In this document: piece after piece, positions 1 through 36,329 of the stretch
Layout: the number at the start of each line of letters is the position of its first letter
How positions within the stretch are numbered: the first letter of the stretch is position 1
Source: a virus
Lineage: Duplodnaviria; Heunggongvirae; Uroviricota; Caudoviricetes
Direction: 5' to 3' (one strand)
IMG/VR virus record: IMGVR_UViG_2737471834_000007
DNA length: 36,329 bases
Notes under the pieces: generated by a model
What the model was told of the DNA's origin: nothing
Databases searched by the model: none
The model's input: the letters and a program-made list of their open reading frames with translations, nothing else
Position numbers and translations under genes: made by a program

Positions 1-174
1 ATGGGGTTATTGAACAGGAATGATGTCGAAGTTGAATTACACCTTTGTACCAGAGACGATGAGCCTAAAACCGCAAAGCTCAAATTAAGAAACATCAAAG
101 ATGTTGATGCGTGTGAGCGCCTGATTGATAAACTGGCTGCTGTGGTAATAACGTCAAAGAAAAATGAAGAATAA
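1..174 (+). CDS. Small ORF (57 codons) beginning at the first base of the window; hypothetical, may be a complete small protein or the 3' end of a gene to the left
   Basis: Open frame from ATG at 1 to TAA at 172-174; followed by a weak hairpin near 207-238 and a strong one at 291-312. No recognisable motif. Confidence 0.3.
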   Translation: MGLLNRNDVEVELHLCTRDDEPKTAKLKLRNIKDVDACERLIDKLAAVVITSKKNEE

Positions 175-290
175 TTGATAAGCCAACCACCATCTCTTGA
201 AATAAAAAGCCCACGATTAATCTTGTGGACTTTTTGCATTCAGGCTTGCGAGATAGGGTGCCTTATCGACCTTAACCCTGGCAACCGATT

Positions 291-321
291 GACGGGGGAT
301 TGCTCCCCCGTCGCGGTTTTC
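291..321. terminator. Stem-loop GACGGGGGA-TTGC-TCCCCCGTC followed by a T-run on the + strand; also lies directly 3' of the hok-like ORF on the - strand
   Basis: Perfect 9-bp inverted repeat at 291-299/304-312, then GCGGTTTTCTT. Confidence 0.45.
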
Positions 322-462
322 TTACTGTTTACATTGTAAGAACGCCGCAAACTCCGCACCCCAGAAGCTCATCCGTATTTCACACAGCGAACCGTGCAAC
401 ATCCAGATGATAAGGATGACCGTCGCGCAGAACGTGATGGCCGTAAGCGATTTTTGCGACAT
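322..462 (-). CDS. Hok/Gef-family type I toxin (46 aa small membrane peptide), missing from the ORF track because it is under 60 aa
   Basis: Translation MSQKSLTAITFCATVILIIWMLHGSLCEIRMSFWGAEFAAFLQCKQ: hydrophobic N-terminus, SLCEI motif and E-x-AAFL-x-CK tail resemble E. coli HokA as recalled from memory. AAGGAG lies 8 nt upstream of the ATG at 462; stop TAA at 322-324. Confidence 0.6.
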   Translation of the reverse strand: MSQKSLTAITFCATVILIIWMLHGSLCEIRMSFWGAEFAAFLQCKQ

Positions 463-482
463 AGCGCTTGCTCCTTTTTCAT
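369..482 (-). CDS. mok-like overlapping reading frame (37 codons) starting 20 nt upstream of the hok-like start
   Basis: ATG at 482 in a different frame from the hok-like ORF, ending inside it, as in hok/mok loci; no SD (preceded by CCTCC). Speculative. Confidence 0.25.
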   Translation of the reverse strand: MKKEQALCRKNRLRPSRSARRSSLSSGCCTVRCVKYG

Positions 483-727
483 GGAGGCGCTAACCTGTCA
501 CTTGCTAGGTAGACGGGATAGGGCCTCGGTTAAACAAAAGTGTTTTCCGGGGCCTTTCCACATCCGGCCTTCTGGTTTACCCTCCGACCATCAGCCGAAA
601 GGCACCCGCGTGTAATGTACTGATTTCATATTGTATGTGCAATGCTCGTCACATTTTTTAAATACGTGTAAAACGTAATTGCGCAAGAAAATGTAGTTTT
701 TATTCTGCTGATTTCAGCGTAGAGAAT

Positions 728-1108
728 TTATGAGTTCTGAAATTCTTCTGCACGCCTTTCCAGTTCAGCCATGAAAGATGTTCTGGCTTTTTCGTGAGCA
801 TCGGGGGCCATGATGCTGATGATTTGTATATTGTTATAATCCATCCAGTGCCTGGTATAAACCAGATAGATATTTGAAGTTCTGTCTATCTGGGCCTTGC
901 TTTTCTTCCATGGTGGTTCCGATGGTAGTCTTATGTGTAATTTATATACAAACGAACCACATAGTCTTGCGTTATCTTCCCACTGTCCTTCATTGCCGAA
1001 TCTGTCAGGGAGAACGCCGGTATTTAACCAGTTCTCCAGAGCTTTTCCGTAAATTTTTGCAATATCCTGGTATTCAACATCTTTATGAATACTTACTTTG
1101 CTCGCCAT
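728..1108 (-). CDS. Hypothetical cytoplasmic protein (126 aa), second gene of a two-gene cargo operon
   Basis: Start ATG overlaps the upstream stop by 1 nt (TGATG). No signal peptide. A YKLHIRL...IYLVYTRHW...IQIISI stretch is faintly RelE/ParE-like but not convincing. Confidence 0.5.
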   Translation of the reverse strand: MASKVSIHKDVEYQDIAKIYGKALENWLNTGVLPDRFGNEGQWEDNARLCGSFVYKLHIRLPSEPPWKKSKAQIDRTSNIYLVYTRHWMDYNNIQIISIMAPDAHEKARTSFMAELERRAEEFQNS

Positions 1109-1734
1109 CAGGAAAACTCCGGAGCCGGGAGTCCCATATTTTTATGCTCGGCAATAATCATTGTTTTCACATTTTCGTCAGACAGCGTATTGCCCAGACT
1201 GGTAGTTTTTTCAGGTGCAGTGCTTCGCTCGATGGCGTTGATGGTATCACGAACGATAAATTCACCCTGCGCAATTGCCCGACCAAAACGAACCAGTTTA
1301 TTGCGATAGGCGATTCTTTGCTCAAGACTGTCCGGATACATTTTTGCCAGGTTATCCGGGGCCATTACAATCCTGACAGCCTCTTTAACACGGGTGTGCT
1401 GCCTGAGTGACTCTTCGCATATTTTCGTTATTTTTGCTATGTTGTCAGTAAACAGCGCTCCTTTGCCTCTGTTCTGACGCTCTTCAATGACGGCATTGAG
1501 TGCAGCGCGCATGTTGTTATTCAGCCCGTTAATATATTCAATAGCTTCTTCAAGAGGCAGAAACACCTGGCCGTCATGATGCTCAAATGTAAGCATTGAA
1601 ACTACTCTGGCGTGCGTCCCGGATTCAATAACTGTTGTTGGTAGTATCGTGCTTTTAGCTGGCACCGGAGCCAGTGATGCTGTCAGAGCTGCAGCAATGG
1701 CAGCAATGGCAGCAGACTTTGATTTTTGTTTCAT
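1108..1734 (-). CDS. Predicted secreted/periplasmic protein (208 aa from the ATG at 1734; the track ORF starts at GTG 1746), first gene of the cargo operon
   Basis: N-terminus MKQKSKSAAIAAIAAALTASLAPVPAKS looks like a Sec signal peptide; GGAG 7 nt upstream of the ATG at 1734. No catalytic motif recognised. Confidence 0.55.
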   Translation of the reverse strand: MKQKSKSAAIAAIAAALTASLAPVPAKSTILPTTVIESGTHARVVSMLTFEHHDGQVFLPLEEAIEYINGLNNNMRAALNAVIEERQNRGKGALFTDNIAKITKICEESLRQHTRVKEAVRIVMAPDNLAKMYPDSLEQRIAYRNKLVRFGRAIAQGEFIVRDTINAIERSTAPEKTTSLGNTLSDENVKTMIIAEHKNMGLPAPEFS

Positions 1735-2215
1735 AATGCACTCCACAGGTTGATGTGTTCAGCATATCGCAAATAGCAACTTGCATAAAGAAACGCCACA
1801 TCGGCATCGATCGTTTTACGCGTTTTTTTTCTTGTTGTGATCCTTTTTTCAGTTTTATTTTACCCGTTAATTTTGCGCAGGCCGCGCCGTGTCTGGCTTC
1901 TTTGTCTGATGGTTGTTTGATGCGATCCCTTCGTGATCGTTTTTCGTCTCACGTAAAGTATGAAAACTCTTTTAATATCATGCTGTTTTATTGCTCCAGC
2001 CATTTGTGCGATCGAAAAAATCTCTCTTAAAATTGCAAAAAATTTCAAAGTGTGAAATTTCAGAACTTCGCTTTTCCCCCAGTTACTGCGCTGGCTGGCG
2101 GTCATTTTTGCACGACAGAAAACTGAAAAAGCGTTTCAACACAAAACCCGCGGGTTGGAGGGGGTAGCGCGGTTTACGTGACGTGACACTTTACGTCATG
2201 TCTGGCTGGTTATGT

Positions 2216-2241
2216 GCAAAATTGCCGCCTCAGTGAGGCGC
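2216..2241 (-). terminator. Candidate intrinsic terminator ending the long late tail operon (short stem plus AAUUUU on the - strand)
   Basis: On the - strand: CGCCTCA-C-TGAGGCG stem followed by GCAATTTTG, about 85 nt after the spike gene stop. Confidence 0.35.
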
Positions 2242-2325
2242 TGTCGTAATGATTTGATGAAAGGAGTGGTAACGCATGGGCATGGCTCATGCGTTATGTA
2301 ACGCGTGTTTTACGTGGGATTTATG

Positions 2326-4065
2326 TCAGGCGATAAGGTCGCGGTATTTTTCCCGCAGGGAGGATGACTGTCTGGCATCACCGGTAAATTCACCACTGTT
2401 GGTGGGTGTGCCTGTGCCAGGATGTGCGTGTGTGGCAGTATGTGTTGCCAGTTGTTCAATGAGATCCAGAATATCAACGAACAACGTCATCAGGTTCAGG
2501 CTGTCGCCACCCTGTGAACCATTTCGGCCTATAAACAGGGTCGGCGCAGAGAGGGAAAGACCACCACTGGCGGTGGTGGTCTGTGTACCGCTGATGTTCT
2601 CTGTGATATTCCCGCTTACTGTGCTGTTAACATTACCGCCGATGGTTTCCTGCCTGTCAGCACTGATGCGGCGTATCTCTGCCTGTAATTCCGCAATAAG
2701 GCTGTTTGCTTTCATCCTGATATCACCGGTGGCCACAATACCGTAATCACCATCAGAACCATGGACGATCTGCCCTGCCATCAGTGAACTCGTCCCGAGT
2801 ACCGTGGTACTGTCTGTGGCCTGTACGGTTGTTGTGCGGGTTGTCGTCCGGCGGCTTTCCTGGTCGCTGGTTATGATTCGGTGTGCAGATTCTTCCCTGA
2901 TTTTCTGGTCCGTTTCCCGGTGCCATGTGCCGTCACGGGTAACCCTCTGAAATACTTCTGCACGCTGTTGCTGTAGCTGCTCGCCAGGCTGGATATCAGG
3001 AAGATTCAGTCCGGATGGGAGTATCTGCCTTATTACCGGTTTATCTGGCCGTCCTTCGATATGCGCGATTTCCACTATCGTTCCGGCTTCCGGATAAGAA
3101 AAACAACCGGCCTCATTTCCGGCCATGGGTACCGGAAGCGGCACAGCAGGATATACAGGCGTGTTGTTGCTATCGTTGCCGTTTTCGTCCAGTAACTGCA
3201 GGTCAACAGCATAACGTGGGCGAAAACTGTCTGCCACATCGCCAAGCGTCGTGGATTCTGTTGGCGAGATAACGCGGGCCAGTCTTGGGCGTAATGTTCC
3301 GTCAGCCAGCTCCGGAAACTGCGATTCTGTCTGACGGCGCAGAGGTGAGCTGGATACGACAGAACCATCCTGGCGAAACCTGTCCCATGTCAGTGTCATG
3401 GTTTCATTATGAATGGCCACACGCGTGATCCGTCCTGCAGGAAGGTTAACGCCGGGGCGCAGAGTCTCTATCAACATGATATCCATACTGTTGCCGGCGC
3501 TGTGCCCCAGTGCATATTCATCAGGAATTTCCGGGATGGTCAGCGATGCAAAGCGTGAGTCACTGGCGCTGCCAACGAATACAGAACCATCCGGCATGGG
3601 ATGCCAGACGTAATCCTGAATGCTGAATATCCTGCCAAGATGATCAAGCAGGCGGGTACCGCTTCCGCTGTGAGTGACGCAGGGTACTGGTGTGGATACA
3701 TAGGCAGATGACGCGGTAATAAACACGATACCGCTCTTTTTTCCGAGATCATCAAGAACATCACGCAGAGTCGGGTGCTGGATGACACACGGAAAGCTGA
3801 AATCCAGTACCGCGGCAGCTTCCCTGATGAACAGACGGCGGGCGCCGTTTTCTGCCGGTTGATCGCGCTCAACGTAACCTGAGAAATAACGCCAGGCCTG
3901 GCCATCACGCCCAAAATCAATCTGAATCATGGCACCGGCCAGCGTGCTGCGCTGATTCGGCAGGGTGACAAAACCTCTTCCTGATGCGTTCAGTGACAGG
4001 ACCAGACTGATGTCTGTTATTTCTGTCTGTTTACCGTTTACCATGCATCTCTGAATAATTTTCAT
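2326..4065 (-). CDS. Baseplate central spike protein (gpV/VgrG-like C-terminal half with a ~330 aa N-terminal extension)
   Basis: AGTIVEIAHIEGRPDKPVIRQILPSG resembles the gpV OB-fold motif; C-terminal ATHTATHAHPGTG (H-x-H) resembles the spike apex of P2 gpV as recalled from memory. Start overlaps the upstream stop. Confidence 0.5.
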   Translation of the reverse strand: MKIIQRCMVNGKQTEITDISLVLSLNASGRGFVTLPNQRSTLAGAMIQIDFGRDGQAWRYFSGYVERDQPAENGARRLFIREAAAVLDFSFPCVIQHPTLRDVLDDLGKKSGIVFITASSAYVSTPVPCVTHSGSGTRLLDHLGRIFSIQDYVWHPMPDGSVFVGSASDSRFASLTIPEIPDEYALGHSAGNSMDIMLIETLRPGVNLPAGRITRVAIHNETMTLTWDRFRQDGSVVSSSPLRRQTESQFPELADGTLRPRLARVISPTESTTLGDVADSFRPRYAVDLQLLDENGNDSNNTPVYPAVPLPVPMAGNEAGCFSYPEAGTIVEIAHIEGRPDKPVIRQILPSGLNLPDIQPGEQLQQQRAEVFQRVTRDGTWHRETDQKIREESAHRIITSDQESRRTTTRTTTVQATDSTTVLGTSSLMAGQIVHGSDGDYGIVATGDIRMKANSLIAELQAEIRRISADRQETIGGNVNSTVSGNITENISGTQTTTASGGLSLSAPTLFIGRNGSQGGDSLNLMTLFVDILDLIEQLATHTATHAHPGTGTPTNSGEFTGDARQSSSLREKYRDLIA

Positions 4066-4637
4066 TATTCACCATCCTTCACGCTGCCAACACCTGTTTT
4101 ATCCAGCCATCCTCCCAGCGTATTATTCACCGCTCCCCAGAATGCGTCCTGAGTATTGATTTGTTCGTTGTCAGACGTTGAACTGGTTCCTGTCTGTGTC
4201 TGCTGGTTAACCCTGGTTTTCTGTTCGCTGCTGCGGGCCTCTTTTTTCTCAGGTACGCTGAGTTTTTCCCTCAGGGTAAATGAGACCTGCCAGTTCATTT
4301 TCCCCTGTTGCTCCGTGACGTCGACACTGCCGGAGAAAACACCCTGTCGCATATTCACCGCTCTGGCAGTAGCGTTGGCAATCCTGTAGCATTTTTTATC
4401 TCCTCCATTGCCCGTGGCTTCGGCCAGTTGAAAAAGGCGGGTCAGTATTTTTTCATCGTTGAAATCAACAATGCCCGTAACCTTCATTTCTTTCGCTTTG
4501 CAGCCTTTCTGGGCGCTGCTGGTACTGGTTGACTGACCTGACATATCCTTATCCGGCAGGCGCAGACTGACGCTGACAGTGATATTGCGTAACAGGATCG
4601 CTTCTCCGTCCAGCGCCAGCACGATGATTTGTGTCAT
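4065..4637 (-). CDS. Hypothetical tail/baseplate-associated protein (190 aa)
   Basis: Translationally coupled to both neighbours (4-nt and 1-nt overlaps); Ser/Thr/Gln-rich C-terminal half; no motif recognised. Confidence 0.45.
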   Translation of the reverse strand: MTQIIVLALDGEAILLRNITVSVSLRLPDKDMSGQSTSTSSAQKGCKAKEMKVTGIVDFNDEKILTRLFQLAEATGNGGDKKCYRIANATARAVNMRQGVFSGSVDVTEQQGKMNWQVSFTLREKLSVPEKKEARSSEQKTRVNQQTQTGTSSTSDNEQINTQDAFWGAVNNTLGGWLDKTGVGSVKDGE

Positions 4638-5392
4638 TTCAGGGCACCTCTCAGCGCGGATAAATCCTCACCTGCAAAGAGCATAATAGTGGTCAGCACC
4701 CGGTCAGGGTGAGGAATGTTTTTTTTCATCATGATTGCGGCCTGCCTGGTATCACCGGAAAAACAGAAACTCCATACCGGGCATGCCCTGTTTTGCGAGT
4801 CCTGCTTTTCTCCGGTTAATCTGTCCATCAGGTTCTGGCGATCTTTTCTGAACTGTGCCAGCGCCTGATCCAGCCCGGAAAAGGACAGCGGAGGAGGGGA
4901 AACGGCTGTGCTGATCAGTTCAGTCTGTGCCAGACTCCTGGCTGTGCTGAGTGACAGGGTGGTGCTTTCCGGAAGTGTTGCCGCTACTTTTGCCGGGATC
5001 TGCATTTTGCTGACGGCCAGCGATAACTGGCTGGCGATCAGCCTGTTCATTCGCTTGATTTCCGGCAAAGGGAATACGTCGGCAAAACGTTTTGTCAGTG
5101 CAAGAAATTCTGAAGCTGAAGTGGCACTGAGCATCATTAGTACCATGTCGCAATCCCGGCTGCCCTCCAGTCTGTGCAGAATGGCATCAATGGCATTTTC
5201 CGGGCTGAGGTAAGCCCCTGAACGGGTGACGTTTCCCACACCTTCCGACCATGGATGGAGACAAAGTTGTGAGCAGTTGATATTCATTGCAGCAGGCTTA
5301 AGAAGACTGCTTTTCCATTCCGCTGGCTGCATATTCATACCATTTATTTCTGATGTGTTGTTGTTTTTTGATGTAATACACAAATTTAACAA
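4634..5392 (-). CDS. Hypothetical protein (up to 252 aa; true start uncertain, candidates at 5338, 5332 and 5287)
   Basis: Track ORF starts at TTG 5392; no candidate start has a clear SD. Stop overlaps the next gene start (ATGA). Confidence 0.4.
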   Translation of the reverse strand: MLNLCITSKNNNTSEINGMNMQPAEWKSSLLKPAAMNINCSQLCLHPWSEGVGNVTRSGAYLSPENAIDAILHRLEGSRDCDMVLMMLSATSASEFLALTKRFADVFPLPEIKRMNRLIASQLSLAVSKMQIPAKVAATLPESTTLSLSTARSLAQTELISTAVSPPPLSFSGLDQALAQFRKDRQNLMDRLTGEKQDSQNRACPVWSFCFSGDTRQAAIMMKKNIPHPDRVLTTIMLFAGEDLSALRGALK

Positions 5393-5494
5393 AGTGTATG
5401 CAAGGCTGTTTAATATGCCATTCTGTAGTTATATGATCCCGGACGACCATAAGGGATACTGCACTGCAGTGTCTTCTCCCTTGGAAAACCTTTT

Positions 5495-5526
5495 CTGCCA
5501 TACATTTGTATGGCAGGCTTTTTTTC
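5495..5526 (+). terminator. Strong hairpin plus T-run oriented for the + strand, in an AT-rich gap inside the - strand tail operon
   Basis: CTGCCATAC-ATTT-GTATGGCAG followed by GCTTTTTTT on the + strand. Confidence 0.4.
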
Positions 5527-5905
5527 AGCAACAGGTTCCCTGCTGCGTGTCGCTGTATTTCCCTTTCCCGAACAACCTTACTGCAAGATACATTAACCGT
5601 CTGCGCCAGCGGGGAACTCCCAGCACCGTCATCGCATCCAGAAATATCCTGTCCGCTTCCGCCTTCGTGCGCAGGGCATTGTCATACAGCCAGTCATGAA
5701 TAATCGCGGCTTTCGCATAACGACCATGCGGCGGGAGCAGTGCCCACAGAAGCCGGGGCACACTGGCAAGGTCCGTCACATATCCCTCCGGAACATAAAT
5801 CACATCATCCGGGTTATCCGTCAGCCAGAATTCAAACGGCTCAACCAGACGCCAGCGGTAATCATCCAGCATCTCCAGAATGGCCGGTGTGGTGAACTTA
5901 CTCAT
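5525..5905 (-). CDS. DUF1353-like phage protein (about 126 aa from the internal Met)
   Basis: GYVTDLASVPR and IHDWLYD motifs resemble the DUF1353 family; the start overlaps the end of the upstream chaperone gene. Confidence 0.5.
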   Translation of the reverse strand: MSKFTTPAILEMLDDYRWRLVEPFEFWLTDNPDDVIYVPEGYVTDLASVPRLLWALLPPHGRYAKAAIIHDWLYDNALRTKAEADRIFLDAMTVLGVPRWRRRLMYLAVRLFGKGKYSDTQQGTCC

Positions 5906-6508
5906 CATCCCCCTCCGGCCAGCCAACAGGATACGCACGAATATCCGGCAGTGCGGTCAACCCTGCCACTTCTTCTTTCATCCGGCGCTGGCGTTCATGG
6001 ATTTTAAACCCCTGCATCACCATCGCCGCATTCATCGCAGTATCCAGTTGTATCAGCTCTTCCGGCGTCAGAGTGACATCCTGATTATCCGCATCCGTCC
6101 AGAAAAAATGCTCAGGCAACAGCCCGTTTCCTGCCACCGCAACTACCGGTGTCAGTCTGGACTGTGAAGCCTTTCCGGCATCCCAGCGATGACCACTGAA
6201 TTCAAAAACAAAACTGCTGTTCTCCTGGCTGTCACGCCAGCGACTGATTTCACCGTATTTCTGATTTCTGGCCTTTTCCAGTATCTCCTCTGTCACCACA
6301 AACGGCGTGACCTCACCCCAGGCCCCTGATATCAGCCCTGACCAGAGCCTTAACCCGAATTCTGTCGGGTCTGAAGCTCTGGCAGTATAAGGTACATATA
6401 CCCGCTGACTGTCATCAGAACGGTCTGCCATGAACACCTCACAGGTAATGCTGCCGTCTTCATTAAAACGGGCATTGCGCACGTCCGCTTCTGAATTCCT
6501 GGTATCCA

Positions 6509-6509
<1 letters not shown>
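5898..6509 (-). CDS. Putative tail fibre assembly/chaperone protein for fibre 2 (203 aa)
   Basis: Immediately follows fibre gene 2 with a 1-nt TAATG overlap; position and size fit a fibre chaperone; ends in GWPEGDDE. Confidence 0.45.
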
Positions 6510-8077
<1,568 letters not shown>

Positions 8078-8096
8078 TTTTGATTATCTCCGGTTT

Positions 8097-8624
8097 TTAT
8101 TTTGTTTCCGGTACAGCAGGCCAGTTAATTGCCTCAAAGTTATCCTTATTATCAATGTCTGAAATATTCAGAGAATTAAGCTCACGGATATACATCATCC
8201 ACTGAGTGAGTTTAAGCCTGTCATCGTCACTGATTATTCCAAGACTGAGCTCTGTCTGCCAGTCACTGGTAATACTCCTGGCTTCTGACAGTAACCTGTT
8301 GCGTTGTGTTTCAGCCTGTTGCCGGTAATCAACAGGAACCGGTAATATCTCACCATCCCTGTAATACCAGCGAGCTTCAATACAGAACCCTTCAGGAAGT
8401 TCGTCAACCTCCACAATGGAGAAACCTGCCGGATAGAGTCGTGAAGCATCCTCCGCCATGGAGTAAATCACTCCGGTGTCCGGATGAATGCACAATTTAT
8501 ATTTCTTCGTGAATTTATTGACAGAATCATAAAAATCCTGACCATCTTCACTGCAGAAATACTGGATACCCTCACCATAAGGCATGTTTTCAGGGTAATA
8601 GCGTGAAACGTTTCGGAGTTCCAT
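8097..8624 (-). CDS. Tail fibre assembly protein for fibre 1 (about 175 aa from MELRNV)
   Basis: C-terminal LTQWMMYIRELNSLN...INWP resembles the conserved Tfa/gpG tail; AAGGGA SD 7 nt upstream of the ATG at 8624, which lies just past the fibre 1 stop. Confidence 0.65.
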   Translation of the reverse strand: MELRNVSRYYPENMPYGEGIQYFCSEDGQDFYDSVNKFTKKYKLCIHPDTGVIYSMAEDASRLYPAGFSIVEVDELPEGFCIEARWYYRDGEILPVPVDYRQQAETQRNRLLSEARSITSDWQTELSLGIISDDDRLKLTQWMMYIRELNSLNISDIDNKDNFEAINWPAVPETK

Positions 8625-8635
8625 AATGTTGTCCC

Positions 8636-10189
8636 TTAACCGGATATGGTGCGCCATGCACCATTAATATAAATCTGTTTTGCTTTGTAATAGACACCGC
8701 CAATATTATCTGCAGAATGTGAGCCAGTTTCCTGAACGTTAATACCAGAAAGCACACAACCTGCCGGTGCACGGAATGTCCAGGAAATTTCATTACCACC
8801 TGGATTGTGAAAGGTTTCGTTTGTGTACTGTTCGTTCTGTACATAGCGGGCATCAGCTGCAGCCTGCGTCATTCCCGCTGAAATGGTGATATCCTTCGTA
8901 CCATCAAATGCAACACCATTTATTTTTCGTGCGTTCTGTAATTTTGTGGCGCTGCCGGCATTACCGGTTGTGTTCTGGTTGCCCTGGGTATTCACACCCG
9001 GGAGACTGATATCTCCTGAACCATCAAAACTGACGCCGCCGATTTTCCTGCTGTTTTTTAATTTTGTAGCCGTACCTGAATTGCCTGATATATCGGTGAT
9101 TGTAATATCTTCCGACAGTTCCTTACCGTTGACTTTCCTTGTTGACGGAACGCGACGTTTTGCCTCATCCATAGCGTTCTTTACGGCTTTGGGAGTGGCG
9201 GCACGATCTTCCCTGTCACTGTCTGTATCACTGCAATATTGCGCAAATCCCTTTTCGTCCAGCGTGGCGTCAGGGTGATTGCGTGAGCGCACGTGGGCTG
9301 CCAGTGCATCGCTGTTTTCTTCATCAGGTGTCTGTGGACGGACATCCTCAACATGACCGGCAGATAATACTGCCAGTGGTGCAACATAATGTCTGAATCC
9401 GTTATTATCGGTGTACTCTTCAGTTACCGGGCGCGTATTCATATTCCCGGCGTCTGGTTGTCTGGCAGTAAATACAAATACCGTTTTCCAGCAGCCTGAT
9501 ACATGTCCATGCCAGCTGGCATCAATCAGAATGATGTCATTTTCAGAGGCGGTAAGTGTGAAGGGCTCCGTTAACTGAACACGCAGGCCACCGATATAAG
9601 CCACACCGGCACTGATGGTAGCTGTGCTGTTAATGGCATCGTAACTGACATGCAGGCTGTTACCCAGACATGCGGCATCACCATAGTAATCAAAGGCCAG
9701 CAGACGACGCGATTCATCCATTCCTGTCAGTCTGGCAGTAAAATCAATCTGCCAGACGTCAGCGGTGACGTTTACCTGCATGGCTTCGGCTGCCCCTTCG
9801 AATTCCATGGCGAATGTGCGAATCAGGTTATTGCCCTGAATGCCATTGGCGGTCCTGATTTTCTGCTGTAGTGGTGTATGGGCAATCATACACAGTACAT
9901 GGCTTTCTTCGTGATACAGCCCAATCCAGTTATATTCAAAATCACCTGCGGTGGTGTCCAGAATCACGGAAAATGCAACCGTATCAGGTTCAAGCATGCC
10001 GAACTGTGTTACCGGAACGCGGCAGACAATATATTTTTCATCCGGCAGTTCTTCATCCACCGATATCGGTGCACTGATATCCATATCCGGAATGCAGGCA
10101 AAGATAAAAGTGTCCGGTCTGGCCGGTTCGTTGCTGATAAGCTGGTTTGCACACCAGTGCTCATATTGTCGCGTAATTACCGTGCTCAT
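8636..10189 (-). CDS. Tail fibre protein 1 (517 aa)
   Basis: Collar motif SRNHPDATLDEKGFAQ...AATPKAVKNAMDEA matches the P2 gpH/lambda Stf-type conserved region as recalled from memory; two ~36-aa fibre repeats follow; N-terminus shared with fibre 2. Confidence 0.7.
   Translation of the reverse strand: MSTVITRQYEHWCANQLISNEPARPDTFIFACIPDMDISAPISVDEELPDEKYIVCRVPVTQFGMLEPDTVAFSVILDTTAGDFEYNWIGLYHEESHVLCMIAHTPLQQKIRTANGIQGNNLIRTFAMEFEGAAEAMQVNVTADVWQIDFTARLTGMDESRRLLAFDYYGDAACLGNSLHVSYDAINSTATISAGVAYIGGLRVQLTEPFTLTASENDIILIDASWHGHVSGCWKTVFVFTARQPDAGNMNTRPVTEEYTDNNGFRHYVAPLAVLSAGHVEDVRPQTPDEENSDALAAHVRSRNHPDATLDEKGFAQYCSDTDSDREDRAATPKAVKNAMDEAKRRVPSTRKVNGKELSEDITITDISGNSGTATKLKNSRKIGGVSFDGSGDISLPGVNTQGNQNTTGNAGSATKLQNARKINGVAFDGTKDITISAGMTQAAADARYVQNEQYTNETFHNPGGNEISWTFRAPAGCVLSGINVQETGSHSADNIGGVYYKAKQIYINGAWRTISG
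8879..9109 (-). repeat. Tandem ~36-aa tail fibre repeat (two copies) in fibre 1
   Basis: SGNSGTATKLKNSRKIGGVSFDGSGDISLP versus TGNAGSATKLQNARKINGVAFDGTKDITIS. Confidence 0.6.
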
Positions 10190-10194
10190 GATGA

Positions 10195-19960: not shown

Positions 19961-20989
19961 TCAGTCTTTCCCTTTTGCATTTACGATTGTGACGGCTGAT
20001 TCGTCGATCGCTGCATACAGCTCCGGATTCCCAAGGGCGTAACCTTCATAACGCCAGTAGCTGTTCTCAAACTGTTTACGATCGCTGACGTCTTCTGCGC
20101 GACGACGACGCGAGCCCTGCAACGTCAGCACCTGCAGGTTCTGCAGTGTGGTGACCACAAGACGTTTTCCGGGCATGAATGGCGGACAGAAGGCGCGGCG
20201 ACCGGCAATATTTTTGCTCAGTTGCTGTGCGGCAACCTGCTCTGACGGGCGATCCTCTTTGTTGTAGAGGCGGACTTCCTCCGCAGCGAGCAGGTCAGCG
20301 CCAACCAGGACAACAAGGTTTGGGTTATCCTGCCATTGCGCAGGAATGGCACTTCGGATAATGTCAGATGCTGCAGCATCCAGACCAATAAAATCACCGC
20401 CCTCGCCAATGGTGACCGGGTCTGTCAGAATTTTTGAGGTACGTCCTTCTTCTTCCCCCCAGTTTCTGGCGATCTGATGCCAGCCAATATTGACGTCCTG
20501 ACCGAGCTTATTGGTTTCCGGATCTGAGTTTTCGGCCACGCTGGCCCCGTTAAAGCCGATACGTAAAATATCTTCGGCAAAGTTGTGAAGCGCGGCGTTG
20601 TTCATCAGATTGAAAAATTCCTGCTGGCTTCCCACATTGCCCCAGATGGCCAGTGTGTCCCATGGAATGATGTTGCAGGAATCGGTTTCGACCAGTTCGA
20701 AGGTATTACCGTCAAACGTTGACCCTTTGGTGAAACGTCCGTCTTTCACGCGCCCGGTACGCAGTACAGAGTCGCCAATATTGATAACCTGACCTTTCGG
20801 ATGTGGTACATCCATCATGGTGATCAGACTGAGGAAAGCCAGGTTTTCCATCAGTGCCAGGCGAATGGCTGTTGAAAGCGGTTCAGTTAATGAGAATGAT
20901 TTCCCGTCAGAGGTCTGGCAATTGCGGAAATTGCGATGAACGGCGTCGATATACTGTCGGACCAGTTCGGTGGCTTTTGGTGTCAGCAT
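19961..20989 (-). CDS. Major capsid protein, gpN-like (342 aa)
   Basis: Size, position after the scaffold gene, and P2 capsid-family character. Confidence 0.7.
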   Translation of the reverse strand: MLTPKATELVRQYIDAVHRNFRNCQTSDGKSFSLTEPLSTAIRLALMENLAFLSLITMMDVPHPKGQVINIGDSVLRTGRVKDGRFTKGSTFDGNTFELVETDSCNIIPWDTLAIWGNVGSQQEFFNLMNNAALHNFAEDILRIGFNGASVAENSDPETNKLGQDVNIGWHQIARNWGEEEGRTSKILTDPVTIGEGGDFIGLDAAASDIIRSAIPAQWQDNPNLVVLVGADLLAAEEVRLYNKEDRPSEQVAAQQLSKNIAGRRAFCPPFMPGKRLVVTTLQNLQVLTLQGSRRRRAEDVSDRKQFENSYWRYEGYALGNPELYAAIDESAVTIVNAKGKD

Positions 20990-20999
20990 CGTTTTATCC

Positions 21000-21938
21000 T
21001 TAAATCAGTTTAAACGTGTTGGTTTCCGGCGCTCTTCCAGGAATGGTGGTGGCTTCACGGCTGAGTTCGCTGAATGCGGTTTCAAGATTTTCCACCTTCT
21101 GTGCAATATTCACGATGGTGGAAAACATTTTCTGCAGTTGCTCTTCTGACTGGGTGAAGGTGGCTTCAGTGCCTTCAGTCTTCTGCGTGTTATCCTGTGC
21201 ATTCGTTGTCTTTTCTGCGTCAGGTTCTGATTTCTCCTGCGCTGACAGTTGACTGAACTGATTTTCCAGTCTGTCCAGGCGATCTCCGGTCTGCTGAATG
21301 GCGCTCATCATCTGGTTAAATTGTTCCTGGTTCATTGGTGCCTCTTCCTGTTTGTGAGGTGACGAAGTGAAAAAGCGGGAGAAAAAGCCCCGTTTGGCCT
21401 GCTCATCATCAGTCTGCAGCGTGAAATTCAGCGTTTCTGCATTCCCCATGCGGACAGCGTTACCCTGTGAAAAGTGCAGGCGGGTGGTGTTAATGCTGGC
21501 CGGTGTGTCGGTGACAGCGATACCACTGAGCCAGAATTTGCCGGTGCCCATGTAGTCATCGCTGATTTCCACGGATGTGAACAGCTTCTGTCCGGCCTTG
21601 TTGGCTTCCAGGAGGAAACGGTTCGGCACAATGCGGGCTTTGAGCTGGATCCTGTCGCCGAATTTTTCGGTTTTCAGTTCCTCAATTGTGCCGTAGTTGT
21701 TGGTGAAGGCACGCCAGCCAGGGTCAGCATGATATGGCCAGAGCATGGCAGTGTATTCTTCCGCGTTATAGACCTCTGTGGCATCTGTCAGCCATTTTTC
21801 TTCAATATCGCGACCGTCAACAGCCTTTCCCGAGGTGGCGACCACAACCCAGTCTGTTTTCTGTTTCGTCATAGGAAATTTATTCACTGATAAAACCGTA
21901 CTGCGGGTATTAGATGAATAATCCTGTGCCGGCGTCAT
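21000..21938 (-). CDS. Capsid scaffolding protein, gpO-like (start probably at 21872, MTKQK)
   Basis: WVVVATSGKAVDGRDIEEKWLTDATEVYNAEEYTAMLWPYH fits the gpO family N-terminal pattern; Gln/Glu-rich coiled-coil C-terminus. Confidence 0.65.
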   Translation of the reverse strand: MTPAQDYSSNTRSTVLSVNKFPMTKQKTDWVVVATSGKAVDGRDIEEKWLTDATEVYNAEEYTAMLWPYHADPGWRAFTNNYGTIEELKTEKFGDRIQLKARIVPNRFLLEANKAGQKLFTSVEISDDYMGTGKFWLSGIAVTDTPASINTTRLHFSQGNAVRMGNAETLNFTLQTDDEQAKRGFFSRFFTSSPHKQEEAPMNQEQFNQMMSAIQQTGDRLDRLENQFSQLSAQEKSEPDAEKTTNAQDNTQKTEGTEATFTQSEEQLQKMFSTIVNIAQKVENLETAFSELSREATTIPGRAPETNTFKLI

Positions 21939-22057
21939 CCTGTTTATTTCTGCTGTATTCGGATAAACCGGTATATCCGAAAATAACTGAATTCTGCTGT
22001 TCGTCTTCAGAAAGGCCTTTTTCGAAAATGGTCGAAGTTTATTTATACGGAGGAGTT
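21939..22057. promoter_or_regulatory. Divergent late promoter region between the scaffold operon (-) and the terminase-portal operon (+)
   Basis: Short AT-rich gap between divergent operon starts. The P2 late-promoter dyad TGT-N12-ACA was not found here. Confidence 0.4.
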
Positions 22058-23836
22058 ATGGCTTATTCTGATGAAGTGATAGCTGCTGCCCGTGCGCTGT
22101 ATCTGAAACGGTATACGCCGAAAGAAATACAAAAAAAGCTGGGGCTTAACAGTCCGCGTATTGTTTATTACTGGGCAACAAAATATGAGTGGTATACGCA
22201 GCTCAGTACCGAAGGTGTGGAGGAGGTGATCGCCCGTCGTGTGATGACGCTGACAGAGCGTGAACATAAAAGTCAGGAAGAGCGGGATGAACTTGATCGT
22301 CTTATCGGGCACCATGTGAAACTGATGTCTGCCAGACACAGACATACAGAACGAATGGCAGAAATTGAACATATGTCTGTTGAGATGGCAGACAGTTCGC
22401 CGGTATCCCGTGGTAACAGTGAAAGCGGTAAAAAAGAACGCCGACGTAAGGCTAATGATATTTCCGGACTGACGGCAGAGAGTTTTGAACCGTTTACTAA
22501 AAAACTGTTCGCTTATCAGTTACACCTTCGGAAAAACAAAATTCGCCGTGTACGTAATTTGCTTAAATCCCGTCAGATTGGAGCAACCTTTTATTTTGCC
22601 TTTGAAGCTTTCGAAGATGCTGTATTAACTGGCGACACTCAGATATTTCTGTCCGCTTCAAAACGTCAGGCGGAAGTCTTTCGTACCTATATTGTTAAAA
22701 TTGCACAGCAGGAATTTGGGATTGCAATTAAGGGTAATCCTGTCAGGTTAAGTAATATGGCTGAGCTGTATTTTCTGGCAACGAACAGTAACACCGCACA
22801 GTCAAACAGTGGTCACGTGTACATTGATGAATATCTGTGGATCCCCGGCTTTGAACGTCTTAATACGGTTGCTTCCGGTATGGCCACACACTCGCGGTGG
22901 CGTCTGACCTATTTTTCCACACCGTCCGGTAAAACACACCAGGGATACGCGTTCTGGTCCGGTGATGAATGGCGACGCGGAGATCCGAAGCGTAAACAGG
23001 TTGAATTCCCGTCCTTTGATGAGCTGCGTGACGGTGGACGCGAATGTCCTGACGGACAGTGGCGTTACGTGGTGACGCTGGAAGATGCCATTGCCGGTGG
23101 ATTTAACCTTGCCGATATCAACGAGCTGCGCGAACGATACAGTGAGACCGCGTTCAGGATGTTGTTTATGTGCCAGTTCGTGGACGACAAGGAGAGCATT
23201 TTCCGTTTTGAAGATCTGGAGCGTTGTGGTGTTGACCCCCGAATATGGGAGGACTTCAATCCTGATGAACCGGCGCCGTTCGGTAATCGTGAGGTCTGGG
23301 GCGGTTTTGACCCGGCGAGAGGGGGGGATAATGCCACGTTTGTGGTGGTGGCACCGCCACTGGTCGAAGGGGAACGCTTTCGTGTACTGGAAAAACATCA
23401 CTGGCGCAGCATGTCATTTCAGTATATGGCTGAACGTATCCGCGCCATTAAATCCCGCTATAACATGACCTTTATCGGGATAGATGTCACCGGGCTCGGG
23501 TATGGCGTTTATGAACTTGTTCAGGGATTTGCCCGCCGTGAAACCGTGGCCATTCATTACAGCGTTGAGAGTAAAAATCGTCTGGTGATGAAAATGCTGG
23601 ATGTGGTGGATGCCCGGCGCATCGAATGGGATGAAGAGGCAAAGGATATTCCGGCTTCATTCATGGCCATTCGCCAGGAAACCACAGGCAGTGGCAACAA
23701 AGTTACCTTTACGGCAGAACGTAGTGAGGAAACCGGCCATGCGGATGTGTTTTTCGCTATTGCCCATGCGCTCAGTAATGAGCCGCTGAATTACAAAAAT
23801 AAACGCAAATCAACGTGGGTTTTTGCTGATGACTAA
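22058..23836 (+). CDS. Terminase large (ATPase) subunit, gpP-like (592 aa from the ATG at 22058)
   Basis: GGAGGAG SD 5 nt upstream of the ATG at 22058; size matches P2 gpP; the track ORF begins upstream at 21914, overlapping the divergent gene. Confidence 0.8.
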   Translation: MAYSDEVIAAARALYLKRYTPKEIQKKLGLNSPRIVYYWATKYEWYTQLSTEGVEEVIARRVMTLTEREHKSQEERDELDRLIGHHVKLMSARHRHTERMAEIEHMSVEMADSSPVSRGNSESGKKERRRKANDISGLTAESFEPFTKKLFAYQLHLRKNKIRRVRNLLKSRQIGATFYFAFEAFEDAVLTGDTQIFLSASKRQAEVFRTYIVKIAQQEFGIAIKGNPVRLSNMAELYFLATNSNTAQSNSGHVYIDEYLWIPGFERLNTVASGMATHSRWRLTYFSTPSGKTHQGYAFWSGDEWRRGDPKRKQVEFPSFDELRDGGRECPDGQWRYVVTLEDAIAGGFNLADINELRERYSETAFRMLFMCQFVDDKESIFRFEDLERCGVDPRIWEDFNPDEPAPFGNREVWGGFDPARGGDNATFVVVAPPLVEGERFRVLEKHHWRSMSFQYMAERIRAIKSRYNMTFIGIDVTGLGYGVYELVQGFARRETVAIHYSVESKNRLVMKMLDVVDARRIEWDEEAKDIPASFMAIRQETTGSGNKVTFTAERSEETGHADVFFAIAHALSNEPLNYKNKRKSTWVFADD

Positions 23837-24878
23837 AAAGAATAAACAGTGCCGGCAGCAAGGTGATGTCGCAGTGAATACGCAAGGACAGTCAGCAGGC
23901 AAAAAAATGAGCCTGATTGAATTTGGTGATCCCGAGCCAGTTGCTGCCTGGGGAAGTTATAACGGCACATTCTGGGACGGTTATAACGGCTATTACCAGC
24001 CGCCTGTTGAACGGATGGACCTTGCCGTACTGGCCAATATTGCCCCCTATCATGGGGCAGTGTTACGTGCGCGGGTTAATATGATTATGCAGGGATTTAA
24101 AAGTGGTGGCGGCATGAGTCACGCGGCAATGACAGCAGCTGTCACCAACCTGCTGATATTCGGTGATGTCGGACTGCTGAAAGTGCGCAATGGTTTCGGG
24201 AAAGTGGTCAGGCTTGTCACGCTACCCTCCCTGTATCTGCGCCGCAACAGTAACGGTGGAACGGTGATCGTGCAGATGGCTATGGATGACACGGTATATG
24301 GACCTGATGAAGTGGTCTTTGTTGCCATCTACGATCCGCAACAACAGGTATATGGGGTTCCGGACTATATCCATGGTATGGAGTCCGCCATGCTTAATGT
24401 GGATGCCACCCGGTTCCGCCGTAAATATTTTAAAAACGGCGCACACCTCGGTTACATTTTATATACCACGGATCCTGATATGTCGCCTGAGCTCGAGGGT
24501 GAGTTTCGTAAAAAAATTGAACAGTCAAAAGGCGCAGGAAATTTTAAATCCATGTTTATTAATATACCCGGAGGGAATGCTGAGGGGGTGAAGGTAATTC
24601 CTGTTGGTGATACCGGTACCAAAGATGAATTTCTGAATATCAAGAATATCAGTGCGCAGGACCAACTTGTTGCGCACCGTTTCCCGCCAGGGCTGGCTGG
24701 CATTATTCCAGCCAATACTGCAGGACTTGGTGATCCGCTCAAATCACGCGAAGCGTATTACCGTGATGAAGTGATCCCTATGCGACGGCTGATAATGGAA
24801 AGTATCAACAGTGACCGTGATATTCTCCGCCTCGGGCGCGTGGTGTTTGACCTTAATTTTGAAGAGCAGGGCAGATAA
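23823..24878 (+). CDS. Portal protein, gpQ-like (351 aa)
   Basis: Follows the large terminase with a 14-nt overlap; size matches P2 gpQ. Confidence 0.75.
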   Translation: MLMTKKNKQCRQQGDVAVNTQGQSAGKKMSLIEFGDPEPVAAWGSYNGTFWDGYNGYYQPPVERMDLAVLANIAPYHGAVLRARVNMIMQGFKSGGGMSHAAMTAAVTNLLIFGDVGLLKVRNGFGKVVRLVTLPSLYLRRNSNGGTVIVQMAMDDTVYGPDEVVFVAIYDPQQQVYGVPDYIHGMESAMLNVDATRFRRKYFKNGAHLGYILYTTDPDMSPELEGEFRKKIEQSKGAGNFKSMFINIPGGNAEGVKVIPVGDTGTKDEFLNIKNISAQDQLVAHRFPPGLAGIIPANTAGLGDPLKSREAYYRDEVIPMRRLIMESINSDRDILRLGRVVFDLNFEEQGR

Positions 24879-24943
24879 TGTGCTGTACAGGACGAGAGCG
24901 GTTAAAATCACCACGACCGAAGCAATCTGTCGGGAGGTGGAAC

Positions 24944-25201
24944 ATGCGCAGACAAAAGGCACGGTGTCATTGCTGTGGTTCGGTGGCCATTATTGAAAAA
25001 ACCGTATGGAAAACGGACCATTTTGCTGATGTATATTACCGCTGTACCCGGCTTGACTGTGGACATACCTGGGTGATGAATCTGACCTATTCTCATACGC
25101 TTGTCCCAAGCGGTCTGGATAACGGTGTACTGAAATTACTGATAGAACGTATGCGCCCGGAAGAAAAGCAGATGGCGCTGGAATTGCTGCAGGCTGGATG
25201 A
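24944..25201 (+). CDS. Ogr/Delta-family zinc-finger late transcription activator (85 aa)
   Basis: C-x2-C ... C-x4-C arrangement (CHCCGS ... CTRLDCGH); GGGAGGTGG SD before the ATG at 24944. Confidence 0.6.
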   Translation: MRRQKARCHCCGSVAIIEKTVWKTDHFADVYYRCTRLDCGHTWVMNLTYSHTLVPSGLDNGVLKLLIERMRPEEKQMALELLQAG

Positions 25202-25279
25202 GTGTCTGTACATAGATTTGTGTAATTGTCTGATTGTGCATGTCCTGCTCAGCCATTTTCTGACGCGCTTTGCTTGTCC

Positions 25280-25324
25280 AACCGGGAACAGGCGCACAAA
25301 GAATTTGCGCACCTGTTCCCGGTT
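25280..25324. terminator. Bidirectional intrinsic terminator between convergent genes
   Basis: AACCGGGAACAGG ... CCTGTTCCCGGTT (13-bp arms) with T-rich sequence following on the + strand. Confidence 0.6.
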
Positions 25325-25332
25325 CTCTTTAA

Positions 25333-25824
25333 TTATTTCTTGTTATGCCATCTGACCACACCACCTGCCAGGATAACGGCTTTTTCGATATCCCGTTCAT
25401 AGCGTAAAGGCTGAAACACACCGTCGATGAAGTATTCACTGATTTCTGGCAGGGAAACCGTAAAGCTCCTTGATGTGTTTTTGTGCAGTAAGACTGCATG
25501 CTTTAGTGCATCCTGGGCTTTCTGGAATTTCAGCGCATAGTCAGTCGCGATTTCTTCCAGCTCAGCGATGCGCAGCTTCGCTTTTCCCAGTTCTTTTTCT
25601 GCTTTATCTGCACGTTCAGCCTCGGACCCGGCGAGCTGAAAGTAATGCCACTTTTCTCCTTCGTACAGGTTAACGTAATCCCTGAGTCTGTCCCGTTCGT
25701 CCAGGAGAGCCAGTACCACCGATGGTGTGGTCTTAATACGAAATGCCAGAAGTTTCTTTGGTGTTGCCACTTTTTCTGTTGCCGTTGCTGCGTCACGCAA
25801 CGCCTGATAATCGACTTCGTTCAT
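25333..25824 (-). CDS. Hypothetical coiled-coil protein (163 aa from MNEVDYQ)
   Basis: ATG at 25824 overlaps the upstream stop (ATGA); heptad-like KAEKELGKAKLRIAELEE segment. Confidence 0.5.
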   Translation of the reverse strand: MNEVDYQALRDAATATEKVATPKKLLAFRIKTTPSVVLALLDERDRLRDYVNLYEGEKWHYFQLAGSEAERADKAEKELGKAKLRIAELEEIATDYALKFQKAQDALKHAVLLHKNTSRSFTVSLPEISEYFIDGVFQPLRYERDIEKAVILAGGVVRWHNKK

Positions 25825-26252
25825 TGTGGTGTTCTCCGGTGTTGTGTCGGCCTGGCGAATGAATTGCGTTGTGGTGAAAAGACCATTCCCGCCAGCGCGG
25901 CCTTGCGATTGACGACATTCAGTGTTCTGGCCAGCGCTGCGTTGTGTTTGTGTGCCTGTTCTTCGTGGTACTTCTGCATGATTTTCCCTGCAGGTGTGCA
26001 CGGCTCCGACTCCTCCGGCGAACGGCGGGTACGAACTGAGACAATCCAGCTCTTATGTTCATTTCCCGGCCGTCTGTTGAGTATATCTGTAATGGTGGTT
26101 TTCGTGGTGCGGTCAGGATTGACCACTGTGATTTCCAGTTCATCGCCGGGTTGTGGTCTCGTGGCAATGTTGTTCAGAGTCAGTAATGGCGTGCGCTGGC
26201 GCATCATGTTGTCAAAGCGCTGGCGCTGCATGGTGCAGTAAAAACGGGTCAT
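25821..26252 (-). CDS. Hypothetical protein (143 aa) translationally coupled to the replication gene
   Basis: ATGA overlap with the gpA-like stop at 26249-26252. Confidence 0.5.
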   Translation of the reverse strand: MTRFYCTMQRQRFDNMMRQRTPLLTLNNIATRPQPGDELEITVVNPDRTTKTTITDILNRRPGNEHKSWIVSVRTRRSPEESEPCTPAGKIMQKYHEEQAHKHNAALARTLNVVNRKAALAGMVFSPQRNSFARPTQHRRTPQ

Positions 26253-28786
26253 TGTGGCCCCTCCGTTTTCTGTGCAGGGTTGAGCTCAATGCGGCGGGTG
26301 TTGTCGTTCCAGTACGCGGTGCGCCCGTCATCCAGGAGAACACGGGCCCCGTTACGCACGGAAATAATGGCTGCGTCAGGCAGTTGTACGCCCAGTGCAT
26401 CGAGTTCGCGGGTGATTTGTGCGGTGATGTGTGGCTCTGCTGTCAGTGCGACATCCACGCGAACGCCGTCAGTGGGCGCACTGATGCCGCCGTTTTTCAC
26501 GGTTTCTGTGTCAGGTGGCGGGTTTTTCAACTGCCGGGTGAGTTGTTTTCTCTGTACCGGTGTCAGCGACCTCAGCCATTCGGTTAAATCACCTTCCGGC
26601 AGGATAAGTCGTTGCTCCCTGCGTCTGTCCTGTTTCCCTTCTGGCGTGGCATTACTGGTTAAATTCTGGTCATGGGGACAGTTATTGCCACGAGTCCAAG
26701 GGGCGACAAAGTCGCCCTCAACGTCAAAATCAGTTTCGCTGGCGCTGTCTTCACCTTCCGGCTTACGTCTGACCAGTTTCCAGGTGTCCGGATGGGTGCA
26801 TATGGTGTACTGCTCCCCGAGTGACGGTGCACGGACACCGTAAATACGTTGCGGAAATTCGCCGTAGTCGTTGGCCTCTTCGGCGGTTTCGTATGCGGTG
26901 CGGACCAGGTACGTGTTGCGGGGAATGAGTACACCACCCTGCCTGGTGATGTAGGTGGCAAAACATCCCACATCAGCGGCGGCCAGTATGGCGTCAATGT
27001 CTTCATTATCGAGGCGCTGTGGTGCCTTCGGGTTACGGGCTATCTGCCCGGCAAGACGGCGGAGTTCGCGCCATACCTGGCGTGGCGGGATACCGAAGAA
27101 CTGGAACTGGCGGATGCGGTGAAGGGCCGCCCAGCCGATGGCGTTCTCCACGGTTTCGGCCATGGTTTTACCTGATTCCCTGTCGGAGTATGGTTTGCCG
27201 GTTTTCGGGTCATTTCCCATAAATACGCTGGCGTCCAGGTTCTTACCGATATAGGTCGCGATATAGCTTGCCGGGGTGCCTTTTGCCGGGTCGATTTTTT
27301 CGCATTTAAAACGCGGGGAGATATCATCACCCAGCTCTGCGCAGTCCTCCCTGATGGCGGCGTTGCGCATGATTTCAGTGATACGGGCTTCGTTTTCCTG
27401 GCTGGTGAATACCAGCATGTGCCAGTGCGGTGTGCCGTCGTGGTGAGGCTCCACGGTGCGTACACCGTACCAGCCCAGCCCGGCTTTGCTGATGATCTTG
27501 CGGACGGCAGCGAAAAATCTGTAAACCAGGTAATCACTGGCATCGCGTACCGTTGCCCCGCAGAATTTCTGGTTCAGGCTGCCGTCATCGTTCACGCTGT
27601 GAAAACGGGAAGGGGCGGTGACGGTGACGAAAAACGCCACATCGCCGCGCGCTTCGGCGACCTGCTCCATTCCCCGGACGCAGGCCATCATCTCGTTGCG
27701 ACGGTTGCGCGGATTGGCGAGTCCGGCCCAGTAGATATCCTCAAGGCTGAACCGCTCTCCCTCTTCGTTCTCGACATCCCAGGCTTTCAGAAAATCGCGG
27801 GTGCGCTGGCGTTTTTCGCGCCAGTCCAGTAACGCTTCATGGCTGATGTATACCGACTCCTTACGTGACACCAGACCTGCGGCGCGTAACAGCTCTTCCC
27901 GCCAGATGTCGCGAAGGTGTCTTAACTGACCGTTCCACCAGTTCGCGCAGGAAAGACGCATGACCGCACCCGGCACCTGTTCCAGGTCGGGGGCGGTGCG
28001 GCGGTCGGGTCTGATTTCCAGCGACGGCCAGCAGGGCGGGGTGATACCCAGTTTTAACGCCATATGTGCCAGCGGCTGGTAGGTCAGCAGCCAGGTGTAC
28101 AGGTCATCATCCCCCTTTCCGGTCCTTTTGATGGCCTCATCACATGCGCGCTCCAGTGCGGCGGAAAATGCGGTGGCGGTCAGGGTGGCAAGGCGCTGAA
28201 TGTCGTCGCGCTCCAGTTGCGGGAGTATCAGGAGTTCATCCAGTCGTTCGCGGGCAGCGGTGGCCTTAAATGCTGTAGTGGCAAACCGTTCATTCACCTG
28301 TCTGATGCGTTTCAGACGGGCACGCAGCCCGTGACGAACGAAGTTATCCGCTGCGTATGCGCTGTTGTTCTTAAGTTCTTTCTGACGGGCATCGTCCTGT
28401 TTGCGTCTGAAGAACGCCAGCCTGCGAATCAACGGTCCGGCGAGAAAGGCCGGAAGGGCGCGCAGCTCTGCCATGGCCTCGGATACCAGCGTGGGTGGGT
28501 TATCGCGTCTGTACCTGGCCAGCTTTTCCAGCCGTATCTGCCGCTCTTCGTCGTGATGAAGGTGCGAATTAATCTGCCTGCCTTTTTCTGTGCATGTCAG
28601 GAAGACGACGGTTTCTTCATCCAGCCGGGCATTAATCCGGATGTCTTCGTTGATGTAGCTCTGAATTGCCCTGCGTAATGCCGTCGGCTTCTGTGGTAAC
28701 GCTCTGCCGAAGGTTTCCGGGTCGATAACGGGCAGTGGAGCGTTCCATGACCAGGCCCATTCGCGGTTGGTGTTCATGGCGATCAC
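26249..28786 (-). CDS. Rolling-circle replication initiator/endonuclease, gpA-like (845 aa)
   Basis: HUH motif (TPHWHMLVF) and paired catalytic tyrosines (SYIATYIGK), characteristic of P2 A-type initiators. Confidence 0.8.
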   Translation of the reverse strand: MIAMNTNREWAWSWNAPLPVIDPETFGRALPQKPTALRRAIQSYINEDIRINARLDEETVVFLTCTEKGRQINSHLHHDEERQIRLEKLARYRRDNPPTLVSEAMAELRALPAFLAGPLIRRLAFFRRKQDDARQKELKNNSAYAADNFVRHGLRARLKRIRQVNERFATTAFKATAARERLDELLILPQLERDDIQRLATLTATAFSAALERACDEAIKRTGKGDDDLYTWLLTYQPLAHMALKLGITPPCWPSLEIRPDRRTAPDLEQVPGAVMRLSCANWWNGQLRHLRDIWREELLRAAGLVSRKESVYISHEALLDWREKRQRTRDFLKAWDVENEEGERFSLEDIYWAGLANPRNRRNEMMACVRGMEQVAEARGDVAFFVTVTAPSRFHSVNDDGSLNQKFCGATVRDASDYLVYRFFAAVRKIISKAGLGWYGVRTVEPHHDGTPHWHMLVFTSQENEARITEIMRNAAIREDCAELGDDISPRFKCEKIDPAKGTPASYIATYIGKNLDASVFMGNDPKTGKPYSDRESGKTMAETVENAIGWAALHRIRQFQFFGIPPRQVWRELRRLAGQIARNPKAPQRLDNEDIDAILAAADVGCFATYITRQGGVLIPRNTYLVRTAYETAEEANDYGEFPQRIYGVRAPSLGEQYTICTHPDTWKLVRRKPEGEDSASETDFDVEGDFVAPWTRGNNCPHDQNLTSNATPEGKQDRRREQRLILPEGDLTEWLRSLTPVQRKQLTRQLKNPPPDTETVKNGGISAPTDGVRVDVALTAEPHITAQITRELDALGVQLPDAAIISVRNGARVLLDDGRTAYWNDNTRRIELNPAQKTEGPQ

Positions 28787-29196
28787 TCCCCGGCAGTTGC
28801 CCGTTGAAACGCGGCACGGTACAGCACAAGAAGGCGCCGGTATTCGTCAATAAAGCCTTCTGCCGTTTTAATTCCTTTCACTGCCACGCTGTGGGTTGTC
28901 ATGTCCAGTACGAGCGCCATTTCTGACGATGACCAGCTGATAACGCTGCTGTCGAGTCCGTTGATGTGGAACAGGCCCAGATTCAGGCTGTGATTCAGGT
29001 CTCTGACGTCAACACGGTAACGGTCATCAACGGTGAAGGAGAAATCACCGGATGTGGCGGCGCTGCTGGCTGCCTGTTTACAGGCGAGGCGGTAATAGTC
29101 GTGCAGATCATTGAGACGGGAAGCGAGGCGTGGATCCACCGCCCACATCCAGTTAAAAAAATCCTGAATATCTGAAAGTCCCTTAACGTTCTTCAT
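28783..29196 (-). CDS. Hypothetical early protein (137 aa)
   Basis: CGGAGG SD; ATGA overlap with the replication gene start. Confidence 0.5.
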   Translation of the reverse strand: MKNVKGLSDIQDFFNWMWAVDPRLASRLNDLHDYYRLACKQAASSAATSGDFSFTVDDRYRVDVRDLNHSLNLGLFHINGLDSSVISWSSSEMALVLDMTTHSVAVKGIKTAEGFIDEYRRLLVLYRAAFQRATAGE

Positions 29197-29264
29197 GTGA
29201 ACCTCCGGTAACAGACGTGCGGAAGCCTCCCGCGCACGGGTGCGGGATGGCTTCAGGATATTGA

Positions 29265-29492
29265 TTAGTGGTGGTATTGCTGGCTGATGAGGTCCTGCAG
29301 CTCCGCGAGATCATCCGCCAGGTAGCTGAAGACTGCCGCGTAATACCCGGCAGCGATACCGCCGTTAAGCCGATGTAATACGTTTGACTGCATGATGAAG
29401 GCGACAGATGCAGCCCGATGGAGTCTGCGGTTGATTTCGGTGCGGATGTGAAGGCGCTCAGCGCGGGCGCGCTGTTGTTTGCGGTTTGCCAT
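29265..29492 (-). CDS. Hypothetical small basic protein (75 aa)
   Basis: GAAGAGG SD upstream of the ATG; Arg-rich N-terminus. Confidence 0.45.
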   Translation of the reverse strand: MANRKQQRARAERLHIRTEINRRLHRAASVAFIMQSNVLHRLNGGIAAGYYAAVFSYLADDLAELQDLISQQYHH

Positions 29493-29780
29493 GGTATGGC
29501 CTCTTCGTTTGTAAGTTTGGGAAACTCACCATCCAGAGGTTCCAAGCTCGGGGTGGCGAGACGTACGGGGTTGGAACTACCGGAAAACGAAGAAACCGGC
29601 CCGACCAGAGTCGGCCCCGTACGCCCCGCCATAATTTGGGTGCGAAAACGGCGTGGCGATACGGTACGCACAAAAAAACCGCTGGCGCGGCTGTGCGCTT
29701 CGTTTGTCGGCGGGGTTCCAATCCCGGCACCCGTTTTATGAGGTGCAGCGGGAATGTAACCCGACAGATTGCGGCATGGC

Positions 29781-29840
29781 AAGCGGTTTTTTTGTGTGTG
29801 CATGATGATCACTCAGTCCGGTAACAGTTCACGGAGCACG
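29781..29840. repeat. Direct repeat copy A (~57-60 bp) at the 3' end of the methyltransferase gene
   Basis: About 85% identical to 30876-30932 by hand alignment (AAGCGGTTTTT..GTGTGTGCATG...ACTCAGTCCGGTA.CAGTTC). Confidence 0.6.
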
Positions 29841-30828
29841 GCGTCAGCTGTTGTTCTGTGGTGTAAGAGGTAAACATCGCGCTGTAAGTTGTATCTCCCG
29901 TCACCGTGCCGCAGTCCGGACAGTAGCCGCCGCCATGGCGACCACAGGCGGCGCACTGTCTCAGGGTGGCGATAACCTCCGGTGCTGGTTTTCGGGTTTT
30001 TGCGCCAACGCTTCGAGGTGCCTGGATGCGGTTCATCCGGTAGCCCTGATAAATGCGCCGGGTTTCCGGTGTGTCGGAGCCGGAAATGGTTATGCTGGTC
30101 ATTCCACCTGTTTCCTGTGAAAGACGGTCAAGCGCTGCTCTCAGGCGAACGTGTTCGTCCTTCGTGAAGGGGTTTTCGTAGGCGGTGAAATTGTCCCGGC
30201 CACTGAATGGCAGGTAAGGGGGATCGCAGTACACGCAAAGCGTACTACCTATGCTGAACAGGTGACTGGCAGTGTTCAGCGTTTTCTGAAAATCGCCATG
30301 AACAAGCAGTGTTCTGGTGCTGTTTGCCTTGTCTGCAAATGCGCGGATTTCCCGTTCAGGGAAGTAGGGAGCCCGGTAGCCACCGAATGGGACATTAAAA
30401 TCCCCTTTTTCATTCACCCGGTACAGGCCATTAAAGCAGTGCCTGTTGAGGTATAAAAACATGGCGGCCAGCCGTAATTCGCGACGGTCGCTTATTCCCG
30501 TGCTCAGGAATGCATGATTCTCTGCATTAAAGGTGTTACGGATAGCGAGATAGTCAGTCCTGTTGTTGTGCTCCAGGAACAGGCCTTTTGCTTCGTTGAT
30601 CAGACTGTCGGTGTTGTCCCGTGCTGCCCGACAGAAATTAATCAGCGCACCATTGGAATCACCCGGGATGTAGCGGCTGTAACTGGTGTTCATGAATACC
30701 GATGCGCCACCCACGAACGGCTCAACCAGGCAGTCAGCTTCTGGCAGGTGCGCCTTCAGTGTGTTCATGATGCGGCTTTTCCCGCCCACCCATTTCAGCG
30801 GTGTGCCGGATAACAGTTCTTTGCTCAT
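29809..30828 (-). CDS. Dam-family N6-adenine DNA methyltransferase (339 aa), orphan
   Basis: AdoMet-binding motif (EPFVGGASVF) N-terminal and catalytic DPPY C-terminal (alpha-class order); Cys-rich C-terminal tail; no restriction endonuclease partner seen. Confidence 0.8.
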   Translation of the reverse strand: MSKELLSGTPLKWVGGKSRIMNTLKAHLPEADCLVEPFVGGASVFMNTSYSRYIPGDSNGALINFCRAARDNTDSLINEAKGLFLEHNNRTDYLAIRNTFNAENHAFLSTGISDRRELRLAAMFLYLNRHCFNGLYRVNEKGDFNVPFGGYRAPYFPEREIRAFADKANSTRTLLVHGDFQKTLNTASHLFSIGSTLCVYCDPPYLPFSGRDNFTAYENPFTKDEHVRLRAALDRLSQETGGMTSITISGSDTPETRRIYQGYRMNRIQAPRSVGAKTRKPAPEVIATLRQCAACGRHGGGYCPDCGTVTGDTTYSAMFTSYTTEQQLTPCSVNCYRTE

Positions 30829-30896
30829 AACGCGGCCTCTTTGTTACAGGTTTCGTGTGCCAACAAATCCCATGAAAGCGGTTTTTGTGTGTGCAT
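30825..30896 (-). CDS. Candidate upstream leader ORF (23 codons) coupled to the methyltransferase start
   Basis: ATG at 30896; its TGA overlaps the methyltransferase ATG (ATGA); lies inside repeat copy B. Confidence 0.25.
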   Translation of the reverse strand: MHTQKPLSWDLLAHETCNKEAAL

Positions 30897-30932
30897 GGCG
30901 ATTACTCAGTCCGGTAGCAGTTCGTACAGCAC
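30876..30932. repeat. Direct repeat copy B, spanning the 3' end of the HTH gene and the methyltransferase leader
   Basis: See copy A. Confidence 0.6.
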
Positions 30933-31460
30933 AATGTCGTCGACAGTGCGGCGGCGACTGTAAAGAAAATATGCTGTGTTAGTGGTCGCTTTTATTTGCA
31001 GTGTGTGATTGATGTGTTTTGCTATCGCGGCGAATGTCATACACTGTTCATCACGTAGTTCTGTTACCAGTTCCACCAGGCGATCGCTGTATCTGGTCAG
31101 GTGGTGCAGATCTCCGCATTTCTGCAGTCTGTAACCACGTTTACTCAGGTGTTCCTGTACTGTGCGACGGGTACATCCCACCATGACTGCCATTTCCTGC
31201 GCTGTTCTGGTGTGACGGTTTCTGATGAGAAAATTGATTTCTTCTCTGCTCAGCGTTTTTCTCTTGCGACCAATTAATCCACGATCACGTAAAACACGAA
31301 TTCTGTGCATAACTGCGCTGCGGGTGCGTTGAATTCGTTCAGCCATCTGGTATGTGCTGTTTTCCTGATAAAGCGAGGTAAGCATCTCGTCTTCCTGCCG
31401 TGTCCATGGTTTCACGTGCGCAGGGGCTTTGCCTGGTATCCCCATTGGTTGAAGTATCAT
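30906..31460 (-). CDS. Putative DNA-binding protein with helix-turn-helix-like segments (184 aa)
   Basis: ACGGAGGT SD; basic segments of HTH character (STYQMAERIQRTRSAVMHRIRVL; RTAQEMAVMVGCTRRTVQEHL). Confidence 0.5.
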   Translation of the reverse strand: MILQPMGIPGKAPAHVKPWTRQEDEMLTSLYQENSTYQMAERIQRTRSAVMHRIRVLRDRGLIGRKRKTLSREEINFLIRNRHTRTAQEMAVMVGCTRRTVQEHLSKRGYRLQKCGDLHHLTRYSDRLVELVTELRDEQCMTFAAIAKHINHTLQIKATTNTAYFLYSRRRTVDDIVLYELLPD

Positions 31461-31486
31461 CGTGATAACCTCCGTGCCTGTGCCGG

Positions 31487-31699
31487 TTATTCGGTCGGGT
31501 TCAGGGTGTAATCAATGGCGTTTTCAATACGGCGTTTAAGCTCGCGGTGGATCTCACCCGGTGTTACTGGTGCGCCAGGACCGCTCAGCGTTGCCGTGAA
31601 GTCGTCGATTTCCTCCATCAGCAGATTGCGGAGTACAGCGATGTGGTGGCGTACATCTTTTCCTGGTTTGCGTGCGTTGGTGGTGTACTTGCTGATCAT
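31487..31699 (-). CDS. Hypothetical small protein (70 aa from MISKY)
   Basis: ATG at 31699 overlaps the upstream stop (ATGA). Confidence 0.4.
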   Translation of the reverse strand: MISKYTTNARKPGKDVRHHIAVLRNLLMEEIDDFTATLSGPGAPVTPGEIHRELKRRIENAIDYTLNPTE

Positions 31700-31947
31700 G
31701 GTTGCAGTTCTCCATAGCCGTGCCTTTCTGATTTCCATGCTCCCCGGATGGTCATCACTTCGCGTACGGTATTTGCGACTGCCGTGATTTGTGTGCTGTC
31801 AGTCAGATGAATGTAGAGATAATCAGCGTCTGACGGGCACGGCGTGGTTGTTGTGATCAAATAACTTTCCACCATGAATTCGCGGCCCACGGCATCGGTG
31901 AAATGCGTCAGCATGGTTCGCCTTGTGGCAGTGAATATGTTGTTCAT
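31696..31947 (-). CDS. Hypothetical small protein (83 aa)
   Basis: AAAGGGG SD 8 nt upstream of the ATG. Confidence 0.45.
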   Translation of the reverse strand: MNNIFTATRRTMLTHFTDAVGREFMVESYLITTTTPCPSDADYLYIHLTDSTQITAVANTVREVMTIRGAWKSERHGYGELQP

Positions 31948-31959
31948 CGTCCCGCCCCT

Positions 31960-32238
31960 TTATGCTGAAAAGCGACCTGACTGTGCCCGGAGTTCTGCCA
32001 GTTCGCGCTCAAGGCGGAGGGTTTTCGCATGGAGTGCGCCGATGATGTTGTTTGCTGACGTCATGAGCATGTTTTCTATTTGCACCGTCTGGCTGACAAA
32101 AAATGATGGGCTGTTATCGTCGTCCATTTCCGATAGCAATTTCTTTCTTGCATTAATCAGTTCTGCCAGCGCTTTTTGTGTGGCTGTGATAACTTCCTTG
32201 CTGGTGAACATTTCGCTGATTTTTTCATTGCTGCACAT
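31960..32238 (-). CDS. Hypothetical coiled-coil protein (92 aa)
   Basis: GGAG SD; helix-prone C-terminus. Confidence 0.45.
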   Translation of the reverse strand: MCSNEKISEMFTSKEVITATQKALAELINARKKLLSEMDDDNSPSFFVSQTVQIENMLMTSANNIIGALHAKTLRLERELAELRAQSGRFSA

Positions 32239-32319
32239 TGTTCTTTCTCCGTTTTAAAGGTGAGTGAATCTCTCCGCTGTTGCGGATTGTTTGCTGGTTT
32301 TCCTGTTTAATCTGGCGTT

Positions 32320-32445
32320 TTATTTACGGCGTTTTTCGCCAGTAAATAATGATTCGATATCTTTTACGGAATCAACAATTCTTACGATGCCAATCGCGCA
32401 GAGCACGGAAATAATAAGAATCAGCCATGAGATAAATATATTCAT
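32320..32445 (-). CDS. Hidden small membrane peptide (about 41 aa), below the ORF-track size cutoff
   Basis: MNIFISWLILIISVLCAIGIVRIVDSVKDIESLFTGEKRRK: one transmembrane segment and a basic C-terminus; ATG overlaps the upstream stop (ATGA). Confidence 0.4.
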   Translation of the reverse strand: MNIFISWLILIISVLCAIGIVRIVDSVKDIESLFTGEKRRK

Positions 32446-32687
32446 GCTGCCACCTGTGAATAATAAGGTTCGATAATGTCAGAACCGTTAAACAGTTCTG
32501 CCACAATGCTTTTTAATTCTTCCTGTGCTTCTTTGTCGTCGCTGGCAAAGGCGTGAATAAACAGTCCATAGATAGCCTGTTCCATTAATTCGCGTGCGGT
32601 TACGTCTTCCTTCACTCCCAGCTCTGCCAGGCGGAAGTGATAACGTTCCAGTGCATGGTTCACCAGTGTTTTATAGGCTTCGTTCAT
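32442..32687 (-). CDS. Hypothetical small acidic protein (81 aa)
   Basis: GGAGGA SD 8 nt upstream of the ATG. Confidence 0.5.
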   Translation of the reverse strand: MNEAYKTLVNHALERYHFRLAELGVKEDVTARELMEQAIYGLFIHAFASDDKEAQEELKSIVAELFNGSDIIEPYYSQVAA

Positions 32688-32706
32688 GGTCTGAATCCTC
32701 CGTTTA

Positions 32707-33186
32707 TCACCTGCGATATTGAGGATGCTGAAAACTACGACCGCTGATTAATCGGTCTGCTGTTCTTAATGCTTCGTGCAATGTGAAATCCTGTCCGAAC
32801 TGATCATCACCGCGAGTCAGGTAATAACAGGTGTTTCCGGTAATCGGGTTGCGTGCGCCTCTGTGTATGACAATTCCGGCATCATTAATCAGCCAGGTGT
32901 GTTTACCTGTTTGTTTAACCAGATACCCGTCAGGTGTGGCGTGTGTTTCCTGCAGGCTGTAGCGTTTTGTGCTGGCAGCACTGGTGGAGAAACGGTTAGC
33001 GTGGCGTTCTGCATTGCTGCGGAAGCGCTGCTGTGAAGAATTGTGCTGTTGCTTCATACAAAAATATCCCGCTGTTGTTGCGAATTTGTGCCGGGTTTTA
33101 GCCATGCCCGGCGCATGGTTTTGTGGTATTTTTCCACCGCCTGCAGTCTTGAAGGGGCTGTGAATGGCGCGTGTTTTACTAACCAC
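32707..33186 (-). CDS. Hypothetical protein (start uncertain; candidates at GTG 33186, ATG 33105 and ATG 33057)
   Basis: Open frame only; no candidate start has a clear SD. Confidence 0.35.
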   Translation of the reverse strand: MVSKTRAIHSPFKTAGGGKIPQNHAPGMAKTRHKFATTAGYFCMKQQHNSSQQRFRSNAERHANRFSTSAASTKRYSLQETHATPDGYLVKQTGKHTWLINDAGIVIHRGARNPITGNTCYYLTRGDDQFGQDFTLHEALRTADRLISGRSFQHPQYRR

Positions 33187-33199
33187 AAAGGAATAAAAT

Positions 33200-33382
33200 A
33201 TGTCCTATGATGAAAAGGTTATTGATGCGCTAAATGCGGCAATTTCTGTATTAGAGAAAGCGCCGGTTAATCCTCCGAATAAAGGAGAACCATCAAATAC
33301 CATTCGTAAGCTTATGCGCGAAGTGCGTAAACTCACGCTAAAAAAATATCCTCAGGCAAGCAAATATATTTTTCCTGATTAA
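33200..33382 (+). CDS. Small + strand protein (60 aa) convergent with the early operon
   Basis: AAGGAA SD 6 nt upstream of the ATG; its stop overlaps the stop of the convergent 135-aa gene (TTAA). Confidence 0.4.
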   Translation: MSYDEKVIDALNAAISVLEKAPVNPPNKGEPSNTIRKLMREVRKLTLKKYPQASKYIFPD

Positions 33383-33786
33383 TTAACTTCTGTGCCGGAG
33401 ATTTTCTCTGGCACATTTCCGACCTCAATAACCATGTTGTCATTACTTAAAATTTGCCGATAAAGTTCAAAGGCTTCTTCTGCAGGGAAACGGAGCATGA
33501 CACCGCATGCAGGTTCTAAAATCATTCCAATAGTTCCTTTAGCATCGTCACGACAAAAATGGCCGTATTCATCGTCAGGATGCAGGATGACATCTTTCAA
33601 ATCTTCGCCATTCTGAAGCTTTGATTTTAATGCCATCAGACCAGCGAACGTTCTGTGTAATTCGTGGTAGTCAACGCTGATTTCAATCTGCGGTTTTCCC
33701 GGGAAAACCAGCAAAAGCTTCTGGTGTGGTTTTTCGTTTTTCAGATTTTCCAGTTGTTCCAGTAGTACTTCATCTTCGTGATTCAT
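33379..33786 (-). CDS. Hypothetical early protein (135 aa)
   Basis: AAAAGAGG SD upstream of the ATG; acidic; first gene after the Cox-like gene. Confidence 0.5.
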   Translation of the reverse strand: MNHEDEVLLEQLENLKNEKPHQKLLLVFPGKPQIEISVDYHELHRTFAGLMALKSKLQNGEDLKDVILHPDDEYGHFCRDDAKGTIGMILEPACGVMLRFPAEEAFELYRQILSNDNMVIEVGNVPEKISGTEVN

Positions 33787-33890
33787 TCTACTGTTACCTC
33801 TTTTAACTCATTCAGGCAGTGTGATATAGCCCACTAACTGCCCGTGTTTGAAATAACGGCGACGAAAATAATGTGTTAACAATAAAGCAA

Positions 33891-34250
33891 TCATGCGGCC
33901 CTCGCTTTTTTAGTTCTGCTTCGTTCGCTATGTGTTGGCTTAAATAAAAACAGACGGTTTTCCCAGTCGTGCCATTCTTGTGGAGCATTTTCGATCAAGC
34001 GATCACATGCTTCATCCCACGCTTTTCTGTTGATGTAGAGTTCAGCGTTTCCGCCTGGTTTGAGAGGGTCTGCCATATACACGGCTGGCAATTTCCCTGC
34101 TTTAGCCATGCTCACAATGGCGTTAACTGTTTTGCCGATATACATCGCAAACCCTTCTTTTGACAGGAGATGCGAGGGATTTTCTGAAAGTCGAATTTCT
34201 TCACGTTCACGTGCTTTGCGTCCTGTTTTTTGATACTCCCCCTCTGGCAT
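33891..34250 (-). CDS. Cox/Apl-like excisionase/transcriptional regulator (start uncertain: 34250, 34145 or GTG 34355)
   Basis: YIGKTVNAIVSMAKAGKLPAVYMADP resembles P2 Cox (LIGKSTGAVRRMIDKGKLPVIDMTDP) as recalled from memory; divergent from the C repressor gene. Confidence 0.55.
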   Translation of the reverse strand: MPEGEYQKTGRKAREREEIRLSENPSHLLSKEGFAMYIGKTVNAIVSMAKAGKLPAVYMADPLKPGGNAELYINRKAWDEACDRLIENAPQEWHDWENRLFLFKPTHSERSRTKKARAA

Positions 34251-34430
34251 TTCTGACAGGTGATCGCATCGTGTTCCGCAAAGTGACTCAGGCGCGTTTT
34301 GAGTGCTTTCTTGCATCTGATATCCTCCGCCATTGGTGCTCTTTCTAATTGGCACTAGTTGGAACCACTTAGAACATTTGTTTGCTGTTAATATGTGGTG
34401 TTAATCTACACATATGTAGGAGTTTGTCAA
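34251..34430. promoter_or_regulatory. Lysis-lysogeny switch region between the cox-like and C genes, with candidate operator repeats
   Basis: Inverted repeat ATATGTG-N11-CACATAT (34391-34415) and repeated GTTAAT elements just upstream of the C start. Confidence 0.45.
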
Positions 34431-34724
34431 ATGGACATTCCGCAAAAAATTCGCGTCATGCGCAAATCTGAAGATCTCACTCAGCGGGAATTCGCTGATA
34501 TGATTGGAATTTCTTATTCTGCTCTGACCAGTTATGAGTATGGTCGTAACCTTCCTGGCCTTGAGATCACTATCAAGCTTTTCAAGCACCCGAGATTTTC
34601 TAAATACCGCGACTGGTTTTTGTTCGATGAGGTCGAACCAAAGGCCGGGCAGGTGGTACCGGCTCTCGCACACATTGGGCAAAGCGAAGCGGAATCGTCC
34701 CGCTCCGGCAAGAAGACTGGCTAA
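34431..34724 (+). CDS. C: Immunity repressor, P2 C-like (97 aa from the ATG at 34431)
   Basis: C-terminal PALAHIGQSEAESSRSGKKTG matches P2 C (PALAHFGQ...SGQKTG) as recalled from memory; HTH segment near the N-terminus; AGGAG SD. Confidence 0.7.
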   Translation: MDIPQKIRVMRKSEDLTQREFADMIGISYSALTSYEYGRNLPGLEITIKLFKHPRFSKYRDWFLFDEVEPKAGQVVPALAHIGQSEAESSRSGKKTG

Positions 34725-34790
34725 CGGTCCATCTGGCCTTTATTTCTCAAAATTGTGATCAAGATGATGTTTTCATTGGGGGGCTTCCTT

Positions 34791-35801
34791 ATGTCGATTA
34801 AGAAGCTCGCTGATGGCAAATACTGTGTGGACGTGCGGCCTGCTGGATCTGAAGGAAGAAGATTTCGGCGGCGATTTCCTACCCGTGGTGAAGCGGCGAT
34901 GTATGAACGCCATGTTCTGACGCATTATCACGATAAGGACTGGGTAGAAAAACCCATTGAACGTAAAGCGTTAAGCGATCTTCTGGAACTGTGGTGGGTG
35001 TACCACGGTAAGAATCATCGTTATGGCGCGATGAATCGGGTCAGAATTGAAGCGGTTCTTCGTGATATGCGAGAGCTTGGTATTAACAGAAGTGACCATT
35101 TAACCCGAAAAAATATTATCAGATATCGCCTTGAATTAATGAATCGTGGAATTAAGCAGTCAACGGTAAATCGTTATTGCGCAATGATGAGCGGTTTCTT
35201 TGAAAAGCTGATTGATGTTGAAGAGTTTGTGGGTGATAACCCATTTCACGAGATACGCAAGCTAACAATTAATCAGCCTGAAATGGCTTATCTTGCACAT
35301 GATGATATTCCCAGGCTAACCGCGCTTTTATCTGGCGATAATCTTAAGGCTGTATTGTTAAGCCTGGCCACTGGCGGTCGTTGGGGTGAAGTTGCCAATA
35401 TTAAAGGTGAACACATAATTGGTGGGAAGGTTATTTTCATGGAGACAAAGAATGGATCTAGGCGGGTTATTCCTATAGCTAAAGATCTTGAATCTCTGAT
35501 TAAAGTAAAGGCGACGGGAAGATTAATAAAACCCAGTTATGCAACTGTCAGGAGTGCGATAAGGAGTGTTCGACCTGATTTGCCAGTCGGTCAGTCTGTG
35601 CATGTTTTACGACACACATTTGCAACTCATTTTATGATTAATGGGGGGAATATTATTACCCTGCAGCGTATTTTAGGACATAGCACAATCCAGCAAACAA
35701 TGACCTATGCGCACTTTGCACCTGATTATCTCCAGGATGCGGTAAGGTTCAATCCTGTCGCGGAGTTGTCCAGATATTGTCCACAAATAGGGACTAAATA
35801 G
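34791..35801 (+). CDS. int: Tyrosine integrase, P2 Int-like (336 aa from the ATG at 34791; track ORF starts at GTG 34755)
   Basis: MSIKKLADGKYCVDVRP matches the P2 Int N-terminus (MAIKKLDDGRYEVDIRP) as recalled from memory; catalytic HVLRHTFATHFMINGG and LGHSTIQQTMTYAHFAPDYLQDA motifs. Confidence 0.85.
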   Translation: MSIKKLADGKYCVDVRPAGSEGRRFRRRFPTRGEAAMYERHVLTHYHDKDWVEKPIERKALSDLLELWWVYHGKNHRYGAMNRVRIEAVLRDMRELGINRSDHLTRKNIIRYRLELMNRGIKQSTVNRYCAMMSGFFEKLIDVEEFVGDNPFHEIRKLTINQPEMAYLAHDDIPRLTALLSGDNLKAVLLSLATGGRWGEVANIKGEHIIGGKVIFMETKNGSRRVIPIAKDLESLIKVKATGRLIKPSYATVRSAIRSVRPDLPVGQSVHVLRHTFATHFMINGGNIITLQRILGHSTIQQTMTYAHFAPDYLQDAVRFNPVAELSRYCPQIGTK

Positions 35802-35877
35802 GTCTACTTAGAATGATGTTGATTAGTTTAACTTATTGATATGTCAAGGGGATGCCGGTATTTCCGGCCCCCTTCAT

Positions 35878-35901
35878 GCCACCTTCGGGTGGCGTTGTTT
35901 T
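35878..35901 (+). terminator. Intrinsic terminator downstream of int
   Basis: GCCACC-TTCG-GGTGGC followed by GTTGTTTTAT. Confidence 0.5.
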
Positions 35902-36046
35902 ATGCGATGTATCTCGCGATTTTTTTTTGTAACTTTTCCATCTTTTGCTTTTCTCTCCGAGCCGCTTTCCATATCTGCAATCGCATAAAAAACTCTGCTG
36001 GCGTTCACAAATGTGCAGGGGTAAAACGTTTCCTGTAGCACCGTGA

Positions 36047-36063
36047 GTTATACTTTGTATAAC
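36047..36063. promoter_or_regulatory. Palindromic operator in the chpS promoter
   Basis: Perfect palindrome GTTATAC-TTT-GTATAAC overlapping a TATACT -10-like hexamer, upstream of AAGGAGG and the chpS ATG. Confidence 0.55.
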
Positions 36064-36077
36064 TTAAGGAGGTGCAG

Positions 36078-36329
36078 ATGCGTATTACCATAAAAAGATG
36101 GGGGAACAGTGCAGGTATGGTCATTCCCAATATCGTAATGAAAGAACTTAACTTACAGCCGGGGCAGAGCGTGGAAGCGCAGGTGAGCAACAACCAACTG
36201 ATTCTGACACCCATCTCCAGGCGCTACTCGCTTGATGAACTGCTGGCACAGTGTGACATGAACGCCGCGGAACTTAGCGAGCAGGATGTCTGGGGTAAAT
36301 CCACCCCTGCGGGTGACGAAATATGGTAA
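36078..36329 (+). CDS. chpS: ChpS (ChpBI) antitoxin of the chpSB toxin-antitoxin pair (host gene); the chpB start codon overlaps its stop at 36324
   Basis: MRITIKRWGNSAGMVIPNIVMKELNLQPGQ...GDEIW is the MazE-type AbrB-fold antitoxin ChpS; AAGGAGG SD; terminal ATGGTAA gives the overlapping chpB start. Confidence 0.85.
   Translation: MRITIKRWGNSAGMVIPNIVMKELNLQPGQSVEAQVSNNQLILTPISRRYSLDELLAQCDMNAAELSEQDVWGKSTPAGDEIW

Follow-up and report, generated by a model that had tools for sequence, protein, structure and literature searches.

Near one end of a P2-like prophage, an accessory module of about 400 bp is very probably an intact type I toxin-antitoxin cassette of the hok/sok type. The DNA analysed, called the window here, is 36,329 nucleotides long and has the genes of such a prophage, among them those for a baseplate protein (2326..4065) and an integrase (34755..35801). 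An earlier reading of the bare letters (the original prediction) had proposed a hidden Hok-family locus at its left edge. What was seen there has been confirmed, and the interpretation is supported apart from the homology of an overlapping mok-like frame and the implied status as an undiscovered locus. The features of the cassette are given below in the order of their coordinates.

204..235, bidirectional: intrinsic terminator shared by hok and the convergent gene fragment 1..174, located by scan and fold
252..607, minus strand: putative full-length hok mRNA (about 352-356 nt) with G607 as its 5' end and a 3' end shortly after fbi, placed by the Rfam start, the fold and the cassette extent
256..271, minus strand: fbi element GGUCGAUAAGGCACCC, complementary to tac, helix 1
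283..318, minus strand: 3' stem-loop with the outer helix AACCG/CGGUU and the inner 9-bp stem 312..291, from fold and covariation
322..462, minus strand: hok coding sequence, 46 aa and stop, by PF01848, PHROG 251, an exact NCBI match and the ATG of the homologues
369..482, minus strand: 37-codon out-of-frame ORF ("mok-like") with a lineage-specific ATG
394..615, plus strand: 73-aa ORF, overlapping RNA elements that are conserved on the opposite strand, judged spurious
468..496, plus strand: predicted Sok promoter, -35 TTGCTC (468-473), 17 nt, -10 TAACCT (491-496), placed by position and conservation
471..476, minus strand: hok Shine-Dalgarno sequence AAGGAG, paired with dcb CUCC in predicted folds
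484..528, minus strand: region of the putative Sok-target hairpin, in which CGAGGCC (528..522) is predicted to pair with dcb GCGCCUC(C) (490..483), covered by the Rfam alignment
503..560, plus strand: predicted Sok RNA of about 55-60 nt, from the fold
549..555, minus strand: ucb AGGCCCC, predicted partner of CGAGGCC (closed mRNA) and of tac (open mRNA)
593..607, minus strand: tac element, GGGUGCCUU and an extension, the 5' segment predicted to pair with fbi or ucb or to fold into a local metastable hairpin
614..642, minus strand: putative hok promoter, -35 TTGCAC (642..637), 17-nt spacer, -10 TACATT (619..614)

The 46-codon ORF belongs to the Hok/Gef family

The ORF of 46 codons and a stop at 322..462 (minus strand) encodes the peptide MSQKSLTAITFCATVILIIWMLHGSLCEIRMSFWGAEFAAFLQCKQ. 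Both motifs named in the original prediction, SLCEI and E-F-AAFL-Q-CK, are found in it, and the AAGGAG sequence lies at 476..471 with a spacing of 8 nt to the hok ATG. A search with the Pfam model Hok/Gef (PF01848), which had been proposed as a check, gave 28.4 bits (E 1.2e-6) over profile positions 5-42 of 42 and thus exceeded the curated gathering cut-off of 22 bits. PHROG 251 ("MokW-like host killing", category moron) matched over the full length with 80.4 bits (E 1.4e-22); 'MokW-like' in this label is a family name only. Judged from these profile scores, the match to the family is well beyond chance.

The residues conserved in the Hok family logo are C16, T18, L30, C31, E32 and E41 in logo numbering (bioRxiv 10.1101/2025.08.07.668861), and the window peptide has them as C12, T14, L26, C27, E28 and E37. 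Among 23 relatives, C27 and E28 were invariant and L26 was kept in at least 90%. The same aligned ATG opens a 46-codon Hok ORF in 19 of 21 aligned homologues. We conclude from its sequence that the 46-aa ORF is a member of the Hok/Gef family of membrane-killing toxins.

The nearest known relatives are the peptides of cluster 72, a 60%-identity cluster (bioRxiv 10.1101/2025.08.07.668861), the RefSeq entry WP_000078916.1 ('Hok/Gef family protein') and PHROG 251. The cluster 72 peptide 72_1621 also has 46 aa and is identical to the window peptide at 44 of the 46 residues; the two differences, V13A and A15V, are conservative and lie in the membrane helix. With R1 Hok, the identity was 39% over 31 residues, the conserved core. 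The best NCBIfam match was the HokA model, and HokA of E. coli K-12 has the AAFLxCK C-terminus in common with the window peptide. However, the score against the HokA equivalog NF007290 was 35.1 with a cut-off of 89, and that against the Hok subfamily NF007279 was 21.6 with a cut-off of 73, so both thresholds were missed. Since the HokA score is far below the equivalog cut-off, we rejected the identification as a HokA orthologue; HokA is also different in its length of 50 aa and falls into cluster 93. An identification as hokW (Sp5, 933W) was rejected as well, because the Sp5 HokW-type peptide is only 34% identical over 35 residues and belongs to a different 60% cluster. HokW has 51 aa, and a peptide matching its 3' end was placed with HokD in cluster 35, not 72 (bioRxiv 10.1101/2025.08.07.668861).

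The hok mRNA is predicted to be closed end to end

The putative -10 box of hok aligns with a conserved TAGAAT/TAGATT box of the homologues, 6 nt before CGGGTGCC, and the -35 region is unconserved among them. When positions 150..760 were scanned for consensus promoters, no promoter reached the threshold, the hok and the Sok sites both being below it. Both promoters are therefore proposed on the grounds of positional homology and conservation.

The likely 5' end of the transcript was taken from the Rfam model RF01794. The model aligned over its full length on the hok strand, from 607 down to 449, with 35.9 bits (E 3.7e-6), which misses its gathering score of 59. Although RF01794 is named "sok", its match runs in the same direction as the hok mRNA leader. 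When it was applied to an R1-like plasmid locus, the match was likewise on the hok strand, from the 5' end of the mRNA to the hok ATG, with 87.2 bits. Since the model matches the hok strand in the R1-like locus, we read the match in the window as the hok leader, and G607 as its likely 5' end.

In the minimum-energy fold of the RNA 607..203, the first ~23 nt pair with a region ~340 nt downstream (z -5.9). The core of this closing helix is formed by GGGUGCCUU (607..599) and AAGGCACCC (264..256). Such a tac/fbi clamp is a defining trait of hok mRNAs (PMC9841398). The original prediction had suggested folding the transcript for 5'/3' pairing, and this pairing is present in the ~350-nt RNA and covaries in the homologues. 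The tac/fbi helix (helix 1) has 12 pairs, is 98.8% paired and contains 3 pairs with changes on both sides; it was found in the full-length minimum-energy folds of all 21 homologues. In the same kind of fold, the GAGGC box paired with ucb in 21 of 21 sequences. In this ucb/CGAGGCC helix (helix 4), pairing is 100% and 2 pairs covary; the CGAGGCC box at 528..522 is the counterpart of the R1 mok Shine-Dalgarno sequence. The first 40 nt of the window mRNA can also form a local hairpin of -18 kcal/mol, as expected of a metastable co-transcriptional structure. The homology of the cassette in phages and plasmids covers 619..250 or 619..226.

The perfect 9-bp hairpin that had been noted 3' of hok was found at 312..291, 10 nt past the hok stop, as GACGGGGGA-GCAA-TCCCCCGTC, and 5 of its 9 pairs covary. 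With the outer helix included, the stem-loop at 318..283 has a folding energy of -25.3 kcal/mol (z -5.5). By analogy to the terminal stem-loop of the truncated R1 hok mRNA (PMC9841398), it probably protects the 3' end of the mRNA after processing. Further downstream, the terminator scan matched at 211-228 on the plus strand; on the minus strand, the hairpin has -12.6 kcal/mol (z -4.6) and is followed by UUUUUAUUU. A similar hairpin follows fbi in most of the homologues.

The helices of two alternative conformations are conserved

The RNA elements were compared in an alignment of 21 distinct copies with 63-90% identity to the window, drawn from homologous loci in the genomes of E. coli, Salmonella, Citrobacter, Klebsiella and E. 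albertii, in phages and in a plasmid-like contig. The RNAalifold consensus contained the tac/fbi helix, the ucb/CGAGGCC helix, the 3' stem-loop and a helix between the start region of hok and its distal coding region. For this closed structure, 97.6% of the cells were paired, whereas only 36-43% were paired when the partners were slid by 1-3 columns. Changes on both sides occurred in 16 pairs, among them 3 in tac/fbi, 2 in ucb and the SD box and 5 in the 9-bp hairpin.

The open structure, in which tac pairs with ucb and CGAGGCC with dcb GCGCCUC, was 93.8% paired, as against 34-56% in the slid controls. The tac/ucb helix was 96% paired with 2 covarying pairs and the CGAGGCC/dcb helix was 91% paired. 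Alignment columns 13-15 of tac covary with their fbi and ucb partners, columns 13-14 with both alternatives. In one homologue (L020), ucb, the SD box and dcb carry one substitution each, and both mutually exclusive helices are preserved: the change is a compensated G-C to A-U in CGAGGCC/dcb that is also compatible with the ucb pairing. The RNA helices of both conformations are thus conserved and covarying in the homologues.

When fbi was removed, tac switched to ucb in 10 of the 21 minimum-energy folds. In the truncated mRNA of the window, the minimum-energy fold held tac in the local hairpin, and the tac/ucb form was 4.1 kcal/mol higher, which is within the prediction error but no proof of the switch.

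In one Salmonella locus (L011, ~626-800), the 5' end of tac is lost and unrelated sequence is found instead, with ORF, Sok region and fbi all retained. Either this locus is decayed or its 5' end is a different one.

A Sok RNA is predicted opposite the hok leader

A Sok-like antisense RNA had been expected on the plus strand around 460-560, and a promoter at 468-496 with an RNA at 503-560 can be placed there as a prediction. In R1 and R100, the plus-strand sequence opposite dcb reads TTGCGC-17-TATCCT, at the same position as TTGCTC-17-TAACCT of the window, and a published Sok-promoter mutation was stated to fall within dcb (PMC9841398). Among the 21 homologues, the -10 box is TAACCT in 16 and TATCCT in 5, and the -35 box is TTGCTC in 13, TTTACT in 7 and TTGACT in 1. 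The predicted promoter is a weak match to the consensus and was not reported by the scanner.

With a start near 500-504, the predicted RNA would begin with a single-stranded 5' tail of 16 nt, fold into a hairpin at 521-559 and end in a short U-rich tail; its folding energy is -24.8 kcal/mol (z -3.1). In this fold model, it has the classical Sok shape. The RNA would be complementary to nt ~48-105 of the hok mRNA and stop short of the hok Shine-Dalgarno sequence.

Proposed function of the cassette

For the transcript ends, their processing, the expression of Sok and the biological role, we infer the following scheme. The minus strand would be transcribed into a stable mRNA of about 352 nt. In the full-length molecule, tac at the 5' end would be clamped to fbi at the 3' end, ucb would cover CGAGGCC, and the ribosome-binding site and the start codon of hok would be buried. 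This closed mRNA would neither be translated nor bind the antisense RNA. Slow trimming of the 3' end back to the 9-bp stem-loop would then remove fbi, after which tac could pair with ucb and CGAGGCC with dcb. The resulting open mRNA would be translatable and at the same time a target of Sok, a short and unstable plus-strand RNA (about 503-560) that would pair with the leader and bring about the decay of the mRNA. When the supply of Sok ends by loss of the element, by transcription shut-off or by prophage induction, the 46-aa Hok would be made, enter the inner membrane and collapse the membrane potential.

The cassette apparently lacks an R1-type mok

The original prediction had described a mok-like ORF that overlaps hok out of frame. 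An ORF of 37 codons does exist at 482..369, but it is restricted to a sublineage and its position is not homologous to that of R1 mok. Its ATG at 482..480, 20 nt upstream of the hok start, was found only in the window and in two homologues (L023 and L025), both of which encode a Hok identical to that of the window; in the other homologues, CCG, CTG or a similar triplet takes its place. A Pfam search with the 37-codon ORF had no match. In neither alternative frame of the 21 homologues did we find an overlapping ORF with a conserved start. When the same script was applied to R100 as the positive control, the canonical mok of 70 codons was recovered, starting 7 nt after GAGG and 58 nt upstream of hok and ending just before the hok stop. 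Because no conserved overlapping frame was found while the mok of R100 was recovered, the 46-aa Hok lineage apparently lacks an R1-type mok, and the 37-codon ORF is probably not a functional mok. It follows from the missing mok frame that the translational-coupling mechanism of R1 is not transferable as it stands.

R100 was used as the control after L027, an R1-like IncFII variant without the canonical mok start, had been discarded. L027 is the R1-type locus of the IncFII plasmid pMTY1886 (about 340-403), and its Hok is 100% identical to R1 Hok. In its variant target loop, the canonical mok start is removed and an ATG in frame with hok is present 57 nt upstream. This suggests that mok is not uniformly conserved even in R1-like plasmids.

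In other respects, the cassette resembles the hok/sok (parB) loci of R1 and R100, with the same peptide family, the same logic of tac/fbi, ucb/dcb and 3' stem-loop, an mRNA that is predicted to be closed end to end and a predicted Sok promoter at the homologous position. It differs in its shorter leader (145 nt as compared to 173 nt in R100) and mRNA (about 352 nt as compared to 398 nt from the 5' end to the end of fbi, determined with the same script), in having no R1-type mok after the GAGG box and in the RF01794 score of 35.9 as compared to 87 bits.

In a second reading, hok is functional but controlled in a way other than in R1. There would be no mok, dcb (GCGCCUCC) would double as the anti-Shine-Dalgarno sequence of hok, and the switch and Sok would act directly on hok translation. 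The absence of a conserved overlapping ORF in the 21 homologues and the shorter leader fit this reading. In addition, the CUCC of dcb pairs with the GGAG of the hok Shine-Dalgarno sequence in the predicted folds, which suggests a direct control of hok translation. In the homologues, the GAGG box is invariant in spite of having no start codon behind it, an invariance that its two RNA pairings could account for. On the other hand, when minimum-energy folds of the 21 homologues and the window were compared upon truncation, no clear release of the Shine-Dalgarno sequence was seen in the open state. In the predicted open fold of the window it was still paired, and in the 6 homologues with the GAGGC-dcb pairing in the truncated fold it was paired at 3 to 8 of 8 positions. 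Moreover, the sample consists of 21 sequences from one cluster, and near-cognate mok starts are possible; the prediction of mok is called unreliable or not trivial by the authors of bioRxiv 10.1101/2025.08.07.668861. We therefore consider direct control of hok possible but somewhat doubtful. If it were true, the cluster 72 lineage would represent a simplified form of the classical hok/mok/sok design with its three genes.

The lack of a conserved mok frame is the only mildly unusual feature of the locus. It is the one point that perhaps deserves follow-up, as it bears on how general the translational-coupling model of R1 is.

The cassette is probably not a decayed remnant

Several chromosomal hok loci of E. 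coli K-12 are decayed remnants, and the locus of the window could be such a remnant that is now neither expressed nor toxic. Both promoters match the consensus weakly, and the hok -10 box is TACATT in the window as compared to TAGAAT in most homologues. Also, some relatives are plainly decayed: L011 is without the 5' leader, and many peptides are partial. Against decay in the window, the ORF, the Shine-Dalgarno sequence, tac, ucb, dcb, the stem-loop, fbi and the terminator are all intact. The loci L023 and L025 of other E. coli prophages are 89-90% identical to the window over the full 451-nt slice, including the flanks, with an identical peptide. Of 45 Hok homologues tested by others, 42 were toxic and the three named as non-toxic are from clusters other than 72; 72_1589 and the two-residue variant 72_1621 are among the cloned constructs (Table S2), and such close variants are absent from the non-toxic ones (bioRxiv 10.1101/2025.08.07.668861). 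A decayed locus is thus quite unlikely, and we retain the intact hok/sok-type cassette as the preferred reading.

The hok gene is annotated in public databases

The original prediction had pointed out that hok was invisible in the ORF track and antisense to a spurious ORF at 394..615. The 73-aa ORF indeed exists on the plus strand, opposite to the conserved hok leader and the hok start. Since the ORF lister has a default length limit of 60 aa, the 46-aa ORF falls below it and the 73-aa antisense ORF passes, which would explain why hok was 'hidden'. That the 73-aa ORF is the real gene and the Hok-like ORF a chance antisense frame has next to no probability: it is the longer ORF and the one displayed in the standard track, but the significant family matches (PF01848, PHROG 251) are to the minus-strand peptide, the Hok ORF starts from the same aligned ATG in nearly all homologues, public records annotate the gene on the minus strand, and the longest antisense frame free of stops ranges between 57 and 103 aa in the homologues, a coarse measure that is not specific to the 394..615 ORF. 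For the local annotation, the 73-aa ORF on the plus strand should be dropped and hok and the predicted Sok added. A small toxin gene that is missed by the standard ORF length filters was here recoverable by reading the raw sequence.

The locus was therefore hidden with respect to the ORF limit but not undiscovered, as the same peptide is publicly annotated as Hok/Gef. The exact window peptide is found at NCBI as "Hok/Gef family protein" in 24 contigs. A cassette of ~370 bp with about 90% identity is present in 1331 of 5426 complete E. coli genomes and also in phages and plasmids, and among the E. coli matches listed it is annotated "Hok/Gef family protein". A full-text literature search for the C-terminal motif of the peptide found no paper. 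Overall, 1264 Hok peptides in 61 clusters, enriched in prophages, have been described in a 2026 preprint (bioRxiv 10.1101/2025.08.07.668861). The locus is not new but an ordinary intact member of a well-known family, and its discovery value is small.

The cassette is a discrete module shared between unrelated prophages

Within an accessory region, the neighbours of hok are a YafO-like toxin gene (728..1108) on one side and, on the other, a convergent phage gene of which the 3' end is present (1..174); the latter meets hok at the shared bidirectional terminator 204..235. The 57 aa encoded at 1..174 on the plus strand match positions 72-128 of the 128-aa phrog_14142, and the window thus begins inside this phage gene. 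The YafO-family ORF on the minus strand encodes 126 aa and matches PF13957 with 96.5 bits. It starts where an upstream ORF of 212 aa stops, the pair spanning 728..1746 (minus strand). YafN is the usual antitoxin partner of YafO. For the 212-aa ORF, no match was found in Pfam, NCBIfam, PHROGs, PADLOC or the PDB sequences, and it may be an unrecognised partner that replaces YafN. The order of a YafO-like gene followed by hok was also seen in a Salmonella locus (L017, 57% identity). PADLOC gave no hits with Hok and its neighbours. Also within the prophage, a C4 antisense RNA (29549..29636, minus strand, 83 bits) and isrK (29672..29746, minus strand, 68 bits) were detected at the Rfam gathering level; they form the immunity RNA pair of the P1/P7 type.

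When the window positions 1-25000 were compared by megablast to a phage collection of 50,697 records, only 226..619 matched, which shows that the hok cassette is a discrete module. It is ~90% identical between otherwise unrelated phages, and the homology begins exactly at the hok -10 box. Elsewhere, the cassette was found after the tail genes of P88-like phages, next to lom in Stx phages, after ogr in Salmonella P2-like prophages, in plasmids, and beside host genes at prophage ends. The window is one more example of hok cassettes moving as discrete modules between unrelated prophages. With its cluster 72 kin, the window shares the cassette DNA (about 90% identical), the flanking RNA elements and a location in a prophage or plasmid; it differs from them by the lineage-specific ATG that opens the 37-codon overlapping ORF and by the YafO-like toxin pair as neighbours.

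A hok/sok locus borne by a prophage is also known from hokW/sokW of the Stx2 prophage Sp5, for which a role in lysis and phage release after induction is experimentally supported (PMC8621323). Stx phages such as POCJ13 have a separate copy of the 46-aa type next to lom. In two Salmonella loci, L016 (801-941 and 1291-1431) and L017 (801-941 and 1295-1435), two 46-aa hok cassettes are arranged in tandem ~490 nt apart, each with its own leader and fbi, like the hok 'islets' of the 2026 preprint (bioRxiv 10.1101/2025.08.07.668861).

Follow-up and report, generated by a model that had tools for sequence, protein, structure and literature searches.

Genes A and B lie in AT-richer DNA directly beyond the tail genes of a complete E. 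coli prophage of the P2/HP1-hybrid type, both on the minus strand (ORF list), and they raise the question of what a protein with an export-like N-terminus does together with a cytoplasmic protein encoded in the same cassette. The window analysed here is the whole 36,329-nt stretch of this virus record (IMGVR_UViG_2737471834_000007). The first-pass annotation, made from the letters of the window alone, had described the genes as an uncharacterised cargo operon spanning 728–1746, with a secreted first product and a coupled cytoplasmic partner, and had named exclusion, defence and virulence as possible functions.

A coupled gene pair at the far end of the late region

Both reading frames of this operon were found as described, with a single base common to them (Table 1). 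The proposed end at the B side was correct, whereas the A side was 12 nt too long. The ORF of A opens at a GTG (1108..1746), but all homologues begin at the ATG at 1734 (MKQKSKS...). Because every homologue starts there and a ribosome-binding site GGAG is located seven bases upstream, 1734 was taken as the true start of A. The dN/dS values of 0.1–0.2 for A and 0.01–0.05 for B indicated purifying selection on the former and strong purifying selection on the latter, and therefore both are real genes and not chance ORFs.

The surroundings largely agreed with the earlier description. The GC content was 0.43–0.45 at 501–2000 versus 0.54–0.55 at 2501–4000, confirming the AT-richer DNA, and a Hok/Gef gene was indeed adjacent as the type I toxin. 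The location past the tail genes also held, and the "tail operon terminator" was no more than plausible: a pair of hairpins obtained by folding lies between the last tail gene, whose stop is at 2326, and the cassette, although the consensus terminator scan called no minus-strand terminator in this gap and neither of the two hairpins. The picture of a coupled accessory gene pair, forming a moron-type cassette distally in the late region, was upheld.

The limits of the cassette were mapped by megablast of 600–1900, in which the aligned part of the query was 126–1235 or 126–1301; one end falls at the stop codon of B, and on the upstream side the cassette reaches to 1834 in some contexts and to 1900 in others. 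The upstream regions aligned from 13 loci contained a conserved block, TTCTTTAT.C...CTTTG.G.TAT.CTG, and a promoter-like sequence was read from it in the window. Because a strict consensus scan did not call this block, its promoter function is treated as putative. The block contained no obvious palindromic operator upstream of A. An Rfam scan placed no RNA family in or beside the cassette and found C4 and isrK elsewhere, and the two ends of the window shared no att-site direct repeats of at least 12 bp.

Table 1. Features of the A–B cassette and its surroundings in the window
Feature	Position	Strand	Description
Hok/Gef	322–462		Hok toxin gene adjoining the cassette; PF01848, E 1.2e-6
Mobile cassette extent	725..1900	.	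Aligns at ~92.5% nucleotide identity with 23 complete E. coli genomes
Gene B, YafO-family toxin	728..1108	-	126 aa; predicted ribosome-dependent mRNA endonuclease
TGATG stop/start overlap	1106..1110	-	Stop of A and start of B share base 1108; read from the sequence
Gene A, candidate antitoxin partner	1108..1734	-	208 aa; ORF, start from homologues and ribosome-binding site
C-terminal helix and tail, A codons 186–208	1111..1179	-	Motif V-K-x-M-I-x-A-E-H-K-x-L-G-L-x-x-P-x-F, family-wide
Sec-signal-like N-terminus, A codons 1–26	1657..1734	-	MKQKSK / SAAIAAIAAALTASL / APVPA|KS; heuristic scoring
Promoter-like block upstream of A	1760..1792	-	-35 TTTATG 1784–1789, 17-bp spacer, -10 TATGCT 1761–1766
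Candidate late-operon terminators	2138..2240	-	Hairpins and U-runs at 2138–2174 and 2226–2240; RNA fold z = -2.55
Upstream neighbour	2326–4065		579 aa; comes after the HP1_ORF34 baseplate gene and tail-fibre genes

Gene B encodes a member of the YafO family

YafO is among the less understood mRNA-interferase toxins, and to our knowledge YafN is its sole known partner type. The product of gene B matched Pfam PF13957 over profile positions 2–101 of 101 (E 1.1e-27; score 96.5 bits, cut-off 25) and was 32% identical to YafO of E. coli K-12 by BLASTP (E 7e-10). Judged from these matches, B can be placed with confidence in the YafO family, a name that the public PGAP annotation already gives to it. 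The earlier description of the pair as uncharacterised therefore holds for A and not for B. The score against the NCBIfam YafO equivalog PRK09885 was only 45 bits where the cut-off is 153, and thus B represents a distant subfamily and not a YafO orthologue. Residues G38, S52, H58, I59, R76, L82, V83, P102, H105, A120, E121 and F123 of B were invariant in 22 relatives and K-12 YafO.

The AF2 model of B had a pLDDT of 90.6 and an alpha/beta fold. It gave no significant fold match in the PDB, the best of the non-significant ones including HigB2 and HigB (TM 0.33–0.50), and a sequence search found no solved structure for the YafO/B family. YafO has been experimentally shown to be a translation-dependent mRNA interferase that is neutralised by YafN, and has been described as RelE-related (PMC2814082). 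This relationship, together with the weak fold resemblance to HigB2 and HigB, recalls the RelBE and HigBA systems of the RelE/HigB superfamily; the antitoxin families differ, however, and neither the fold nor the sequence of B significantly matched any solved structure. By its homology B is probably the toxic component of the pair, and not a neutral companion to the secreted product of the first-pass annotation.

Gene A and its conserved C-terminal motif

An exact look-up identified the product of gene A as WP_047668010.1, a "hypothetical protein" of E. coli. No match to A was obtained in Pfam, NCBIfam, PHROGs or PADLOC, and in PADLOC-DB v2 neither A nor B was matched at E <= 1. Relatives of A are often named "SufA" in databases; A had no Fe-S Pfam or NCBIfam match at E <= 1, and its assignment as a SufA/IscA Fe-S scaffold was rejected. 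The name appears to be a propagated mis-annotation. A word-indexed search returned 39 clusters of A relatives, and an exhaustive profile search of 1.84 billion representative proteins returned only 32 matches. We infer that A is a member of a previously undescribed family of helical proteins of ~190–210 residues. Similarity to YafN was considered and rejected, as A had no PF02604 match and the hhalign probability of the A profile against YafN was 0.5%.

The AF2 model of A (pLDDT 72) showed a helical bundle at residues 61–171, a disordered linker at 176–183 and a helix at 186–199, and its fold had no match in the PDB or BFVD. The 110-residue helical body was found to be under purifying selection. 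In the C-terminal motif, E196 and H197 were invariant and I193, L200, G201, L202 and P205 nearly invariant down to 22% identity, and residues 186–208 are the proposed toxin-binding element. The Salmonella form of A ends in LGLAV and is separated from B by 11 nt. A had no HTH, RHH or AbrB family match in Pfam, and no DNA-binding domain was recognised; as no obvious palindromic operator was seen either, classical autoregulation by A is unsupported. Comparing A with B for complementary charge and pI was uninformative.

The N-terminus of A resembles a Sec signal

The first product had been credited with a clear signal peptide, which we would rather call likely. The criteria used here were our own heuristics, namely a positively charged n-region, an h-region of ~7–15 residues and small residues at -3 and -1. 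In A, the n-region MKQKSK carries a charge of +3, the h-region SAAIAAIAAALTASL reaches a best 10-residue Kyte-Doolittle mean of 2.54, and V-P-A|K follows. In 28 of the 33 family members the n-region was rich in K/R, the hydrophobic stretch was uncharged and 14–22 residues long, and V-P-A preceded a polar residue, the n- and h-regions varying in sequence and retaining their character. By these heuristics A likely carries a Sec-type signal peptide.

The family alignments also contained a near-invariant N-terminal motif, ASLAPVPA(K/Q)S, of which APVPA.S persists nearly unchanged down to 22% identity. This conservation exceeds the requirement of a signal-peptidase site. The invariant block is encoded by 3–4 different codons per position across the loci; it is therefore constrained at the protein level, and a DNA-level cause such as a regulatory RNA or an operator was ruled out. 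Codons 1–27 had a dN/dS of 0.03–0.12 in divergent pairs. An internal start yielding a signal-less isoform of A was rejected, there being no conserved Met in residues 27–55.

If the N-terminus were a truly cleaved Sec signal, mature A would be periplasmic and so unable to sequester a cytoplasmic toxin, and an export signal on an antitoxin would be odd. Protective partners with an N-terminal export signal are known in entericidin A/B and among the periplasmic proteins that give immunity to type VI effectors. In those systems, however, the toxin acts in the envelope, whereas B has no signal and is predicted to act in the cytoplasm on ribosomes.

A and B occur together

In all 18 loci first scanned with the two proteins, A was directly followed by B, and the same order was found in Salmonella, P2-like E. 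coli, Yersinia and metagenome loci. An A-like gene lay directly upstream of B in all loci examined, at prophage ends as well as at chromosomal sites outside prophages, even where identity had fallen to 22–25% for A and to 52% for B. The conservation of the pair at its position was borne out in related E. coli and Salmonella prophages. The one-base overlap (TGATG or TAATG) was present in 11/18 loci and the remainder had mostly gaps of 2–12 nt, and the overlap is consistent with translational coupling of B to A. B was more conserved than A, and a toxin better conserved than its partner is usual in toxin–antitoxin pairs.

In P2-like prophages, the toxin and the C-terminal motif of A had been deleted together, leaving a remnant of A that is coupled to gpD, had also lost its N-terminus and had a dN/dS of about 0.19. 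In Serratia symbiotica, A was broken and the ORF of B was open but without the conserved FG and His105. Both genes are therefore decaying there, and the case was rejected as an example of an intact B beside a broken A that would argue against an antitoxin role.

A could in principle be the product of an unrelated secreted moron that happens to share a transcript with a YafO gene, itself orphan or inactive. A has no family assignment and its interaction with B is proposed from sequence, which would fit such a view. However, the A-like gene adjoins B in every locus examined, distant phage versions included, the translational coupling is conserved, and B is under strong purifying selection, and we regard the absence of a functional link as very unlikely. 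A literature search found no paper on the A–B pair or on YafO with a signal-bearing partner.

Partners of YafO-like toxins in sequenced phages

The YafO-like toxins of phages CUS-3 (ECRS218_0007/0008), Tbat2_3, a Flyfo siphovirus (UIW10320/UIW10334), and HK639 (gp17/gp18) all belong to PF13957, and each is preceded by an unannotated gene of 190–199 aa. Their arrangement is like that of A–B, with the partner upstream of the toxin and overlapping or abutting it in a moron insert, though the toxins are only 25–32% identical to B. Between the Tbat-type partner family and A, hhalign (89.7%, E 1.9e-6) aligned 138 columns, as far as the extreme C-terminus, so that the homology covers the helical body and the C-terminal motif (EH..LGL..P.F) of A. 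The partners in Tbat2_3 and CUS-3 end in SH..LG...P.W, their form of the terminal motif of A, but differ from A in lacking both a positively charged n-region and a long hydrophobic core. The HK639 partner had no demonstrable similarity to A, and no experimental characterisation of the three pairs was found in the literature. As homologous partners without a signal-like N-terminus accompany phage YafO-like toxins, the partnership is independent of export. The same homologues weaken the secreted-effector and virulence readings of the first-pass annotation, for which nothing speaks beyond the signal-like N-terminus; defence or addiction was retained as the most reasonable class of the module.

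These homologues also bear on the possibility that the pair is a sensor and effector of abortive infection. A would be exported and act in the periplasm or at the inner membrane, for example by detecting the injection of phage DNA or damage to the envelope, or by superinfection exclusion, and B would be a cytoplasmic effector governed indirectly, by the level of cytoplasmic A precursor or by a signal across the membrane. The signal-like features in 28/33 members, with n- and h-regions that vary as those of real signal peptides do, would suit such a role, as would the site at the prophage end beside Hok or, in E. coli relatives, beside a gene annotated "ATP-dependent nuclease". Against it stand the signal-less phage partners, the selection still acting on the toxin-less remnants that have no N-terminus (dN/dS about 0.19), and the lack of a transmembrane segment for inward signalling in A (about +5 kcal/mol for residues 7–25 on the Hessa scale by hand calculation), and this reading is judged unlikely.

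The nearly fixed spacing of the conserved extreme C-terminal peptide of A to the stop/start overlap, along with the signal-like N-terminus, would be expected of a SecM-like "monitoring substrate", whose signal peptide engages Sec and whose C-terminal peptide stalls the ribosome when export fails, so that translation of B would follow the condition of the Sec machinery or the membrane potential. Such a role is highly improbable, because the signal-less homologues retain the C-terminal motif, the Salmonella form has both a different end and a gap before B, stalling at the stop codon would leave the start codon of B covered by the ribosome rather than exposed, and a mere leader needs no purifying selection on a 110-residue helical body.

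A pairing of an exported protein with an RNase is known in GhoS/GhoT. By analogy the roles might be reversed in a type V-like manner, with an exported A being harmful and the RNase B restraining it by cutting the shared mRNA; the loss of the export signal from the toxin-less remnants would agree with this. But B is homologous to a demonstrated toxin, keeps the invariant residues and is far more conserved than A, and the signal-less homologues of A would be unable to act in the periplasm, which leaves hardly any likelihood for such a reversal.

The pair as a putative toxin–antitoxin system

We consider that the cassette is probably, though by no means certainly, a non-canonical type II-like toxin–antitoxin moron at the tail end of the P2/HP1-hybrid prophage. 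Free B, by homology to YafO, would cut mRNA in a translation-dependent manner and arrest protein synthesis, and A would be its cognate neutralising partner, replacing the Phd/YefM-type antitoxin YafN. The invariant C-terminal helix and tail of A would bind and block B. Since A would be translated first and B by re-initiation at the TGATG, A may be kept at or above the level of B. The cassette could then stabilise the prophage by post-segregational arrest, as other prophage-borne pairs do; alternatively or additionally, host shut-off by other phages might stop the synthesis of A and lead to abortive infection.

The arrangement is similar to yafNO of E. coli K-12, where the toxin is likewise in PF13957 and the partner comes first with the toxin closely spaced after it. 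It differs in that YafN is a Phd/YefM-type protein of 97 aa, whereas A is unrelated, helical, 208 aa long and has a signal-like N-terminus, and in that yafNO sits in the dinB operon and the A–B cassette at a prophage end. In the prophages and phages examined, YafO-family toxins are thus paired not with YafN but with an undescribed helical protein of ~190–210 residues. As the A family has an invariant C-terminal motif, no Pfam model and often the wrong name SufA, its definition would correct a widespread mis-annotation and provide a new antitoxin model for toxin–antitoxin finders.

Speculatively, the Sec-type N-terminus of A, with its weakly hydrophobic, Ala-rich core, could make free A short-lived in the cytoplasm through slow export or degradation of the unexported precursor, and this short life would take the place of the lability of Lon-sensitive antitoxins in classical systems. 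A could also be a real Sec substrate, cleared from the cytoplasm by export and not by proteolysis, which we regard as rather improbable. The release of the toxin would in that case depend on the continued synthesis of A and its export flux or, equivalently, the system would respond to the condition of Sec or to the membrane potential. We know of no toxin–antitoxin type described in which the antitoxin is removed by export. The A–B pair is thus a tractable one in which to ask whether a signal-peptide-bearing antitoxin exists and what purpose the signal serves.

The cassette as mobile cargo of P2-related prophages

The cassette was found in two types of prophage and also at sites where the stretch shown contained no phage genes. 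It lies between gpD and ogr in P2-like E. coli prophages, and at one locus (L033) it was flanked by a 15-bp direct repeat. Like P2 old, tin and fun(Z) and the P2/P4 defence hotspots, it is accessory, AT-richer DNA that occupies a variable slot in a P2-related prophage; the published P2 defence hotspot, however, adjoins cos, unlike the A–B cassette. Term searches of the P2-hotspot papers found no mention of YafO or gpD (ogr was checked in one), and no paper on YafO in P2 hotspots was found. If the cassette protects against other phages, the gpD–ogr interval or the tail end would be an added slot for defence cargo in P2-related prophages. The Salmonella form alone accounted for 3,946 indexed blocks in the assembly collection.

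Organization of the cassette and its prophage setting

The first-pass annotation had placed an uncharacterised two-gene cargo operon, a secreted protein with a cytoplasmic partner, at 728–1746. This region carries two ORFs, both on the minus strand, and base 1108 is common to the stop of the upstream gene A and the start of the downstream gene B (TGATG), which agrees with the proposed 1-nt overlap. The end coordinate at 1746 was not retained: A had been listed from a GTG there, but because in each of the 39 homologous clusters the start corresponds to the ATG at 1734, with GGAG seven bases upstream of it, A is assigned to the shorter frame (see table). A conserved promoter-like block lies upstream of A. 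The cassette region was indeed richer in AT (GC of 0.43–0.45 against 0.54–0.55 in the neighbouring tail genes). Where a tail operon terminator had been proposed, two hairpins, each followed by a U-run, lie in the gap that separates the cassette from the last tail gene, but neither was called by a consensus terminator scan.

The window is a complete prophage whose genes include the integrase, Cox, the GPA replication protein and a Dam methylase, and which also encodes the large terminase, a DUF2586 protein, the tape measure, the HP1_ORF34 baseplate protein and tail fibres. The type I toxin neighbour, ~265 nt downstream of the cassette, was confirmed as a Hok/Gef gene (PF01848, E = 1.2e-6). Rfam detected neither Sok nor any other RNA at this gene, and E. 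coli Hok loci match window 1–610 at 84–93% identity.

Coordinates of the features in the window, in the gene A product and in related loci
Feature	Sequence	Position	Strand	Remarks
Gene A	window	1108–1734	-	208 aa, ATG start (MKQKSKS...)
Gene B	window	728–1108	-	126 aa
Hok/Gef type I toxin gene	window	322–462	-	46 aa
579-aa protein	window	end at 2326		listed after tail fibres
Tail-fibre genes	window	6509–8077; 8636–10189	-; -	
C4 antisense RNA / isrK	window	29549–29636; 29672–29746	-; -	Rfam 83 and 68 bits, above gathering score
Integrase	window	34755–35801		
N-terminal helix	A product	residues 3–18		AF2
Short strand	A product	residues 21–25		AF2
Disordered stretch	A product	residues 27–54		AF2
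Helical bundle	A product	residues 61–171		AF2
Disordered linker	A product	residues 176–183		AF2
C-terminal helix	A product	residues 186–199		AF2
Toxin-less A remnants	L029; L032	5001–5453; 1404–1829		E. coli P2-like prophages, between gpD and ogr
Phage pair	L037 (CUS-3)	1917–2920		mnt/ant region
Phage pair	L038 (HK639)	1803–2821		downstream of tape-measure gene, tail-gene region
Phage pair	L039 (Tbat2_3)	1921–2911		downstream of tape-measure gene, tail-gene region

Gene B encodes a YafO-family toxin and gene A an undescribed partner

The B product matched the full Pfam YafO_toxin profile with 96.5 bits (cut-off 25; E = 1.1e-27) and is already named “type II toxin-antitoxin system YafO family toxin” by PGAP, so the description of the pair as uncharacterised fails for B. 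It is 32% identical to K-12 YafO, and the residues invariant in 22 relatives, including H58, R76 and H105, are all common to K-12 YafO. Because its score falls under the NCBIfam equivalog cut-off, B is classed from sequence as a distant YafO subfamily and not as an orthologue. Experiments have shown that YafO cleaves translated mRNA only, that YafN counteracts it and that its induction depends on Lon (PMC2814082). No solved structure was detectable for B by sequence search. Its AF2 model was confident (pLDDT 90.6); all PDB matches of the model were non-significant, the best fold-like one being HigB2 (TM 0.4–0.5). In Yersinia enterocolitica, an in-frame tandem duplication, EQWNNGTMEQWNNGTMEQWKNG, within the loop that follows the first helix lengthens the homologue P0068 (L024 1994–2419) to 141 aa.

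The A product is identical to WP_047668010.1, “hypothetical protein [Escherichia coli]”, and the description as uncharacterised held for it: no match was found in Pfam, NCBIfam, PHROGs, PADLOC or PDB sequences, and Foldseek of its AF2 model (pLDDT 72) returned nothing from PDB or BFVD. Only 32 relatives turned up when 1.84 billion representative proteins were searched exhaustively with a profile, the named sources being Enterobacterales and Vibrio parahaemolyticus. An N-terminal motif (A-P-V-P-A-x-S) and a C-terminal motif (V-K-x-x-I-x-x-E-H-x-x-L-G-L-x-x-P-x-F) are kept down to 22% identity. Many members are labelled “iron-sulfur cluster assembly scaffold protein SufA” in NCBI and UniRef (e.g., WP_069934482.1 in L002; P0003–P0032), as is one cluster of B. 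This label looks like a propagated mis-annotation, judging from the lack of any SufA/IscA family match.

The signal peptide described as clear in A is supported in part. By our own heuristic, 28 of 33 members have an n-region of net positive charge (+1 to +5), followed by 14–22 uncharged hydrophobic residues and then V-P-A with a polar residue. The n- and h-regions vary in sequence and keep their character, as in real signal peptides, and the N-terminal block is conserved as protein, not as DNA, and is under constraint by dN/dS. However, APVPA.S is conserved far above the needs of a signal peptidase site, the distant members P0091, P0100 and P0110 have acidic or polar residues inside the “core”, and AF2 pairs the LAPVP strand with an invariant FLPL strand, at low confidence. 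With these grounds for caution, we lean modestly towards A being a true Sec substrate.

The pair is maintained as a unit

A was directly followed by B in 18/18 loci of the first scan with both proteins, and also in a Salmonella form that is very common (3,946 indexed blocks of the assembly collection). The same order occurs in P2-like E. coli prophages, where the pair lies between gpD and ogr. Divergent pairs from Yersinia, Salmonella and a metagenome are flanked by housekeeping genes, with no phage genes in the stretch shown. Among 5,426 complete E. coli genomes, 23 carry the cassette (window 725 to 1834 or 1900) at ~92.5% identity, and it lies there in at least two prophage settings. It was also found on one plasmid, and in none of 50,697 sequenced phage records. 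Purifying selection acts on both genes and is stronger on the toxin (dN/dS 0.01–0.05 for B and 0.1–0.2 for A).

In one P2-like prophage (L033), a 15-bp direct repeat, AAACAGAGTGAGCAA, at the end of gpD (~4895–4915) and just after B (~6020–6040) brackets the complete cassette, which suggests either that insertion duplicated the 3' end of gpD or that the repeat offers a way to lose the cassette precisely. In E. coli relatives (L001 and L002, 4059–5561), a 489-aa “ATP-dependent nuclease” gene and then a DNA methyltransferase fragment lie between the cassette and host raiA; defence-type cargo seems to accumulate at this end of the prophage.

Decay of the cassette was also observed. In some P2-like prophages, a single deletion took the last ~30 residues of A and nearly all of B, and a second took the A promoter and first ~35 codons. 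The leftover core of 141–150 aa, whose start codon overlaps the gpD stop (ATGA), has neither the signal-like N-terminus nor the C-terminal motif. Two remnant copies (dS 0.54, dN/dS ~0.19) have diverged much further than gpD and ogr on either side (dS 0.09–0.14), and the remnant may be no dead fossil but a maintained gene, e.g., one with an anti-addiction role. In Serratia symbiotica, A has stops and frameshifts, and the B frame is open with the conserved FG and His105 lost. These patterns fit a toxin-antidote logic.

Partners of phage YafO-like genes

YafO-like proteins 25–32% identical to B, all PF13957 members above cut-off, were found in CUS-3, HK639 and Flyfo siphovirus Tbat2_3, each with an unannotated 190–199-aa gene directly 5'. 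The alignment of the Tbat-type partner family (13 sequences) with that of A spans 138 columns (residues 58–207 of A and 40–189 of the Tbat type; hhalign probability 89.7%, E = 1.9e-6), and the Tbat-type family ends in the same C-terminal motif (SH..LG...P.W). The CUS-3 partner shares this motif, and no link to A could be made for that of HK639. Both a charged n-region and a long hydrophobic core are missing from the phage partners. We therefore take the helical body and C-terminal motif to be the ancestral YafO partner, and the signal-like N-terminus to be specific to the clade in this window.

A proposed non-canonical toxin-antitoxin cassette

The pair is best read as a non-canonical type II-like toxin-antitoxin cassette. 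In this reading B would be the ribosome-dependent RNase toxin and A, a member of a new family, the partner dedicated to neutralising it, binding through the C-terminal motif; the cassette, carried as a moron, would serve prophage maintenance, abortive defence or both. We infer the antitoxin role of A from architecture, co-occurrence, decay patterns and signal-less homologues. The signal-like N-terminus is the real oddity of the system: if A is exported, there must be more to it than simple sequestration. Export could make A labile, or the cassette could report on the state of Sec or the membrane; we give either a low probability. As a category the cassette is not new, since both the toxin family and the operon logic are known. 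What is new is that, unlike in yafNO, where YafN counteracts YafO, an undescribed family replaces YafN, with a signal-like N-terminus in this clade; no literature was found on a YafO cassette with such a partner family.

Other features of the prophage

Host chpS, which encodes the ChpS antitoxin of chpSB, lies at the far window end (36077–36329, plus strand; 97% identical to E. coli). It starts just past the integrase end, so the prophage is inserted next to another toxin-antitoxin locus. The other att site is probably outside the window, because no direct repeat of at least 12 bp was found between the window ends. The C4 and isrK matches lie side by side, overlapping an ORF (29183–29812) between the GPA replication and Dam methylase genes, and resemble an antisense immunity element of the P1/P7 style, set within a P2-type early region. 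One of the two tail-fibre genes contains collagen triple-helix repeats (PF01391) and precedes a gene for a DUF4376 protein, an arrangement that hints at alternative or duplicated host-range modules.

Follow-up and report, generated by a model that had tools for sequence, protein, structure and literature searches.

A probable cos site, rather than a toxin-antitoxin switch, in the intergenic gap of an HP1/ESSI-2-like prophage

What is the function of a non-coding gap rich in palindromes and repeats that separates the late genes of a prophage from a toxin-antitoxin-like gene pair? The gap in question occupies positions 1735..2325 of the window, i.e. of the whole stretch of viral DNA that was analysed (36,329 nt), and has a G+C content of 43.7% as compared to 50.3% for the window. 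Both flanking genes are carried on the minus strand; the gap lies 3' of the tail/baseplate operon and is 5' only of the pair coding for a 208-aa protein and a YafO toxin, in line with the original prediction, which had placed it upstream of the cargo operon. It is slightly longer than the 1747-2325 given there, because the downstream gene most likely begins with ATG 1734, ahead of which GGAG is found at 1741..1744, and not with GTG 1746. The original prediction took the gap for a control region of the cargo operon and listed four motifs: an 8-bp inverted repeat (AAATTTCA-N5-TGAAATTT, 2040..2060), a 12-bp perfect palindrome (AACCCGCGGGTT, 2145..2156), direct repeats whose starts are 17 bp apart (TTTACGTGA, 2173..2181, and TTTACGTCA, 2190..2198) and a terminator-like hairpin (2216..2241). 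All four are present in the sequence where it had placed them, the last one as an inverted repeat with a stem at about 2226..2240. The short ORFs of the gap had been regarded as spurious, and the comparison bears this out: the three ORFs are intact in 1/33, 1/33 and 3/33 homologous loci, and none of them had a Pfam or PHROG match where tested.

Taken singly, the motifs are only marginally unusual by shuffling statistics. In 1000 dinucleotide-preserving shuffles, P was 0.04 for a perfect 8-bp inverted repeat with a spacer <=10 and 0.19 for a perfect palindrome of at least 12 bp, and the count of 9-mer direct repeats was inflated by A/T runs. Since this support is marginal, the case for a function must rest on the comparison of sequences. 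The gap contained no Rfam family at gathering or permissive thresholds, gave no match to phage and plasmid collections (megablast, blastn), and a consensus sigma-70 scan found no promoter-like site in it; a terminator scan of 1600..2500 returned eight terminator-like matches, mostly weak plus-strand hairpins.

We propose that the gap very probably contains the cos site of an HP1/ESSI-2-like prophage and not a switch for the neighbouring toxin-antitoxin cargo. This assignment is based on synteny, on homology to defined cos ends, on conservation that is independent of the cargo and on the sharing of the site with satellites. The window is a prophage of the P2 family (Peduoviridae) of the HP1/ESSI-2-like type: it encodes P2-family capsid and portal proteins, gpM- and gpP-type terminase subunits, Ogr, GpA and an integrase; the gap and a cognate cos-type terminase belong to one and the same element. 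The closest sequenced isolates, ESSI-2 and the E. coli ESSI2_ev phages, have head genes of only ~66% nucleotide identity. The right flank (35802..36329) is the host antitoxin gene chpS (196 bits), a related prophage (L004) adjoins ytfP, and the integration site appears to be ytfP/chpS. A search for the att core as an exact repeat between the window ends (1..320 and 35802..36329) yielded an 11-mer as the longest match.

The gene that precedes the gap is the last late gene of the prophage. Its 579-aa product is 34% identical to orf35 of HP1/HP2 and 35% identical to the phiO18P homolog, in both cases over the full length (tblastn), and the gene is preceded by an HP1_ORF34-family gene, a DUF1353 gene and DUF4376/tail-fibre genes. 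A scan of genome contigs with the 579-aa protein gave no confirmed relatives. By tblastn, many linear phage records have the homolog as their last gene ahead of the genome terminus, and in the HP1/HP2 and phiO18P records it ends ~180-250 bp from this terminus. In the HP1 record, bases 1..9 carry the cosL annotation and 192 bp separate the end of orf35 from the right terminus, with attP/int coming next; in the phiO18P record, a 16-nt cosL/cosR is annotated 199 bp past the stop codon of the homolog. The corresponding distance from stop to end is 183 bp in ESSI-2 and 166 bp in SW5, and the cohesive end that we predict in the window begins 158 bp after the stop of the orf35 homolog. The gap thus has the location of these termini: it is non-coding, follows the last late gene on the att/int side, and the site lies ~150-200 bp from the stop codon.

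The ends of some of these phages are defined. PV94 has cohesive ends with 16-nt 5' overhangs as determined by run-off sequencing (PMC3986222), and its record terminates in CTCTTCCTCACCCGCC; the ESSI-2 record carries a 15-nt terminal repeat, CTACACCGCACCCGC, at both ends. An alignment that was anchored on the defined ends and took in phiO18P, PV94, ESSI-2, SW5 and HP1 places GCG^CTACCCCCTCCAACCC^GCGGGTTTT of the window (a caret marks a known or predicted cleavage position) opposite GCG^CTCATCCGCTCCCGCC^TGCGGGCTT of phiO18P and GCA^CTCTTCCTCACCCGCC^TGCGCGCTT of PV94, and the same region also aligns with the terminal repeat of ESSI-2. In a wider view, the minus strand of the window reads ...TGACGTAAAgtgtcacgTCACGTAAAccgcg^CTACCCCCTCCAACCC^gcgggttttgtgttgaaacgcTTTTTCAGTTTTctg, the counterpart of phiO18P ...CACGGAATccgcg^CTCATCCGCTCCCGCC^tgcgggctt and that of PV94 ...CACGGAATccgca^CTCTTCCTCACCCGCC^tgcgcgcttt...TTTTTTTCAGTTTTT. 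The features in common are the GCG^CT.. junction, the repeat at -13, a TGCGGG/GCGGG dyad and a T-rich box. A search of the whole window for the P2-type cos 19-mer was negative. Among IMG/VR contigs none was found that ends at the predicted cos, and the collections searched yielded no virion sequence of this lineage.

With the cos regions of the HP1 group (HP1 U24159, phiO18P NC_009542, PV94 HG803181) the window has in common the location 150-200 bp past an orf35-type gene and before att/int, a pyrimidine-rich cohesive-end strand that begins with CT.. and is preceded by GCG/GCA, a (C/G)ACG(G/T)AA motif at -13/-15 with further upstream copies, an inverted copy at ~+210 to +220 (PV94 excepted) and a P2-family terminase; a T-rich TTTTTCAG box ~35-40 nt after the start of the end is shared with HP1 and PV94. 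The window differs from this group in the sequence of the 16-nt end (CTACCCCCTCCAACCC), which is a predicted one here, in having ACGTAAA instead of ACGGAAA as the repeat, in the perfect 12-bp palindrome at the second predicted nick, and in its cargo (YafO pair, hok/sok), of which at least 1.5 kb separate the predicted cos from the prophage end; in HP1, only ~250 bp precede attP. About half of the positions of the cohesive-end sequence differ from ESSI-2/phiO18P, and because the overhang of HP1 is shorter (annotated as 9 nt), the length of 16 nt is extrapolated for the window. The ESSI-2 and ESSI2_ev phages have the same gene order as the window; in their cos regions GCNCTAC precedes CTACACCGCACCCGC, and a TTTTTCAGTTTT box, a CCAGCGCTGG-type dyad, an AATTTCA element and GATC at +154 and +229 stand at offsets matching those of the window, but ACG(G/T)AAA repeats are absent. 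Note that both ends of the record of ESSI2_ev129 (NC_049394.1; L011/L012) carry a Nextera transposase adapter (CTGTCTCTTATACACATCT...), and the phage DNA joined to it stops within the stretch that corresponds to the cohesive end. The adapters are an artefact of assembly that happens to mark the physical termini.

Table 1. Features of the gap and of its surroundings in the window. Offsets refer to base 1 of the predicted cohesive end; a caret stands between the two bases flanking a nick or a centre.
Feature	Position	Strand	Remarks
46-aa Hok/Gef-family ORF	322..462	-	in an unlisted type I toxin locus at 322..607
YafO-family toxin	728..1108	-	PF13957 YafO_toxin, E 1e-27
208-aa protein (cargo pair 728..1734)	1108..1734	-	start ATG 1734
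Candidate cargo promoter/operator block	1756..1797	-	-10-like TATGCT at 1761..1766
Whole predicted cos module, cargo-independent conserved backbone	1838..2198	.	86-91% identity, 48/51 matching E. coli genomes
Distal inverted repeat copy, plus strand CACGTAAA, minus strand TTTACGTG	1950..1957	+	~+211
Predicted cos core common to satellites, ~170 bp	2029..2198	.	satellites match at 77-78%
Inverted repeat AAATTTCA-N5-TGAAATTT	2040..2060	.	starts 107 nt after the end's first base; in satellite-shared core
G+C-rich dyad CCAG...CTGG	2079..2098	.	~70-90 nt after the end's first base
TTTTTCAGTTTT box	2119..2130	-	starts 37 nt after the end's first base
Palindrome AACCCGCGGGTT	2145..2156	.	centre 2150^2151, straddles second predicted nick 2151^2152
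Predicted 16-nt cohesive end, minus strand CTACCCCCTCCAACCC	2152..2167	-	aligned with phiO18P, PV94 and ESSI-2 ends
Cos-flanking repeat copy 2, minus strand TCACGTAAA	2173..2181	-	-13
Cos-flanking repeat copy 1, minus strand TGACGTAAA	2190..2198	-	-30
Hairpin GCCUCACUGAGGC then GCAAUUUUG	2216..2241	-	six-pair stem, ~-11 kcal/mol
Late-operon intrinsic terminator stem-loop	2270..2296	-	fold -13.3 kcal/mol in the window
Last late (tail/baseplate) gene, HP1 orf35 homolog, 579 aa	2326..4065	-	phrog_2258 baseplate, E 5e-213
gpM-like small terminase	19243..19950		PF05944
gpP-like large terminase	21914..23836		PF06056 + PF03237 + PF17289

The direct repeats of the original prediction are conserved, and a role of theirs in cargo control is not supported: they are the two proximal copies of a motif that flanks the predicted cos, at -30 and -13 (Table 1). 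In the form [CG]ACG[GTA]AA, which was defined after inspection of the data, this motif stands exactly at -13 in the window, L004, the satellite L015, SW5, phiO18P and PV94, and at -15 in HP1. A second copy is found at -30 in the window group and in SW5 (there as GACGGAA) and at -34 to -45 in PV94, phiO18P and HP1. The inverted copy is located at +210 to +220 in the window, L004, the satellite, SW5, phiO18P and HP1; PV94 has none near +210, and ESSI-2 lacks the motif altogether. Copy 1 is conserved in all loci next to a variable spacer and is a putative recognition element of the terminase (small subunit). The predicted cohesive end itself is invariant in the collected loci, part of which had been retrieved with that very sequence. 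Its staggered nicks are predicted at 2168^2167 and 2152^2151, and the palindrome at the second of them has an equivalent in phiO18P, where an imperfect dyad, CCCGCC^TGCGGG, is centred on the known nick.

On the other side of the predicted nicks, the TTTTTCAGTTTT box is present at a similar offset in the cos regions of PV94, ESSI-2, ev129 and HP1. The box was the search pattern for the IMG/VR loci, where its invariance is partly a matter of construction, but it is independently conserved in the BLAST-derived loci. The dyad at 2079..2098 is conserved in position and lineage-specific in sequence, with counterparts in ESSI-2, ev129, SW5 and PV94, and is a candidate for a structural element or a dimeric binding site. 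Five GATC sites (1809, 1839, 1924, 1935 and 2010) lie within ~260 bp to one side of the predicted cos, a length in which chance would give about one. Some of them occupy shared offsets: +154/+229 in the window correspond to +153 and +229 in L004, which also has +240; ESSI-2, which is barely alignable, shares +154/+229, and PV94 and SW5 have close GATC pairs near +203 to +224. The satellite examined has no GATC sites. The cluster could point to a Dam-dependent control, and the GATC-rich 190 bp at 1838..2028, which are conserved in phages and less so in satellites, might harbour a promoter or serve another purpose.

An alignment of 33 distinct homologous loci and a smaller one of nine loci separate constrained from free positions within the gap. 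Both arms of the inverted repeat at 2040..2060 are invariant around a variable spacer in the 33 loci including satellites; both ACGTAAA repeats are conserved around a 10-nt spacer that is free to vary; the palindrome, with single-base changes in 2/9 aligned loci, is nearly invariant. A block of ~36 bp at 2179..2144 of the minus strand, ACGTAAACCGCGCTACCCCCTCCAACCCGCGGGTTT, is nearly invariant, while 2199..2325 including the hairpin at 2216..2241 is poorly conserved. The IMG/VR loci were fetched with a pattern from the invariant block and their invariance is partly circular, but the BLAST-derived loci show the same pattern of conservation. A 14-nt pattern, ACGTAAACCGCGCT, was too unspecific in viral contigs and gave mostly chance matches; its loci were used only if a second pattern was also present. 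It is this conservation, and not the shuffling, by which we take three of the four motifs as real, i.e. the inverted repeat, the palindrome and the direct repeats, but not the hairpin. The original prediction was also right in that the gap holds more conserved elements resembling binding sites than a promoter requires.

The conserved module does not follow the cargo. Searched against E. coli genomes, the gap matched prophages at 86-91% identity, all matches ending at 2198 among the matches listed. In prophages with the same 208-aa/YafO pair the match spans 1600..2198; most of the matching prophages align only over 1838..2198, and in them the place of the pair is taken by hok, a com-like gene plus methyltransferase, or other genes. 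E. coli EC42405 / FHI_NMBU_10 have the module at 91% identity. Prophages with the module were found at no fewer than three integration sites (raiA, flk and a tRNA cluster). Conservation of the module is independent of the flanking accessory genes, and its core is common to satellites.

Two of the E. coli matches cover only 2029..2198, with 77-78% identity. The elements with such a core-only match carry a toprim primase, an integrase, an ogr/Delta-like gene and hok. One of them, the 52F4 element of 12.9 kb between hpt and gcd (L020, NZ_CM147848.1 ~2538800..2551600; also L016), has two integrases, an HTH regulator, an Icd-like gene, the toprim primase, ogr/Delta, hok, the cos core and a P2-family major capsid gene that is 43% identical to the capsid gene of the window; tail or terminase genes were not found in it. 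The element and the window have only three patches in common, namely the cos core, ogr and hok/sok. The 52F4 island may be a capsid-encoding P4-like satellite of HP1/ESSI-2-like helpers. A satellite that relies on the terminase of a helper must carry the packaging signal of that helper, and the sharing of the core therefore supports a cos function; the limitation of the match to 2029..2198 narrows the functional core to ~170 bp. P2 and P4 share their core cos, and variable-gene hotspots adjoin it (PMC9122126, in which Ziermann & Calendar 1990 is cited as the source for the P2/P4 cos). The window resembles this pair in that a phage and a P4-like satellite share the cos core, that variable cargo adjoins it, that the terminase is of the gpM/gpP type and that the cos ends are 5'-protruding (as predicted for the window). 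In contrast, the cos of P2 has a 19-nt end and adjoins the portal gene Q, whereas the one predicted for the window follows the tail/baseplate operon; and the 52F4 satellite, unlike P2/P4, has ogr and hok/sok in common with the phage as well and carries a P2-family capsid gene itself.

Typically, type II toxin-antitoxin operons regulate themselves through palindromic operators. The palindromes and repeats could accordingly be operators or activator sites of the cargo operon, for example for an autoregulation by the 208-aa protein and YafO, and the location of the gap directly upstream of the pair on the minus strand fits this idea, as does the general likeness to type II systems with their palindromes or repeats upstream of a toxin-antitoxin-like pair. 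We nevertheless consider it very unlikely, and the claim that the motifs regulate the cargo is not supported. The motifs are 300-460 bp away from the start codon of the cargo, too distant for operators of this type; they are not co-inherited with the pair but are kept where the YafO pair is absent and in satellites; they overlap no promoter, a sigma-70-like one not being detected near them; and the segment that covaries with the cargo, 1735 to ~1837 with the block 1756..1797, contains none of them. On these findings of distance, of loci lacking the YafO pair and of a motif-free cargo-linked block, a type II operator/promoter was rejected.

A transcriptional element common to helpers and satellites, either an Ogr/Delta-dependent late promoter or a distal control of hok/sok, would be compatible with a hok gene located 330-510 bp beyond the module in most relatives, with a satellite that shares ogr and hok/sok as well and with the Ogr-like protein encoded by the phage. 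This, too, has little probability in our opinion: a 1.1-kb insertion separates module and hok in the window with the module intact, the physical ends of HP1, phiO18P and PV94 show this architecture with no hok present, and the sok-like Rfam match at 449..607 is far from the gap. The P2-type TGT-N12-ACA dyad is absent from the gap (zero in 1747..2325), and a P2-type Ogr-dependent late promoter was discarded on this basis; the whole window has 14 such dyads against 10.6 expected, which is not above chance. Finally, the gap might be a late-operon terminator plus a neutral spacer or a recombination scar, in which the motifs arose by chance. The weak shuffle tests (P = 0.19 for the palindrome, P = 0.04 for the inverted repeat) agree with this, and so do the conserved terminator at 2270..2296 and the common end of the listed E. 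coli matches at 2198. Yet chance is hardly credible as the origin of a near-invariant block of ~36 bp and of invariant arms beside variable spacers in loci that are otherwise 73-91% identical, with motif positions that coincide with those of phages of other genera.

Under the assignment as a cos site, the gap would function as follows. After induction, the phage terminase (gpM-like small and gpP-like large subunit) would recognise the repeats flanking cos, i.e. the (C/G)ACG(G/T)AAA copies at -30 and -13 and, on the other side, probably also the TTTTTCAGTTTT box, the dyad and the AAATTTCA inverted repeat; all of these elements fall within the ~170-bp core. The terminase would then introduce two staggered nicks ~16 nt apart at the predicted positions, the second one within the palindrome, to give 5'-protruding cohesive ends (CTACCCCCTCCAACCC) that would re-anneal after injection. 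We infer the exact nick positions, the length of the overhang, the pairing of proteins and repeats and a looping to the copy at +211 from the comparisons described above.

It is conceivable, though rather doubtful, that the HP1-group cos has a previously undescribed, genus-spanning tripartite architecture with direct sites at -30/-13 and an inverted copy ~210-220 bp away. Such an architecture would consist of two or three direct (C/G)ACG(G/T)AAA sites on one side of the nicks and of the inverted copy, beside which a positionally conserved GATC pair, at 1924 and 1935 in the window, is present in the phages but not in the satellite examined. If so, the terminase would form a DNA loop across cos, cutting would possibly be controlled by Dam methylation, the single-base switch of the repeat from ACGG to ACGT together with the distinct cohesive end would define the specificity of packaging, and a new group of capsid-encoding P4-like satellites would exploit this specificity and parasitise this phage lineage of E. 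coli.

A cos site as such is nothing unusual in a phage of this kind and would be expected there, but it has been unannotated in this E. coli phage lineage. With the proposed assignment the annotation of the locus shifts from a cargo control region to a packaging site, and the cargo (YafO pair and hok/sok, in relatives nuclease/methyltransferase) becomes a variable hotspot adjacent to cos. The hotspot parallels that of P2/P4, yet in a different phage lineage and at a different cos position. The ~170-bp core could help to identify satellites and helper-satellite pairs of this little-studied group of E. coli prophages. In the direction of the minus strand, the proposed order is late-operon terminator(s), cos module, cargo promoter segment, 208-aa and YafO genes, hok/sok and prophage end.

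On the late-gene side of the predicted cos lie a conserved terminator and a terminator-like hairpin. The stem-loop at 2270..2296 folds with ~-12 to -19.5 kcal/mol in the relatives, where it is followed by TTTTC, and its stem shows compensatory changes among them (CAUG/CAUG vs CACG/CGUG). The terminator of the window (2262..2296) has lost the U-tract, with GCGTTACCAC in place of the GCGTTTTC of all relatives, and late transcription might read through towards cos and the cargo. The hairpin at 2216..2241, a 6-bp stem on the minus strand followed by AAUUUUG, is a plausible terminator of the preceding operon, in keeping with its description as terminator-like, but its columns are not conserved in the 33 loci. 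It is lineage-specific, possibly a secondary or substitute terminator of the late operon, and is not part of cos.

On the opposite side, the cargo-linked segment of the gap extends from 1735 to ~1800-1837 and has none of the motifs of the original prediction. Within it, 1756..1797 is conserved in L004, a 73%-identical locus with the same cargo, whereas the DNA towards the cos module differs. This block is likely the promoter of the 208-aa/YafO operon, judging from its conservation and its -10-like hexamer; the consensus sigma-70 scan flagged nothing in 1756..1797. The 208-aa protein had no match in Pfam, PHROG or NCBIfam and has about double the length typical of a YafN antitoxin. In RefSeq, some E. 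coli homologs of the protein bear the name 'iron-sulfur cluster assembly scaffold protein SufA', apparently by mis-annotation. Beyond the YafO gene, hok follows; in most relatives it comes directly after the cos module, and in the window the 208-aa/YafO pair intervenes. The accompanying sok-like Rfam match (449..607) is below threshold, scoring 35.9 bits where the gathering score is 59. Between the YafO gene and hok/sok, a TGT-N12-ACA dyad of the P2 Ogr type is present at 636..653. In the early region of the prophage, Rfam matches to C4 antisense RNA (83 bits) and isrK (68 bits) stand side by side at 29549..29746 on the minus strand, i.e. an immunity RNA module of the P1/P7 type inside a P2-family prophage.

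Follow-up and report, generated by a model that had tools for sequence, protein, structure and literature searches.

A probable central-hub module behind the tail fibre genes of an HP1-type prophage

The window, meaning the whole stretch of 36,329 nucleotides that was analyzed, is a prophage of the HP1 subgroup (Peduoviridae). Its late region is HP1-like by Pfam, with proteins of the HP1_Orf24 (tube), DUF2586 (sheath), DUF2590, Baseplate_J, Tail_P2_I and HP1_ORF34 families. The tail genes lie on the minus strand and comprise, by Pfam, the sheath (16284-17477), the tube (15832-16287), the lysis genes (~15078-15828), a chaperone (14700-14984), the tape measure (12335-14506), a DUF2590 protein (11995-12363), a gpJ-like protein (10818-12002) and a gpI-like protein (10195-10821). 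The stretch 10195..17477 thus holds the rest of an HP1-type tail in the order found in HP1 and SI7. Both SI7 and an E. coli relative carry DUF2590 where P2 has gpW.

Two fibre modules follow on the same strand (5898..10189). They contain, by Pfam and PHROG, fibre 1 (8636-10189), a Caudo_TAP protein (8097-8657), the collagen-like fibre 2 (6509-8077) and a DUF4376 protein (5898-6509). The two fibres have a common N-terminal docking domain of ~220 residues, with 29% identity.

Placed 3' of both modules, as the first-pass annotation had stated, are four minus-strand open reading frames: 5525-5938 (137 aa, DUF1353), 4634-5392 (252 aa), 4065-4637 (190 aa) and 2326-4065 (579 aa). The frames are open over these extents, although the starts of the DUF1353 gene and of the 252-aa, orf33-like gene are probably over-called. 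For the DUF1353 protein the most likely start is one of the ATGs that stand in tandem after GGAGGGGG, and the frame 5525-5908 (127 aa) was used for the analysis. The homologues of the orf33-like protein begin at the position of its M21, and the most likely start of this gene is at that methionine (5332, 232 aa) and not at 5392. All four genes had been described as translationally coupled. This is true for the orf33-like and 190-aa genes, which overlap by ATGA, for the 190-aa and 579-aa genes, which overlap by TAATG, and for the DUF1353 gene, whose start is overlapped by the DUF4376 stop, but not for the DUF1353 gene and the next one, where ~190 nt with a stable hairpin separate the stop at 5525 from the likely ATG at 5332.

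The hub-spike protein and its two proposed partners

The late operon ends with three genes (2326-5332, minus strand) that form the hub module, located 3' of the fibre genes as in the HP1-type group. The trio encodes a conserved protein of no known domain, a putative tube starter and a protein in which hub and spike are fused.

The 579-aa protein (2326..4065, minus strand) is a homolog of orf35 of Haemophilus phage HP1 and belongs to PHROG 2258, ‘baseplate protein’. Its best match from a cultured phage reaches 48%; of the named NCBI proteins, the closest has 71% identity. As modelled, it is a hub-spike fusion in which an N-terminal hub domain of the gp27/P2 gpD/Mu gp44 type (residues 1 to ~255; 3301..4065) is followed by the OB-fold region of the spike (residues ~256-360; 2986..3300, with approximate boundaries), a Thr/Ser/Gly-rich β-helical shaft (residues ~361-520; 2506..2985) and a C-terminal apex region (2326..2505). 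The first-pass annotation had suggested such a fusion, with an extension of ~330 residues preceding the OB fold; the extension exists, but its length is ~255 residues.

The OB fold gives weak signals in sequence searches. Pfam Phage_base_V matches residues 310-345 with 19.6 bits, where the cut-off is 23.8, and the VgrG domain of NCBIfam matches residues 259-363 with E 1e-5 and 24 bits, against a cut-off of 122. The structure model places five strands at residues 261-348. In the shaft, where T, S, G, N and Q make up a fraction of 0.47, Pfam Gp5_trimer_C matches residues 463-501, and all Pfam and NCBIfam matches to the OB fold and β-helix are below the curated cut-offs. A phmmer search matches residues 293-505 to the VgrG of 8qja (E 0.006), and the fold of the protein matches VgrG, Afp8 and Pvc8. 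The spike half has low confidence in the AlphaFold2 (AF2) monomer, with pLDDT of 30-60 at residues ~350-520; a poor monomer model of the shaft is expected because the trimer is intertwined.

The protein contains a single HxH motif, H546-A547-H548 at 2422-2430, within the interval near 2420..2445 where the motif had been reported. Both histidines are invariant in 30 homologues, and the segment ‘THAHPG’ aligns with ‘THTHRG’ of HP1, ‘SHTHPN’ of SI7 and ‘THKHPG’ of the P2 spike gpV, giving T-H-x-H-P-G in common with the latter. The HxH of P2 forms an Fe cage (bioRxiv 10.1101/2023.02.25.529910). Beyond the motif the C-terminus is modelled as helices and, unlike that of gpV, runs on for ~30 residues, by which it is the longer of the two, so that the two apices may not be alike.

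The 190-aa protein (4065..4637, minus strand; Pfam HP1_ORF34) is the homolog of HP1 orf34. It has a tube fold whose nearest neighbors are tube initiators and “ripcords”, and it is proposed to be a tube initiator or ‘ripcord’ seated on the hub.

The homolog of HP1 orf33 (4634..5332, minus strand; 232 aa, its frame open up to a TTG at 5392) belongs to PHROG 1677 (E 4e-41) and is found by BLASTP to match HP1 orf33 (E 1e-24) and SI7 gp22 (E 5e-32), while Pfam, NCBIfam, PADLOC and PDB gave no match. Mass spectrometry of virions of Pseudoalteromonas phage ACA1 revealed the orf33-like gp46 together with gp48 and gp49, with only 2 spectra and 6% coverage for gp46, and the orf34 homolog was absent from the detections (PMC10612066 supplement). 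The orf33-like protein is proposed to be a conserved, translationally coupled, low-copy partner of the hub module; that it serves as an adaptor associated with the hub or the tape measure is a guess and the least supported step of the mechanism described below. There is a substantial, though smaller, chance that it acts instead as a chaperone in the assembly of the hub/tape-measure complex and stays out of the virion, or that it has an unrelated late function. Such a role would agree with its lack of a recognizable structural fold or domain and with the few spectra of the ACA1 homolog, and assembly-only factors do adjoin hub genes in many tail modules. However, the position of the gene and its ATGA overlap with orf34 are strictly conserved in all HP1-type phages examined, and the detection of the ACA1 homolog, if weak, is positive.

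The DUF1353 gene and the fibre-tip cassette

The DUF1353 protein (5525..5908, minus strand; 127 aa from the tandem ATGs, the frame being open to 5938) matches Pfam PF07087 with 114 bits (E 2e-33). Of the DUF1353 proteins only TtaP has been characterized; it is a phospholipase A2 that uses H70, D71 and D85 for catalysis (PMC11525133). TtaP, from the typhoid-toxin islet of Salmonella Typhi, is of similar size (125 vs 127 aa), and its catalytic residues correspond, by position rather than by direct alignment, to H71, D72 and D86, which six diverse DUF1353 proteins of phages share without exception and which are predicted to be catalytic here. While TtaP is encoded in a toxin islet, the present gene is the last of a phage fibre cassette. 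Its product is a candidate phospholipase A2 of the TtaP family.

A different function, that of a tail-fibre assembly chaperone with no enzymatic activity, is implied by the label ‘tail assembly chaperone’ of PHROG 1158, to which DUF1353 belongs, by the same label in many phage records and by the invariable location of the gene after a fibre and a DUF4376 gene. This label appears to be positional, the chaperone slots are already taken by the DUF4376 and Caudo_TAP proteins, and invariance of the three residues in divergent phage members would be unexpected for a chaperone; with the one characterized family member being an enzyme, the chaperone function is unlikely, though far from negligible.

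The first-pass annotation had counted the DUF1353 gene with the three genes that follow. It is part of the fibre cassette and lies outside the hub module. The minus-strand segment 5364..7247 runs from the C-terminal half of fibre 2 through DUF4376 and DUF1353 to the hairpin that follows. It has 94-96% nucleotide identity with those parts of E. coli chromosomes where lambdoid side-tail-fibre operons end, and in lambdoid prophages DUF1353 is likewise the last gene, after an stf-like fibre and DUF4376. Judged by this identity, the segment is a fibre-tip cassette exchanged horizontally with lambdoid prophages, with DUF1353 at its 3' end, and the fourth gene is a phospholipase-family passenger brought by the swapped cassette.

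The non-coding DNA that separates DUF1353 from the hub trio (5333..5524) contains a hairpin at 5494-5517 with a 9-bp stem (-16.8 kcal/mol for the centroid, z -3.6), followed by a T-run on the plus (antisense) strand only. Positions 5364-5524 are common to a lambdoid prophage. The hairpin could reduce read-through into the trio; a promoter for the trio was looked for and not found.

Gene order in HP1-type phages and other contractile systems

The order J, I, fibre, assembly protein, orf33, orf34, orf35 is the same in HP1, K139, SI7, ACA1 and the prophage of E. coli E7-1N7, and thus the position after the fibres is canonical and requires no rearrangement. The trio is homologous to HP1 orf33, orf34 and orf35 (26%, 50% and 34% identity). 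These genes, as well as K139 orf37-39 and SI7 gp22-24, close the late operon after the fibre and its assembly protein, and K139 has a terminator after orf39. The three phages have the same hub-spike fusion and gene overlaps, although the sequences are divergent, and they possess a single fibre module and no DUF1353. Here an extra fibre module, DUF4376, DUF1353 and the hairpin-containing gap intervene between fibre 1 and the trio. In ACA1, gp46-gp49 form the same module in the same order. In the HHpred analysis of its authors their counterparts are orf33, orf34 and orf35 of HP1 and gpU, gpD and gpV of P2, of which gpU was flagged as uncertain. The hub (gp48, 234 aa) and spike (gp49, 317 aa) of ACA1 are separate, whereas they form one polypeptide here, in HP1 and in K139.

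The proteins gpU, gpD and gpV of P2 are the same functional set: gpU is a small protein encoded 3' of the tape measure, gpD is the hub, and gpV is the spike, which has an HxH Fe apex. U and D are directly 3' of the tape measure and, like the trio here, close the tail cluster beyond the fibre genes, but the spike gene is separate and heads the V-W-J-I-H-G operon. Sequence-profile comparisons with gpD, gpV and gpU gave nothing significant, so the equivalence rests on fold, HxH, synteny and the published HHpred matches. In Mu, gp43 (DNA circularization protein N; 495 aa vs 190 aa here), the hub gp44 and the spike gp45 are three separate proteins whose genes follow the tape measure and precede those of the wedge and the fibres.

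The expectation that hub and spike genes precede the fibres, from which the first-pass annotation had read the block as a rearranged core or an auxiliary module, is correct for both in Mu and for the spike only in P2, where gpU and gpD come after H and G. That the core was rearranged in this element, or that the block is a second or auxiliary module for injection, is very improbable: relative to Mu the genes do sit on the opposite side of the fibres, and a foreign cassette was inserted or exchanged directly upstream of the trio, but the order is that of the relatives, the P2 cluster likewise closes with gpU and gpD, and the trio is the only candidate core, because the scans of the tail-region frames and of 30 window proteins revealed no second hub, spike, LysM, gpX-like or tube-initiator gene.

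Fused hub-spike proteins are also known from type VI secretion (T6SS) and extracellular contractile injection systems (VgrG, Afp8, Pvc8 and AlgoCIS Alg8), where the spike is usually capped by a separate PAAR protein; here a gpV-like HxH apex is built in, no PAAR gene is present and the context is a complete temperate phage. That the 579-aa protein belongs to such a non-phage system abutting the prophage, as the agreement in fold, the weak VgrG matches and the UniRef label of one homolog (‘Actin cross-linking toxin VgrG1’) might suggest, is the least probable reading, given its full-length homology to virion genes of the plaque-forming HP1, K139, SI7 and phiO18P, its gene's TAATG overlap with a phage gene, VgrG scores far under the family cut-offs and the lack of any TssB/C/E/F/G/K, Hcp or effector domain found.

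Proposed assembly and injection

The region 2326-5332 is very probably the central-hub module of an HP1-type contractile tail at the usual site of the group, and would act as follows, wholly by analogy with solved baseplates. Three copies of the 579-aa protein would form the baseplate center, their gp27/Mu gp44-like N-terminal domains making a pseudo-hexameric hub ring and their C-terminal parts intertwining into an OB-fold collar and a β-helical needle tipped by the HxH metal-cage apex. The 190-aa protein would stack onto the ring as tube initiator or ‘ripcord’ and nucleate tube polymerization around the tape measure. Where other simple tails have a small LysM ‘glue’ protein, the orf33-like protein may fill the slot as an adaptor. 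The DUF2590, gpJ-like and gpI-like proteins, encoded upstream, would form the wedges around the hub and bear the two fibre types, and contraction of the sheath would drive the spike across the outer membrane.

Structural similarity to hub and spike proteins was found, and the core idea of a spike and hub block therefore survives, at the level of baseplate core for three of its four genes. Its novelty does not: the fusion of hub and spike was already noted for HP1 orf35 in 2023, and the apparently misplaced spike, although a real observation, is ordinary, being part of the normal hub trio of HP1-type phages.

Gene order of the element and the place of the hub genes

The window holds a complete temperate phage belonging to the HP1 subgroup of Peduoviridae. 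Its late genes, all on the minus strand, run from the gpL-, gpR- and gpS-like completion proteins of head and tail through the sheath (DUF2586), the tube ("HP1 Orf24"), a holin and an M15 endolysin to the tail assembly chaperone and the tape measure. These are followed by a DUF2590 gene, at the P2 gpW position in SI7 and in the E. coli relative, by the Baseplate_J and Tail_P2_I proteins, and by two fibre modules, the first a fibre with a Caudo_TAP assembly protein and the second a collagen-like fibre with a DUF4376 protein. The series ends with the DUF1353 gene, the orf33-like and orf34-like genes and the gene of a 579-amino-acid protein. The GPA replication protein, Dam methylase, Cox and integrase are encoded on the right side of the window, and no att-type direct repeats were found at its ends. 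A literature search on HP1 orf35 as a baseplate protein and on DUF2586 and DUF2590 found essentially nothing.

Several smaller features accompany this layout. Between the tail assembly chaperone (14700–14984) and the tape measure, in the region 14509–14984 (minus strand), is a 49-aa ORF; in P2-type phages, a frameshifted extension of the chaperone is made at this place. In the early region, a 51-nt direct repeat of 84% identity is present in two copies (29789–29839 and 30882–30932) spaced 1093 nt apart, one at the junction of ORFs 29183–29812 and 29809–30828 and the other at the 5' end of ORF 30906–31460; the two may represent a duplication of regulatory or gene-start sequences. Beyond the 579-aa gene, a YafO-family toxin gene (728–1108, minus strand) is carried as cargo and overlaps the end of a 212-aa ORF (1108–1746, minus strand), whose product is hydrophobic at its N-terminus and matches nothing in Pfam, NCBIfam or PADLOC. 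This ORF may encode an unusual antitoxin partner of the toxin. In the related prophage of E. coli E7-1N7, the upstream neighbour of the YafO-family toxin gene bears the label "SufA", and two genes further on comes a Hok/Gef gene.

The four minus-strand ORFs at the end of the late operon are real genes, each with a strong family match: 5525–5938 (DUF1353), 4634–5392 (orf33-like), 4065–4637 (orf34-like, 190 aa) and 2326–4065 (579 aa). The 579-aa gene is the final gene of the operon, directly behind the orf33-like and orf34-like genes. The first-pass annotation had read this block as a spike displaced to the far side of the fibres, perhaps a rearranged baseplate core, a reading that a synteny comparison rejects, as the maps of five relatives share one order. 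In HP1 it is orf29 (J), orf30 (I), orf31 (fibre), orf32 (assembly), orf33, orf34 and orf35; in SI7 it is gp18–gp24, in ACA1 gp46–gp49, and in K139 orf35–orf39 followed by the terminator. The E. coli E7-1N7 prophage, 76–79% identical in nucleotides to the window element, carries a fibre, an assembly protein, a second fibre, DUF4376 and DUF1353, then the orf33-like gene, a "baseplate complex protein" and the orf35-like gene. The position of the hub trio after the fibres is the textbook, canonical HP1-type order and not a local rearrangement.

The premise that hub and spike genes precede the fibres holds for Mu, with its gp44 hub and gp45 spike, but not for the hub gpD of P2. The P2 genes run V-W-J-I-H-G ... 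FI-FII-E-T-U-D, while the HP1-type series begins with the sheath, tube and tape measure, continues with W-J-I-fibre and closes with the U-like and D+V-like genes. Since gpU and gpD are the last tail genes of P2 and lie behind its fibres, the HP1-type order is a permutation of P2 blocks rather than an anomaly.

At the nucleotide level, the block had no megablast match among phage genomes and matched 5,426 complete E. coli genomes only at its DUF1353/DUF4376 end, and homology was therefore sought at the protein level. Translational coupling, which had been proposed for all four genes, stands within the hub trio, where the 252-aa ORF overlaps the 190-aa gene (ATGA) and the latter overlaps the 579-aa gene (TAATG), a Shine-Dalgarno-like purine-rich stretch preceding each overlap. 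It does not extend to the DUF1353 and orf33-like pair, in which the DUF1353 stop (5525) lies about 190 nt from the most likely orf33-like start (ATG 5332), placed there because the homologues begin at that position. The DUF4376 stop overlaps the start region of DUF1353. The gap (5333–5524) contains no P2-type late-promoter dyad TGT-N12-ACA, a motif whose window-wide count equals chance, and no sense-strand sigma-70-like site was found for the hub trio.

The hub-spike protein and its two neighbours

The 579-aa protein belongs over its full length to PHROG 2258, "baseplate protein" (E 5e-213, residues 1–579 against profile positions 1–544), and a tblastn search found it in 75 phage records. SI7 of Salmonella and the ESSI-2-like phages of Escherichia and Cronobacter are 43–48% identical over the full length, and Haemophilus phages HP1 and HP2 are 34% identical over 100% of the query (E 1e-99 for HP1). 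Further matches come from Yersinia vB_YenM_324, Aeromonas phiO18P, Pasteurella F108, Vibrio K139 and kappa, and from phages of Pseudomonas and Pseudoalteromonas. Identity reaches 71% with the closest named NCBI protein and 48% with the closest cultured phage, and this copy is a divergent new member of the family.

The suspicion of a hub-spike fusion is borne out by the AlphaFold2 fold and an invariant HxH motif. In the model, built with 30 homologues, residues 1–230 are confident (pLDDT about 85–90) and are predicted to form a gp27-like hub of tandem tube-like β-barrel domains. The spike shaft region has a pLDDT of 30–60, as would be expected when an intertwined trimer is modelled as a monomer. 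In structure comparison, the best scores are with the 43-kDa tail protein of MuSo2 (3cdd, 20.4), the Mu gp44 hub (1wru, 19.0) and a Neisseria homologue (3d37, 18.7), and those with the E217 hub gp41 and the pyocin R2 hub (6u5h_C) are 16.6 and 15.8. For fused hub-spike proteins, the scores are: AlgoCIS (7aef_q) 18.0, the S. coelicolor CIS (9gtr_q) 17.8, the PVC central spike (9qgm) 16.2, Afp8 14.4 and VgrG1 12.1. Proteins that comprise only a spike, Mu gp45 and P1 Gp5, give 7.7 and 7.3.

Pfam Phage_GPD has no match at E ≤ 0.1, and hhalign against single-sequence targets was not significant for P2 gpD (E 0.095, probability 0.6%) or for P2 gpV. Sequence matches that agree with the fold, all of them below their curated thresholds, are an NCBIfam VgrG domain (residues 259–363), Pfam Phage_base_V (residues 310–345) and Gp5_trimer_C (residues 463–501, 18.1 bits against a cut-off of 30.9). 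Sequence searches of solved structures gave only weak VgrG and gp5 matches, among them residues 293–505 with the VgrG of 8qja (phmmer, E 0.006). By its predicted fold, the 579-aa protein would act as a hub, but it does not belong to Phage_GPD as a sequence family.

The apex-like motif noticed near 2420–2445 is confirmed as H546-A-H548 (2422–2430), the only HxH of the protein, and both histidines are invariant across 30 sequences. The surrounding T-H-x-H-P-G aligns with "THKHPG" of P2 gpV, "THTHRG" of HP1 and "SHTHPN" of SI7. In P2 gpV, three copies of HxH enclose an Fe ion in a histidine cage at the membrane-attacking apex (bioRxiv 10.1101/2023.02.25.529910). The N-terminal extension, first put at about 330 aa, is shorter, the hub part comprising about 255 aa. 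ACA1 encodes the hub part (234 aa) and the spike part (317 aa) in two genes, whereas they are fused in the window phage; a gpD-gpV fusion in HP1 was already noted in 2023.

The 190-aa protein is a homolog of HP1 orf34 with 50% identity and matches Pfam PF25759, "Bacteriophage HP1 ORF34 baseplate complex protein" at 194 bits (E 2e-57; cut-off 27), with residues 2–177 aligned to positions 2–178 of the 180 in the profile. Its AlphaFold2 model, built with 40 homologues, has a confident core of residues 1–125, a disordered loop at about residues 30–49 and a disordered C-terminal tail. The core is predicted to adopt the tail-tube fold, made of a β-sandwich, a helix and a long hairpin, which is shared with the tube initiator or ripcord class: PA0626 of pyocin R2, gp38/39 of Pa193, gp17 of Pam3 and the N-terminal domain of Mu gp43. 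This member of HP1_ORF34 would, judged by its modelled fold, work like a tube initiator. A sequence search of solved structures returned no match. Membership in the P2 gpU family was considered and rejected: Pfam PF06995 has no match in the protein, and hhalign against gpU as a single-sequence target gave a non-significant E of 0.35. The authors of the ACA1 study flagged their own HHpred link to gpU as uncertain (PMC10612066).

The orf33-like protein, encoded directly upstream of the orf34-like gene in all cases and overlapping it here, contains 252 residues as the ORF was called (4634–5392) and 232 from the likely start at Met21. It belongs to PHROG 1677, where no function is named (E 4e-41), and is related to HP1 orf33 (E 1e-24) and SI7 gp22 (E 5e-32). 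No match was found in Pfam, NCBIfam, PADLOC or the PDB, even by the family profile; there is no Pfam model of the family, and 21 of its members gave only scattered chance matches to Pfam at E ≤ 5. Among 1.84 billion representative proteins, an exhaustive search with the family profile recovered only 262 relatives, nearly all of 230–300 aa, and the ten that were scanned, including the longest, contained no Pfam domain. None of the hhalign comparisons with the 190-aa protein, P2 gpU or Mu gp43 was significant; as the targets were single sequences, which lowers sensitivity, no sequence homology to P2 or Mu proteins is claimed.

The scan of the tail-region ORFs revealed no LysM or gpX-like protein, and the working hypothesis is that the orf33-like protein fills this "glue" slot as an adaptor associated with the hub and the tape measure. 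The ACA1 homolog was detected in virions, with two spectra only (PMC10612066). A serious rival is that the protein acts as a chaperone in assembly alone. The orf33 family, devoid of a detectable domain in its 262 representatives, may be a new hub component in place of the LysM "glue" of other simple contractile tails.

The fibre-tip cassette and the DUF1353 protein

The DUF1353 gene had been counted with the spike block; it belongs instead to a separate unit, a cassette shared with lambdoid tail operons. A segment of about 1.9 kb (5364–7247, minus strand) is 94–96% identical in nucleotides to the 3' ends of lambdoid side-tail-fibre operons, whose order in E. coli chromosomes is gpJ, stf-like fibre, DUF4376, DUF1353 and the operon end. 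Within it lie the C-terminal half of fibre 2, the DUF4376 and DUF1353 genes and, downstream, the non-coding DNA with the hairpin. The N-terminal docking domain of fibre 2 is of the HP1/P2 type, with 29% identity to fibre 1 over about 220 aa. Given the lambdoid identity of the segment, fibre 2 is a chimera that joins a docking domain of the HP1 type to a lambdoid tip, and the segment is a fibre-tip cassette that has been exchanged by prophages of unrelated types. In the gap between DUF1353 and the hub trio, within the late operon, a stable hairpin with a 9-bp stem (5494–5517) has a T-run on the antisense (plus) strand only and is probably a relic of the end of the donor operon.

The tandem fibre modules of the window (6509–8077 and 8636–10189, minus strand) are each complete with their own assembly protein, and fibre 2 contains collagen-like G-x-y repeats (Pfam Collagen, residues 308–366). 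The second fibre of the E. coli E7-1N7 prophage consists of pseudogene pieces.

The DUF1353 protein (137 aa as the ORF, 127 aa in the frame used, 5525–5908) matches the full 91-position profile of Pfam PF07087 (E 2e-33, 114 bits against a cut-off of 22.5). The family occurs in 287 phage records, one of which is labelled "structural protein", and the PHROG label "tail assembly chaperone" looks positional. The search of solved structures returned nothing but a match to succinate dehydrogenase, which was set aside as chance. To our knowledge, TtaP is the sole characterised DUF1353 member. Residues H71, D72 and D86, numbered in the 5525–5908 frame, do not vary among six DUF1353 proteins of 34–83% identity from diverse phages. 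They match by position, rather than by direct alignment, the catalytic H70, D71 and D85 of TtaP, a phospholipase A2 of the typhoid-toxin islet (PMC11525133).

These residues suggest that the DUF1353 protein is a candidate phospholipase A2, which may be active on the bacterial envelope and is found in lambdoid and HP1-type cassettes alike. It could be a virion-associated enzyme that aids the crossing of the outer membrane, or a late lysis or exclusion factor. That DUF1353 is an active envelope phospholipase A2, or that orf33 is a new hub component replacing the LysM "glue", is regarded as rather unlikely.

Meaning for HP1-type tails

The first reading of this region was largely correct in its four ORFs, its HxH motif and its hub-spike protein, and the arrangement that seemed unusual is ordinary for the HP1 type. 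Nothing in the spike block is surprising to a tail specialist, as the families are already named baseplate proteins in Pfam and the PHROGs; HP1 itself was sequenced decades ago, its genome paper dating from 1996. Four genes of a common enterobacterial prophage type that carried "hypothetical" or vague labels can nevertheless be given names as parts: a hub-spike fusion, a tube initiator as predicted by its fold, an orf33-family hub partner and a candidate phospholipase of the DUF1353 family. Two points of interest remain: the orf33 family, conserved in every HP1-type tail and matching no domain, and the phospholipase-family gene carried along with the fibre tips. If the latter encodes an active enzyme, a lipid-attacking accessory would be co-inherited with receptor specificity.

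What the first reader, a model, noticed from the sequence alone, without database searches (positions are those of the whole stretch)
2326..35801. Mosaic genome: P2-type head, replication and immunity modules joined to a non-P2 tail gene order
Int, C, Cox-like, gpA-like, portal, terminase, scaffold, capsid, small terminase and gpL-like genes follow P2 order. The ogr-like gene is relocated next to the portal gene, and the tail runs sheath-tube-lysis-chaperone-tape measure-baseplate-fibres-spike without P2-like U and D genes after the tape measure gene. This suggests module exchange between myovirus lineages.
Basis: partly seen in the sequence, partly recalled or inferred. Interest (0 to 1): 0.45.

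Follow-up and report, generated by a model that had tools for sequence, protein, structure and literature searches.

The report
HP1-type P2-family prophage of E. coli
This is an apparently intact prophage of the well-known P2 phage family whose "unusual" tail gene order is simply the standard layout of the HP1 branch of that family, so the finding is ordinary rather than a new hybrid.

Summary
The gene calls and gene order are real. Pfam confirms Int, C, Cox, gpA, Ogr, portal, terminase, scaffold, capsid, gpM and gpL. After gpL come R, S, sheath, tube, holin, endolysin, chaperone, tape measure, baseplate, fibres and spike. This is not a new P2 × non-P2 hybrid. The whole late region is collinear, gene for gene, with Haemophilus phage HP1 (sequenced 1996) and with Cronobacter ESSI-2, Escherichia ev239, Salmonella SI7 and Aeromonas phiO18P. 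These also carry the ogr-like gene beside the portal gene. Head and tail proteins are equally distant from those phages (about 46-50% and 45-47% identity). The head genes are much further from P2 (31%), so head and tail were inherited together. Real mosaicism lies at the early/late boundary. The int-C-cox-A region resembles phage P88, which has a P2-order tail (int 81%, Cox 90%). Nilsson et al. described this pattern for E. coli prophages in 2011. Copies 99% identical occur in at least six public assemblies. The element sits at the ytfP terminator beside chpS. In passing I found a P4-satellite-like isrK-C4-epsilon cassette in the early operon and a conserved dyad between the divergent late operons.

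The parts
728..1746 (-). Prophage cargo between cos and the left attachment site: a YafO-family toxin (728-1108) and an adjacent 212-aa partner ORF (1108-1746)
   Evidence: NCBIfam gives a YafO hit that is weak and below the curated cut-off. The same gene pair sits at the same place in the E7-1N7 and MB06234 prophages, where PGAP names it a YafO family toxin.
2143..2179 (.). Candidate cos region, a conserved non-coding block downstream of the spike gene
   Evidence: The block is conserved in E7-1N7 and MB06234. It aligns with the joined termini of the linear ESSI-2 and ev239 genomes. Having cos on the att side rather than beside the portal gene is an HP1-group trait (PMC2771037). Inferred, not shown.
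2326..4065 (-). HP1 orf35-like central hub-spike protein (579 aa), VgrG-like
   Evidence: PHROG 2258 'baseplate protein', E 5e-213. The family profile hits the T4 gp5 beta-helix (E 1.8e-8, residues 354-506) and VgrG OB-fold and helix regions in the PDB. Identity is 35-46% to the orf35 proteins of HP1, phiO18P, ESSI-2, ev239 and SI7 over full length.
4065..5392 (-). HP1 ORF34-type baseplate complex protein (4065-4637) and orf33-like protein (4634-5392)
   Evidence: Pfam HP1_ORF34, E 2.4e-57. PHROG 1398 and PHROG 1677. Same order as HP1 orf33-orf34-orf35.
5525..8077 (-). Extra, second receptor-binding set: a fibre with collagen repeats (6509-8077), a DUF4376 protein (5898-6509) and a DUF1353 protein (5525-5938)
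   Evidence: Pfam and PHROGs. Absent from HP1, ESSI-2, ev239 and SI7. Present but partly decayed in E7-1N7 and MB06234.
8097..10189 (-). Primary tail fibre (8636-10189) and tail fibre assembly protein (8097-8657)
   Evidence: Pfam Phage_tail_fib, Phage_fiber_2 and Caudo_TAP.
10195..12363 (-). Baseplate wedge: gpI-like (10195-10821), gpJ/Baseplate_J (10818-12002), DUF2590 (11995-12363)
   Evidence: Pfam. Identity is 47-62% to HP1-group phages.
12335..14984 (-). Tape measure protein (12335-14506), DUF6890 ORF (14509-14658, presumed frameshift extension) and tail assembly chaperone (14700-14984)
   Evidence: Pfam PhageMin_Tail and Phage_TAC_10. The ORF is listed. DUF6890 is called at the same position in near-identical contigs.
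15078..15828 (-). Lysis cassette embedded in the tail operon: holin (15538-15828) and M15 endolysin (15078-15419). A 13-14 bp hairpin follows at 15017-15050.
   Evidence: Pfam Phage_holin_3_2 and Peptidase_M15_4. Hairpin. HP1 has hol-lys at the same position.
15832..17477 (-). HP1-type tail tube (15832-16287) and sheath (16284-17477)
   Evidence: Pfam Phage_HP1_Orf24, E 2e-48, and DUF2586, E 1e-127. PHROG 'tail sheath'. Best matches among deposited phage genomes are 54-56% identical (ev239, ESSI-2).
17461..19146 (-). Tail completion proteins gpS (17461-18201) and gpR (18180-18671), and head completion protein gpL (18664-19146)
   Evidence: Pfam Phage_tail_S, P2_Phage_GpR and Phage_GPL.
19243..21938 (-). 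Head operon: small terminase gpM, capsid gpN, scaffold gpO
   Evidence: Pfam Phage_term_smal, Phage_cap_P2 and Phage_GPO.
21958..21981 (.). Perfect dyad TTCGGATA-N8-TATCCGAA in the divergent gpO/gpP promoter region. Candidate binding site for the Ogr-like late activator.
   Evidence: It is the only match in the window. Related dyads sit in the same spacer of three E. coli prophages, ev239, ESSI-2, SI7 and HP1. Function is inferred.
21914..25201 (+). Large terminase gpP, portal gpQ and Ogr/Delta-type zinc-finger late activator (ORF 24878-25201; likely start 24944)
   Evidence: Pfam Terminase_6N/6C/5, Phage_portal and Ogr_Delta. An ogr-like gene lies beside the portal gene in ESSI-2, ev239, SI7, phiO18P and the E. 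coli prophages.
25333..29196 (-). End of the early operon: 137-aa ORF (28783-29196), replication endonuclease gpA (26249-28786), 143-aa ORF (25821-26252), Ead/Ea22-like protein (25333-26001)
   Evidence: Pfam Phage_GPA, E 1.6e-104, and Ead_Ea22. gpA is 51% identical to P88, 72% to E7-1N7 and 32% to P2.
29265..29746 (-). P4-satellite-like cassette: isrK RNA (29672-29746), C4/CI-type antisense RNA (29549-29636), epsilon-like 'derepression' protein (29265-29492)
   Evidence: Rfam gathering-level hits of 68 and 83 bits. Pfam Derepression. The protein is 31% identical to P4 epsilon. P4 has the same order. C4 is complementary to isrK and to the stretch just downstream of C4.
29809..34355 (-). Front of the early operon: Cox (33891-34355), small ORFs including DUF4761, an HTH protein (30906-31460) and a Dam-type methylase (29809-30828)
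   Evidence: Pfam Phage_Cox, DUF4761, HTH_11 and MethyltransfD12. A promoter-like TTGACA-16-TAGATT lies at 34430-34403.
34395..35801 (+). P2-type lysogeny operon: short C repressor (34395-34724) and tyrosine integrase (34755-35801)
   Evidence: Pfam HTH_3, and Int_N plus Phage_integrase. C is 72% and Int 81% identical to P88; both are 44% identical to P2.
35878..35891 (.). Right attachment-site core GCCACCTTCGGGTG, inside the ytfP terminator hairpin. The host gene chpS follows from about 36078.
   Evidence: The same 14-mer lies at the left junction of the E7-1N7 prophage, just after ytfP. The terminator-like hairpin is at 35876-35895. The flank matches most E. coli genomes. The left attachment site is not in the window.

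Best explanation
The window holds an apparently intact temperate myovirus prophage of the family Peduoviridae (the P2 family), belonging to its HP1-type branch. It is integrated in Escherichia coli at the ytfP terminator next to chpS.

Late region (inferred from homology). All late genes are of HP1 type and in HP1 order:
- The divergent operons Q-P-ogr and O-N-M-L build and fill a P2-family capsid.
- The long O operon continues into tail completion proteins R and S, then a DUF2586 sheath and an HP1-Orf24 tube.
- A holin/endolysin cassette is embedded next.
- Then come the chaperone and tape measure, the wedge (DUF2590, J, I) and two fibre sets.
- Last come orf33, orf34 and a VgrG-like fused hub-spike. 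The spike takes the place of P2 gpD and gpV.
- An Ogr/Delta zinc-finger protein encoded beside the portal gene presumably activates the late promoters. A conserved CGGATA-N8-TATCCG dyad lies between O and P.

Early region. It has a different ancestry:
- It is a P2-type int-C|cox switch plus a gpA rolling-circle replicase.
- Its closest phage relative is P88, a phage with a P2-order tail.

Origin of the mosaic. The only recombination visible in this genome is between the early and late halves. This pattern is already documented for P2-family prophages. Head and tail were inherited together.
For: Gene order:
- It is identical, gene for gene, to HP1, ESSI-2, ev239, phiO18P and SI7. The collinear tblastn hits are listed.
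- Pfam names two of the tail proteins after HP1 (Phage_HP1_Orf24 and HP1_ORF34).

Divergence of head and tail:
- Head identity: 46.4% to ESSI-2, 50.2% to ev239, 46.4% to SI7, 42.4% to HP1.
- Tail identity: 47.1% to ESSI-2, 46.9% to ev239, 45.3% to SI7, 43.3% to HP1.
- Head identity to P2 and 186 is only 31%.

Early region:
- All 9 early proteins tested hit P88, with mean identity 61.5%, against 2-3 of 9 hits in HP1-type phages.
- Nucleotide identity to P88 is 73-77% in the early region only.

Distribution in E. coli:
- E. coli prophages with the same architecture occur at the same site (E7-1N7, JNEC-KY202) and at another site (MB06234).
- Which relative is closest differs between the early and late regions.
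- Copies 98.8-99.4% identical over 21 kb occur in six draft assemblies. The identical capsid protein is listed in 27 index blocks of the collection, and 24 contigs carrying it were read.

Other points:
- The spike matches T4 gp5 and VgrG.
- The att core is shared with E7-1N7.
- Lavigne 2009 (PMC2771037) defines HP1-like viruses by exactly this pattern: capsid genes in P2 order, tail genes unrelated to those of P2.
- Nilsson 2011 (PMC3448106) reports E. coli and Yersinia prophages with a P2-type int-C-cox region and late genes in the 'HP1 cluster'. That paper infers recombination between the regulatory and late regions.
Against: - No isolated phage is closer than about 56% protein identity in the late region. 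Viability of this lineage is therefore inferred from intact ORFs and from conserved copies, not shown.
- No Rz/Rz1 spanin gene was found after the endolysin, although HP1, ESSI-2, ev239 and SI7 have one.
- The left attachment site lies outside the window, so completeness of the element cannot be verified here.
- cos and the late-activator site are assigned by conservation only.
- I built no phylogenetic trees. The co-inheritance argument rests on similar mean identities.
Confidence: 0.9

Rival explanations
1. One reading: this particular genome is a recent hybrid in which a P2-type head, replication and immunity backbone acquired a tail module from a different myovirus lineage (Mu-like or other).
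For: Tail proteins have no detectable similarity to P2 or 186 tail proteins, while the six head proteins do. The order sheath-tube-chaperone-TMP-baseplate superficially recalls Mu.
Against: Head proteins are 46-50% identical to ESSI-2, ev239 and SI7 but only 31% to P2, and they diverge from those phages to the same extent as the tail proteins. The head-tail junction L-R-S-sheath is conserved in HP1, phiO18P, ESSI-2, ev239 and SI7. Mu shares only fibre and Tfa domains.
Confidence: 0.03
2. Deep-history version: the HP1-type late region as a whole arose long ago, when an ancestral P2-family head module was joined to a tail module of another contractile-tail lineage. The window merely inherits this ancient chimera.
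For: Within Peduoviridae the six capsid genes are shared by both branches. Sheath, tube, hub and spike are not recognisably similar between the branches, even with small profile-profile comparisons. PMC2771037 says the same.
Against: gpR, gpS, Baseplate_J, gpI and fibre domains are shared Pfam families in both branches. Divergence plus rearrangement of a common tail is therefore equally possible. Nothing here identifies a donor lineage. In any case this would be a property of the whole HP1 group, not of this window.
Confidence: 0.3
3. The element is a defective or domesticated prophage (for example a tailocin-like remnant or a lysis-impaired cryptic phage), not a functional virus.
For: No spanin gene was detected. 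Relatives show decay in the second fibre set, with pseudogenes in E7-1N7 and MB06234. No isolate of this lineage is present in the phage collection.
Against: All 40-odd expected genes are open and full length, including int, cox, A, terminase, portal and capsid. Near-identical complete copies occur in several unrelated assemblies. Head genes are present, which argues against a tailocin.
Confidence: 0.1

Closest known systems
Haemophilus phage HP1 (Hpunavirus, Peduoviridae; NC_001697)
   Same: The late gene order is identical from portal to orf35, including the lysis genes placed between tube and chaperone, and orf33-34-35 at the end. It has a gpA-type replicase. cos is on the att side.
   Different: Protein identity is only 26-58%. 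HP1 has a 186-type CI/CII switch, not P2-type C. It has one fibre set and a spanin. Its ogr-like gene next to Q is unannotated and looks frameshifted in the record.
Cronobacter phage ESSI-2 (Seongnamvirus), Escherichia phage ESSI2_ev239 (Evevirus), Salmonella phage SI7 (Irrigatiovirus)
   Same: These are the closest deposited phage genomes for the late region, with head identity 46-50% and tail identity 45-47%. The order is the same. All have an ogr-like regulator directly after the portal gene and an M15 endolysin 78-83% identical.
   Different: Their early regions differ: ESSI-2 has CI/CII and ev239 has a primase-type replicase. They lack the second fibre set and the isrK-C4-epsilon cassette genes found here. 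They are far below the roughly 70% nucleotide identity that, to my knowledge, is used to delimit phage genera.
Escherichia phage P88 (Xuanwuvirus)
   Same: The early region matches: Int 81%, Cox 90%, C 72%, gpA 51%, the derepression protein 67%, and the isrK and C4 RNAs. Nucleotide identity there is 73-77%.
   Different: P88 has the canonical P2 late layout (V W J I H G ... FI FII E T U D), with ogr absent from the portal side. Its late proteins are at most 36% identical to those here, or undetectable.
E. coli and Yersinia prophages PhiECO4, PhiECO6, PhiYPS and PhiYE98 of Nilsson et al. 2011 (PMC3448106); RefSeq prophages in E. coli E7-1N7, JNEC-KY202 and MB06234
   Same: They combine a P2-type int-C-cox switch with late genes of the HP1 cluster. 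E7-1N7 and JNEC-KY202 are integrated at the same ytfP/chpS site. E7-1N7 is fully syntenic, with 40 of 42 proteins matched.
   Different: Nucleotide identity to the complete-genome prophages is only 70-88%, and the closest relative differs between the early and late halves. I could not compare directly with PhiECO4 and PhiECO6 because their sequences are not held here.
Enterobacteria phage P2 and phage 186
   Same: They share the family-level core: Q P | O N M L, gpR, gpS, J, I, gpA, Ogr, and in P2 the int-C-cox switch.
   Different: Sheath, tube, tape-measure chaperone, U, D, V, W and X have no detectable counterparts by sequence. The tail operon structure differs, as do the ogr and cos positions.
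Satellite phage P4 immunity/derepression region
   Same: isrK (seqA region), C4 (CI RNA) and an epsilon-like protein occur in the same order and orientation. The C4 RNA is complementary to sequences on both sides of it.
   Different: Here the cassette sits inside the early operon of a full-size helper-type phage, upstream of gpA rather than of the P4 alpha primase. Apart from the family-level Ogr/Delta zinc finger, no other P4 gene is present.

Membership tests
HP1-type Peduoviridae ('HP1-like viruses' of Lavigne 2009) | P2-family capsid gene block in the order Q P | O N M L | tested here: met
   All six Pfam families are above cut-off. The block is collinear with HP1.
HP1-type Peduoviridae ('HP1-like viruses' of Lavigne 2009) | HP1-type tail genes (DUF2586 sheath, HP1 Orf24 tube, DUF2590, HP1 ORF34, orf35 spike) in HP1 order, unrelated in sequence to the P2 tail genes | tested here: met
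   Shown. No tail protein has a hit covering at least half its length in P2 or 186 (0 of 12); the figure is 11-12 of 12 in HP1-group phages.
HP1-type Peduoviridae ('HP1-like viruses' of Lavigne 2009) | [quoted passage not shown] | tested here: inconclusive
   A conserved block at 2143-2179 aligns with the joined termini of ESSI-2 and ev239. No virion DNA ends are available.
HP1-type Peduoviridae ('HP1-like viruses' of Lavigne 2009) | Contractile-tailed virion with a head of about 60 nm | not testable with these tools
   Requires induction and electron microscopy.
P2-like sensu stricto (Peduovirus/Eganvirus layout) | Tail operons V-W-J-I-H-G and FI-FII-E-T-U-D, with ogr at the end of the F operon next to att | tested here: not met
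   The order differs, there are no FI, FII, U, D, V, W or X homologues, and ogr lies beside the portal gene.
P2-type regulatory region (Nilsson 2011) | Adjacent int, a short C repressor, and a divergently transcribed cox | tested here: met
   Shown by Pfam Phage_Cox and HTH_3, a C repressor of about 100 aa, and Int. Identity to P2 is 36-44% and to P88 72-90%.
Mu-like phages | Transposase A/B replication module and Mu-type head and tail genes | tested here: not met
   Only the fibre and Tfa proteins hit Mu, 2 of 42 in total.
P4-type RNA immunity (seqA-CI-seqC with epsilon) | isrK-like and C4-like RNAs upstream of an epsilon homologue, with the CI RNA complementary to flanking sequences | tested here: met
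   Rfam scores are 68 and 83 bits against gathering scores of 50 and 45. Identity to P4 epsilon is 31%. Complementary blocks are 29566-29592 with 29698-29726 and with 29532-29550.
P4-type RNA immunity (seqA-CI-seqC with epsilon) | CI RNA causes premature termination of the operon and confers immunity | not testable with these tools
   Needs transcript mapping and genetics.

The most novel reading that the evidence does not exclude
The early operon of this helper-type phage carries the RNA immunity switch of the satellite P4 (IsrK/seqA, C4/CI RNA and a seqC-like target). The same is true of P88 and several E. coli prophages. The switch sits in front of an epsilon-like antirepressor and the replication gene A. 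If functional, it would be a second, RNA-based checkpoint on prophage derepression and replication. It could also let helper and satellite sense or block each other through a shared immunity RNA. The 2021 survey of P4-like elements (PMC8628076) states that delta/ogr is the only P4-specific gene with clear homologues in P2-like phages. This cassette may therefore be under-appreciated. Separately, the conserved CGGATA-N8-TATCCG dyad may be the hitherto undefined late-activator site of HP1-type phages.
Probability: 0.3. Interest if true: 0.45.

Novelty: new member of a known kind. Interest (0 to 1): 0.1.

Why it matters
It matters little for the question asked. The 'non-P2' tail order is the textbook layout of the HP1 branch of the P2 family, and early/late reshuffling in this family has been described.

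The practical value is in annotation. Prophages of this kind are common in E. coli. About a quarter of complete genomes match the 24-kb query that holds the late region, although some of those matches may rest on fibre segments alone. These prophages should be labelled HP1-type peduoviruses, not hybrids.

The side observations could be worth a small follow-up for people studying helper-satellite conflict and late gene control. They are a P4-like RNA immunity and epsilon cassette inside a helper-type phage, a conserved late-promoter dyad, and the apparent lack of a spanin.

Tried and rejected
- **First identity table.** It was wrong because the locus files hold several records each. I redid it per record and cite only that.
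- **P2-type Ogr site.** I looked for TGT-N12-ACA in the O/P spacer and found none there. The 14 occurrences elsewhere do not sit at operon starts.
- **Left attachment site.** I looked for it as a direct repeat of the right-end sequence within 1-2400. There was no repeat of 11 nt or more. The att core was instead found by comparison with E7-1N7.
- **Remote homology to P2 and Mu tail proteins.** I ran profile-profile comparisons with hhalign on alignments of only 1-8 sequences. HP1-type orf33, orf34, orf35, DUF2590, sheath and tube were compared with P2/186/P88/Mu U, D, V, W, X, FI, FII and Mu N. Nothing was significant. The best result was orf35 against gpD at E 0.02.
- **PDB profile searches.** Those for orf34 and orf33 gave nothing.
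- **LexA box near the derepression cassette.** I found no convincing site.
- **Spanin search.** I looked among ORFs of at least 20 aa in 14480-15560 and found no obvious lipoprotein or Rz pair.
- **Expensive searches not run.** I did not run the large protein-database searches or structure prediction, because the verdict does not depend on them.

Full report
**What is in the window**

Six-frame ORF listing and translation give one gene-dense block. It runs from about 700 to 35.8 kb. The gene order is: (minus strand) tail, then head; (plus strand) terminase, portal, ogr; (minus strand) the early operon; (plus strand) C and int.

- Integrase, an HTH_3 repressor of about 100 aa, Phage_Cox, Phage_GPA and Ogr_Delta.
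- Phage_portal, Terminase_6N/6C/5, Phage_GPO, Phage_cap_P2, Phage_term_smal and Phage_GPL.

After gpL the genes are: P2_Phage_GpR, Phage_tail_S, DUF2586 (PHROG 'tail sheath'), Phage_HP1_Orf24, a holin, an M15 endolysin, Phage_TAC_10, a tape measure, DUF2590, Baseplate_J, Tail_P2_I, a tail-collar fibre and Caudo_TAP. Then comes a second fibre with collagen repeats plus DUF4376 and DUF1353 proteins. Last are an orf33-like protein, HP1_ORF34 and a 579-aa protein.

There are no tRNA genes.

**What the 'non-P2 tail order' is**

Two of the tail proteins match Pfam families named after Haemophilus phage HP1. The annotated HP1 genome reads Q P | O N M orf20(L) orf21(R) orf22(S) orf23(sheath) orf24(tube) hol lys orf25 orf26 orf27(TMP) orf28 orf29(J) orf30(I) orf31(fibre) orf32 orf33 orf34 orf35. 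That is the window's order gene for gene, including the lysis genes lodged between tube and chaperone and the three genes at the end.

The same order is found in:
- Cronobacter phage ESSI-2
- Escherichia phage ESSI2_ev239
- Aeromonas phage phiO18P
- Salmonella phage SI7

All are classified in Peduoviridae. A tblastn of 42 window proteins against each genome gives collinear hits.

The 'relocated' ogr gene is also part of this layout. ESSI-2, ev239, SI7 and phiO18P each have a small regulator directly after the portal gene that matches the window's Ogr-like protein (40-51% identity). PGAP calls the equivalent gene 'Ogr/Delta-like zinc finger protein' in three E. coli prophages.

**Were head and tail joined recently?**

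They were not. Mean identities over proteins with at least 50% coverage:

| Reference | Head (Q, P, O, N, M, L) | Tail (12 proteins) |
|---|---|---|
| ESSI-2 | 46.4% | 47.1% |
| ev239 | 50.2% | 46.9% |
| SI7 | 46.4% | 45.3% |
| phiO18P | 45.6% | 42.7% |
| HP1 | 42.4% | 43.3% |
| P2 | 31.5% | 0 of 12 matched |
| 186 | 31.3% | 0 of 12 matched |
| Mu | none | none |

Mu shares only fibre and fibre-assembly domains. The head is thus not 'P2-type' in the narrow sense. It is HP1-type, and it has diverged from the HP1-group phages to the same degree as the tail. That is what co-inheritance predicts.

Lavigne et al. 2009 (PMC2771037) define the HP1-like group in these terms. The six capsid genes are in P2 order, the tail genes are generally without similarity to those of P2, and cos lies next to attP.

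**Where the genome really is mosaic**

The early region has another ancestry:
- Megablast against phages finds only Escherichia phage P88 and relatives, and only for 26.7-35.9 kb.
- At protein level Int is 81%, Cox 90%, C 72% and gpA 51% identical to P88, and several small early ORFs match as well (9 of 9, mean 61.5%).
- P88 has the canonical P2 late layout, and its late proteins barely match the window's.

A 1-kb-bin blastn map shows the same pattern among E. coli prophages:
- JNEC-KY202 is the closest in the early region (86-94%) but distant in the late region.
- E7-1N7 (76%) and MB06234 (72%) are closest in the late region.

Nilsson et al. 2011 (PMC3448106) already reported E. coli and Yersinia prophages (PhiECO4, PhiECO6, PhiYPS, PhiYE98) with a P2-type int-C-cox region and late genes in the 'HP1 cluster'. 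However, it is placed at the wrong junction, and the true junction is already known.

**The missing U and D genes**

- Shallow profile-profile comparisons found no significant link between HP1-type tail proteins and P2 U, D, V, W, X, FI or FII.
- A profile of eight orf35 homologues matches the T4 gp5 spike beta-helix in the PDB (E 1.8e-8, residues 354-506). It also matches VgrG proteins over the OB-fold and helix (E 2e-5 to 0.03, residues about 291-496).
- Pfam gives weak hits to Phage_base_V and Gp5_trimer_C in the same places.

The 579-aa protein is best read as a VgrG-like fused hub and spike. That would cover the roles of gpD and gpV; the spike part is supported and the hub part is inferred. 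The orf33 and orf34 families have no solved relatives.

**Host, site and abundance**

- The right flank encodes ChpS and matches most E. coli genomes.
- The att core GCCACCTTCGGGTG (35878-35891) lies in the ytfP terminator hairpin. It recurs at the left junction of the E7-1N7 prophage just after ytfP.
- The left junction is not in the window. By synteny it lies a few hundred bases beyond position 1.
- Between the spike gene and the left end are a conserved block (2143-2179) and a YafO-type toxin pair. The block aligns with the joined termini of ESSI-2 and ev239 and is a plausible cos. The toxin pair is supported.
- The identical capsid protein is listed in 27 index blocks of the collection, and 24 contigs carrying it were read. 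Six loci fetched are 98.8-99.4% identical to the window over 21 kb.
- 1345 of 5426 complete E. coli genomes match the 24-kb query holding the late region. Some of these matches may rest on fibre segments alone.

**Side observations**

*P4-like cassette.* Rfam finds an isrK RNA (29672-29746) and a C4 antisense RNA (29549-29636) at gathering level. They lie upstream of a 75-aa 'Derepression' protein that is 31% identical to P4 epsilon.
- P4 has the same isrK-C4-epsilon order, as do P88, E7-1N7 and JNEC-KY202.
- The C4 segment 29566-29592 is complementary to 29698-29726 in isrK and to 29532-29550 just downstream. This is the seqA-seqB-seqC logic of P4 immunity, as summarised in PMC3632133.
- A promoter-like site precedes isrK.
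- The 209-aa ORF 29183-29812 overlying these RNAs is therefore spurious.

*Late-promoter dyad.* The O/P spacer holds a perfect dyad, TTCGGATA-N8-TATCCGAA (21958-21981). Close variants occur in the same spacer of all HP1-type genomes examined except phiO18P, including HP1 itself. P2's TGT-N12-ACA is absent there.

*Other points.*
- HP1 has an unannotated, apparently frameshifted ogr-like sequence after its portal gene.
- No spanin gene follows the endolysin. A strong hairpin sits there instead.

**Verdict**

The element is an apparently intact HP1-type peduovirus prophage with a P88-like (P2-type) early region. It is a new, uncharacterised member of a known kind, and its architecture has been described since 1996 and 2009-2011. 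Interest is low.

Noticed in passing
window 29265-29746 (minus strand); also L001 5028-5512, L002 43003-43481, L012 23331-23815, P4 L019 7888-8692: An isrK RNA, a C4/CI-type antisense RNA and an epsilon-like 'derepression' protein lie in the same order as in satellite phage P4. The cassette is embedded in the early operon upstream of gpA. The C4 RNA is complementary to sequences on both sides of it (seqA/seqC-like). The 209-aa ORF 29183-29812 overlying the RNAs is spurious.
   Followed up: partly
window 21958-21981; same spacer in L002, L011, L012, L003, L004, L006, L010: There is a perfect dyad, TTCGGATA-N8-TATCCGAA, between the divergent gpO and gpP genes. Close variants are conserved in all HP1-type genomes examined except phiO18P, from E. 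coli prophages to Haemophilus HP1. It is a candidate late-activator site and is distinct from P2's TGT-N12-ACA.
   Followed up: partly
L003 (HP1, NC_001697) 10417-10709, minus strand: An unannotated Ogr/Delta-like zinc-finger sequence lies immediately after the HP1 portal gene. It is split over two reading frames (CTVC... in one, ...CACKNPLCGHRF in another), so the gene looks frameshifted in the HP1c1 record.
   Followed up: no
window 14984-15540: No Rz/Rz1-type spanin gene follows the M15 endolysin, although HP1, ESSI-2, ev239, SI7 and the JNEC-KY202 prophage have a gene there. Instead a 13-14 bp GC-rich hairpin (15017-15050) separates the endolysin from the tail chaperone gene. A 119-bp gap separates the holin from the endolysin.
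   Followed up: partly
window 5525-8077: A second receptor-binding module is inserted between the fibre-assembly gene and orf33. It comprises a tail-collar fibre with about 60 residues of collagen-like repeats, a DUF4376 protein and a DUF1353 protein. It is absent from HP1, ESSI-2, ev239 and SI7, and is partly pseudogenised in E7-1N7 and MB06234.
   Followed up: partly
window 1-2325: Cargo lies between the presumed cos and the left end: a YafO-family toxin (728-1108) with a 212-aa upstream partner (1108-1746). PGAP misnames that partner 'SufA' in relatives. E7-1N7 additionally has hok/gef, yidD-like and DUF4177 genes further left. The left attachment site lies outside the window.
   Followed up: partly
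window 29809-30828: A Dam-type (D12 class) adenine methylase is inserted in the early operon. It is absent from P88 and E7-1N7 and is 43-48% identical to the methylases of ESSI-2 and SI7. This is another small mosaic patch.
   Followed up: no
window 35876-35895: The integration core coincides with the rho-independent terminator hairpin of host gene ytfP. Integration regenerates the hairpin at the right junction.
   Followed up: partly

Follow-up and report, generated by a model that had tools for sequence, protein, structure and literature searches.

The gap between the DUF1353 gene and the HP1 ORF33-like gene in the late operon of a P2-family prophage probably contains an independent small RNA (sRNA) gene. 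It would be transcribed on the plus strand from its own, possibly CRP-dependent, promoter and would have an Hfq-type 3' end. The conserved unit, defined by alignment of the variants A, B, B', C, C' and D, occupies positions 5364..5526 (+) of the window, that is, of the whole 36,329-nt stretch of viral DNA analysed here. This stretch of about 160 bp consists of an upstream box, a promoter, the predicted small RNA and a terminator. On our best reading, the candidate sRNA family is undescribed and belongs to the known class of prophage-encoded small RNAs. Alignments with relatives indicate that the DUF1353 tail-fibre cassette brought the unit in.

The window is a P2-family prophage with the HP1-like order of tail genes, and contains a P2-type capsid, a GPA replication protein, Baseplate_J, Tail_P2_I and an integrase. 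The prophage resides in E. coli, to judge from a near-identical copy whose serS flank shows 100% identity to this species. All credible genes around the gap are on the minus strand. The lambdoid-type tail-fibre cassette comprises a collagen-repeat tail fibre of 522 aa (6509-8077, Pfam), a DUF4376 gene (5898-6509, Pfam) and, as its last gene, DUF1353 (5525..5905, Pfam PF07087, E = 2e-33). The latter has 126 aa as called in related contigs, and the mechanical ORF reaches 5938. The distal block begins with the HP1 ORF33-like gene (4634..5338, 234 aa) and continues with the HP1_ORF34 baseplate protein (4065-4637, Pfam E = 2e-57) and a spike-like gene of 579 aa with sub-threshold Pfam matches to spike domains. 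The first gene of this block was originally listed as a 252-aa ORF. Alignment with the homologues in L003 and L004 and gene calls in ten contigs (L139-L148) place its true start at the ATG at 5338, and thus the true gap is 186 nt (5339-5524). The sequence-only reading had estimated it at about 130 nt, which is too short, and was right to call it AT-rich: the GC content is 0.32-0.35 over positions 5300-5450 against about 0.5-0.6 on both flanks. For ORF33-35, the scanner detected neither a sigma-70 promoter nor a P2-type late promoter (TGT-N12-ACA) on the minus strand; by eye, only TGT-N14/15-ACA could be seen, inside the upstream box. A gix/cix-like site of site-specific inversion was also considered and rejected, as the resemblance is limited to 7 nt and is absent from the L001 copy.

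BLAST of the unit against 5,426 complete E. coli genomes produced three kinds of relatives. The homologues found in other E. coli contexts are about 65-90% identical. The contexts are the HP1-like prophage itself, seen in many draft genomes, lambdoid prophages, where the unit stands right after DUF1353, and IS-rich islands. In the lambdoid prophages DUF1353 is the last late gene and the hairpin comes directly after it. The copy in one lambdoid prophage, L001 (present also as IMG/VR contig L007), is homologous to the window from DUF1353 across the entire gap as far as position 5364. Homology with L002 starts exactly at the hairpin, at 5491. Loci L005 and L006 match the window at 72% identity from the 5' part of the ORF33-like gene across the gap and hairpin to the final codons of DUF1353, where an IS is inserted. 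As this copy lies between transposase fragments, an IS left end or a MITE was considered; the alignment is that of a degraded ORF33-gap-DUF1353 junction, and the candidate was rejected. In HP1-like relatives without DUF1353 no such gap exists, the ORF33-like gene either overlapping the tail-fibre gene before it or lying almost directly against it. Thus the gap is not native to the late operon of the HP1 type and came with a lambdoid-type tail-fibre cassette. The sequence-only reading had not seen it as a transferable unit brought by this cassette. Public assemblies contain the exact ORF34 protein of the window in 282 indexed blocks; the unit is kept in all ten of the places listed, which differ mainly in the length of the T-run. 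An example of an assembly with this prophage is GCA_031626895.1, which has four copies.

In the lambdoid locus L001/L007 the window-like unit A is preceded, some 190 nt upstream, by a second and different unit in the same orientation, B, the two forming a B-then-A tandem. Searches seeded with B, and then with C, yielded further copies. In strain R1, B lies on the far side of a YadA-like moron and a divergent unit, B', is found beside DUF1353. Units C and D are convergent in IS-rich islands, away from DUF1353, and in L149 a C' unit and an inverted D unit meet tail-to-tail, with the fusion point exactly at the hairpin. A link of the C-type loci to an IS200/IS605 tnpA was rejected, as the neighbouring tnpA does not overlap the unit. 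The occurrence of the unit away from DUF1353 and in tandem copies suggests that it behaves as a gene-like module. Five parts are common to the aligned copies: the box, a -35 hexamer, a -10 hexamer 16-17 nt further on, a body that varies, and the hairpin with its T-run.

Members of this family are rare, subtype A being present in 16 and subtypes B, C or D in 28 of the 5,426 complete E. coli genomes (~0.5%), mostly from bovine isolates. No subtype of the unit has a match among 50,697 phage records. Two scans of IMG/VR with hairpin patterns matched four contigs, of which L007 alone carries the unit. Nothing was found by the scan of viral contigs for the ORF33 protein or by the hairpin-pattern scan of genome contigs, and the scan of genome contigs for the DUF1353 protein gave only distant relatives of the Caulobacter type. 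A loose hairpin pattern matched 120 loci in metagenome contigs, mostly by chance, and only L106, L023, L030 and L120 are real. Because of this rarity, the sampling is shallow and the copies are related.

The canonical intrinsic terminator (5494..5525, +), called by the scanner and also seen in the fold, has a stem of 10 base pairs (5494-5503 / 5508-5517), five of them G-C and one a terminal U·G. The arms TCTGCCATAC and GTATGGCAGG enclose the loop ATTT and are followed by a single C and by T7 at 5519-5525. The plus-strand hairpin with T7 described from the sequence alone is thus confirmed, the stem (5494-5517) being 10 bp long. The RNA hairpin folds at -15.2 kcal/mol, compared to -4.05 ± 1.85 in dinucleotide shuffles (z = -6.0), and has the features of an intrinsic terminator on the plus strand: a stable, G+C-containing stem-loop followed by a U-run. 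The last T of the run overlaps the TGA of DUF1353, whose gene end is at 5525. The sequence common to the aligned copies is CCTGCCATAYATCTGTATGGCAGG followed by T6-T9, the whole range of run lengths being observed among near-identical prophages. Conservation, which had been suggested as a check, is nearly complete: the terminator is kept in several genomic contexts in all homologous copies, with the L149 fusion as the exception. The repeated presence of the hairpin with its T-run argues for more than chance.

A candidate sigma-70-like promoter, TTAATA-16 nt-TATGAT, was identified by the scanner at 5410..5437 (+), with the -10 hexamer at 5432-5437. The scanner was run blind on four loci, which together gave six variants; a -35/-10 pair on the same strand is found at the homologous position in 6/6 of them, 52-70 nt 5' of the stem. 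The homologous promoters are TTGATG-16-TATAAT in L001 A, TTGATG-17-TATACT in L005, and TTTATA-16-CATAAT in L001 B, L137 C and L137 D. Across the aligned copies, the -35 takes the forms TTTATA, TTGATG and TTAATA, and the -10 the forms CATAAT, TATAAT and TATGAT. The case for an independent promoter, as read from the sequence, consists of this pair at a conserved position and of the box upstream of it.

The upstream box TTTGA-TGTAAT-ACACA (5367..5382, +) matches the CRP consensus TGTGA-N6-TCACA with two mismatches. The copies can be aligned around AATACACAAA. Eight of the nine boxes scored match 8/10 core positions (for the L001 A box, scored on a truncated extract, the two-mismatch count is a manual reading), and the B' box matches 7/10, with three mismatches. 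Matches to the CRP consensus of the same quality occur by chance at 18 positions in the 36-kb window. The centre of the box lies at -69.5 relative to the assumed start in A, B and D (-70.5 in L005), at -59.5 in C and C' and at -65.5 in B'. Class I CRP sites, TGTGA-N6-TCACA, are centred near -61.5 or -71.5. In C and C' exactly 10 nt are deleted between the box and the -35, which keeps the helical phase and fits our inference that the box may be a class I CRP-like activator site.

The main rival explanation is that the hairpin is a terminator or insulator only, i.e. a boundary terminator protecting the tail-fibre cassette against antisense transcription that enters from morons, the end of the prophage or host genes, with no functional RNA and with the promoter and box incidental to AT-rich DNA. 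The pattern of conservation partly agrees with this. The terminator is the best-conserved segment, with a mean pairwise identity among six subtypes of 0.84 in the stem-loop and 0.76 in the T-run, and the RNA body is the least conserved part; the spacers, body and flanks are at 0.36-0.49. Homology with some relatives starts just at the hairpin (5491), and in lambdoid prophages the unit ends the late operon beside morons or host DNA. The low conservation of the body also counts against the sRNA-gene reading, as does the promoter, a 9/12 consensus match in AT-rich DNA. However, incidental signals would hardly keep a -35/-10 pair at a fixed position in 6/6 diverged variants. The box, 70 nt upstream, has an identity of 0.77 (over 5369-5384), compared to 0.64 in the -35, 0.58 in the -10 and only 0.36 in the DNA between the box and the -35, and the one 10-nt deletion leaves it in helical phase. 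Besides, in the window, the plus strand upstream of the unit offers nothing but antisense to ORF33-35 to insulate against. We consider a pure insulator unlikely, with a small yet appreciable probability. The suggestion that a small or antisense RNA ends at the hairpin has gained comparative support, namely the terminator, the 6/6 promoter pairs and the box, for a predicted RNA.

The predicted small RNA is about 80 nt long (5443..5525, +). Its start near 5443 is deduced from the position of the -10 hexamer. It would consist of a 5' stem-loop (5454-5474), a C/U-rich stretch UCUUCUCCCUUGG (5472-5484) and the terminator with its U7 tail, and the fold of the region 5440-5530 has z = -4.1. The body is 77-96 nt long, depending on the subtype. 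The site of the 5' stem-loop is shared by other subtypes with a different sequence. This stem-loop is marginally stable (z about -2) and significant in only 2/6 bodies, it is lost in the L005/L006 copy, which is in degraded DNA, and RNAalifold recovers the terminator only; it was thus rejected as a conserved structure. UUCCC/CUCCC motifs are found repeatedly, in A, B, B' and D. They are able to pair with a GGGA further upstream, and may be either a seed or part of a stem. The features of an Hfq-type 3' end are present: the U7 tail, corresponding to T6-T9 in relatives, and, in A, UUUU directly 5' of the stem; the U-stretch upstream of the stem is weaker in C and D. A constant box and terminator combined with a diversified body make a layout typical of horizontally spread base-pairing sRNAs.

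A search for trans targets within the window gave none above shuffled controls, which also counts against the sRNA-gene reading; the duplexfold energies looked unreliable. For the unit, no family of Rfam 15 reaches its gathering threshold in the window, L001, L002, L005 or L007. The best scores for the unit are those of ncS54 (24.9 bits, gathering 43), mmgR (23.8, gathering 41) and Esr41 (14.2, gathering 102). These sub-threshold matches are driven by the terminator, and membership in the corresponding families was rejected.

Another possibility is that the unit is only a recombination linker or scar, the box and the palindrome serving as homology patches for cassette exchange. Indeed, the homology breakpoints coincide with the edges of the unit (5364 with L001, 5491 with L002). 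One cassette is found in both lambdoid and HP1-like phages, each unit of the lambdoid B-then-A tandems is followed by the 3' end or a remnant of DUF1353, and the two units of L149 are joined tail-to-tail exactly at the hairpin. However, a mere linker leaves unexplained the T-run specific to one strand, the G·U asymmetry described below, the promoter hexamers and the deletion that keeps the helical phase. As the sole explanation it is very unlikely, and it is compatible with an sRNA gene rather than an alternative to it.

The minus-strand fold of the hairpin is equally stable, at -15.0 kcal/mol. On the minus strand the stem is preceded by A7 and, in subtype A, followed by AAAAGGUUUU. A bidirectional terminator would have a U-run after the minus-strand stem as well; no such run was observed in any subtype (neither the AAAAGGUUUU of A nor the corresponding positions of B, C and D), and the scanner site is on the plus strand only. 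The stem substitutions provide a second line of evidence. Over nine distinct hairpins, the core ten pairs amount to 90 cells, and in the plus-strand RNA every one of these is a standard pair, G·U in six cases. In the minus-strand RNA 84/90 cells are paired, and the remaining six, at four pairs, are A·C mismatches. One pair has a C-G to U-A compensation, with the U·G of the window as the intermediate. Four or five independent single substitutions are all G·U on the plus RNA and A·C on the minus RNA, which has roughly p = 0.03-0.06 under symmetry. Thus the stem appears to tolerate only substitutions acceptable to the plus-strand RNA, so that the hairpin would be used on this strand, although the evidence is suggestive rather than conclusive. 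Covariation was not significant in shuffle controls, the score being reached in 51/500 shuffles; these weak statistics are due to the fact that the stem hardly varies.

These data bear on a possible role of the hairpin in the late mRNA. It could stabilise the mRNA 3' end, or be a processing site or a partial terminator (attenuator) after DUF1353, tuning the ratio of tail-fibre to ORF33-35 expression. The position of the hairpin directly 3' of the DUF1353 stop in the window, L001, L002 and L120 would suit such a role, and so would its stability on the minus strand. On the other hand, what follows the minus-strand stem is AAAAGGUUUU in A and lacks a U-run in B, C and D, and the A·C cells have no counterpart on the plus RNA. 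Moreover, ORF33-35, among them HP1_ORF34 annotated as 'baseplate complex protein', depend on read-through, and in relatives ORF33 is coupled directly to the gene before it. We assign only a slight probability to a minus-strand role. The bidirectional attenuator suggested by the sequence-only reading finds no support, as the minus-strand U-tract is missing from every variant and the stem substitutions fit the plus RNA alone.

A small protein encoded in the gap is extremely improbable. The ORF of 77 aa from the mechanical list (5298..5531, -), which had been left as possibly coding, is open in the window. However, its TTG start overlaps the DUF1353 stop, it has no Pfam match, and in L001 and L005 the residues homologous to it fall by turns in all three frames. 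A 1-nt indel in the T-run shifts the frame in the near-identical L106 and L140-L146, as does the T6-T9 variation generally. The coding-potential check thus found no conserved frame in L001, L005, L106 or L140-L146, and the ORF was rejected as a gene. The other small ORFs of the gap, whose frames are not conserved either, were also rejected, including the 31-aa ORF, which starts inside the hairpin. The earlier statement that there is no credible protein gene on the plus strand holds, since the ORFs on this strand are antisense shadows of the neighbouring genes and start in or upstream of the terminator. No conserved reading frame was observed on either strand of the predicted RNA region, which classes it as non-coding.

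Returning to an sRNA gene as the preferred reading, the following scheme may be suggested. A lambdoid-type cassette (fibre, DUF4376, DUF1353), with the unit at its 3' edge, would have recombined into the interval that separates the gene for tail-fibre assembly from the baseplate block ORF33-35. The insertion of the cassette at this point would have placed the predicted sRNA gene, convergent with DUF1353, inside the late operon. In the lysogen, the RNA would be made from its own promoter, possibly in a cAMP-CRP-dependent manner, and would act in trans on mRNAs. During lytic growth, late transcription of the minus strand would pass the hairpin to reach ORF33-35; such read-through is plausible because there is no minus-strand U-tract. 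The sRNA would be fully complementary to the intercistronic mRNA between DUF1353 and ORF33, and this may lead to antisense pairing or processing and to interference between convergent promoters. A more elaborate possibility is a cAMP-CRP-controlled sRNA family with a fixed scaffold and swappable bodies, acting here, according to nutrient supply, as an antisense brake on the essential ORF33-35 baseplate genes or as a signal for processing. This extension is distinctly unlikely; if true, it would tie the completion of virions, or leaky expression of late genes in the lysogen, to host physiology.

The closest analogue in layout is HnrS (EcOnc10/11/12), a 66-nt Hfq-dependent prophage sRNA of EHEC with its own start site and an intrinsic terminator, supported by Northern, dRNA-seq and Term-seq and having hha as a target (PMC13502914). 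In the Sakai prophage Sp9, HnrS is encoded at 1779522-1779569 (-), between the endopeptidase and terminase genes of the plus strand (coordinates from the supplement of PMC4104026). Like the unit, in which the start and terminator are predicted, it is short, has its own start and terminator and lies in the late region of a prophage on the strand opposite to the late genes; it is multicopy through several acquired prophages. The location is different, as HnrS lies at the lysis/packaging junction and the unit at the tail-fibre end. No significant alignment was obtained between the HnrS locus of Sakai and any subtype.

[quoted passage not shown] They are similar in kind to the unit, and are set apart from it by blastn with the genome of E2348/69, a strain that carries them: Sakai and E2348/69, both in the searched collection, have no blastn match with any of the three unit queries. 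Pas sRNAs are found in hundreds to thousands of genomes, whereas the unit is found in about 0.5% of complete E. coli genomes.

The oop RNA of phage lambda is a 77-nt antisense RNA transcribed from the promoter pO, ending at an intrinsic terminator and complementary to the 3' end of cII. The unit is predicted to share with it an own promoter and terminator, convergence with a phage operon and complementarity to its mRNA. The two are unrelated in sequence, and oop belongs to the early region, where it overlaps the 3' end of a coding sequence. The unit overlaps the DUF1353 coding region by only 1 nt, the final T of the run corresponding to the A of TGA, and in lambdoid hosts the unit lies beyond the last late gene. 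The same prophage also contains the known regulatory RNAs C4 antisense RNA (RF01695) and IsrK (RF01394), at 29549-29636 and 29672-29746 (-), respectively. These are other loci and other families.

Prophage-borne sRNAs are increasingly seen as a route by which temperate phages rewire host regulation. Those described in E. coli prophages, HnrS, Pas, AgvB/AsxR, DicF and IsrK, are known from few model strains. The unit, if real, would add an sRNA family mainly of bovine-associated E. coli. For annotation, the gap would be neither a coding gene nor a late-operon terminator. Its position inside the late operon would make it a case of interplay between a convergent sRNA and a late mRNA, and the constant promoter and terminator scaffold with a diversifying body would be a natural case of sRNA evolution. 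Finally, the link to an exchangeable tail-fibre cassette would mean that host-range swaps also move a regulator.

Two tail-fibre sets are present in series in the prophage (5525-10189, - strand). In the first, a 517-aa fibre of the P2/HP1 type is accompanied by a Caudo_TAP assembly protein. A cassette of the lambdoid type, with a 522-aa collagen-repeat fibre, DUF4376 and DUF1353, forms the second, and the DUF1353 end of this cassette is 91-96% identical to cassettes in lambdoid prophages of E. coli. The two fibre sets and the lambdoid-like DUF1353 end indicate an exchange of host-range modules across phage families.

The end of the prophage is occupied by a cargo block (226-1746, - strand). 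A hok/mokW-like region in it has approximately 91% identity to phages of the Xuanwuvirus/P88 type. The block also includes a YafO-family toxin gene (728-1108, - strand) and, upstream, an ORF of 212 aa on the same strand with no assigned family.

The region of the baseplate gene ORF34 occurs four times on a single 5.4-Mb E. coli contig, JANFJY010000001.1 (assembly GCA_031626895.1; L143-L146). The copies lie at four distinct chromosomal sites, with serS, a PEP-mutase/ICL gene, yidD, and a mom/com pair as neighbours. Four copies in one chromosome are unusual for a P2-family prophage.

Rfam matches at the gathering level were observed for the C4 antisense RNA (29549-29636, - strand, 83 bits) and for IsrK (29672-29746, - strand, 68 bits). 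Thus the prophage already has two known regulatory RNAs. Their loci adjoin each other and overlap mechanical ORFs at 29183-29812.

Positions 1-12000 contain 32 terminator-like sites, approximately a three-fold excess over shuffled sequences (11.6 ± 3.7). Of these 32 sites, 26 lie on the + strand, in antisense orientation relative to the late genes. A bias in base composition may explain this pattern, or antisense transcription may be selected against.

The IS-rich island with a degraded copy of the small-RNA unit (L005) also contains an Rfam match to the group II intron D1-D4-4 (2940-3075, 71.6 bits). In two other IS-rich islands (L137, L120), units of subtypes C and D are convergent and 1.3 kb apart. 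At 3001-3260 of the E. coli NS-NP030 locus (L149), one hairpin is common to units C' (+ strand) and D (- strand), and T-runs are absent on both of its sides. This fusion looks like the product of a recombination or deletion event inside the palindrome.

The T-run of the unit's own terminator (5518-5525) is polymorphic. It is T6, T7, T8 or T9 among otherwise near-identical prophages, namely that of the window and those of the related contigs L139-L148. Such differences in length could tune the termination efficiency or Hfq binding of the predicted RNA.

Follow-up and report, generated by a model that had tools for sequence, protein, structure and literature searches.

A large hairpin and a 19-nt box beside it, both on the minus strand of a P2-family (Peduoviridae) prophage, probably make up a phiX174-type primosome assembly site, or ssi signal, at which the lagging strand would be started (we put this at about 0.6). 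The window, by which we mean the whole 36,329-nt stretch of DNA analyzed, is a P2/HP1-like prophage of this family. The hairpin (25280 to 25324) and the box (25260 to 25278) are best explained as one two-hairpin element that acts on the minus strand as single-stranded DNA (ssDNA). Direct support comes from its structure, from covariation in its stem, from the homology and architecture it shares with phiX174, from a strand polarity kept across many replicons, and from the absence of the P2 protein gpB. Signals of this kind are already known, and the element would be a further one, in an HP1/P2-like prophage. The most interesting by-product is the invariant box, common to microviruses, plasmids, mobile elements, and two Peduoviridae lineages.

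Locus and hairpin structure

The features that bear on the element are listed below by position in the window.

2100 to 2200, minus strand: probable cos region, with the core CGCGCTACCCCCTCCAACCCGCGGG at 2147 to 2171.
21914 to 23836, plus strand: large terminase, in the late operon.
23823 to 24878, plus strand: portal, in the late operon, directly after the large terminase.
24941 to 25201, plus strand: Ogr/Delta-type zinc-finger late activator (PF04606, E = 1.6e-11; phrog_603).
Between ogr (plus) and the Ead/Ea22-like open reading frame (ORF) (minus): intergenic region of 131 bp.
25202 to 25259, no strand: variable, nonconserved spacer from the ogr stop codon to the box.
25260 to 25278, minus strand: the box, or hairpin II, GACAAGCAAAGCGCGTCAG, 1 nt (G at 25279) from the base of hairpin I.
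25280 to 25324, minus strand: hairpin I, a 21-bp stem with a 3-nt loop, AACCGGGAACAGGTGCGCAAA TTC TTTGTGCGCCTGTTCCCGGTT.
25325 to 25341, plus strand: T-rich tail CTCTTTAATTATTTCTT (cited also as CUCUUUAAUUAUUUCUU), directly after the stem.
25333 to 25823, minus strand: Ead/Ea22-like ORF (PF13935), which closes the early/replication operon.
Between the Ead/Ea22-like ORF and gpA, minus strand: phrog_14984 ORF, convergent with the late operon.
26249 to 28786, minus strand: gpA rolling-circle initiator (HUH endonuclease; PF05840, E = 1.6e-104).
26685 to 26708, minus strand: homologue of the P2 ori nick site, inside gpA (P2 ori, GCGCCTCGGAGTCCTGTCAATAAC; window, GCCCCTTGGACTCGTGGCAATAAC).

The ogr gene is the final gene of the terminase-portal operon, and the Ead/Ea22-like stop codon (25333 to 25335, minus strand) lies 8 nt ahead of hairpin I. 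A preliminary description of the window had the hairpin part an Ogr-like gene from the end of the early operon, which the Ogr_Delta match and the converging minus-strand genes confirm. It had also remarked that ogr stands in a non-P2 position; this fits, but the position is not odd, being the normal HP1-type arrangement. HP1 itself has an unannotated Ogr homologue at 10447 to 10650, just downstream of its portal gene Q. A search for att direct repeats of 11 nt or longer between the two window ends found none and so gave no prophage borders.

A BLAST search of phage and E. coli genome collections returned no close relative spanning the intergenic region; 27 relatives were collected from IMG/VR via the Ogr protein. 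In most of these there is no spacer, and the ogr stop codon abuts the box; CTGACGCGCTTCGCTTGTCC comes right after the stop codon, ahead of the same hairpin, whose outer stem shows compensatory changes. A relative that is 99.5% identical to the window (L003) carries a 656-bp insertion in the spacer (at 25205/25215), which encodes a 208-aa ORF.

For hairpin I, a repeat search gave two arms of 21 nt each (25280 to 25300 and 25304 to 25324; 90% complementary) around a 3-nt loop. Pairing is perfect in the outer 13 bp (AACCGGGAACAGG/CCTGTTCCCGGTT, at 25280 to 25292 and 25312 to 25324), and on this 13-bp inverted repeat, which the preliminary description had reported, the sequence and the repeat search agree. 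The two inner mismatches are C·A on the plus strand and G·U/G·T wobbles on the minus strand, so an uninterrupted 21-bp stem is found on the minus strand only. Folded as RNA, the plus strand reached −50.9 kcal/mol (z = −4.8) and the minus strand −49.8 kcal/mol (z = −6.1); folded as DNA, 86 nt of the minus strand gave z = −6.06. In each of the three folds, 0 of 200 dinucleotide shuffles were as stable.

Covariation was assessed on an alignment of six distinct variants from the window's own lineage. On the minus strand, 100% of the stem cells pair and four pairs change on both sides, a result equaled by 0 of 500 shuffles. Each non-Watson-Crick position of the stem in this alignment is a G·T wobble on the minus strand and thus an A·C mismatch on the plus strand. 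An Rfam scan of 24900 to 25700 gave no family match and just sub-threshold, generic-hairpin hits to miRNA models.

The box and its counterparts in known origins

The 19-nt box beside the hairpin was missing from the preliminary description. Its consensus, GACAAGCGAAGCGCGTCAG, can be folded as GAC-AA-GCG-AAG-CGC-GTC. The window has one copy, with one mismatch to the consensus; no match at up to three mismatches was found in any of 100 shuffles of the window. The mismatch is a G-to-A change at the loop-closing position (inner stem GCA for GCG); it is shared by the near-identical L003 and may weaken the box in both. The GCGAAGC contained in the box is an ultra-stable, DNA-specific mini-hairpin reported to be enriched at ssDNA replication start sites, and mini-hairpins of this type are reported to withstand SSB binding and to flag primase sites. 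A full-text search of the searchable literature for the box sequence found no relevant paper.

In phiX174, the complementary-strand origin ori(−) is the F-G intergenic region (about 2302 to 2373), where a PriA-binding hairpin is followed by ACCAAGCGAAGCGCGGT, the counterpart of the box (2353 to 2371). The F-G region consists of a long AT-tipped hairpin and then GGGGTTGACC-AAGCGAAGCGCG-GTAG (in extended form, AACGCCGAAGCGGTAAAAATTTTAATTTTTGCCGCTGAGGGGTTGACC AAGCGAAGCGCG GTAGG), and the minus strand of the window consists of a long AT-tipped hairpin and then CCGGTTGGAC-AAGCAAAGCGCG-TCAG. The hairpin span is equal in the two, as is the distance from the apex to the box. The 12-nt core AAGCGAAGCGCG is matched at 11 of 12 positions in the window and at 12 of 12 in its relatives, and the small outer stem (ACC..GGT in phiX174, GAC..GTC in the window) differs by two compensatory pairs. 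On this alignment, hairpin I would be the counterpart, by place and size, of the PriA-binding hairpin in ori(−).

The two systems share further traits. Both have two hairpins on the strand that is packaged or, as we read the window, displaced: a large one of about 45 to 54 nt with an AT-rich tip and a G-rich GGTTG at its 3′ base and, directly 3′, a small one with AAGCGAAGCGCG. Both replicons are started by a gpA-type HUH nickase with the ori within its own gene, and in both the large hairpin also serves to terminate transcription (as T_F in phiX174; predicted here). Unlike phiX174, a 5.4-kb ssDNA phage, the window replicon is a 36-kb double-stranded DNA temperate myovirus, its terminator use and ssDNA signal fall on opposite strands, and the inner stem of its box is GCA and not GCG.

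A saturation mutagenesis of phiX174 treats the large hairpin as the terminator T_F overlapping ori(−), a PriA binding site, and reports 16 detrimental mutations, in both stems, for the "shorter hairpin" directly downstream (nt 2353 to 2373), a sensitivity that its authors ascribe to transcription termination (bioRxiv 10.64898/2026.07.25.740675). Judged by sequence, this shorter hairpin is the box, and the match suggests that it may belong to ori(−) and not to the terminator alone. In phiX174, the n′ ATPase effector of 55 nt spans the large hairpin only, and we know of no demonstrated role for the box in primosome assembly, phiX174 included. The extent of the effector and the attribution of the box's sensitivity to termination both count against a priming role.

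Weaker likeness was found to ColE1. On its displaced strand, 120 to 170 nt downstream of ori and by a DnaA box, stands ACCGAGCGTAGCGAGTCAG-TGAGCGAGGAAGCGGAAAAGCGCC (as one stretch, ACCGAGCGTAGCGAGTCAGTGAGCGAGGAAGCGGAAAAGCGCC), where reviews put the PriA-dependent n′-pas/ssiA. This site of ColE1/pBR322 (also rriA) resembles the element, in the role that we propose for it in the window, in lying on the displaced strand a short way downstream of the origin (about 150 nt, against about 1.4 kb in the window) and in loading DnaB for the lagging strand. Within what we take to be its exact limits, ssiA has AGCGTAGCGAGTC and then GAGGAAGCGGAAAAGCGCC, resembling some hairpin I loops and the box of the module family; AGCGTAGCGAGTC recurs in the hairpin I loops of several members. 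Its likeness to the window copy is limited to an AAGCG..AAG..GCGC theme and is weaker than that of phiX174.

In G4 and alpha3, primase is enough to start the complementary strand. The primase-only signals of G4, alpha3, and St-1 are likewise ssDNA hairpins, at the same microvirus intergenic position and with a GCGAAAGC-type mini-hairpin. They are recognized by DnaG itself, which starts at a CTG, and unlike the window element they are without the box: in G4 and alpha3, the 19-nt box had no match at up to five mismatches and the 12-nt core none at up to two. By box and core matching, the window element is distinct from these signals.

Spread of the module and its proposed role in priming

A 17-mer scan of IMG/VR found at least 120 loci in quite different contexts, namely P88-like coliphages (with the box overlapping the stop codon of the portal gene), window-like phages, high-GC contigs, and many 4- to 6-kb microvirus-like contigs. 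Of 27 sequence-distinct IMG/VR clusters, 25 have a strong hairpin, unrelated in sequence, whose end is no more than 4 nt upstream of the exact box. Bacteria were surveyed with the exact 19-mer in one genome per species (species representatives), which gave 92 loci where about 4 would be expected by chance (our own estimate); a hairpin ends at most 5 nt from the box, mostly 1 nt, in 80 of 94 species-representative occurrences. The recurring module is a variable hairpin, about 1 nt, and an invariant box.

Pfam searches of the ORFs neighboring exact boxes in bacterial genomes identified KorB, MobA/MobL, SprT-like proteins, integrases, primase-helicases, portal, and microvirus capsid genes. A marker-protein classification of the 92 genomic loci was mostly uninformative, and this Pfam survey was used instead. 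In the 16 P88-like phage records that span the element, only protein-coding genes are annotated under the match. The exact box is also carried by a ColE1-like plasmid (L251), upstream of the RNA II promoter; we worked out that the box strand is the leading-strand template there, hence not the canonical ssiA position, which is a point against priming.

The orientation of the box is constant. In about 35 microvirus-like contigs (4 to 6 kb), whose identity is backed by 500-aa ORFs homologous to a Phage_F capsid, it is found without exception on the coding strand, the viral strand packaged as ssDNA. Of the Peduoviridae loci (P88-like and window-like), 52 of 52 have it downstream of gpA and on the gpA-sense strand, and the portal gene faces it from the opposite strand in 86 of 86. 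The box is always in mRNA sense, including in the microviruses and, in Peduoviridae, at the 3′ end of the early operon, and this orientation would also be compatible with a role at the RNA level. No box was found in P2, 186, HP1, or PV94, so the family as a whole can do without it; its absence from these four phages and the G-to-A change in the window and L003 weigh against the priming reading.

Replication of P2-type phages proceeds by rolling circle, and in P2 the lagging-strand start requires the phage's own gpB. Many relatives are without this protein. No homologue of P2 gpB was found in the window (tblastn): P2 has this phage protein, a DnaB loader, and no box, whereas the window shows the reverse, a box without gpB. 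The gpB route and the window element would meet the same problem, the lagging-strand start on the gpA-displaced strand (P2 record note). A strict either-or of gpB and box was considered and rejected, as HP1 and PV94 have neither; gpB is lacking in PV94 (PMC3986222), as in HP1 and this prophage.

The gpA nick-site homologue and the element are both on the minus strand, with the element about 1.4 kb farther downstream. The P2 record gives its nick site (29892) on the A-sense strand; on this basis, and by analogy with phiX174, we infer that gpA nicks the minus, gpA-sense strand and that this strand is displaced. If so, the element would be among the first noncoding DNA displaced as a single strand, and it is on this strand that the stable hairpin is present.

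In the mechanism that we propose, gpA would nick the minus strand at the ori inside its own gene (about 26.7 kb), and rolling-circle synthesis would displace that strand with its 5′ end leading. About 1.4 kb on, the element would be exposed as ssDNA and its two hairpins would fold. Host PriA, with PriB, DnaT, and DnaC, would recognize the folded element and load DnaB, as reviews describe for the hairpin-forming site of phiX174; DnaB would then move toward the fork in the 5′ to 3′ direction, with DnaG priming the lagging strand. The element would thus stand in for the helicase loader gpB of P2, absent from this phage.

Dependence on PriA is an inferred part of this scheme, and the same ssDNA signal might be read by another factor: through direct priming by DnaG, as an M13/Frpo-type ssDNA promoter for RNA polymerase, as an SSB-excluding landmark, or as a secondary or termination site for HUH initiators. 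Architecture, polarity, and distribution point to action on ssDNA and leave the reader unspecified, the strict invariance of the box is odd for PriA, which the literature describes as structure-specific, and the reported SSB resistance of such mini-hairpins, marking primase sites, would suit a different reader. We nevertheless regard this as quite improbable. The only characterized homologues (phiX174 ori(−) and the ColE1 ssiA region) are PriA-dependent, and the primase-only origins of G4 and alpha3 are without the box. That the carriers have unrelated initiators (microvirus Rep, gpA, and none in ColE1) favors a host factor over an HUH site, and the gpA nick-site homologue is elsewhere (26685 to 26708).

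Beyond the PriA-type priming site proposed for the window, a broader reading is tentative and, in our estimate, somewhat short of even odds: the hairpin with GACAAGCGAAGCGCGTCAG may be a sequence-specific, so far unformalized consensus for complementary- or lagging-strand initiation, one that may be common to many Microviridae, ColE1-like and other plasmids, conjugative and integrative elements, and two P2/HP1-like lineages. To our knowledge, primosome assembly sites have long been described as consensus-free and recognized by structure alone. Should the broader reading be true, they do carry a conserved recognition box, and Peduoviridae without gpB have adopted the phiX174 solution for the lagging strand. 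A phiX174-type site just downstream of the gpA origin is a concrete hypothesis for the window lineage and the P88-like coliphages, and the 19-nt box offers a simple sequence handle for spotting such signals in phages, plasmids, and mobile elements.

Transcription termination and the cos site

The preliminary description had taken the hairpin most simply for a bidirectional terminator, and one direction of this stands. The plus strand has a GC-rich stem, carrying two 1×1 mismatches, and a U-tract; its T-rich tail overlaps the Ead/Ea22-like stop codon, and the tail of the relatives at the same position is cleaner (TTTTCTTATT, also given as UUUUCUUAUU). Hairpin and tail on this strand are probably the intrinsic terminator of the terminase-portal-ogr operon, as predicted from these sequence features. 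An automated terminator scan made no call for the plus-strand hairpin, a point against this part of the combined reading; the two internal mismatches are probably the cause. On the minus strand, no U-tract follows the stem, which runs into GGACAAGCAAAGCGCGTCAGAAAATGG (also given as GGACAAGCAAAGCGCGUCAGAAAAUGG), and the same holds in the relatives, so the element is not a bidirectional terminator. The double use of the stem probably parallels that of T_F/ori(−) in phiX174, but here it would be split between the two strands. P2 tQ, 186 tW, and HP1 T31 are alike in being GC-rich hairpins that end the P-Q operon (here P-Q-ogr) between convergent late and early genes; they are plain terminators, whereas the window hairpin adds the box and pairs better on the other strand.

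A purely transcriptional account would make the hairpin an intrinsic terminator and the box an accessory at the RNA level, such as a second terminator hairpin or a signal for 3′-end stability or processing. The plus-strand tail and the constant mRNA sense of the box agree with it, as do the annotation of the large phiX174 hairpin as T_F and the link that the mutagenesis authors draw between small-hairpin sensitivity and termination (bioRxiv 10.64898/2026.07.25.740675). We consider it unlikely on several grounds. The box-sense minus strand lacks a U-tract after either hairpin in the window and its relatives, P88-like copies have no T-run on either side, and an invariant 19-mer across unrelated replicons of many bacterial groups is atypical of intrinsic terminators. 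In addition, the GCGAAGC core is a DNA-specific mini-hairpin enriched at ssDNA replication start sites, G4 and alpha3 need terminators at the same intergenic position yet are without the box, and no Rfam family matched. A priming signal on the displaced strand, with termination on the other, is the reading that we prefer.

The preliminary description had further suspected a cos or packaging element near the hairpin, and this was not supported. A cos or terminase-binding site here, as beside the portal gene of P2, is highly improbable. The place by the portal/terminase operon does resemble that of cos in P2 and 186, and the P88-like box sits in a conserved noncoding block that also holds the ends of one deposited record. 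The element, however, is common to microviruses, a ColE1-like plasmid, and other mobile elements and is not limited to phages that share a terminase; microviruses and plasmids package without cos. The adjoining spacer tolerates the 656-bp insertion of L003 and is absent altogether in other relatives, and this spacer, with the insertion point in it, is not cos. The noncoding block of P88 has no counterpart in the window, and the record ends (P88_4B11) were rejected as a guide to cos, as other P88-like records run across that junction.

Searching for a P2/186-type cosN (GGCGNGGCGGGG, up to two mismatches) gave 11 hits against 10.5 expected, all within genes, and these were dismissed as chance. 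The large terminase is of HP1/PV94 type, closest to those of ESSI-2, vB_YenM_324, HP1/HP2, K139, and PV94 (54 to 59% aa), and the late-gene order is collinear with HP1. The mapped cos of HP1 lies after the last tail gene, beside attP and int and not by the portal, and the 16-nt cohesive ends of PV94 were mapped experimentally to an equivalent place (PMC3986222). A site at about 2147 to 2171 of the window aligns with both mapped junctions and shares with them CACG(G/T)AA repeats, a C-rich core, TTTTTCAGTT, and a position after the last tail gene; 25202 to 25332 has nothing in common with them. Comparison with P2-family cos sequences, which the preliminary description had proposed as a check, thus left the hairpin region unlike either a P2-type cosN or the HP1/PV94 junctions.

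Because of this HP1/PV94-like site, the lack of a P2-type cosN, and the variable spacer, the cos of this prophage is probably at about 2147 to 2171, about 23 kb from the hairpin, a placement drawn from sequence similarity. In annotation, the cos of this prophage family belongs at the HP1-type position near the end of the tail genes and not by the portal. A 218-bp insert in L006-type relatives was also considered as cos and rejected, as the HP1-like cos site is present on that contig too. The probable cos sits between the last tail gene (2326 to 4065) and accessory genes and is flanked by (C/G)ACGTAAA repeats and then TTTTGTGTT and TTTTTCAGTT. Across 22 relatives with only about 76% identity in terminase/portal DNA, the 36-nt core of this site does not vary.

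Candidate cos site and window borders

Homology to the mapped cos junctions of phages HP1 and PV94 places a probable cos site near the left end of the window, on the minus strand. This region contains (C/G)ACGTAAA repeats, a C-rich core (CGCGCTACCCCCTCCAACCCGCGGG), and TTTTTCAGTT, and a 36-nt core of the candidate site is invariant across 22 IMG/VR relatives. Features of this region, the right edge and the early operon are as follows.

322-462, minus strand: Hok/Gef-family toxin open reading frame (ORF), 46 aa (PF01848, E = 1.2e-6)
728-1108, minus strand: YafO-family toxin (PF13957, E = 1e-27)
1108-1746, minus strand: 212-aa ORF preceding the YafO-family toxin (no Pfam match)
2100-2200 (core, 2147-2171), minus strand: probable cos site
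29809-30828, minus strand: D12-class N6-adenine DNA methyltransferase (PF02086, E = 1e-50)
36078-36329, plus strand: MazE-family antitoxin, at the right edge of the window

Past the cos site, the YafO-family toxin and the 212-aa ORF may constitute a toxin-antitoxin pair carried as cargo, and the Hok/Gef ORF belongs to the left accessory region. The MazE-family antitoxin, similar in sequence to Escherichia coli ChpS (ChpBI), lies at the right edge, and therefore the window probably extends into the host chromosome there. No direct repeats of at least 11 nt joined the two window ends; hence, att sites were not placed. The methyltransferase gene lies within the early operon, upstream of gpA (the rolling-circle initiator gene).

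The late activator and the spacer downstream of ogr

An unannotated ORF of HP1 (NC_001697; 10447-10650, minus strand), located just downstream of portal gene Q, is a homologue of the Ogr-like protein of the window (32% identity over 68 aa, E = 2e-8); therefore, the P-Q operon of HP1-type phages seems to end with the gene for the late activator.

A 99.5%-identical relative (L003) carries a 656-bp insertion (3266-3921, equivalent to 25205/25215 in the window) between ogr and the priming element, encoding a 208-aa ORF that lacks a Pfam match and has a hydrophobic N-terminus; the spacer between ogr and the box, the conserved 19-nt sequence of the priming element, seems to be an insertion site for accessory genes (morons). 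In five other relatives (L006, L007, L014, L020, and L023), ogr and the box are separated by a conserved, structured, noncoding insert of ~218 bp (about 3265-3482; GCCAACCTCTCAGCTGGCGTGGTTGGAGTCCCAG...GGCGGTATCAAC TTTTTT GGGAGCCGCC), which was rejected as a cos site because the same contig also carries an HP1-like cos site. Relatives of the L024 type have, downstream of ogr, a stretch 73% identical to positions 251-609 of the window, around the Hok/Gef ORF.

The box in other phages and small contigs

P88-like coliphages were represented by P88_4B11 (NC_049391; 355-408) and 16 P88-like GenBank records. There, the box overlaps with the stop codon of the portal gene, is preceded by a different hairpin (CGGGGCATAAATTTTTTATGCCCCG), and sits in a conserved noncoding block of ~450 bp that includes the P88_4B11 record termini; annotation under the match consisted of protein-coding genes only, or nothing (two records were unannotated). 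Microvirus-like contigs of ~4.2 kb (L034, L038, L070, L092, L115, and others) have, 7 nt past the box, a stem-loop with ACTTGATAT, a sequence resembling the phiX174 gpA cleavage site, so that the (+) and (−) strand origins appear to be adjacent. The same hairpin-plus-box was present in four nearly identical small contigs (L188, L199, L227, and L250; 0.4 to 2.7 kb) from assemblies of unrelated organisms (Neopoerus, Streptomyces, Moraxella, and Ramlibacter), suggesting a common small replicon or a laboratory/reagent contaminant.

Follow-up and report, generated by a model that had tools for sequence, protein, structure and literature searches.

Independent tail genes of the early operon behind a gpA-like gene in a P2-like Escherichia coli prophage: a predicted ASCH-type protein and an Ead/Ea22-family protein

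Introduction

P2-like prophages have a hotspot between gpA and gpQ (Rousset et al. 2022, PMC9122126). Genes found in this interval raise the question of whether they form an exclusion or defence system or belong to the operon in front of them. This question is addressed here for a caudoviral sequence of 36,329 nucleotides (IMG/VR record IMGVR_UViG_2737471834_000007), the whole of which is referred to as the window. Two small genes, named X and Y, lie between the gpA-like gene and the portal gene in the gene order of the window. A sequence-only reading had placed them at the P2 hotspot, and the locus does fall within the documented gpA-gpQ interval. It had further proposed the two genes as candidates for an accessory function, on the model of the exclusion genes tin and old in P2. 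The analysis presented here favours another answer. With a probability of roughly 0.7, X and Y are independent tail genes of the early (replication) operon in a P2-like E. coli prophage.

Results and discussion

Layout of the locus

The minus strand carries the gpA-like gene, then X, then Y and then a hairpin with a stem of 21 bp. They close an operon which begins with cox, continues through the gene of a Dam-type methylase and ends with a 137-aa gene, gpA, X, Y and the hairpin. The features are as follows.

34403-34430, minus strand: Pe-like promoter upstream of cox (TTGACA-16-TAGATT, 10/12; a match to the consensus only)
26249-28786, minus strand: gpA-like replication (HUH nicking) endonuclease, 845-aa ORF (Pfam PF05840, Phage_GPA, E 1.6e-104; phrog_91, 'nicking at origin of replication')
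26249-26265, minus strand: gpA/X coupling junction, read directly in the sequence (GGAGGGG, spacer, ATGA), where the gpA stop overlaps the X start
25821-26252, minus strand: gene X, 143 aa, pI 11.0, conserved in the lineage and coupled to gpA
26028-26252, minus strand: X residues 1-75, predicted ASCH/DUF3850-like (PUA-like) beta-barrel with the canonical motif missing
25881-25994, minus strand: X residues 87-124, long conserved C-terminal helix (DSSP) after a conserved Pro/Glu-rich linker
25821-25824, minus strand: X/Y ATGA junction, which is a module boundary too
25333-25824, minus strand: gene Y, 163 aa from its ATG, an Ead/Ea22-like family protein (Pfam PF13935) and swappable early accessory gene
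25336-25470, minus strand: Y residues 119-163, C-terminal domain LPEISEYFIDGVFQPLRYERDIEKAVILAGG, unlike the lambda Ea22 C-terminal domain
25280-25324, minus strand: 21-bp hairpin closing the Y module at its 3' end
24944-25201, plus strand: Ogr/Delta zinc-finger late activator (Pfam PF04606, E 1.6e-11), convergent, the other boundary of the interval

The arrangement of two genes behind the gpA-like gene, both joined by ATGA overlaps, had been noticed earlier and is borne out. Positions 26249-26252 and 25821-25824 read tcat on the plus strand, i.e. ATGA on the coding strand, and Shine-Dalgarno-type sequences stand ahead of both starts (GGAGGGG for X, GGAG for Y). This coupling is not peculiar to X and Y. 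The same style runs along the whole operon, with 4-nt overlaps also at the junction of the 137-aa gene and gpA (28783-28786) and at that of Dam and a 209-aa ORF (29809-29812).

The gpA-like gene is called at 830-842 aa in relatives. By gpA, the nearest isolated phages are P88-like members of Xuanwuvirus, with about 51% amino acid identity across residues 9-755. Relatives of the Ogr/Delta gene are called at 85 aa, and GGGAGG precedes the window ATG at 24944. For Y, a 222-aa version obtained as a mechanical ORF from a GTG at 26001 was rejected. The ATG at 25824 is taken as the true start, since MNEVDYQALRDAA agrees with the conserved N-terminus of the family, MSEINYQALREAA, and since relatives are called at 163 aa. 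A 198-aa antisense ORF (25645-26241) is likely a shadow of X and Y. A search of the whole window for a P2-type cos sequence, with up to three mismatches allowed, returned none.

Hairpin and transcription

The hairpin behind Y had been taken for a strong terminator. Its strength is evident, as it forms a perfect 21-bp stem including G-U pairs, with a folding energy of -41.9 kcal/mol on the minus-strand RNA (z -6.4) and -34.5 kcal/mol on the plus-strand RNA. However, a U-tract is missing behind it on the strand of X and Y, a U-rich tail being found instead on the ogr strand, and a scan for consensus terminators picked it up in neither orientation. This strong hairpin is thus no canonical intrinsic terminator for X and Y. 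The hairpin is identical in one relative (locus L009), along with Y. The hairpin region is unmatched in complete E. coli genomes, so that it is not a REP-like repeat in those genomes.

A consensus scan found no promoter-like site in 24800-26400 and none on the coding strand from Y to 29700. The best promoter-like site in 25200-34800 is the Pe-like site, which is flanked by the cox and C-type repressor genes. The early transcript of X and Y would start at this Pe-like site, and their transcription would depend on Pe alone. An internal promoter may be active in lysogens.

Conservation of gene X

Within this gpA lineage, gene X shows the behaviour of a core gene. It stands directly after gpA with a GGAGG..ATGA junction in loci L001-L006 and L017, and its coupling to gpA is the same in all of the relatives whose junction was read (8/8). 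In about 41 complete E. coli genomes, X lies beside a gene annotated as 'replication endonuclease'. Identity to the window copy amounts to 57-77% across relatives, while that of gpA goes down to 52%. X is a genuine coding gene, since pairwise dN/dS lies at about 0.1-0.4 across nine homologues, and its full-length ORF is intact in all relatives examined. Additionally, the alignment holds 58 invariant columns, which include surface-type residues and the C-terminal helix. Conserved columns in the C-terminal part are H96, E97, H103, N104, L107, R109, N115, K117, A118 and A119.

The X family is narrow. It comprises 17 clusters at 90% identity, and all of those with a source name come from E. coli. 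An exhaustive profile search among 1.84 billion proteins yielded only three representatives at 50%. Searches with X returned no match in 50,697 phage records (tblastn), in the PDB (by sequence) or in a genome set with one representative of each species. X matches phrog_14984 over its full length and has no match in Pfam, PADLOC or NCBIfam. Furthermore, X is missing after gpA in the 186-like and ParM/P88-like lineages, and it can therefore not be essential to gpA-type replication in general. In the ParM lineage gpA is longer, and fusion of an X-like domain into it was considered; a Pfam search gave no such domain. A fourth match in the profile search was a weak one, to a 2173-aa repeat protein.

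Predicted fold of X and comparison with P2 Orf91

Residues 1-75 of X are modelled as an ASCH/DUF3850 (PUA-like) barrel, and the pLDDT of this N-terminal domain is about 90. By this predicted structure, X belongs to the PUA-like beta-barrels of ASCH type. When the model was searched with Foldseek against BFVD, the significant matches included phage DUF3850 proteins, and further DUF3850/ASCH proteins came just short of the 0.001 line. On the basis of the model, phrog_14984, which is 'hypothetical' in all named source records encountered, can now be described as ASCH/PUA-like.

The closest known parallel is P2 Orf91 (NP_046796), a DUF3850/ASCH protein. By position and predicted structure, X is the counterpart of P2 orf91 and not of tin or old. 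Like orf91, X directly follows the gene of the replication endonuclease, its start overlaps the stop of that gene in an ATGA behind a GGAG-type Shine-Dalgarno sequence, and it is conserved together with gpA. The products of both genes are small, with an N-terminal PUA-like barrel of ASCH type (about 75 residues; predicted in X) plus a C-terminal extension. X is 34 residues longer than Orf91, and the conserved Pro/Glu linker and the long, amphipathic-looking helix set it apart. The X family is apparently limited to one E. coli prophage lineage, whereas DUF3850 proteins occur in hundreds of phages.

The two proteins share no detectable sequence similarity. P2 Orf91 matches both DUF3850 (E 1e-16) and ASCH (E 2e-10), whereas X has no match to PF04266 or PF12961 even at E values up to 1. 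The hhalign probability is 0.2% both against Orf91 alone and against an alignment of three sequences. Moreover, the GxKxxExR motif after helix 1 is not present in X. In an ungapped comparison anchored on a shared GD turn, which is not a structure-based alignment, EGKKRAEFR of Orf91 faces RQRTPLLTL of X. The link between X and Orf91 thus rests on a structure predicted from an alignment only 15 sequences deep, together with position. The analogy yields no mechanism for X, because P2 orf91 is listed as a gene of unknown function (PMC3091744).

Gene Y as a member of the Ead/Ea22 family

Y is a true Ead/Ea22-family protein, with an N-terminus like that of lambda Ea22, central helices and a different C-terminal domain. 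It scores 38.9 bits with Pfam PF13935 (Ead_Ea22) against a gathering cutoff of 27 (E 1.6e-9). The related proteins fall into 848 clusters, and close homologues are annotated as ead or Ea22-like with PF13935. In comparison with lambda Ea22, BLASTP gave 41% identity for residues 1-51 (E 4e-8), and hhalign gave a probability of 98.1% for residues 1-118. Y has no match in PADLOC at E values up to 1 and none in NCBIfam. The label 'coiled-coil' previously given to this protein agrees with helices at residues 35-63 and 69-116 in the AlphaFold2 model, but the model is of low confidence (mean pLDDT 64). A sequence search found no PDB match for Y, and a search by fold with this low-confidence model returned only generic helical matches (E above 0.8), which were given no weight. 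To our knowledge, no mechanism has been established for Ea22 proteins.

Past residue 118, Y does not align to lambda Ea22, and its C-terminal domain is unrelated to the lambda-type domain solved by NMR. C-terminal domains of the Y type occur in P2-like prophages and phage P88_4B11 (72% identity for residues 85-162), and the family alignment around Y is a mosaic. In phage P88_4B11 and in other P2-like lineages, the gpA operon again finishes with an Ea22-like gene. Ead_Ea22 appears at least 81 times in the portion of the Rousset table of gpA-gpQ loci covered here.

The Ea22 proteins of lambda and Stx phages are tetrameric, pro-lysogenic early gene products with a variable C-terminal domain (PMC10834534, PMC7093339). 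Y resembles lambda Ea22 in its N-terminal module, its central helices, the variability of its C-terminal domain and its place among small accessory genes in an early operon (PMC10834534). It differs in its genomic place, the end of a replication operon of P2 type as opposed to the lambdoid exo-xis region.

X and Y as independent modules

Y is variable, exchangeable cargo joined at the stop codon of X. In 24 of 28 megablast hits, nucleotide homology to complete E. coli genomes begins precisely at 25821, where the X stop codon opens on the plus strand. Within the class of 143-aa X proteins, the ..GGAG..A(A/G)TGA end of the gene is joined to four unrelated downstream genes. Y and its hairpin are absent at the megablast level from the approximately 41 complete E. 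coli genomes with X. Ea22-like genes with the Y-type C-terminal domain lie three genes away from X in loci L023-25, and Ea22-like genes are also present where gpA has no X behind it (loci L026-28 and phage P88_4B11). Many draft E. coli assemblies do have X and Y together, as adjacent accession numbers and loci L009-L011, L013 and L014 show. Across all the genomes, loci and phages compared, however, the two genes do not consistently co-occur or move together, and X and Y are two independent genes and no functional pair.

Among isolated phages, the P88-like P88_4B11 (Xuanwuvirus, Peduoviridae) offers a partial parallel. Its gpA operon ends with an Ea22-like gene which carries the Y-type C-terminal domain. 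However, ParM/StbB partition genes follow gpA there, and a homologue of X is lacking. A megablast search of 50,697 phage records with the X-Y locus returned nothing, and neither did megablast with the capsid-to-portal region.

The comparison of gene content across P2-like prophages divides the earlier proposal of two accessory genes. It holds for Y, which is variable, but not for X, which is present in every examined relative of the lineage. Conservation in all relatives combined with homology to replication accessory proteins had been named as the pattern that would speak against an accessory pair. The conservation was observed for X only, among the examined relatives of its gpA lineage.

Functional interpretation and alternatives

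X is most likely a small nucleic-acid-binding accessory protein, co-made with the rolling-circle initiator gpA in lytic development. It is translated through its coupling to the gpA stop codon, like orf91 to A in P2. It might bind RNA or single-stranded DNA derived from gpA nicking, and its C-terminal helix could serve as a partner or dimer interface. Binding rather than catalysis is expected because the canonical ASCH motif is replaced. By analogy with Ea22 of lambda and of Stx phages, Y is probably an oligomeric early protein that tilts the lysis-lysogeny decision to host survival and lysogeny. As exchangeable cargo, it brings its own 3' hairpin. A narrower proposal, which is doubtful, makes X an obligate partner of the HUH initiator that binds the displaced single strand, primer RNA or Dam-methylated ori DNA, or that tunes the cis-action of gpA. 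If this proposal is true, PUA-like domains would have a new accessory role in replication, and the narrow, motif-less X family would be a tractable way to approach it.

The reading of X and Y as a two-gene exclusion or defence system in the hotspot, similar to tin and old, is very improbable. It draws on the documented hotspot interval, the variability of Y among relatives, the unassigned mechanisms of both proteins and the recurrence of the arrangement in draft assemblies. Remote homology and structure prediction, by which this reading was to be checked, yielded the ASCH/PUA-like model for X and the Ea22 homology of Y but no defence match, and PADLOC matches neither protein. The existence of X without Y in complete genomes and of Ea22-like genes without an adjacent X contradicts a pair, as does the lineage-core behaviour of X, which shares a fold family with P2 orf91. 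The likeness to tin and old is confined to the interval from gpA to the portal gene. In P2 these genes lie on the opposite strand, have their own transcript starts and act from the prophage, whereas X and Y run in the direction of gpA, are coupled to the early lytic operon, have no promoter-like site of their own in the consensus scan and share an ATGA coupling found along that whole operon. Defence-type cargo of relatives (RmrA-like plus PIN; TumE plus HVO_A0114) is distal to X, beside ogr or the portal gene. Nothing points to defence for X or Y. An early counter-defence or host-takeover role of X, and possibly of Y, e.g. through a PUA-like domain which sequesters or recognises modified nucleic acid or a nucleotide signal, is unlikely. 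In such a role X would aid the phage once induced or infecting, instead of serving replication as such. It would suit a small, basic and fast-evolving early-operon protein whose family occurs in one host species only, and a Dam-type methylase is encoded in the same operon. Additionally, phage DUF3850 fusions have been speculated to serve anti-defence or phage-host interactions (PMC12704722). However, X is coupled to gpA and not to the variable cargo, and it is kept across strong gpA divergence, which makes it look internal to the module. X does not conserve the canonical motif of the ASCH pocket, and the literature searched contained no anti-defence ASCH protein. Hardly credible is the idea that X is a decayed orf91-type ASCH remnant, functionless in itself and kept for its coupling signals or as a recombination junction. 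The loss of the canonical motif and the narrowness of the family would fit such decay, and the 3' end of the 143-aa class does encode the Shine-Dalgarno sequence and start codon of the next gene. Against it stand the low dN/dS over the whole protein, the invariant surface-type and helix residues and the intact reading frames.

The reading of X and Y as independent operon-tail genes implies that the gpA-gpQ hotspot is not all cargo. The first gene after gpA is lineage-core and is followed by small co-oriented early genes such as the Ea22 gene. Candidate defence systems lie further along, by ogr and the portal gene, and cloning screens of gpA-gpQ intervals should allow for this gene order. X gains a fold assignment and becomes comparable with P2 orf91, which is a small gain in annotation; otherwise the finding is an ordinary one.

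The covered portion of the Rousset table names 'DUF3850/ASCH' at least 133 times among gpA-gpQ loci. In Klebsiella phage RCIP0057 and Yersinia phage MHG55, an ASCH gene also stands immediately upstream of gpA. The recurrence of ASCH-fold genes beside gpA in Peduoviridae offers a modest, testable starting point for working out what orf91-type genes do. Such genes stand against gpA in several lineages of this family, on the upstream side in RCIP0057 and MHG55, on the downstream side in P2 and, in a diverged form predicted from the model of X, on the downstream side in the window as well.

Organisation of the early operon

Two separate modules close the early operon at its 3' end. They are the genes behind the gpA-like replication endonuclease gene, here named X and Y: X is translationally coupled to gpA, and Y can be exchanged. 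The window is a P2-like prophage, and its closest isolated phages are P88-like Xuanwuviruses with a gpA about 51% identical. On its right side, the genes run in the order integrase, C-type repressor, cox, DUF4761, winged-helix protein, Dam-type methylase, Ash-like protein, 137-aa gene, gpA, X and Y. From cox through Y, every early gene is read from the minus strand. The ogr, portal and terminase genes run towards them from the opposite side, with a GPO-family scaffold gene further out. The relevant features are as follows.

24944-25201, plus: Ogr/Delta gene, convergent to X-Y
25280-25324: 21-bp hairpin 3' of Y
25333-25824, minus: gene Y, 163 aa
25821-26252, minus: gene X, 143 aa
26249-28786, minus: gpA-like ORF, 845 aa (Pfam Phage_GPA, E 1.6e-104; phrog_91, 'nicking at origin of replication')
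within 28783-30828, minus: 137-aa gene directly before gpA (phrog_3237)
29183-29812, minus: Ash-like regulator ORF, 209 aa
29809-30828, minus: D12-class (Dam-type) adenine methylase
34430-34403, minus: best sigma-70-like site of 25200-34800, just upstream of cox

Both the gpA/X and X/Y junctions read ATGA on the coding strand, with Shine-Dalgarno-type stretches ahead of the starts of X (GGAGGGG) and Y (GGAG), which confirms the two coupled genes described in the sequence-only reading. As 4-base overlaps are also found between the 137-aa gene and gpA and between the Dam and Ash-like ORFs, such coupling is an operon-wide style and no mark of an X-Y pair. No promoter-like site was detected near X or Y in a consensus promoter scan. 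Owing to this and to their coupling to upstream genes, X and Y would be made only when the early promoter fires. For Y, the mechanical ORF start at GTG 26001 was rejected, as ATG 25824 yields the conserved family N-terminus and the 163 aa seen in relatives.

The Ogr/Delta ORF can also be read at 24878-25201 (107 aa) from an ATG overlapping the stop of the portal gene. It is called at 85 aa in relatives, a GGGAGG Shine-Dalgarno sequence precedes ATG 24944, and the short 85-aa form is likely the gene. Additionally, the P2 cohesive-end sequence GGCGAGGCGGGGAAAGCAC has no match anywhere in the window at ≤3 mismatches; this lineage, related to P88, must have another cos site.

Conservation of X and the variable interval behind it

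X adjoins 'replication endonuclease' in about 41 of 5,426 complete E. coli genomes and lies directly 3' of gpA in every locus of its lineage opened. The gpA/X junction was read in eight relatives, and each of them has GGAGG..ATGA there. Identity to the window's copy is 57-77% for X and falls to 52% overall for gpA. The genes that follow X differ from locus to locus.

Genes found after X in the window and in loci of relatives (L numbers)
Window, L009-L011, L013, L014: Ea22-like Y
L001: small hypotheticals, DUF7446, truncated Ea22-like gene
L002, L015: three small genes and a 236-aa gene
L003: 100-aa gene, IS600, then RmrA-like gene and PIN gene
L004: small genes and a 187-aa gene
L005, L006: MarR, with or without SSB
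L017: MarR, TumE, HVO_A0114

In 24 of 28 megablast matches, complete genomes are homologous to the window at the nucleotide level from exactly 25821 on, the first base of the X stop codon on the plus strand. Moreover, four unrelated genes downstream of the 143-aa class take both their Shine-Dalgarno sequence and their start codon from the last codons of X. With a constant gpA-X linkage and differing genes behind it, X thus has the pattern of a core gene within its own lineage, and the variable region starts right after X.

The last ~90 codons of gpA lie at 26249-26520. P88-like phages align to the window gpA over residues 9-755 only, and across the final 200 residues the gpA of a ParM-lineage locus (L008) has just 20% identity. 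In the lineage that carries X, this end is 53-81% identical, beside the 57-77% of X.

Gene Y as an Ea22-like protein

Y scores above threshold for Pfam Ead_Ea22 and has 848 related clusters. It matches lambda Ea22 with 41% identity over residues 1-51 and an hhalign probability of 98% over residues 1-118. However, its C-terminal domain is unlike that of lambda Ea22, and no solved structure matches it. Across the family, the alignment is strongly mosaic, a make-up likewise described for Stx-phage Ea22 proteins (PMC10834534). These comparisons place Y in a known family as a new member. Elsewhere among P2-like contexts, Ea22-like genes with the C-terminal domain of Y are likewise last in the gpA operon: in L023-25 they stand three genes behind X, and in L026-28 and phage P88_4B11 they follow ParM/StbB, with no X after gpA. 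Ead_Ea22 is also named at least 81 times in part of the table of gpA-gpQ hotspot loci of P2-like prophages (Rousset et al. 2022, PMC9122126). X-Y adjacency is repeated in many draft assemblies of the window's particular prophage type; this reflects clonal spread of one arrangement and no conserved pair.

An 83-aa early-region ORF (31487-31738, minus) matches phrog_4144 at positions 31-98, and the Y N-terminus matches it at positions 1-48. This suggests that Ea22-type N-terminal modules may be shuffled onto other small early proteins.

Gene X as an analogue of P2 orf91

X matches only phrog_14984, whose function label is unknown, and has no Pfam, PADLOC or NCBIfam match. The family comprises 17 clusters at 90% identity, all those with a source name being from E. 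coli. Three representative clusters came out of an exhaustive profile search through 1.84 billion proteins, and X was not found in any of 50,697 phage records by tblastn. The family thereby appears very narrow. Pairwise dN/dS is about 0.1-0.4, the protein has a pI of 11.0, and X is, on this footing, a real gene. A 2173-aa protein (P0021) weakly resembles X residues 24-52 in five repeated stretches (E 8e-6), a match that is probably an artefact of composition or repeats.

An AlphaFold2 model of X from a 15-sequence alignment has a mean pLDDT of 81.6, with about 90 for residues 1-75. Two phage DUF3850 proteins are among its significant Foldseek matches in a viral structure library, and more DUF3850 and ASCH proteins fall just below the 0.001 line. 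Behind the predicted barrel come a Pro/Glu-rich linker and a long helix (87-124), both conserved. P2 orf91 likewise lies directly 3' of A with an ATGA overlap, and the Pfam models DUF3850 (E 1e-16) and ASCH (E 2e-10) both recognise its product; X therefore shares the position, coupling and fold family of Orf91. However, hhalign gives a probability of 0.2% for X against Orf91 alone and likewise 0.2% against an alignment of gpA-adjacent DUF3850 proteins, and the Orf91 ASCH motif EGKKRAEFR is replaced by RQRTPLLTL in an ungapped comparison. Hence X is termed, by its model and its position, a structural and positional analogue of Orf91 and no PF04266/PF12961 member; possibly it is a very diverged homologue. 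This gives a narrow family that had no annotation a description, namely an ASCH-fold analogue of orf91.

Two 93-aa Orf91-like genes, with 39-41% identity to P2 Orf91 by tblastn, were located in other Peduoviridae.

L030:1501-1782: Klebsiella phage RCIP0057, immediately upstream of gpA
L031:1504-1785: Yersinia phage MHG55, immediately upstream of gpA

Both overlap the gpA start by 10 nt, whereas P2 orf91 is immediately downstream of A; the side of gpA on which an ASCH-type gene lies thus depends on the Peduoviridae lineage. Together with at least 133 mentions of 'DUF3850/ASCH' in part of the table of Rousset et al. (PMC9122126), these cases make the ASCH-gpA association recurrent. It is not universal: in 186-like loci, gpA is followed by a small hypothetical gene and DinI, and in ParM/P88-like loci by partition genes.

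Proposed roles and the defence hypothesis

X is very basic, PUA-like and devoid of the ASCH motif. RNA or single-stranded DNA is its most likely binding target, or else a partner bound via its helix; either kind of binding would support gpA-driven rolling-circle replication. An early counter-defence or host-interaction role is the alternative for X. By analogy with the Ea22 activity of lambda and Stx phages (PMC7093339, PMC10834534), Y is most likely an early protein that forms oligomers and promotes lysogeny and survival of the host.

X and Y had been proposed as a coupled accessory or defence pair at the P2 hotspot. The location holds, and so does the accessory nature of Y, given the differing genes behind X and the homology break at its stop codon. 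X, conserved across its lineage, is core-like instead, and the pair is not supported: relatives carry X without Y, and Ea22-like genes occur apart from X or without it. Remote homology placed Y in the Ea22 family, and structure prediction gave X an ASCH/DUF3850-like model with no sequence link to Orf91. The defence candidacy was not borne out either. Neither protein matches a PADLOC model; the P2 exclusion genes tin and old are encoded on the other strand and have transcript starts of their own, unlike X-Y in orientation and coupling; and recognisable defence-type genes of relatives are distal to X, beside ogr or the portal gene. TumE and HVO_A0114 genes occupy this distal part in L017 and L018. 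Other distal genes are listed here.

L003:1455-3108: RmrA-like HTH protein (PADLOC E 3e-35) and PIN-domain protein beside an IS600 copy, E. coli CFSAN029787
L009:5054-5680 (also L010-L014), ogr strand: extra 208-aa gene between the Y hairpin and ogr

The 208-aa gene is carried by the window's closest relatives (X 98% identical). The window itself lacks it, having 25202-25279 at the equivalent place, and homology ends ~45 nt past the hairpin. Its product has no significant Pfam match and no PADLOC match. By position and orientation, this gene is a better candidate than X or Y for lysogen-expressed hotspot cargo, and the distal position is the place to look for any such cargo in the interval.

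The hairpin behind Y

The hairpin at 25280-25324 folds with -41.9 kcal/mol (z -6.4) as minus-strand RNA and is weaker on the plus strand (-34.5 kcal/mol), where minus-strand G-U pairs turn into C-A mismatches. It has no U-tract on the X-Y strand, and a U-rich tail lies on the strand of the convergent Ogr/Delta gene. The 'strong terminator' claimed earlier is thus a strong hairpin but no canonical intrinsic terminator for X-Y. It may act for the convergent transcripts of both strands, or stabilise the early mRNA at its 3' end. The hairpin travels with Y: L009 has it in identical form together with Y, and it was not found in complete E. coli genomes.

Follow-up and report, generated by a model that had tools for sequence, protein, structure and literature searches.

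A predicted IsrK-C4 antisense RNA cassette upstream of an epsilon-like gene in the early operon of a P88-like phage

The DNA analysed here (hereafter the window; 36,329 nt, IMG/VR record IMGVR_UViG_2737471834_000007) contains, at positions 29493-29808, a gap between two early genes that holds two structured RNAs of the minus strand, one matching the Rfam family isrK (RF01394) and the other the family C4 (RF01695). This gap is probably a minus-strand IsrK-C4 antisense cassette of the type of P1 immI, P4 immunity and Gifsy-1, located within the early operon and silencing an epsilon-like gene. Family membership, the promoter and terminator signals, and the complementarity of the recognition boxes with its compensatory evolution are established. 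The two RNA families and their arrangement were already known, and the P88-like lineage and the target gene are new for them within the literature search, in which no description of the module in Xuanwuvirus or P88 was found; the P88 paper reported only the recovery of the phage after mitomycin C.

The window is a complete 36-kb genome of a P2-family phage with a P2-type capsid, a gpP-like terminase, a portal, tail fibres and a tape measure, and it also encodes gpA, Cox, C and an integrase. Its closest relatives are P88-like Xuanwuvirus genomes, with 85-91% identity across the gap. The early genes, which extend from cox (34355) to the gene of the replication initiator gpA (28786-26249), are all encoded on the minus strand, and the genes of the C repressor and the integrase are divergent from them. 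The flagged gap is bounded by the stop codon of a gene for a D12-class Dam (adenine) methyltransferase (29809-30828, minus strand; PF02086) and by the ATG (29492) of a 75-aa gene. An earlier sequence-only reading had described the gap as GC-rich, which holds in comparison with the window (57.3% vs 50.3%, the 93rd percentile), but the excess is modest, as the flanks have about 55%.

A scan of the whole window with Rfam yielded exactly two matches, both of them in the gap and on the minus strand, whereas a tRNA/tmRNA scan of the window yielded none. The isrK match (29746-29672) scored 68.1 bits (gathering threshold 50; E-value 1e-12) and covered model positions 1-77 of 77; the C4 match (29636-29549), which starts 35 nt after the end of isrK on the same strand, scored 83.2 bits (gathering threshold 45; E-value 4e-15) and covered model positions 1-87 of 87. 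Together with the stability of the C4 fold (z-score -4.7; none of 200 shuffles as good) these E-values place the structured-RNA signal of the gap beyond chance, so the signal of the earlier reading is real. That reading had proposed a candidate structured RNA, perhaps a leader or an sRNA, with a terminator-like stem on the minus strand, and had named a covariance scan as the way to check it; the two curated families bear this out and settle the identity. What it had missed is that there are two RNAs, that the functional signal goes beyond the local hairpins and lies in the complementarity between loops and target, and that the 75-aa gene is the likely target.

The C4-type antisense RNA (29549-29636, minus strand), when folded alone, reaches -47.9 kcal/mol, and its minimum free energy (MFE) structure is the Rfam consensus structure. 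Its closing stem (29631-29615 / 29570-29554) has 17-nt arms that are 88% complementary and corresponds to the repeat ACGTACGGGG...CCCCGTACG recorded by the earlier reading; it encloses the tetraloop hairpin GGCCGAC-UCUG-GUCGGCC (29614-29601), so that the nested inverted repeats reported before are present and amount to these two elements. A second hairpin (29600-29579) with a 12-nt loop (29595-29584) is found in both the Rfam structure and the MFE fold. Regarding an alignment of the C4 elements of the window, P88, ST64B, an Stx phage, P4 and P1, 14 of the 27 pairs showed compensatory change, and across 41 homologues the C4 helices were 100% paired. The mature C4 is predicted to extend from about 29630 to 29552 (about 80 nt), with ends placed by reference to those of P1 C4 in the GenBank annotation. 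Members of the C4 family are released from a longer transcript by RNase P and, acting in trans, repress the synthesis of an anti-repressor or bring about termination; in the window, an acceptor-like stem with a 3' ACC overhang, likened to the same annotated ends, would fit such processing. The 3' arm of the closing stem can also take part in an alternative hairpin (29525-29560, minus strand; -15.8 kcal/mol) that carries the a2 box (see below) in its loop, and a like arrangement with different sequences occurs in the Stx phage, ST64B and P4. Overlapping, terminator-like hairpins were remarked for the C4 family in Weinberg 2010.

The IsrK-type RNA (29672-29746, minus strand; RF01394) combines a c4-a1b1 motif (RF03163) with a terminator. 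Folding recovered the three-hairpin structure of isrK, which consists of two 5' hairpins (29746-29727 and 29726-29711) and a Rho-independent terminator hairpin (29692-29677) found by the terminator scan, with a 6-bp stem, a T7 run and a U tract ending at 29672; this is the minus-strand stem with seven U residues that had been noted from the sequence. A stretch, GGTTCCAATCCC, with a tRNA-like look proved to be the loop of isrK hairpin 2, i.e., the a1 box. A sigma-70-type promoter is predicted at 29753-29782 on the minus strand (-35 element TTGCCA at 29782-29777, 18-nt spacer, -10 element TACATT at 29758-29753), with a start near G29746, where the isrK model begins. Within 29150-30000 no other promoter-like site was found. 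In all 64 of 64 homologous sequences TTGCCA, a spacer of exactly 18 nt and TACA[TG]T are kept, and the sequence of the spacer varies. The spacer was considered as an operator of C and rejected in this role, the spacer type not tracking the type of the C repressor; no LexA box was seen by eye at the promoter. Expression as a stable Hfq-binding sRNA is a trait of the IsrK family and may apply to the RNA of the window, where the promoter and terminator signals are conserved.

Six short boxes link the two RNAs and the beginning of the 75-aa gene. Two of them belong to C4, namely the b' segment CUUCGUUU (29585-29592), part of the 12-nt loop of the second hairpin, and the a' segment GUUCCAA (29571-29577), located in the single strand that joins this hairpin to the closing stem. 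Their complements in the IsrK-type RNA are the a1 box UUGGAAC (29715-29721) in the loop of hairpin 2 and the b1 box AAACGAAG (29698-29705) between hairpin 2 and the terminator. Downstream of C4, the a2 box UUGGAAC (29545-29539) is complementary to a' over 7 bp, and the b2 box AAACGAAGAGG (29500-29510) pairs with b' over 11 bp (9 Watson-Crick and 2 G-U pairs), of which a 9-nt inverted repeat with 100% complementarity had been picked up separately; all boxes are on the minus strand. The b2 box includes the Shine-Dalgarno sequence GAGG, which precedes the start codon of the 75-aa gene (AUG, 29492) by 7 nt. In the MFE structure of the 271-nt read-through RNA (-112.3 kcal/mol; z-score -3.8), a1 pairs with a' and b1 with b' in cis, the canonical closing stem of C4 is absent and the Shine-Dalgarno sequence with b2 is unpaired. 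A further inverted repeat (29630-29643 / 29727-29740) is treated as a chance occurrence, because one of its arms is not conserved in the homologues and compensatory change was not seen.

The same region lies directly upstream of the gene in 61 of 61 IMG/VR loci with a relative of the 75-aa protein (82-90% identity), as well as in the phages Shae_phiSM and P88. In the alignment of 41-42 unique sequences (the number depends on the stretch; covariation was counted on 41 distinct sequences) the scaffold is nearly invariant, whereas the six boxes are hypervariable and vary in concert, with compensatory change; a1 and a2 both covary with a'. Regarding the pairing of a'/b' with a2/b2, 89.6% of the cells were paired (shuffle mean 65.9%) and 173 cells had changed on both sides (shuffle mean 47.7; none of 500 shuffles as high), with a covariation score of 0.57 against at most 0.22 in slid controls. 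Regarding the pairing of a1/b1 with a'/b', 95.3% of the cells were paired (shuffle mean 66.6%) and 174 had changed on both sides (shuffle mean 47.4; again none of 500 shuffles as high), with a score of 0.67 against at most 0.21. Changes on both sides were found for 11 of the 17 pairs between a1/b1 and a'/b', including 7 of the 9 pairs between b1 and b' (98.9% of the cells paired), and for 7 of the 12 pairs between b2 and b'. The internal helices of the scaffold are 96% paired and essentially invariant, and the shuffle test is not informative for them; they are rich in G-U pairs, which fit only an RNA of the minus strand.

The 64 sequences comprise 15 types of b' and 6 types of a' in 23 combinations, and the combination of the window is unique in the sample. 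Duplexes between loops and targets have a mean of -23.5 kcal/mol for cognate and -11.2 kcal/mol for non-cognate partners, and the C4 of the window binds its own target with -20.2 kcal/mol compared to -14.0 kcal/mol for the next best. Such variation is the pattern expected of an antisense specificity determinant under diversifying selection. The box types reassort independently of the type of the C repressor, which is consistent with a layer of RNA specificity separate from this repressor. The pairing of b2 with b' is kept in every unique sequence, whereas a1 or b1 no longer matches the C4 of the same locus in 3 of 42 unique loci (L026, L006 and L030), so the putative decoy is not strictly maintained.

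Close matches to the region were present in 1331 of 5426 complete E. coli genomes, which indicates that the module is common, and among the 49 E. coli matches listed the annotation beneath the match consisted of protein-coding features only. A search of genome contigs for the spread among species returned two loci, one in Salmonella enterica and one in an odd 'Vagococcus' contig. The RNA module is not annotated in the record of Shae_phiSM, and in that of P88 its place is taken by a hypothetical CDS on the wrong strand. Neither C4 nor isrK was found with Rfam in the early regions of P2 and 186.

The putative target, the 75-aa gene (29265-29492, minus strand), encodes a homologue of the P4 epsilon derepression (anti-repressor) protein. 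The match to the Pfam family Derepression (PF25738) reached 28.6 bits, just above the gathering cut-off of 27, and BLASTP against P4 epsilon yielded 32% identity over 50 aa (E-value 3e-8); membership of the epsilon family is thus marginal but consistent. That the gene is a real CDS is indicated by its column entropy by codon phase (0.37/0.42/0.72) with an excess at third positions. A relationship to P1 Icd was rejected, since similarity to P1 Icd is absent and no NCBIfam Icd match was obtained. Proteins of the epsilon family bind and inactivate a C repressor of the P2 type, and the resident C repressor is a candidate target of the epsilon-like protein; co-variation of the two, as an indirect test, was not seen: the correlation of distances (r = 0.48) is below that with neighbouring genes (0.61-0.63), and one epsilon cluster is paired with seven types of C. 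Both the weak epsilon homology and the absent co-variation with C count against the explanation preferred here.

Downstream of the 75-aa gene and co-oriented with it follow orf137 (29196-28783, minus strand; phrog_3237, function unassigned), which shows no homology to P4 orf151 and was rejected as its counterpart, and the gene of the rolling-circle replication initiator gpA (28786-26249, minus strand). The stop codon of orf137 and the start codon of gpA overlap by 4 nt, and the terminator scan found no minus-strand terminator between the 75-aa gene and orf137. In the annotation of phage 186, translational coupling and polarity into gene A are recorded.

The mechanism proposed for the cassette merges the published models for P1 (C4 and a decoy), P4 (CI RNA, seqA and seqC) and Gifsy-1 (IsrK acting in trans); from these relatives and from the anatomy of the cassette we infer that its RNAs are expressed and processed, and in which direction and how strongly they regulate. 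The sigma-70 promoter (29782-29753) would work independently of a repressor and start an RNA near 29746, and most transcripts would end at the isrK terminator to give an IsrK-type RNA of about 75 nt that carries a1 and b1. Transcripts that read through would carry C4, which, by analogy with P1 and P4, would be released by processing as a stable RNA (about 80 nt) whose acceptor end is tRNA-like. The a' and b' segments of C4 would then pair with a2 and b2 on the mRNA; the pairing of b2 would occlude the Shine-Dalgarno sequence and thereby block translation of the epsilon-like anti-repressor, and by polarity the expression of orf137 and gpA might be blocked, too. The a1 and b1 copies of IsrK would act as a competitor (decoy), working in cis within the precursor or, as the short RNA, in trans, and the level of this decoy would determine the free C4 and the threshold of a switch. 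The sequences of the boxes would define a specificity of RNA immunity separate from that of the C repressor. Translational block is ranked first because b2 is located on the Shine-Dalgarno sequence with a P1-like spacing. The cis-paired fold of the 271-nt RNA counts against the preferred explanation and suggests that the precursor may act like 'structure A' of Gifsy-1 instead of being a simple source of repressor.

In P1, C4 represses the synthesis of Ant (PMC8546580); a decoy role of a1/b1 was proposed, together with the c4-a1b1 motif, in the supplement to PMC2864571; in Gifsy-1, the anti-repressor downstream is switched on by the IsrK sRNA, which also induces the prophage (PMC4825925); and the name 'IsrK-C4 immunity system of P4' was used in PMC3632133.

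Regarding P1 and P7, the immI region (c4 - icd - ant1/2) belongs to the same RNA family, RF01695 matching both. P1 immI and the window share the order of promoter, a1, b1, C4, a2, b2 and a small ORF, and according to the GenBank annotation of P1 they agree in the lengths of a (7 nt) and b (8 nt), in the location of a2 3 nt after C4 and in a start codon 10 nt after b2. In both, the target operon encodes an anti-repressor (putative in the window), and specificity lies in the loop and box sequences. The differences are that the first gene is of the epsilon type in the window but Icd in P1, that the window has orf137 and gpA downstream instead of the large Ant1/2, that its upstream element scores as isrK with a terminator and not as c4-a1b1 alone, that a C1-type operator is not evident at its promoter, and that it is a P2-family myovirus, in contrast to the P1-like plasmid prophage.

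P4 has isrK (8692-8615) and C4 (8507-8420) in the same order and orientation, with the tandem of isrK (seqA) and C4 (CI) likewise upstream of an epsilon-family gene and a replication gene, and it shares the logic of a1/a'/a2 and b1/b'/b2 with the window. However, b2 of P4 covers the ribosome-binding site of another small ORF, with epsilon about 245 nt further on, whereas b2 of the window is on the Shine-Dalgarno sequence of the epsilon-like gene itself, and the spacer from isrK to C4 measures 107 nt in P4 compared to 35 nt in the window. P4 is an 11.6-kb satellite with a primase-helicase, capsid-less and dependent on a P2-type helper, a trait that the window, a complete 36-kb helper-type phage with gpA, does not share. 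No cross-reaction with P4 is predicted, because the box sequences differ.

The Gifsy-1 locus of Salmonella (isrK - orf45 (STnc1160) - anrP) resembles the window in its tandem of isrK followed by C4 directly upstream of an anti-repressor gene; that the 'orf45'/STnc1160 region is a C4 element is concluded from the isrK and C4-family matches directly upstream of AnrP. Further likenesses are a self-contained promoter and, as proposed for the window, a leaky terminator and short and long isoforms, and cis pairing of the middle of IsrK with the C4 region is predicted in the window as in Gifsy-1. On the other hand, Gifsy-1 is lambdoid, AnrP is unrelated to the epsilon-like protein in size and family, the published model involves activation by IsrK via translation of orf45, an equivalent of which is not conserved in the lineage of the window, and the AntQ antiterminator as an output of Gifsy-1 has no counterpart in the window.

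These likenesses give rise to two other ways in which the same RNAs might work. If the module behaved as in Gifsy-1, cis pairing of a1/b1 with a'/b' would close the read-through RNA and keep it silent, and the module would chiefly be a trigger of induction and not a repressor for immunity. This reading is possible, with probability against it, and draws on the cis pairing in the 271-nt MFE structure, which resembles structure A of the Gifsy-1 isrK-orf45 RNA, on the C4-family element that constitutes the 'orf45' region directly upstream of anrP, and on the activation of anrP translation by more than 100-fold, with induction of the prophage, upon overexpression of IsrK (PMC4825925). Cis folding alone, however, cannot account for silencing, as the Shine-Dalgarno sequence and b2 are unpaired in the MFE structure; the retention of b2:b' in all unique sequences, compared to the loss of a1 or b1 in three, argues for a2/b2 as the essential interaction; and no small ORF that would correspond to orf45 and terminate close to the target start is conserved. 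Rather unlikely, in our view, is a mode of action as in P4, in which the pairing of C4 with a1/b1 and a2/b2 on the nascent RNA would end transcription prematurely, through Rho or at the a2 hairpin, with translational block being secondary, so that no transcripts of the epsilon-like gene, orf137 and gpA would be made, either in the lysogen or during superinfection. In P4, too, an isrK-C4 tandem precedes epsilon and a replication gene, and according to PMC4825925 (discussion) and PMC3632133 the CI RNA of P4 works as a termination factor via seqA and seqC. Moreover, the 3' arm of the C4 stem can enter a hairpin instead (29560-29525) that has UUU(U) behind it, in line with the terminator-like overlaps noted in Weinberg 2010, and gene A lies downstream, translationally coupled to orf137, with polarity into A in 186. 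Against termination stand the a2 hairpin itself, which has just 3-4 U residues and was not called by the terminator scan, and the position of b2 exactly on the Shine-Dalgarno sequence with P1-like spacing, which is needed for a translational block but not for control of termination.

Two further explanations do without a regulatory RNA, and both are considered highly improbable. The gap could be protein-coding, either as a small ORF like orf45 or as a frame of about 148 codons from AUG 29632; this frame is open over about 147-150 codons in 33 of 41 homologues, and the equivalent region of Gifsy-1 was treated as orf45 by its authors (PMC4825925). The sequence-only reading had seen no credible ORF and had considered what a conserved coding signature in one frame would mean for its proposal. 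ORFs do exist (minus strand, 90 and 209 aa; plus strand, 107 and 112 aa), but the variability lacks codon periodicity, and no such signature is found: in the homologue alignment the entropy of the gap by codon phase is flat (0.39/0.38/0.38), in contrast to the 75-aa CDS (0.37/0.42/0.72). This flat profile, the indels of 1-2 nt at several places and the four homologues in which the frame from AUG 29632 is cut to 57-65 codons argue that the gap is unlikely to be translated. The variable positions, moreover, compensate as base pairs and would be radical as protein changes, and the frame runs out of phase through the entire 75-aa gene. Still less probable is a site acting at the level of DNA (an origin, a site for partition or packaging, or an array of repressor operators), as the sequence-only reading had also entertained with a replication or partition-type site. 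Inverted repeats are dense, and the location is just upstream of the replication gene. But many positions of the stems are G-U pairs, which make sense only in a minus-strand RNA and in place of which the opposite strand or a DNA cruciform would have A-C mismatches; the Rfam matches are strand-specific; the variation is compensatory between boxes that are 30-140 nt apart, a covariation of the RNA-RNA pairing type; the ori of the P2 family lies within gene A (P2 annotation); and the lack of tracking between promoter spacer type and C repressor type, mentioned above, speaks against operators.

Within the preferred reading of an IsrK-C4 antisense cassette, an unannotated gap becomes a defined regulatory module with testable base-pairing rules. 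P88-like prophages, unlike P2 and 186, are suggested to control an anti-repressor, and perhaps replication, via antisense RNA, with the antisense specificity encoded in two short, fast-evolving loops. The homologues would offer a natural panel of predicted orthogonal RNA-target pairs, and the module provides a hypothesis for hetero-immunity, induction and the interplay of helpers and satellites in the P88-like lineage. A wider and more speculative reading, to which we give only tentative credence, is that P88-like phages wired a cassette of the P4/P1 type onto an operon of an epsilon-type anti-repressor and gpA, thereby gaining a second, RNA-based layer of immunity and commitment with diversifying loops, maybe a part in helper-satellite conflict and a built-in antiterminator. 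The loops occur in at least 23 combinations among the 64 sequences, and the assortment of the a and b boxes follows neither one another nor the C repressor. Satellites of the P4 type rely on this RNA logic, together with an epsilon protein, to hijack helpers of the P2 type, and for this reason the cassette could have a role in helper-satellite conflict.

One more feature concerns the DNA upstream of the promoter. The inverted-repeat search detected an A-tract segment, ACACAAAAAAACCGCUUGC (29779-29799, minus strand), which is directly upstream of the -35 element and resembles an UP element. It forms one arm of a 21-nt inverted repeat (29666-29686 / 29779-29799) that is 90% complementary with a perfect core of 14 nt, and through it the A-tract pairs with the 3' half of the isrK terminator and its U tract. 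The duplex has -30.3 kcal/mol, compared to -19.2 +/- 3.4 kcal/mol for shuffled sequences (5 of 1000 shuffles as low). The repeat is specific to the Xuanwuvirus group, and the core of the upstream arm is present in all aligned homologues. The repeat may serve as an antiterminator that acts on early-promoter transcripts, or simply as an UP element; if the wider reading were true, the upstream sequence of 14-21 nt would let transcripts of the early operon bypass the isrK terminator, while promoter-proximal ones would stop there. In equilibrium folds the probability of the terminator hairpin fell from 0.85-0.88 to 0.00 when at least 70 nt of upstream RNA were included, and control phages mostly retained the terminator in such folds, these controls being noisy.

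The slot directly upstream of the minus-strand RNA cassette, which consists of isrK (29746-29672) and the C4 antisense RNA (29636-29549), carries cargo that differs from genome to genome: in the window a Dam-type methyltransferase whose C-terminal tail is Cys-rich (29809-30828), in phage Shae_phiSM a DNA-binding protein (6393-6944) and in phage P88 a lipoprotein/protease-like gene (6439-7269). After the cargo slot, homology between the genomes restarts at the A-tract, just upstream of the cassette promoter (29782-29753). Gene content also differs downstream of gpA, the replication initiator gene, where parM and a partition gene occupy the position in P88 (1222-2497 of its locus) and Shae_phiSM, but the window (25333-26252) has one gene of the Ead/Ea22-like type and one of phrog_14984; the accessory content beside the replication module thus varies within the lineage.

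The promoter and isrK are flanked by an inverted repeat (29666-29686 / 29779-29799, in the minus-strand RNA) that is confined to the P88-like group; its arms are 21 nt long and share a perfect core of 14 nt. The 3' arm of the isrK terminator, together with its U tract, is complementary to the upstream repeat arm (29779-29799). This arm may serve transcripts from the early promoter as an antiterminator; alternatively, it could be no more than a UP element.

Regarding the isrK boxes, a1 and/or b1 mismatch the C4 loops of the same locus in three homologous IMG/VR loci (L026, L006 and L030), while a2 and b2, the boxes 5' of the 75-aa gene, still match. These loci look like either recombinants of different specificity types or cases of a decaying decoy. 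They suggest that the decoy is dispensable, or else that mismatched decoys shift the set point.

An open frame of ~148 codons starting at the conserved AUG of C4 (29183-29632, minus strand) is present in 33 of the 41 homologues and spans the entire 75-aa gene in a different phase; codon periodicity was not found in its leader part. The GenBank record of P88 lists a hypothetical protein, SF19_gp13 (6132-6320, plus strand), antisense to C4 (6128-6215), and this is probably a spurious CDS. None of the RefSeq E. coli matches listed has an ncRNA feature at the isrK-C4 region; both isrK and C4 are annotated in one Stx-phage record (LC710660).

A contig labelled as belonging to the Gram-positive Vagococcus sp. 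(NZ_JBQPOM010000071.1) contains a 67%-identical copy of the enterobacterial prophage gene considered here, and is probably a case of assembly contamination or mislabelling. Elsewhere in the window, a tail-region protein of 522 aa (6509-8077, minus strand) contains collagen triple-helix repeats (PF01391).
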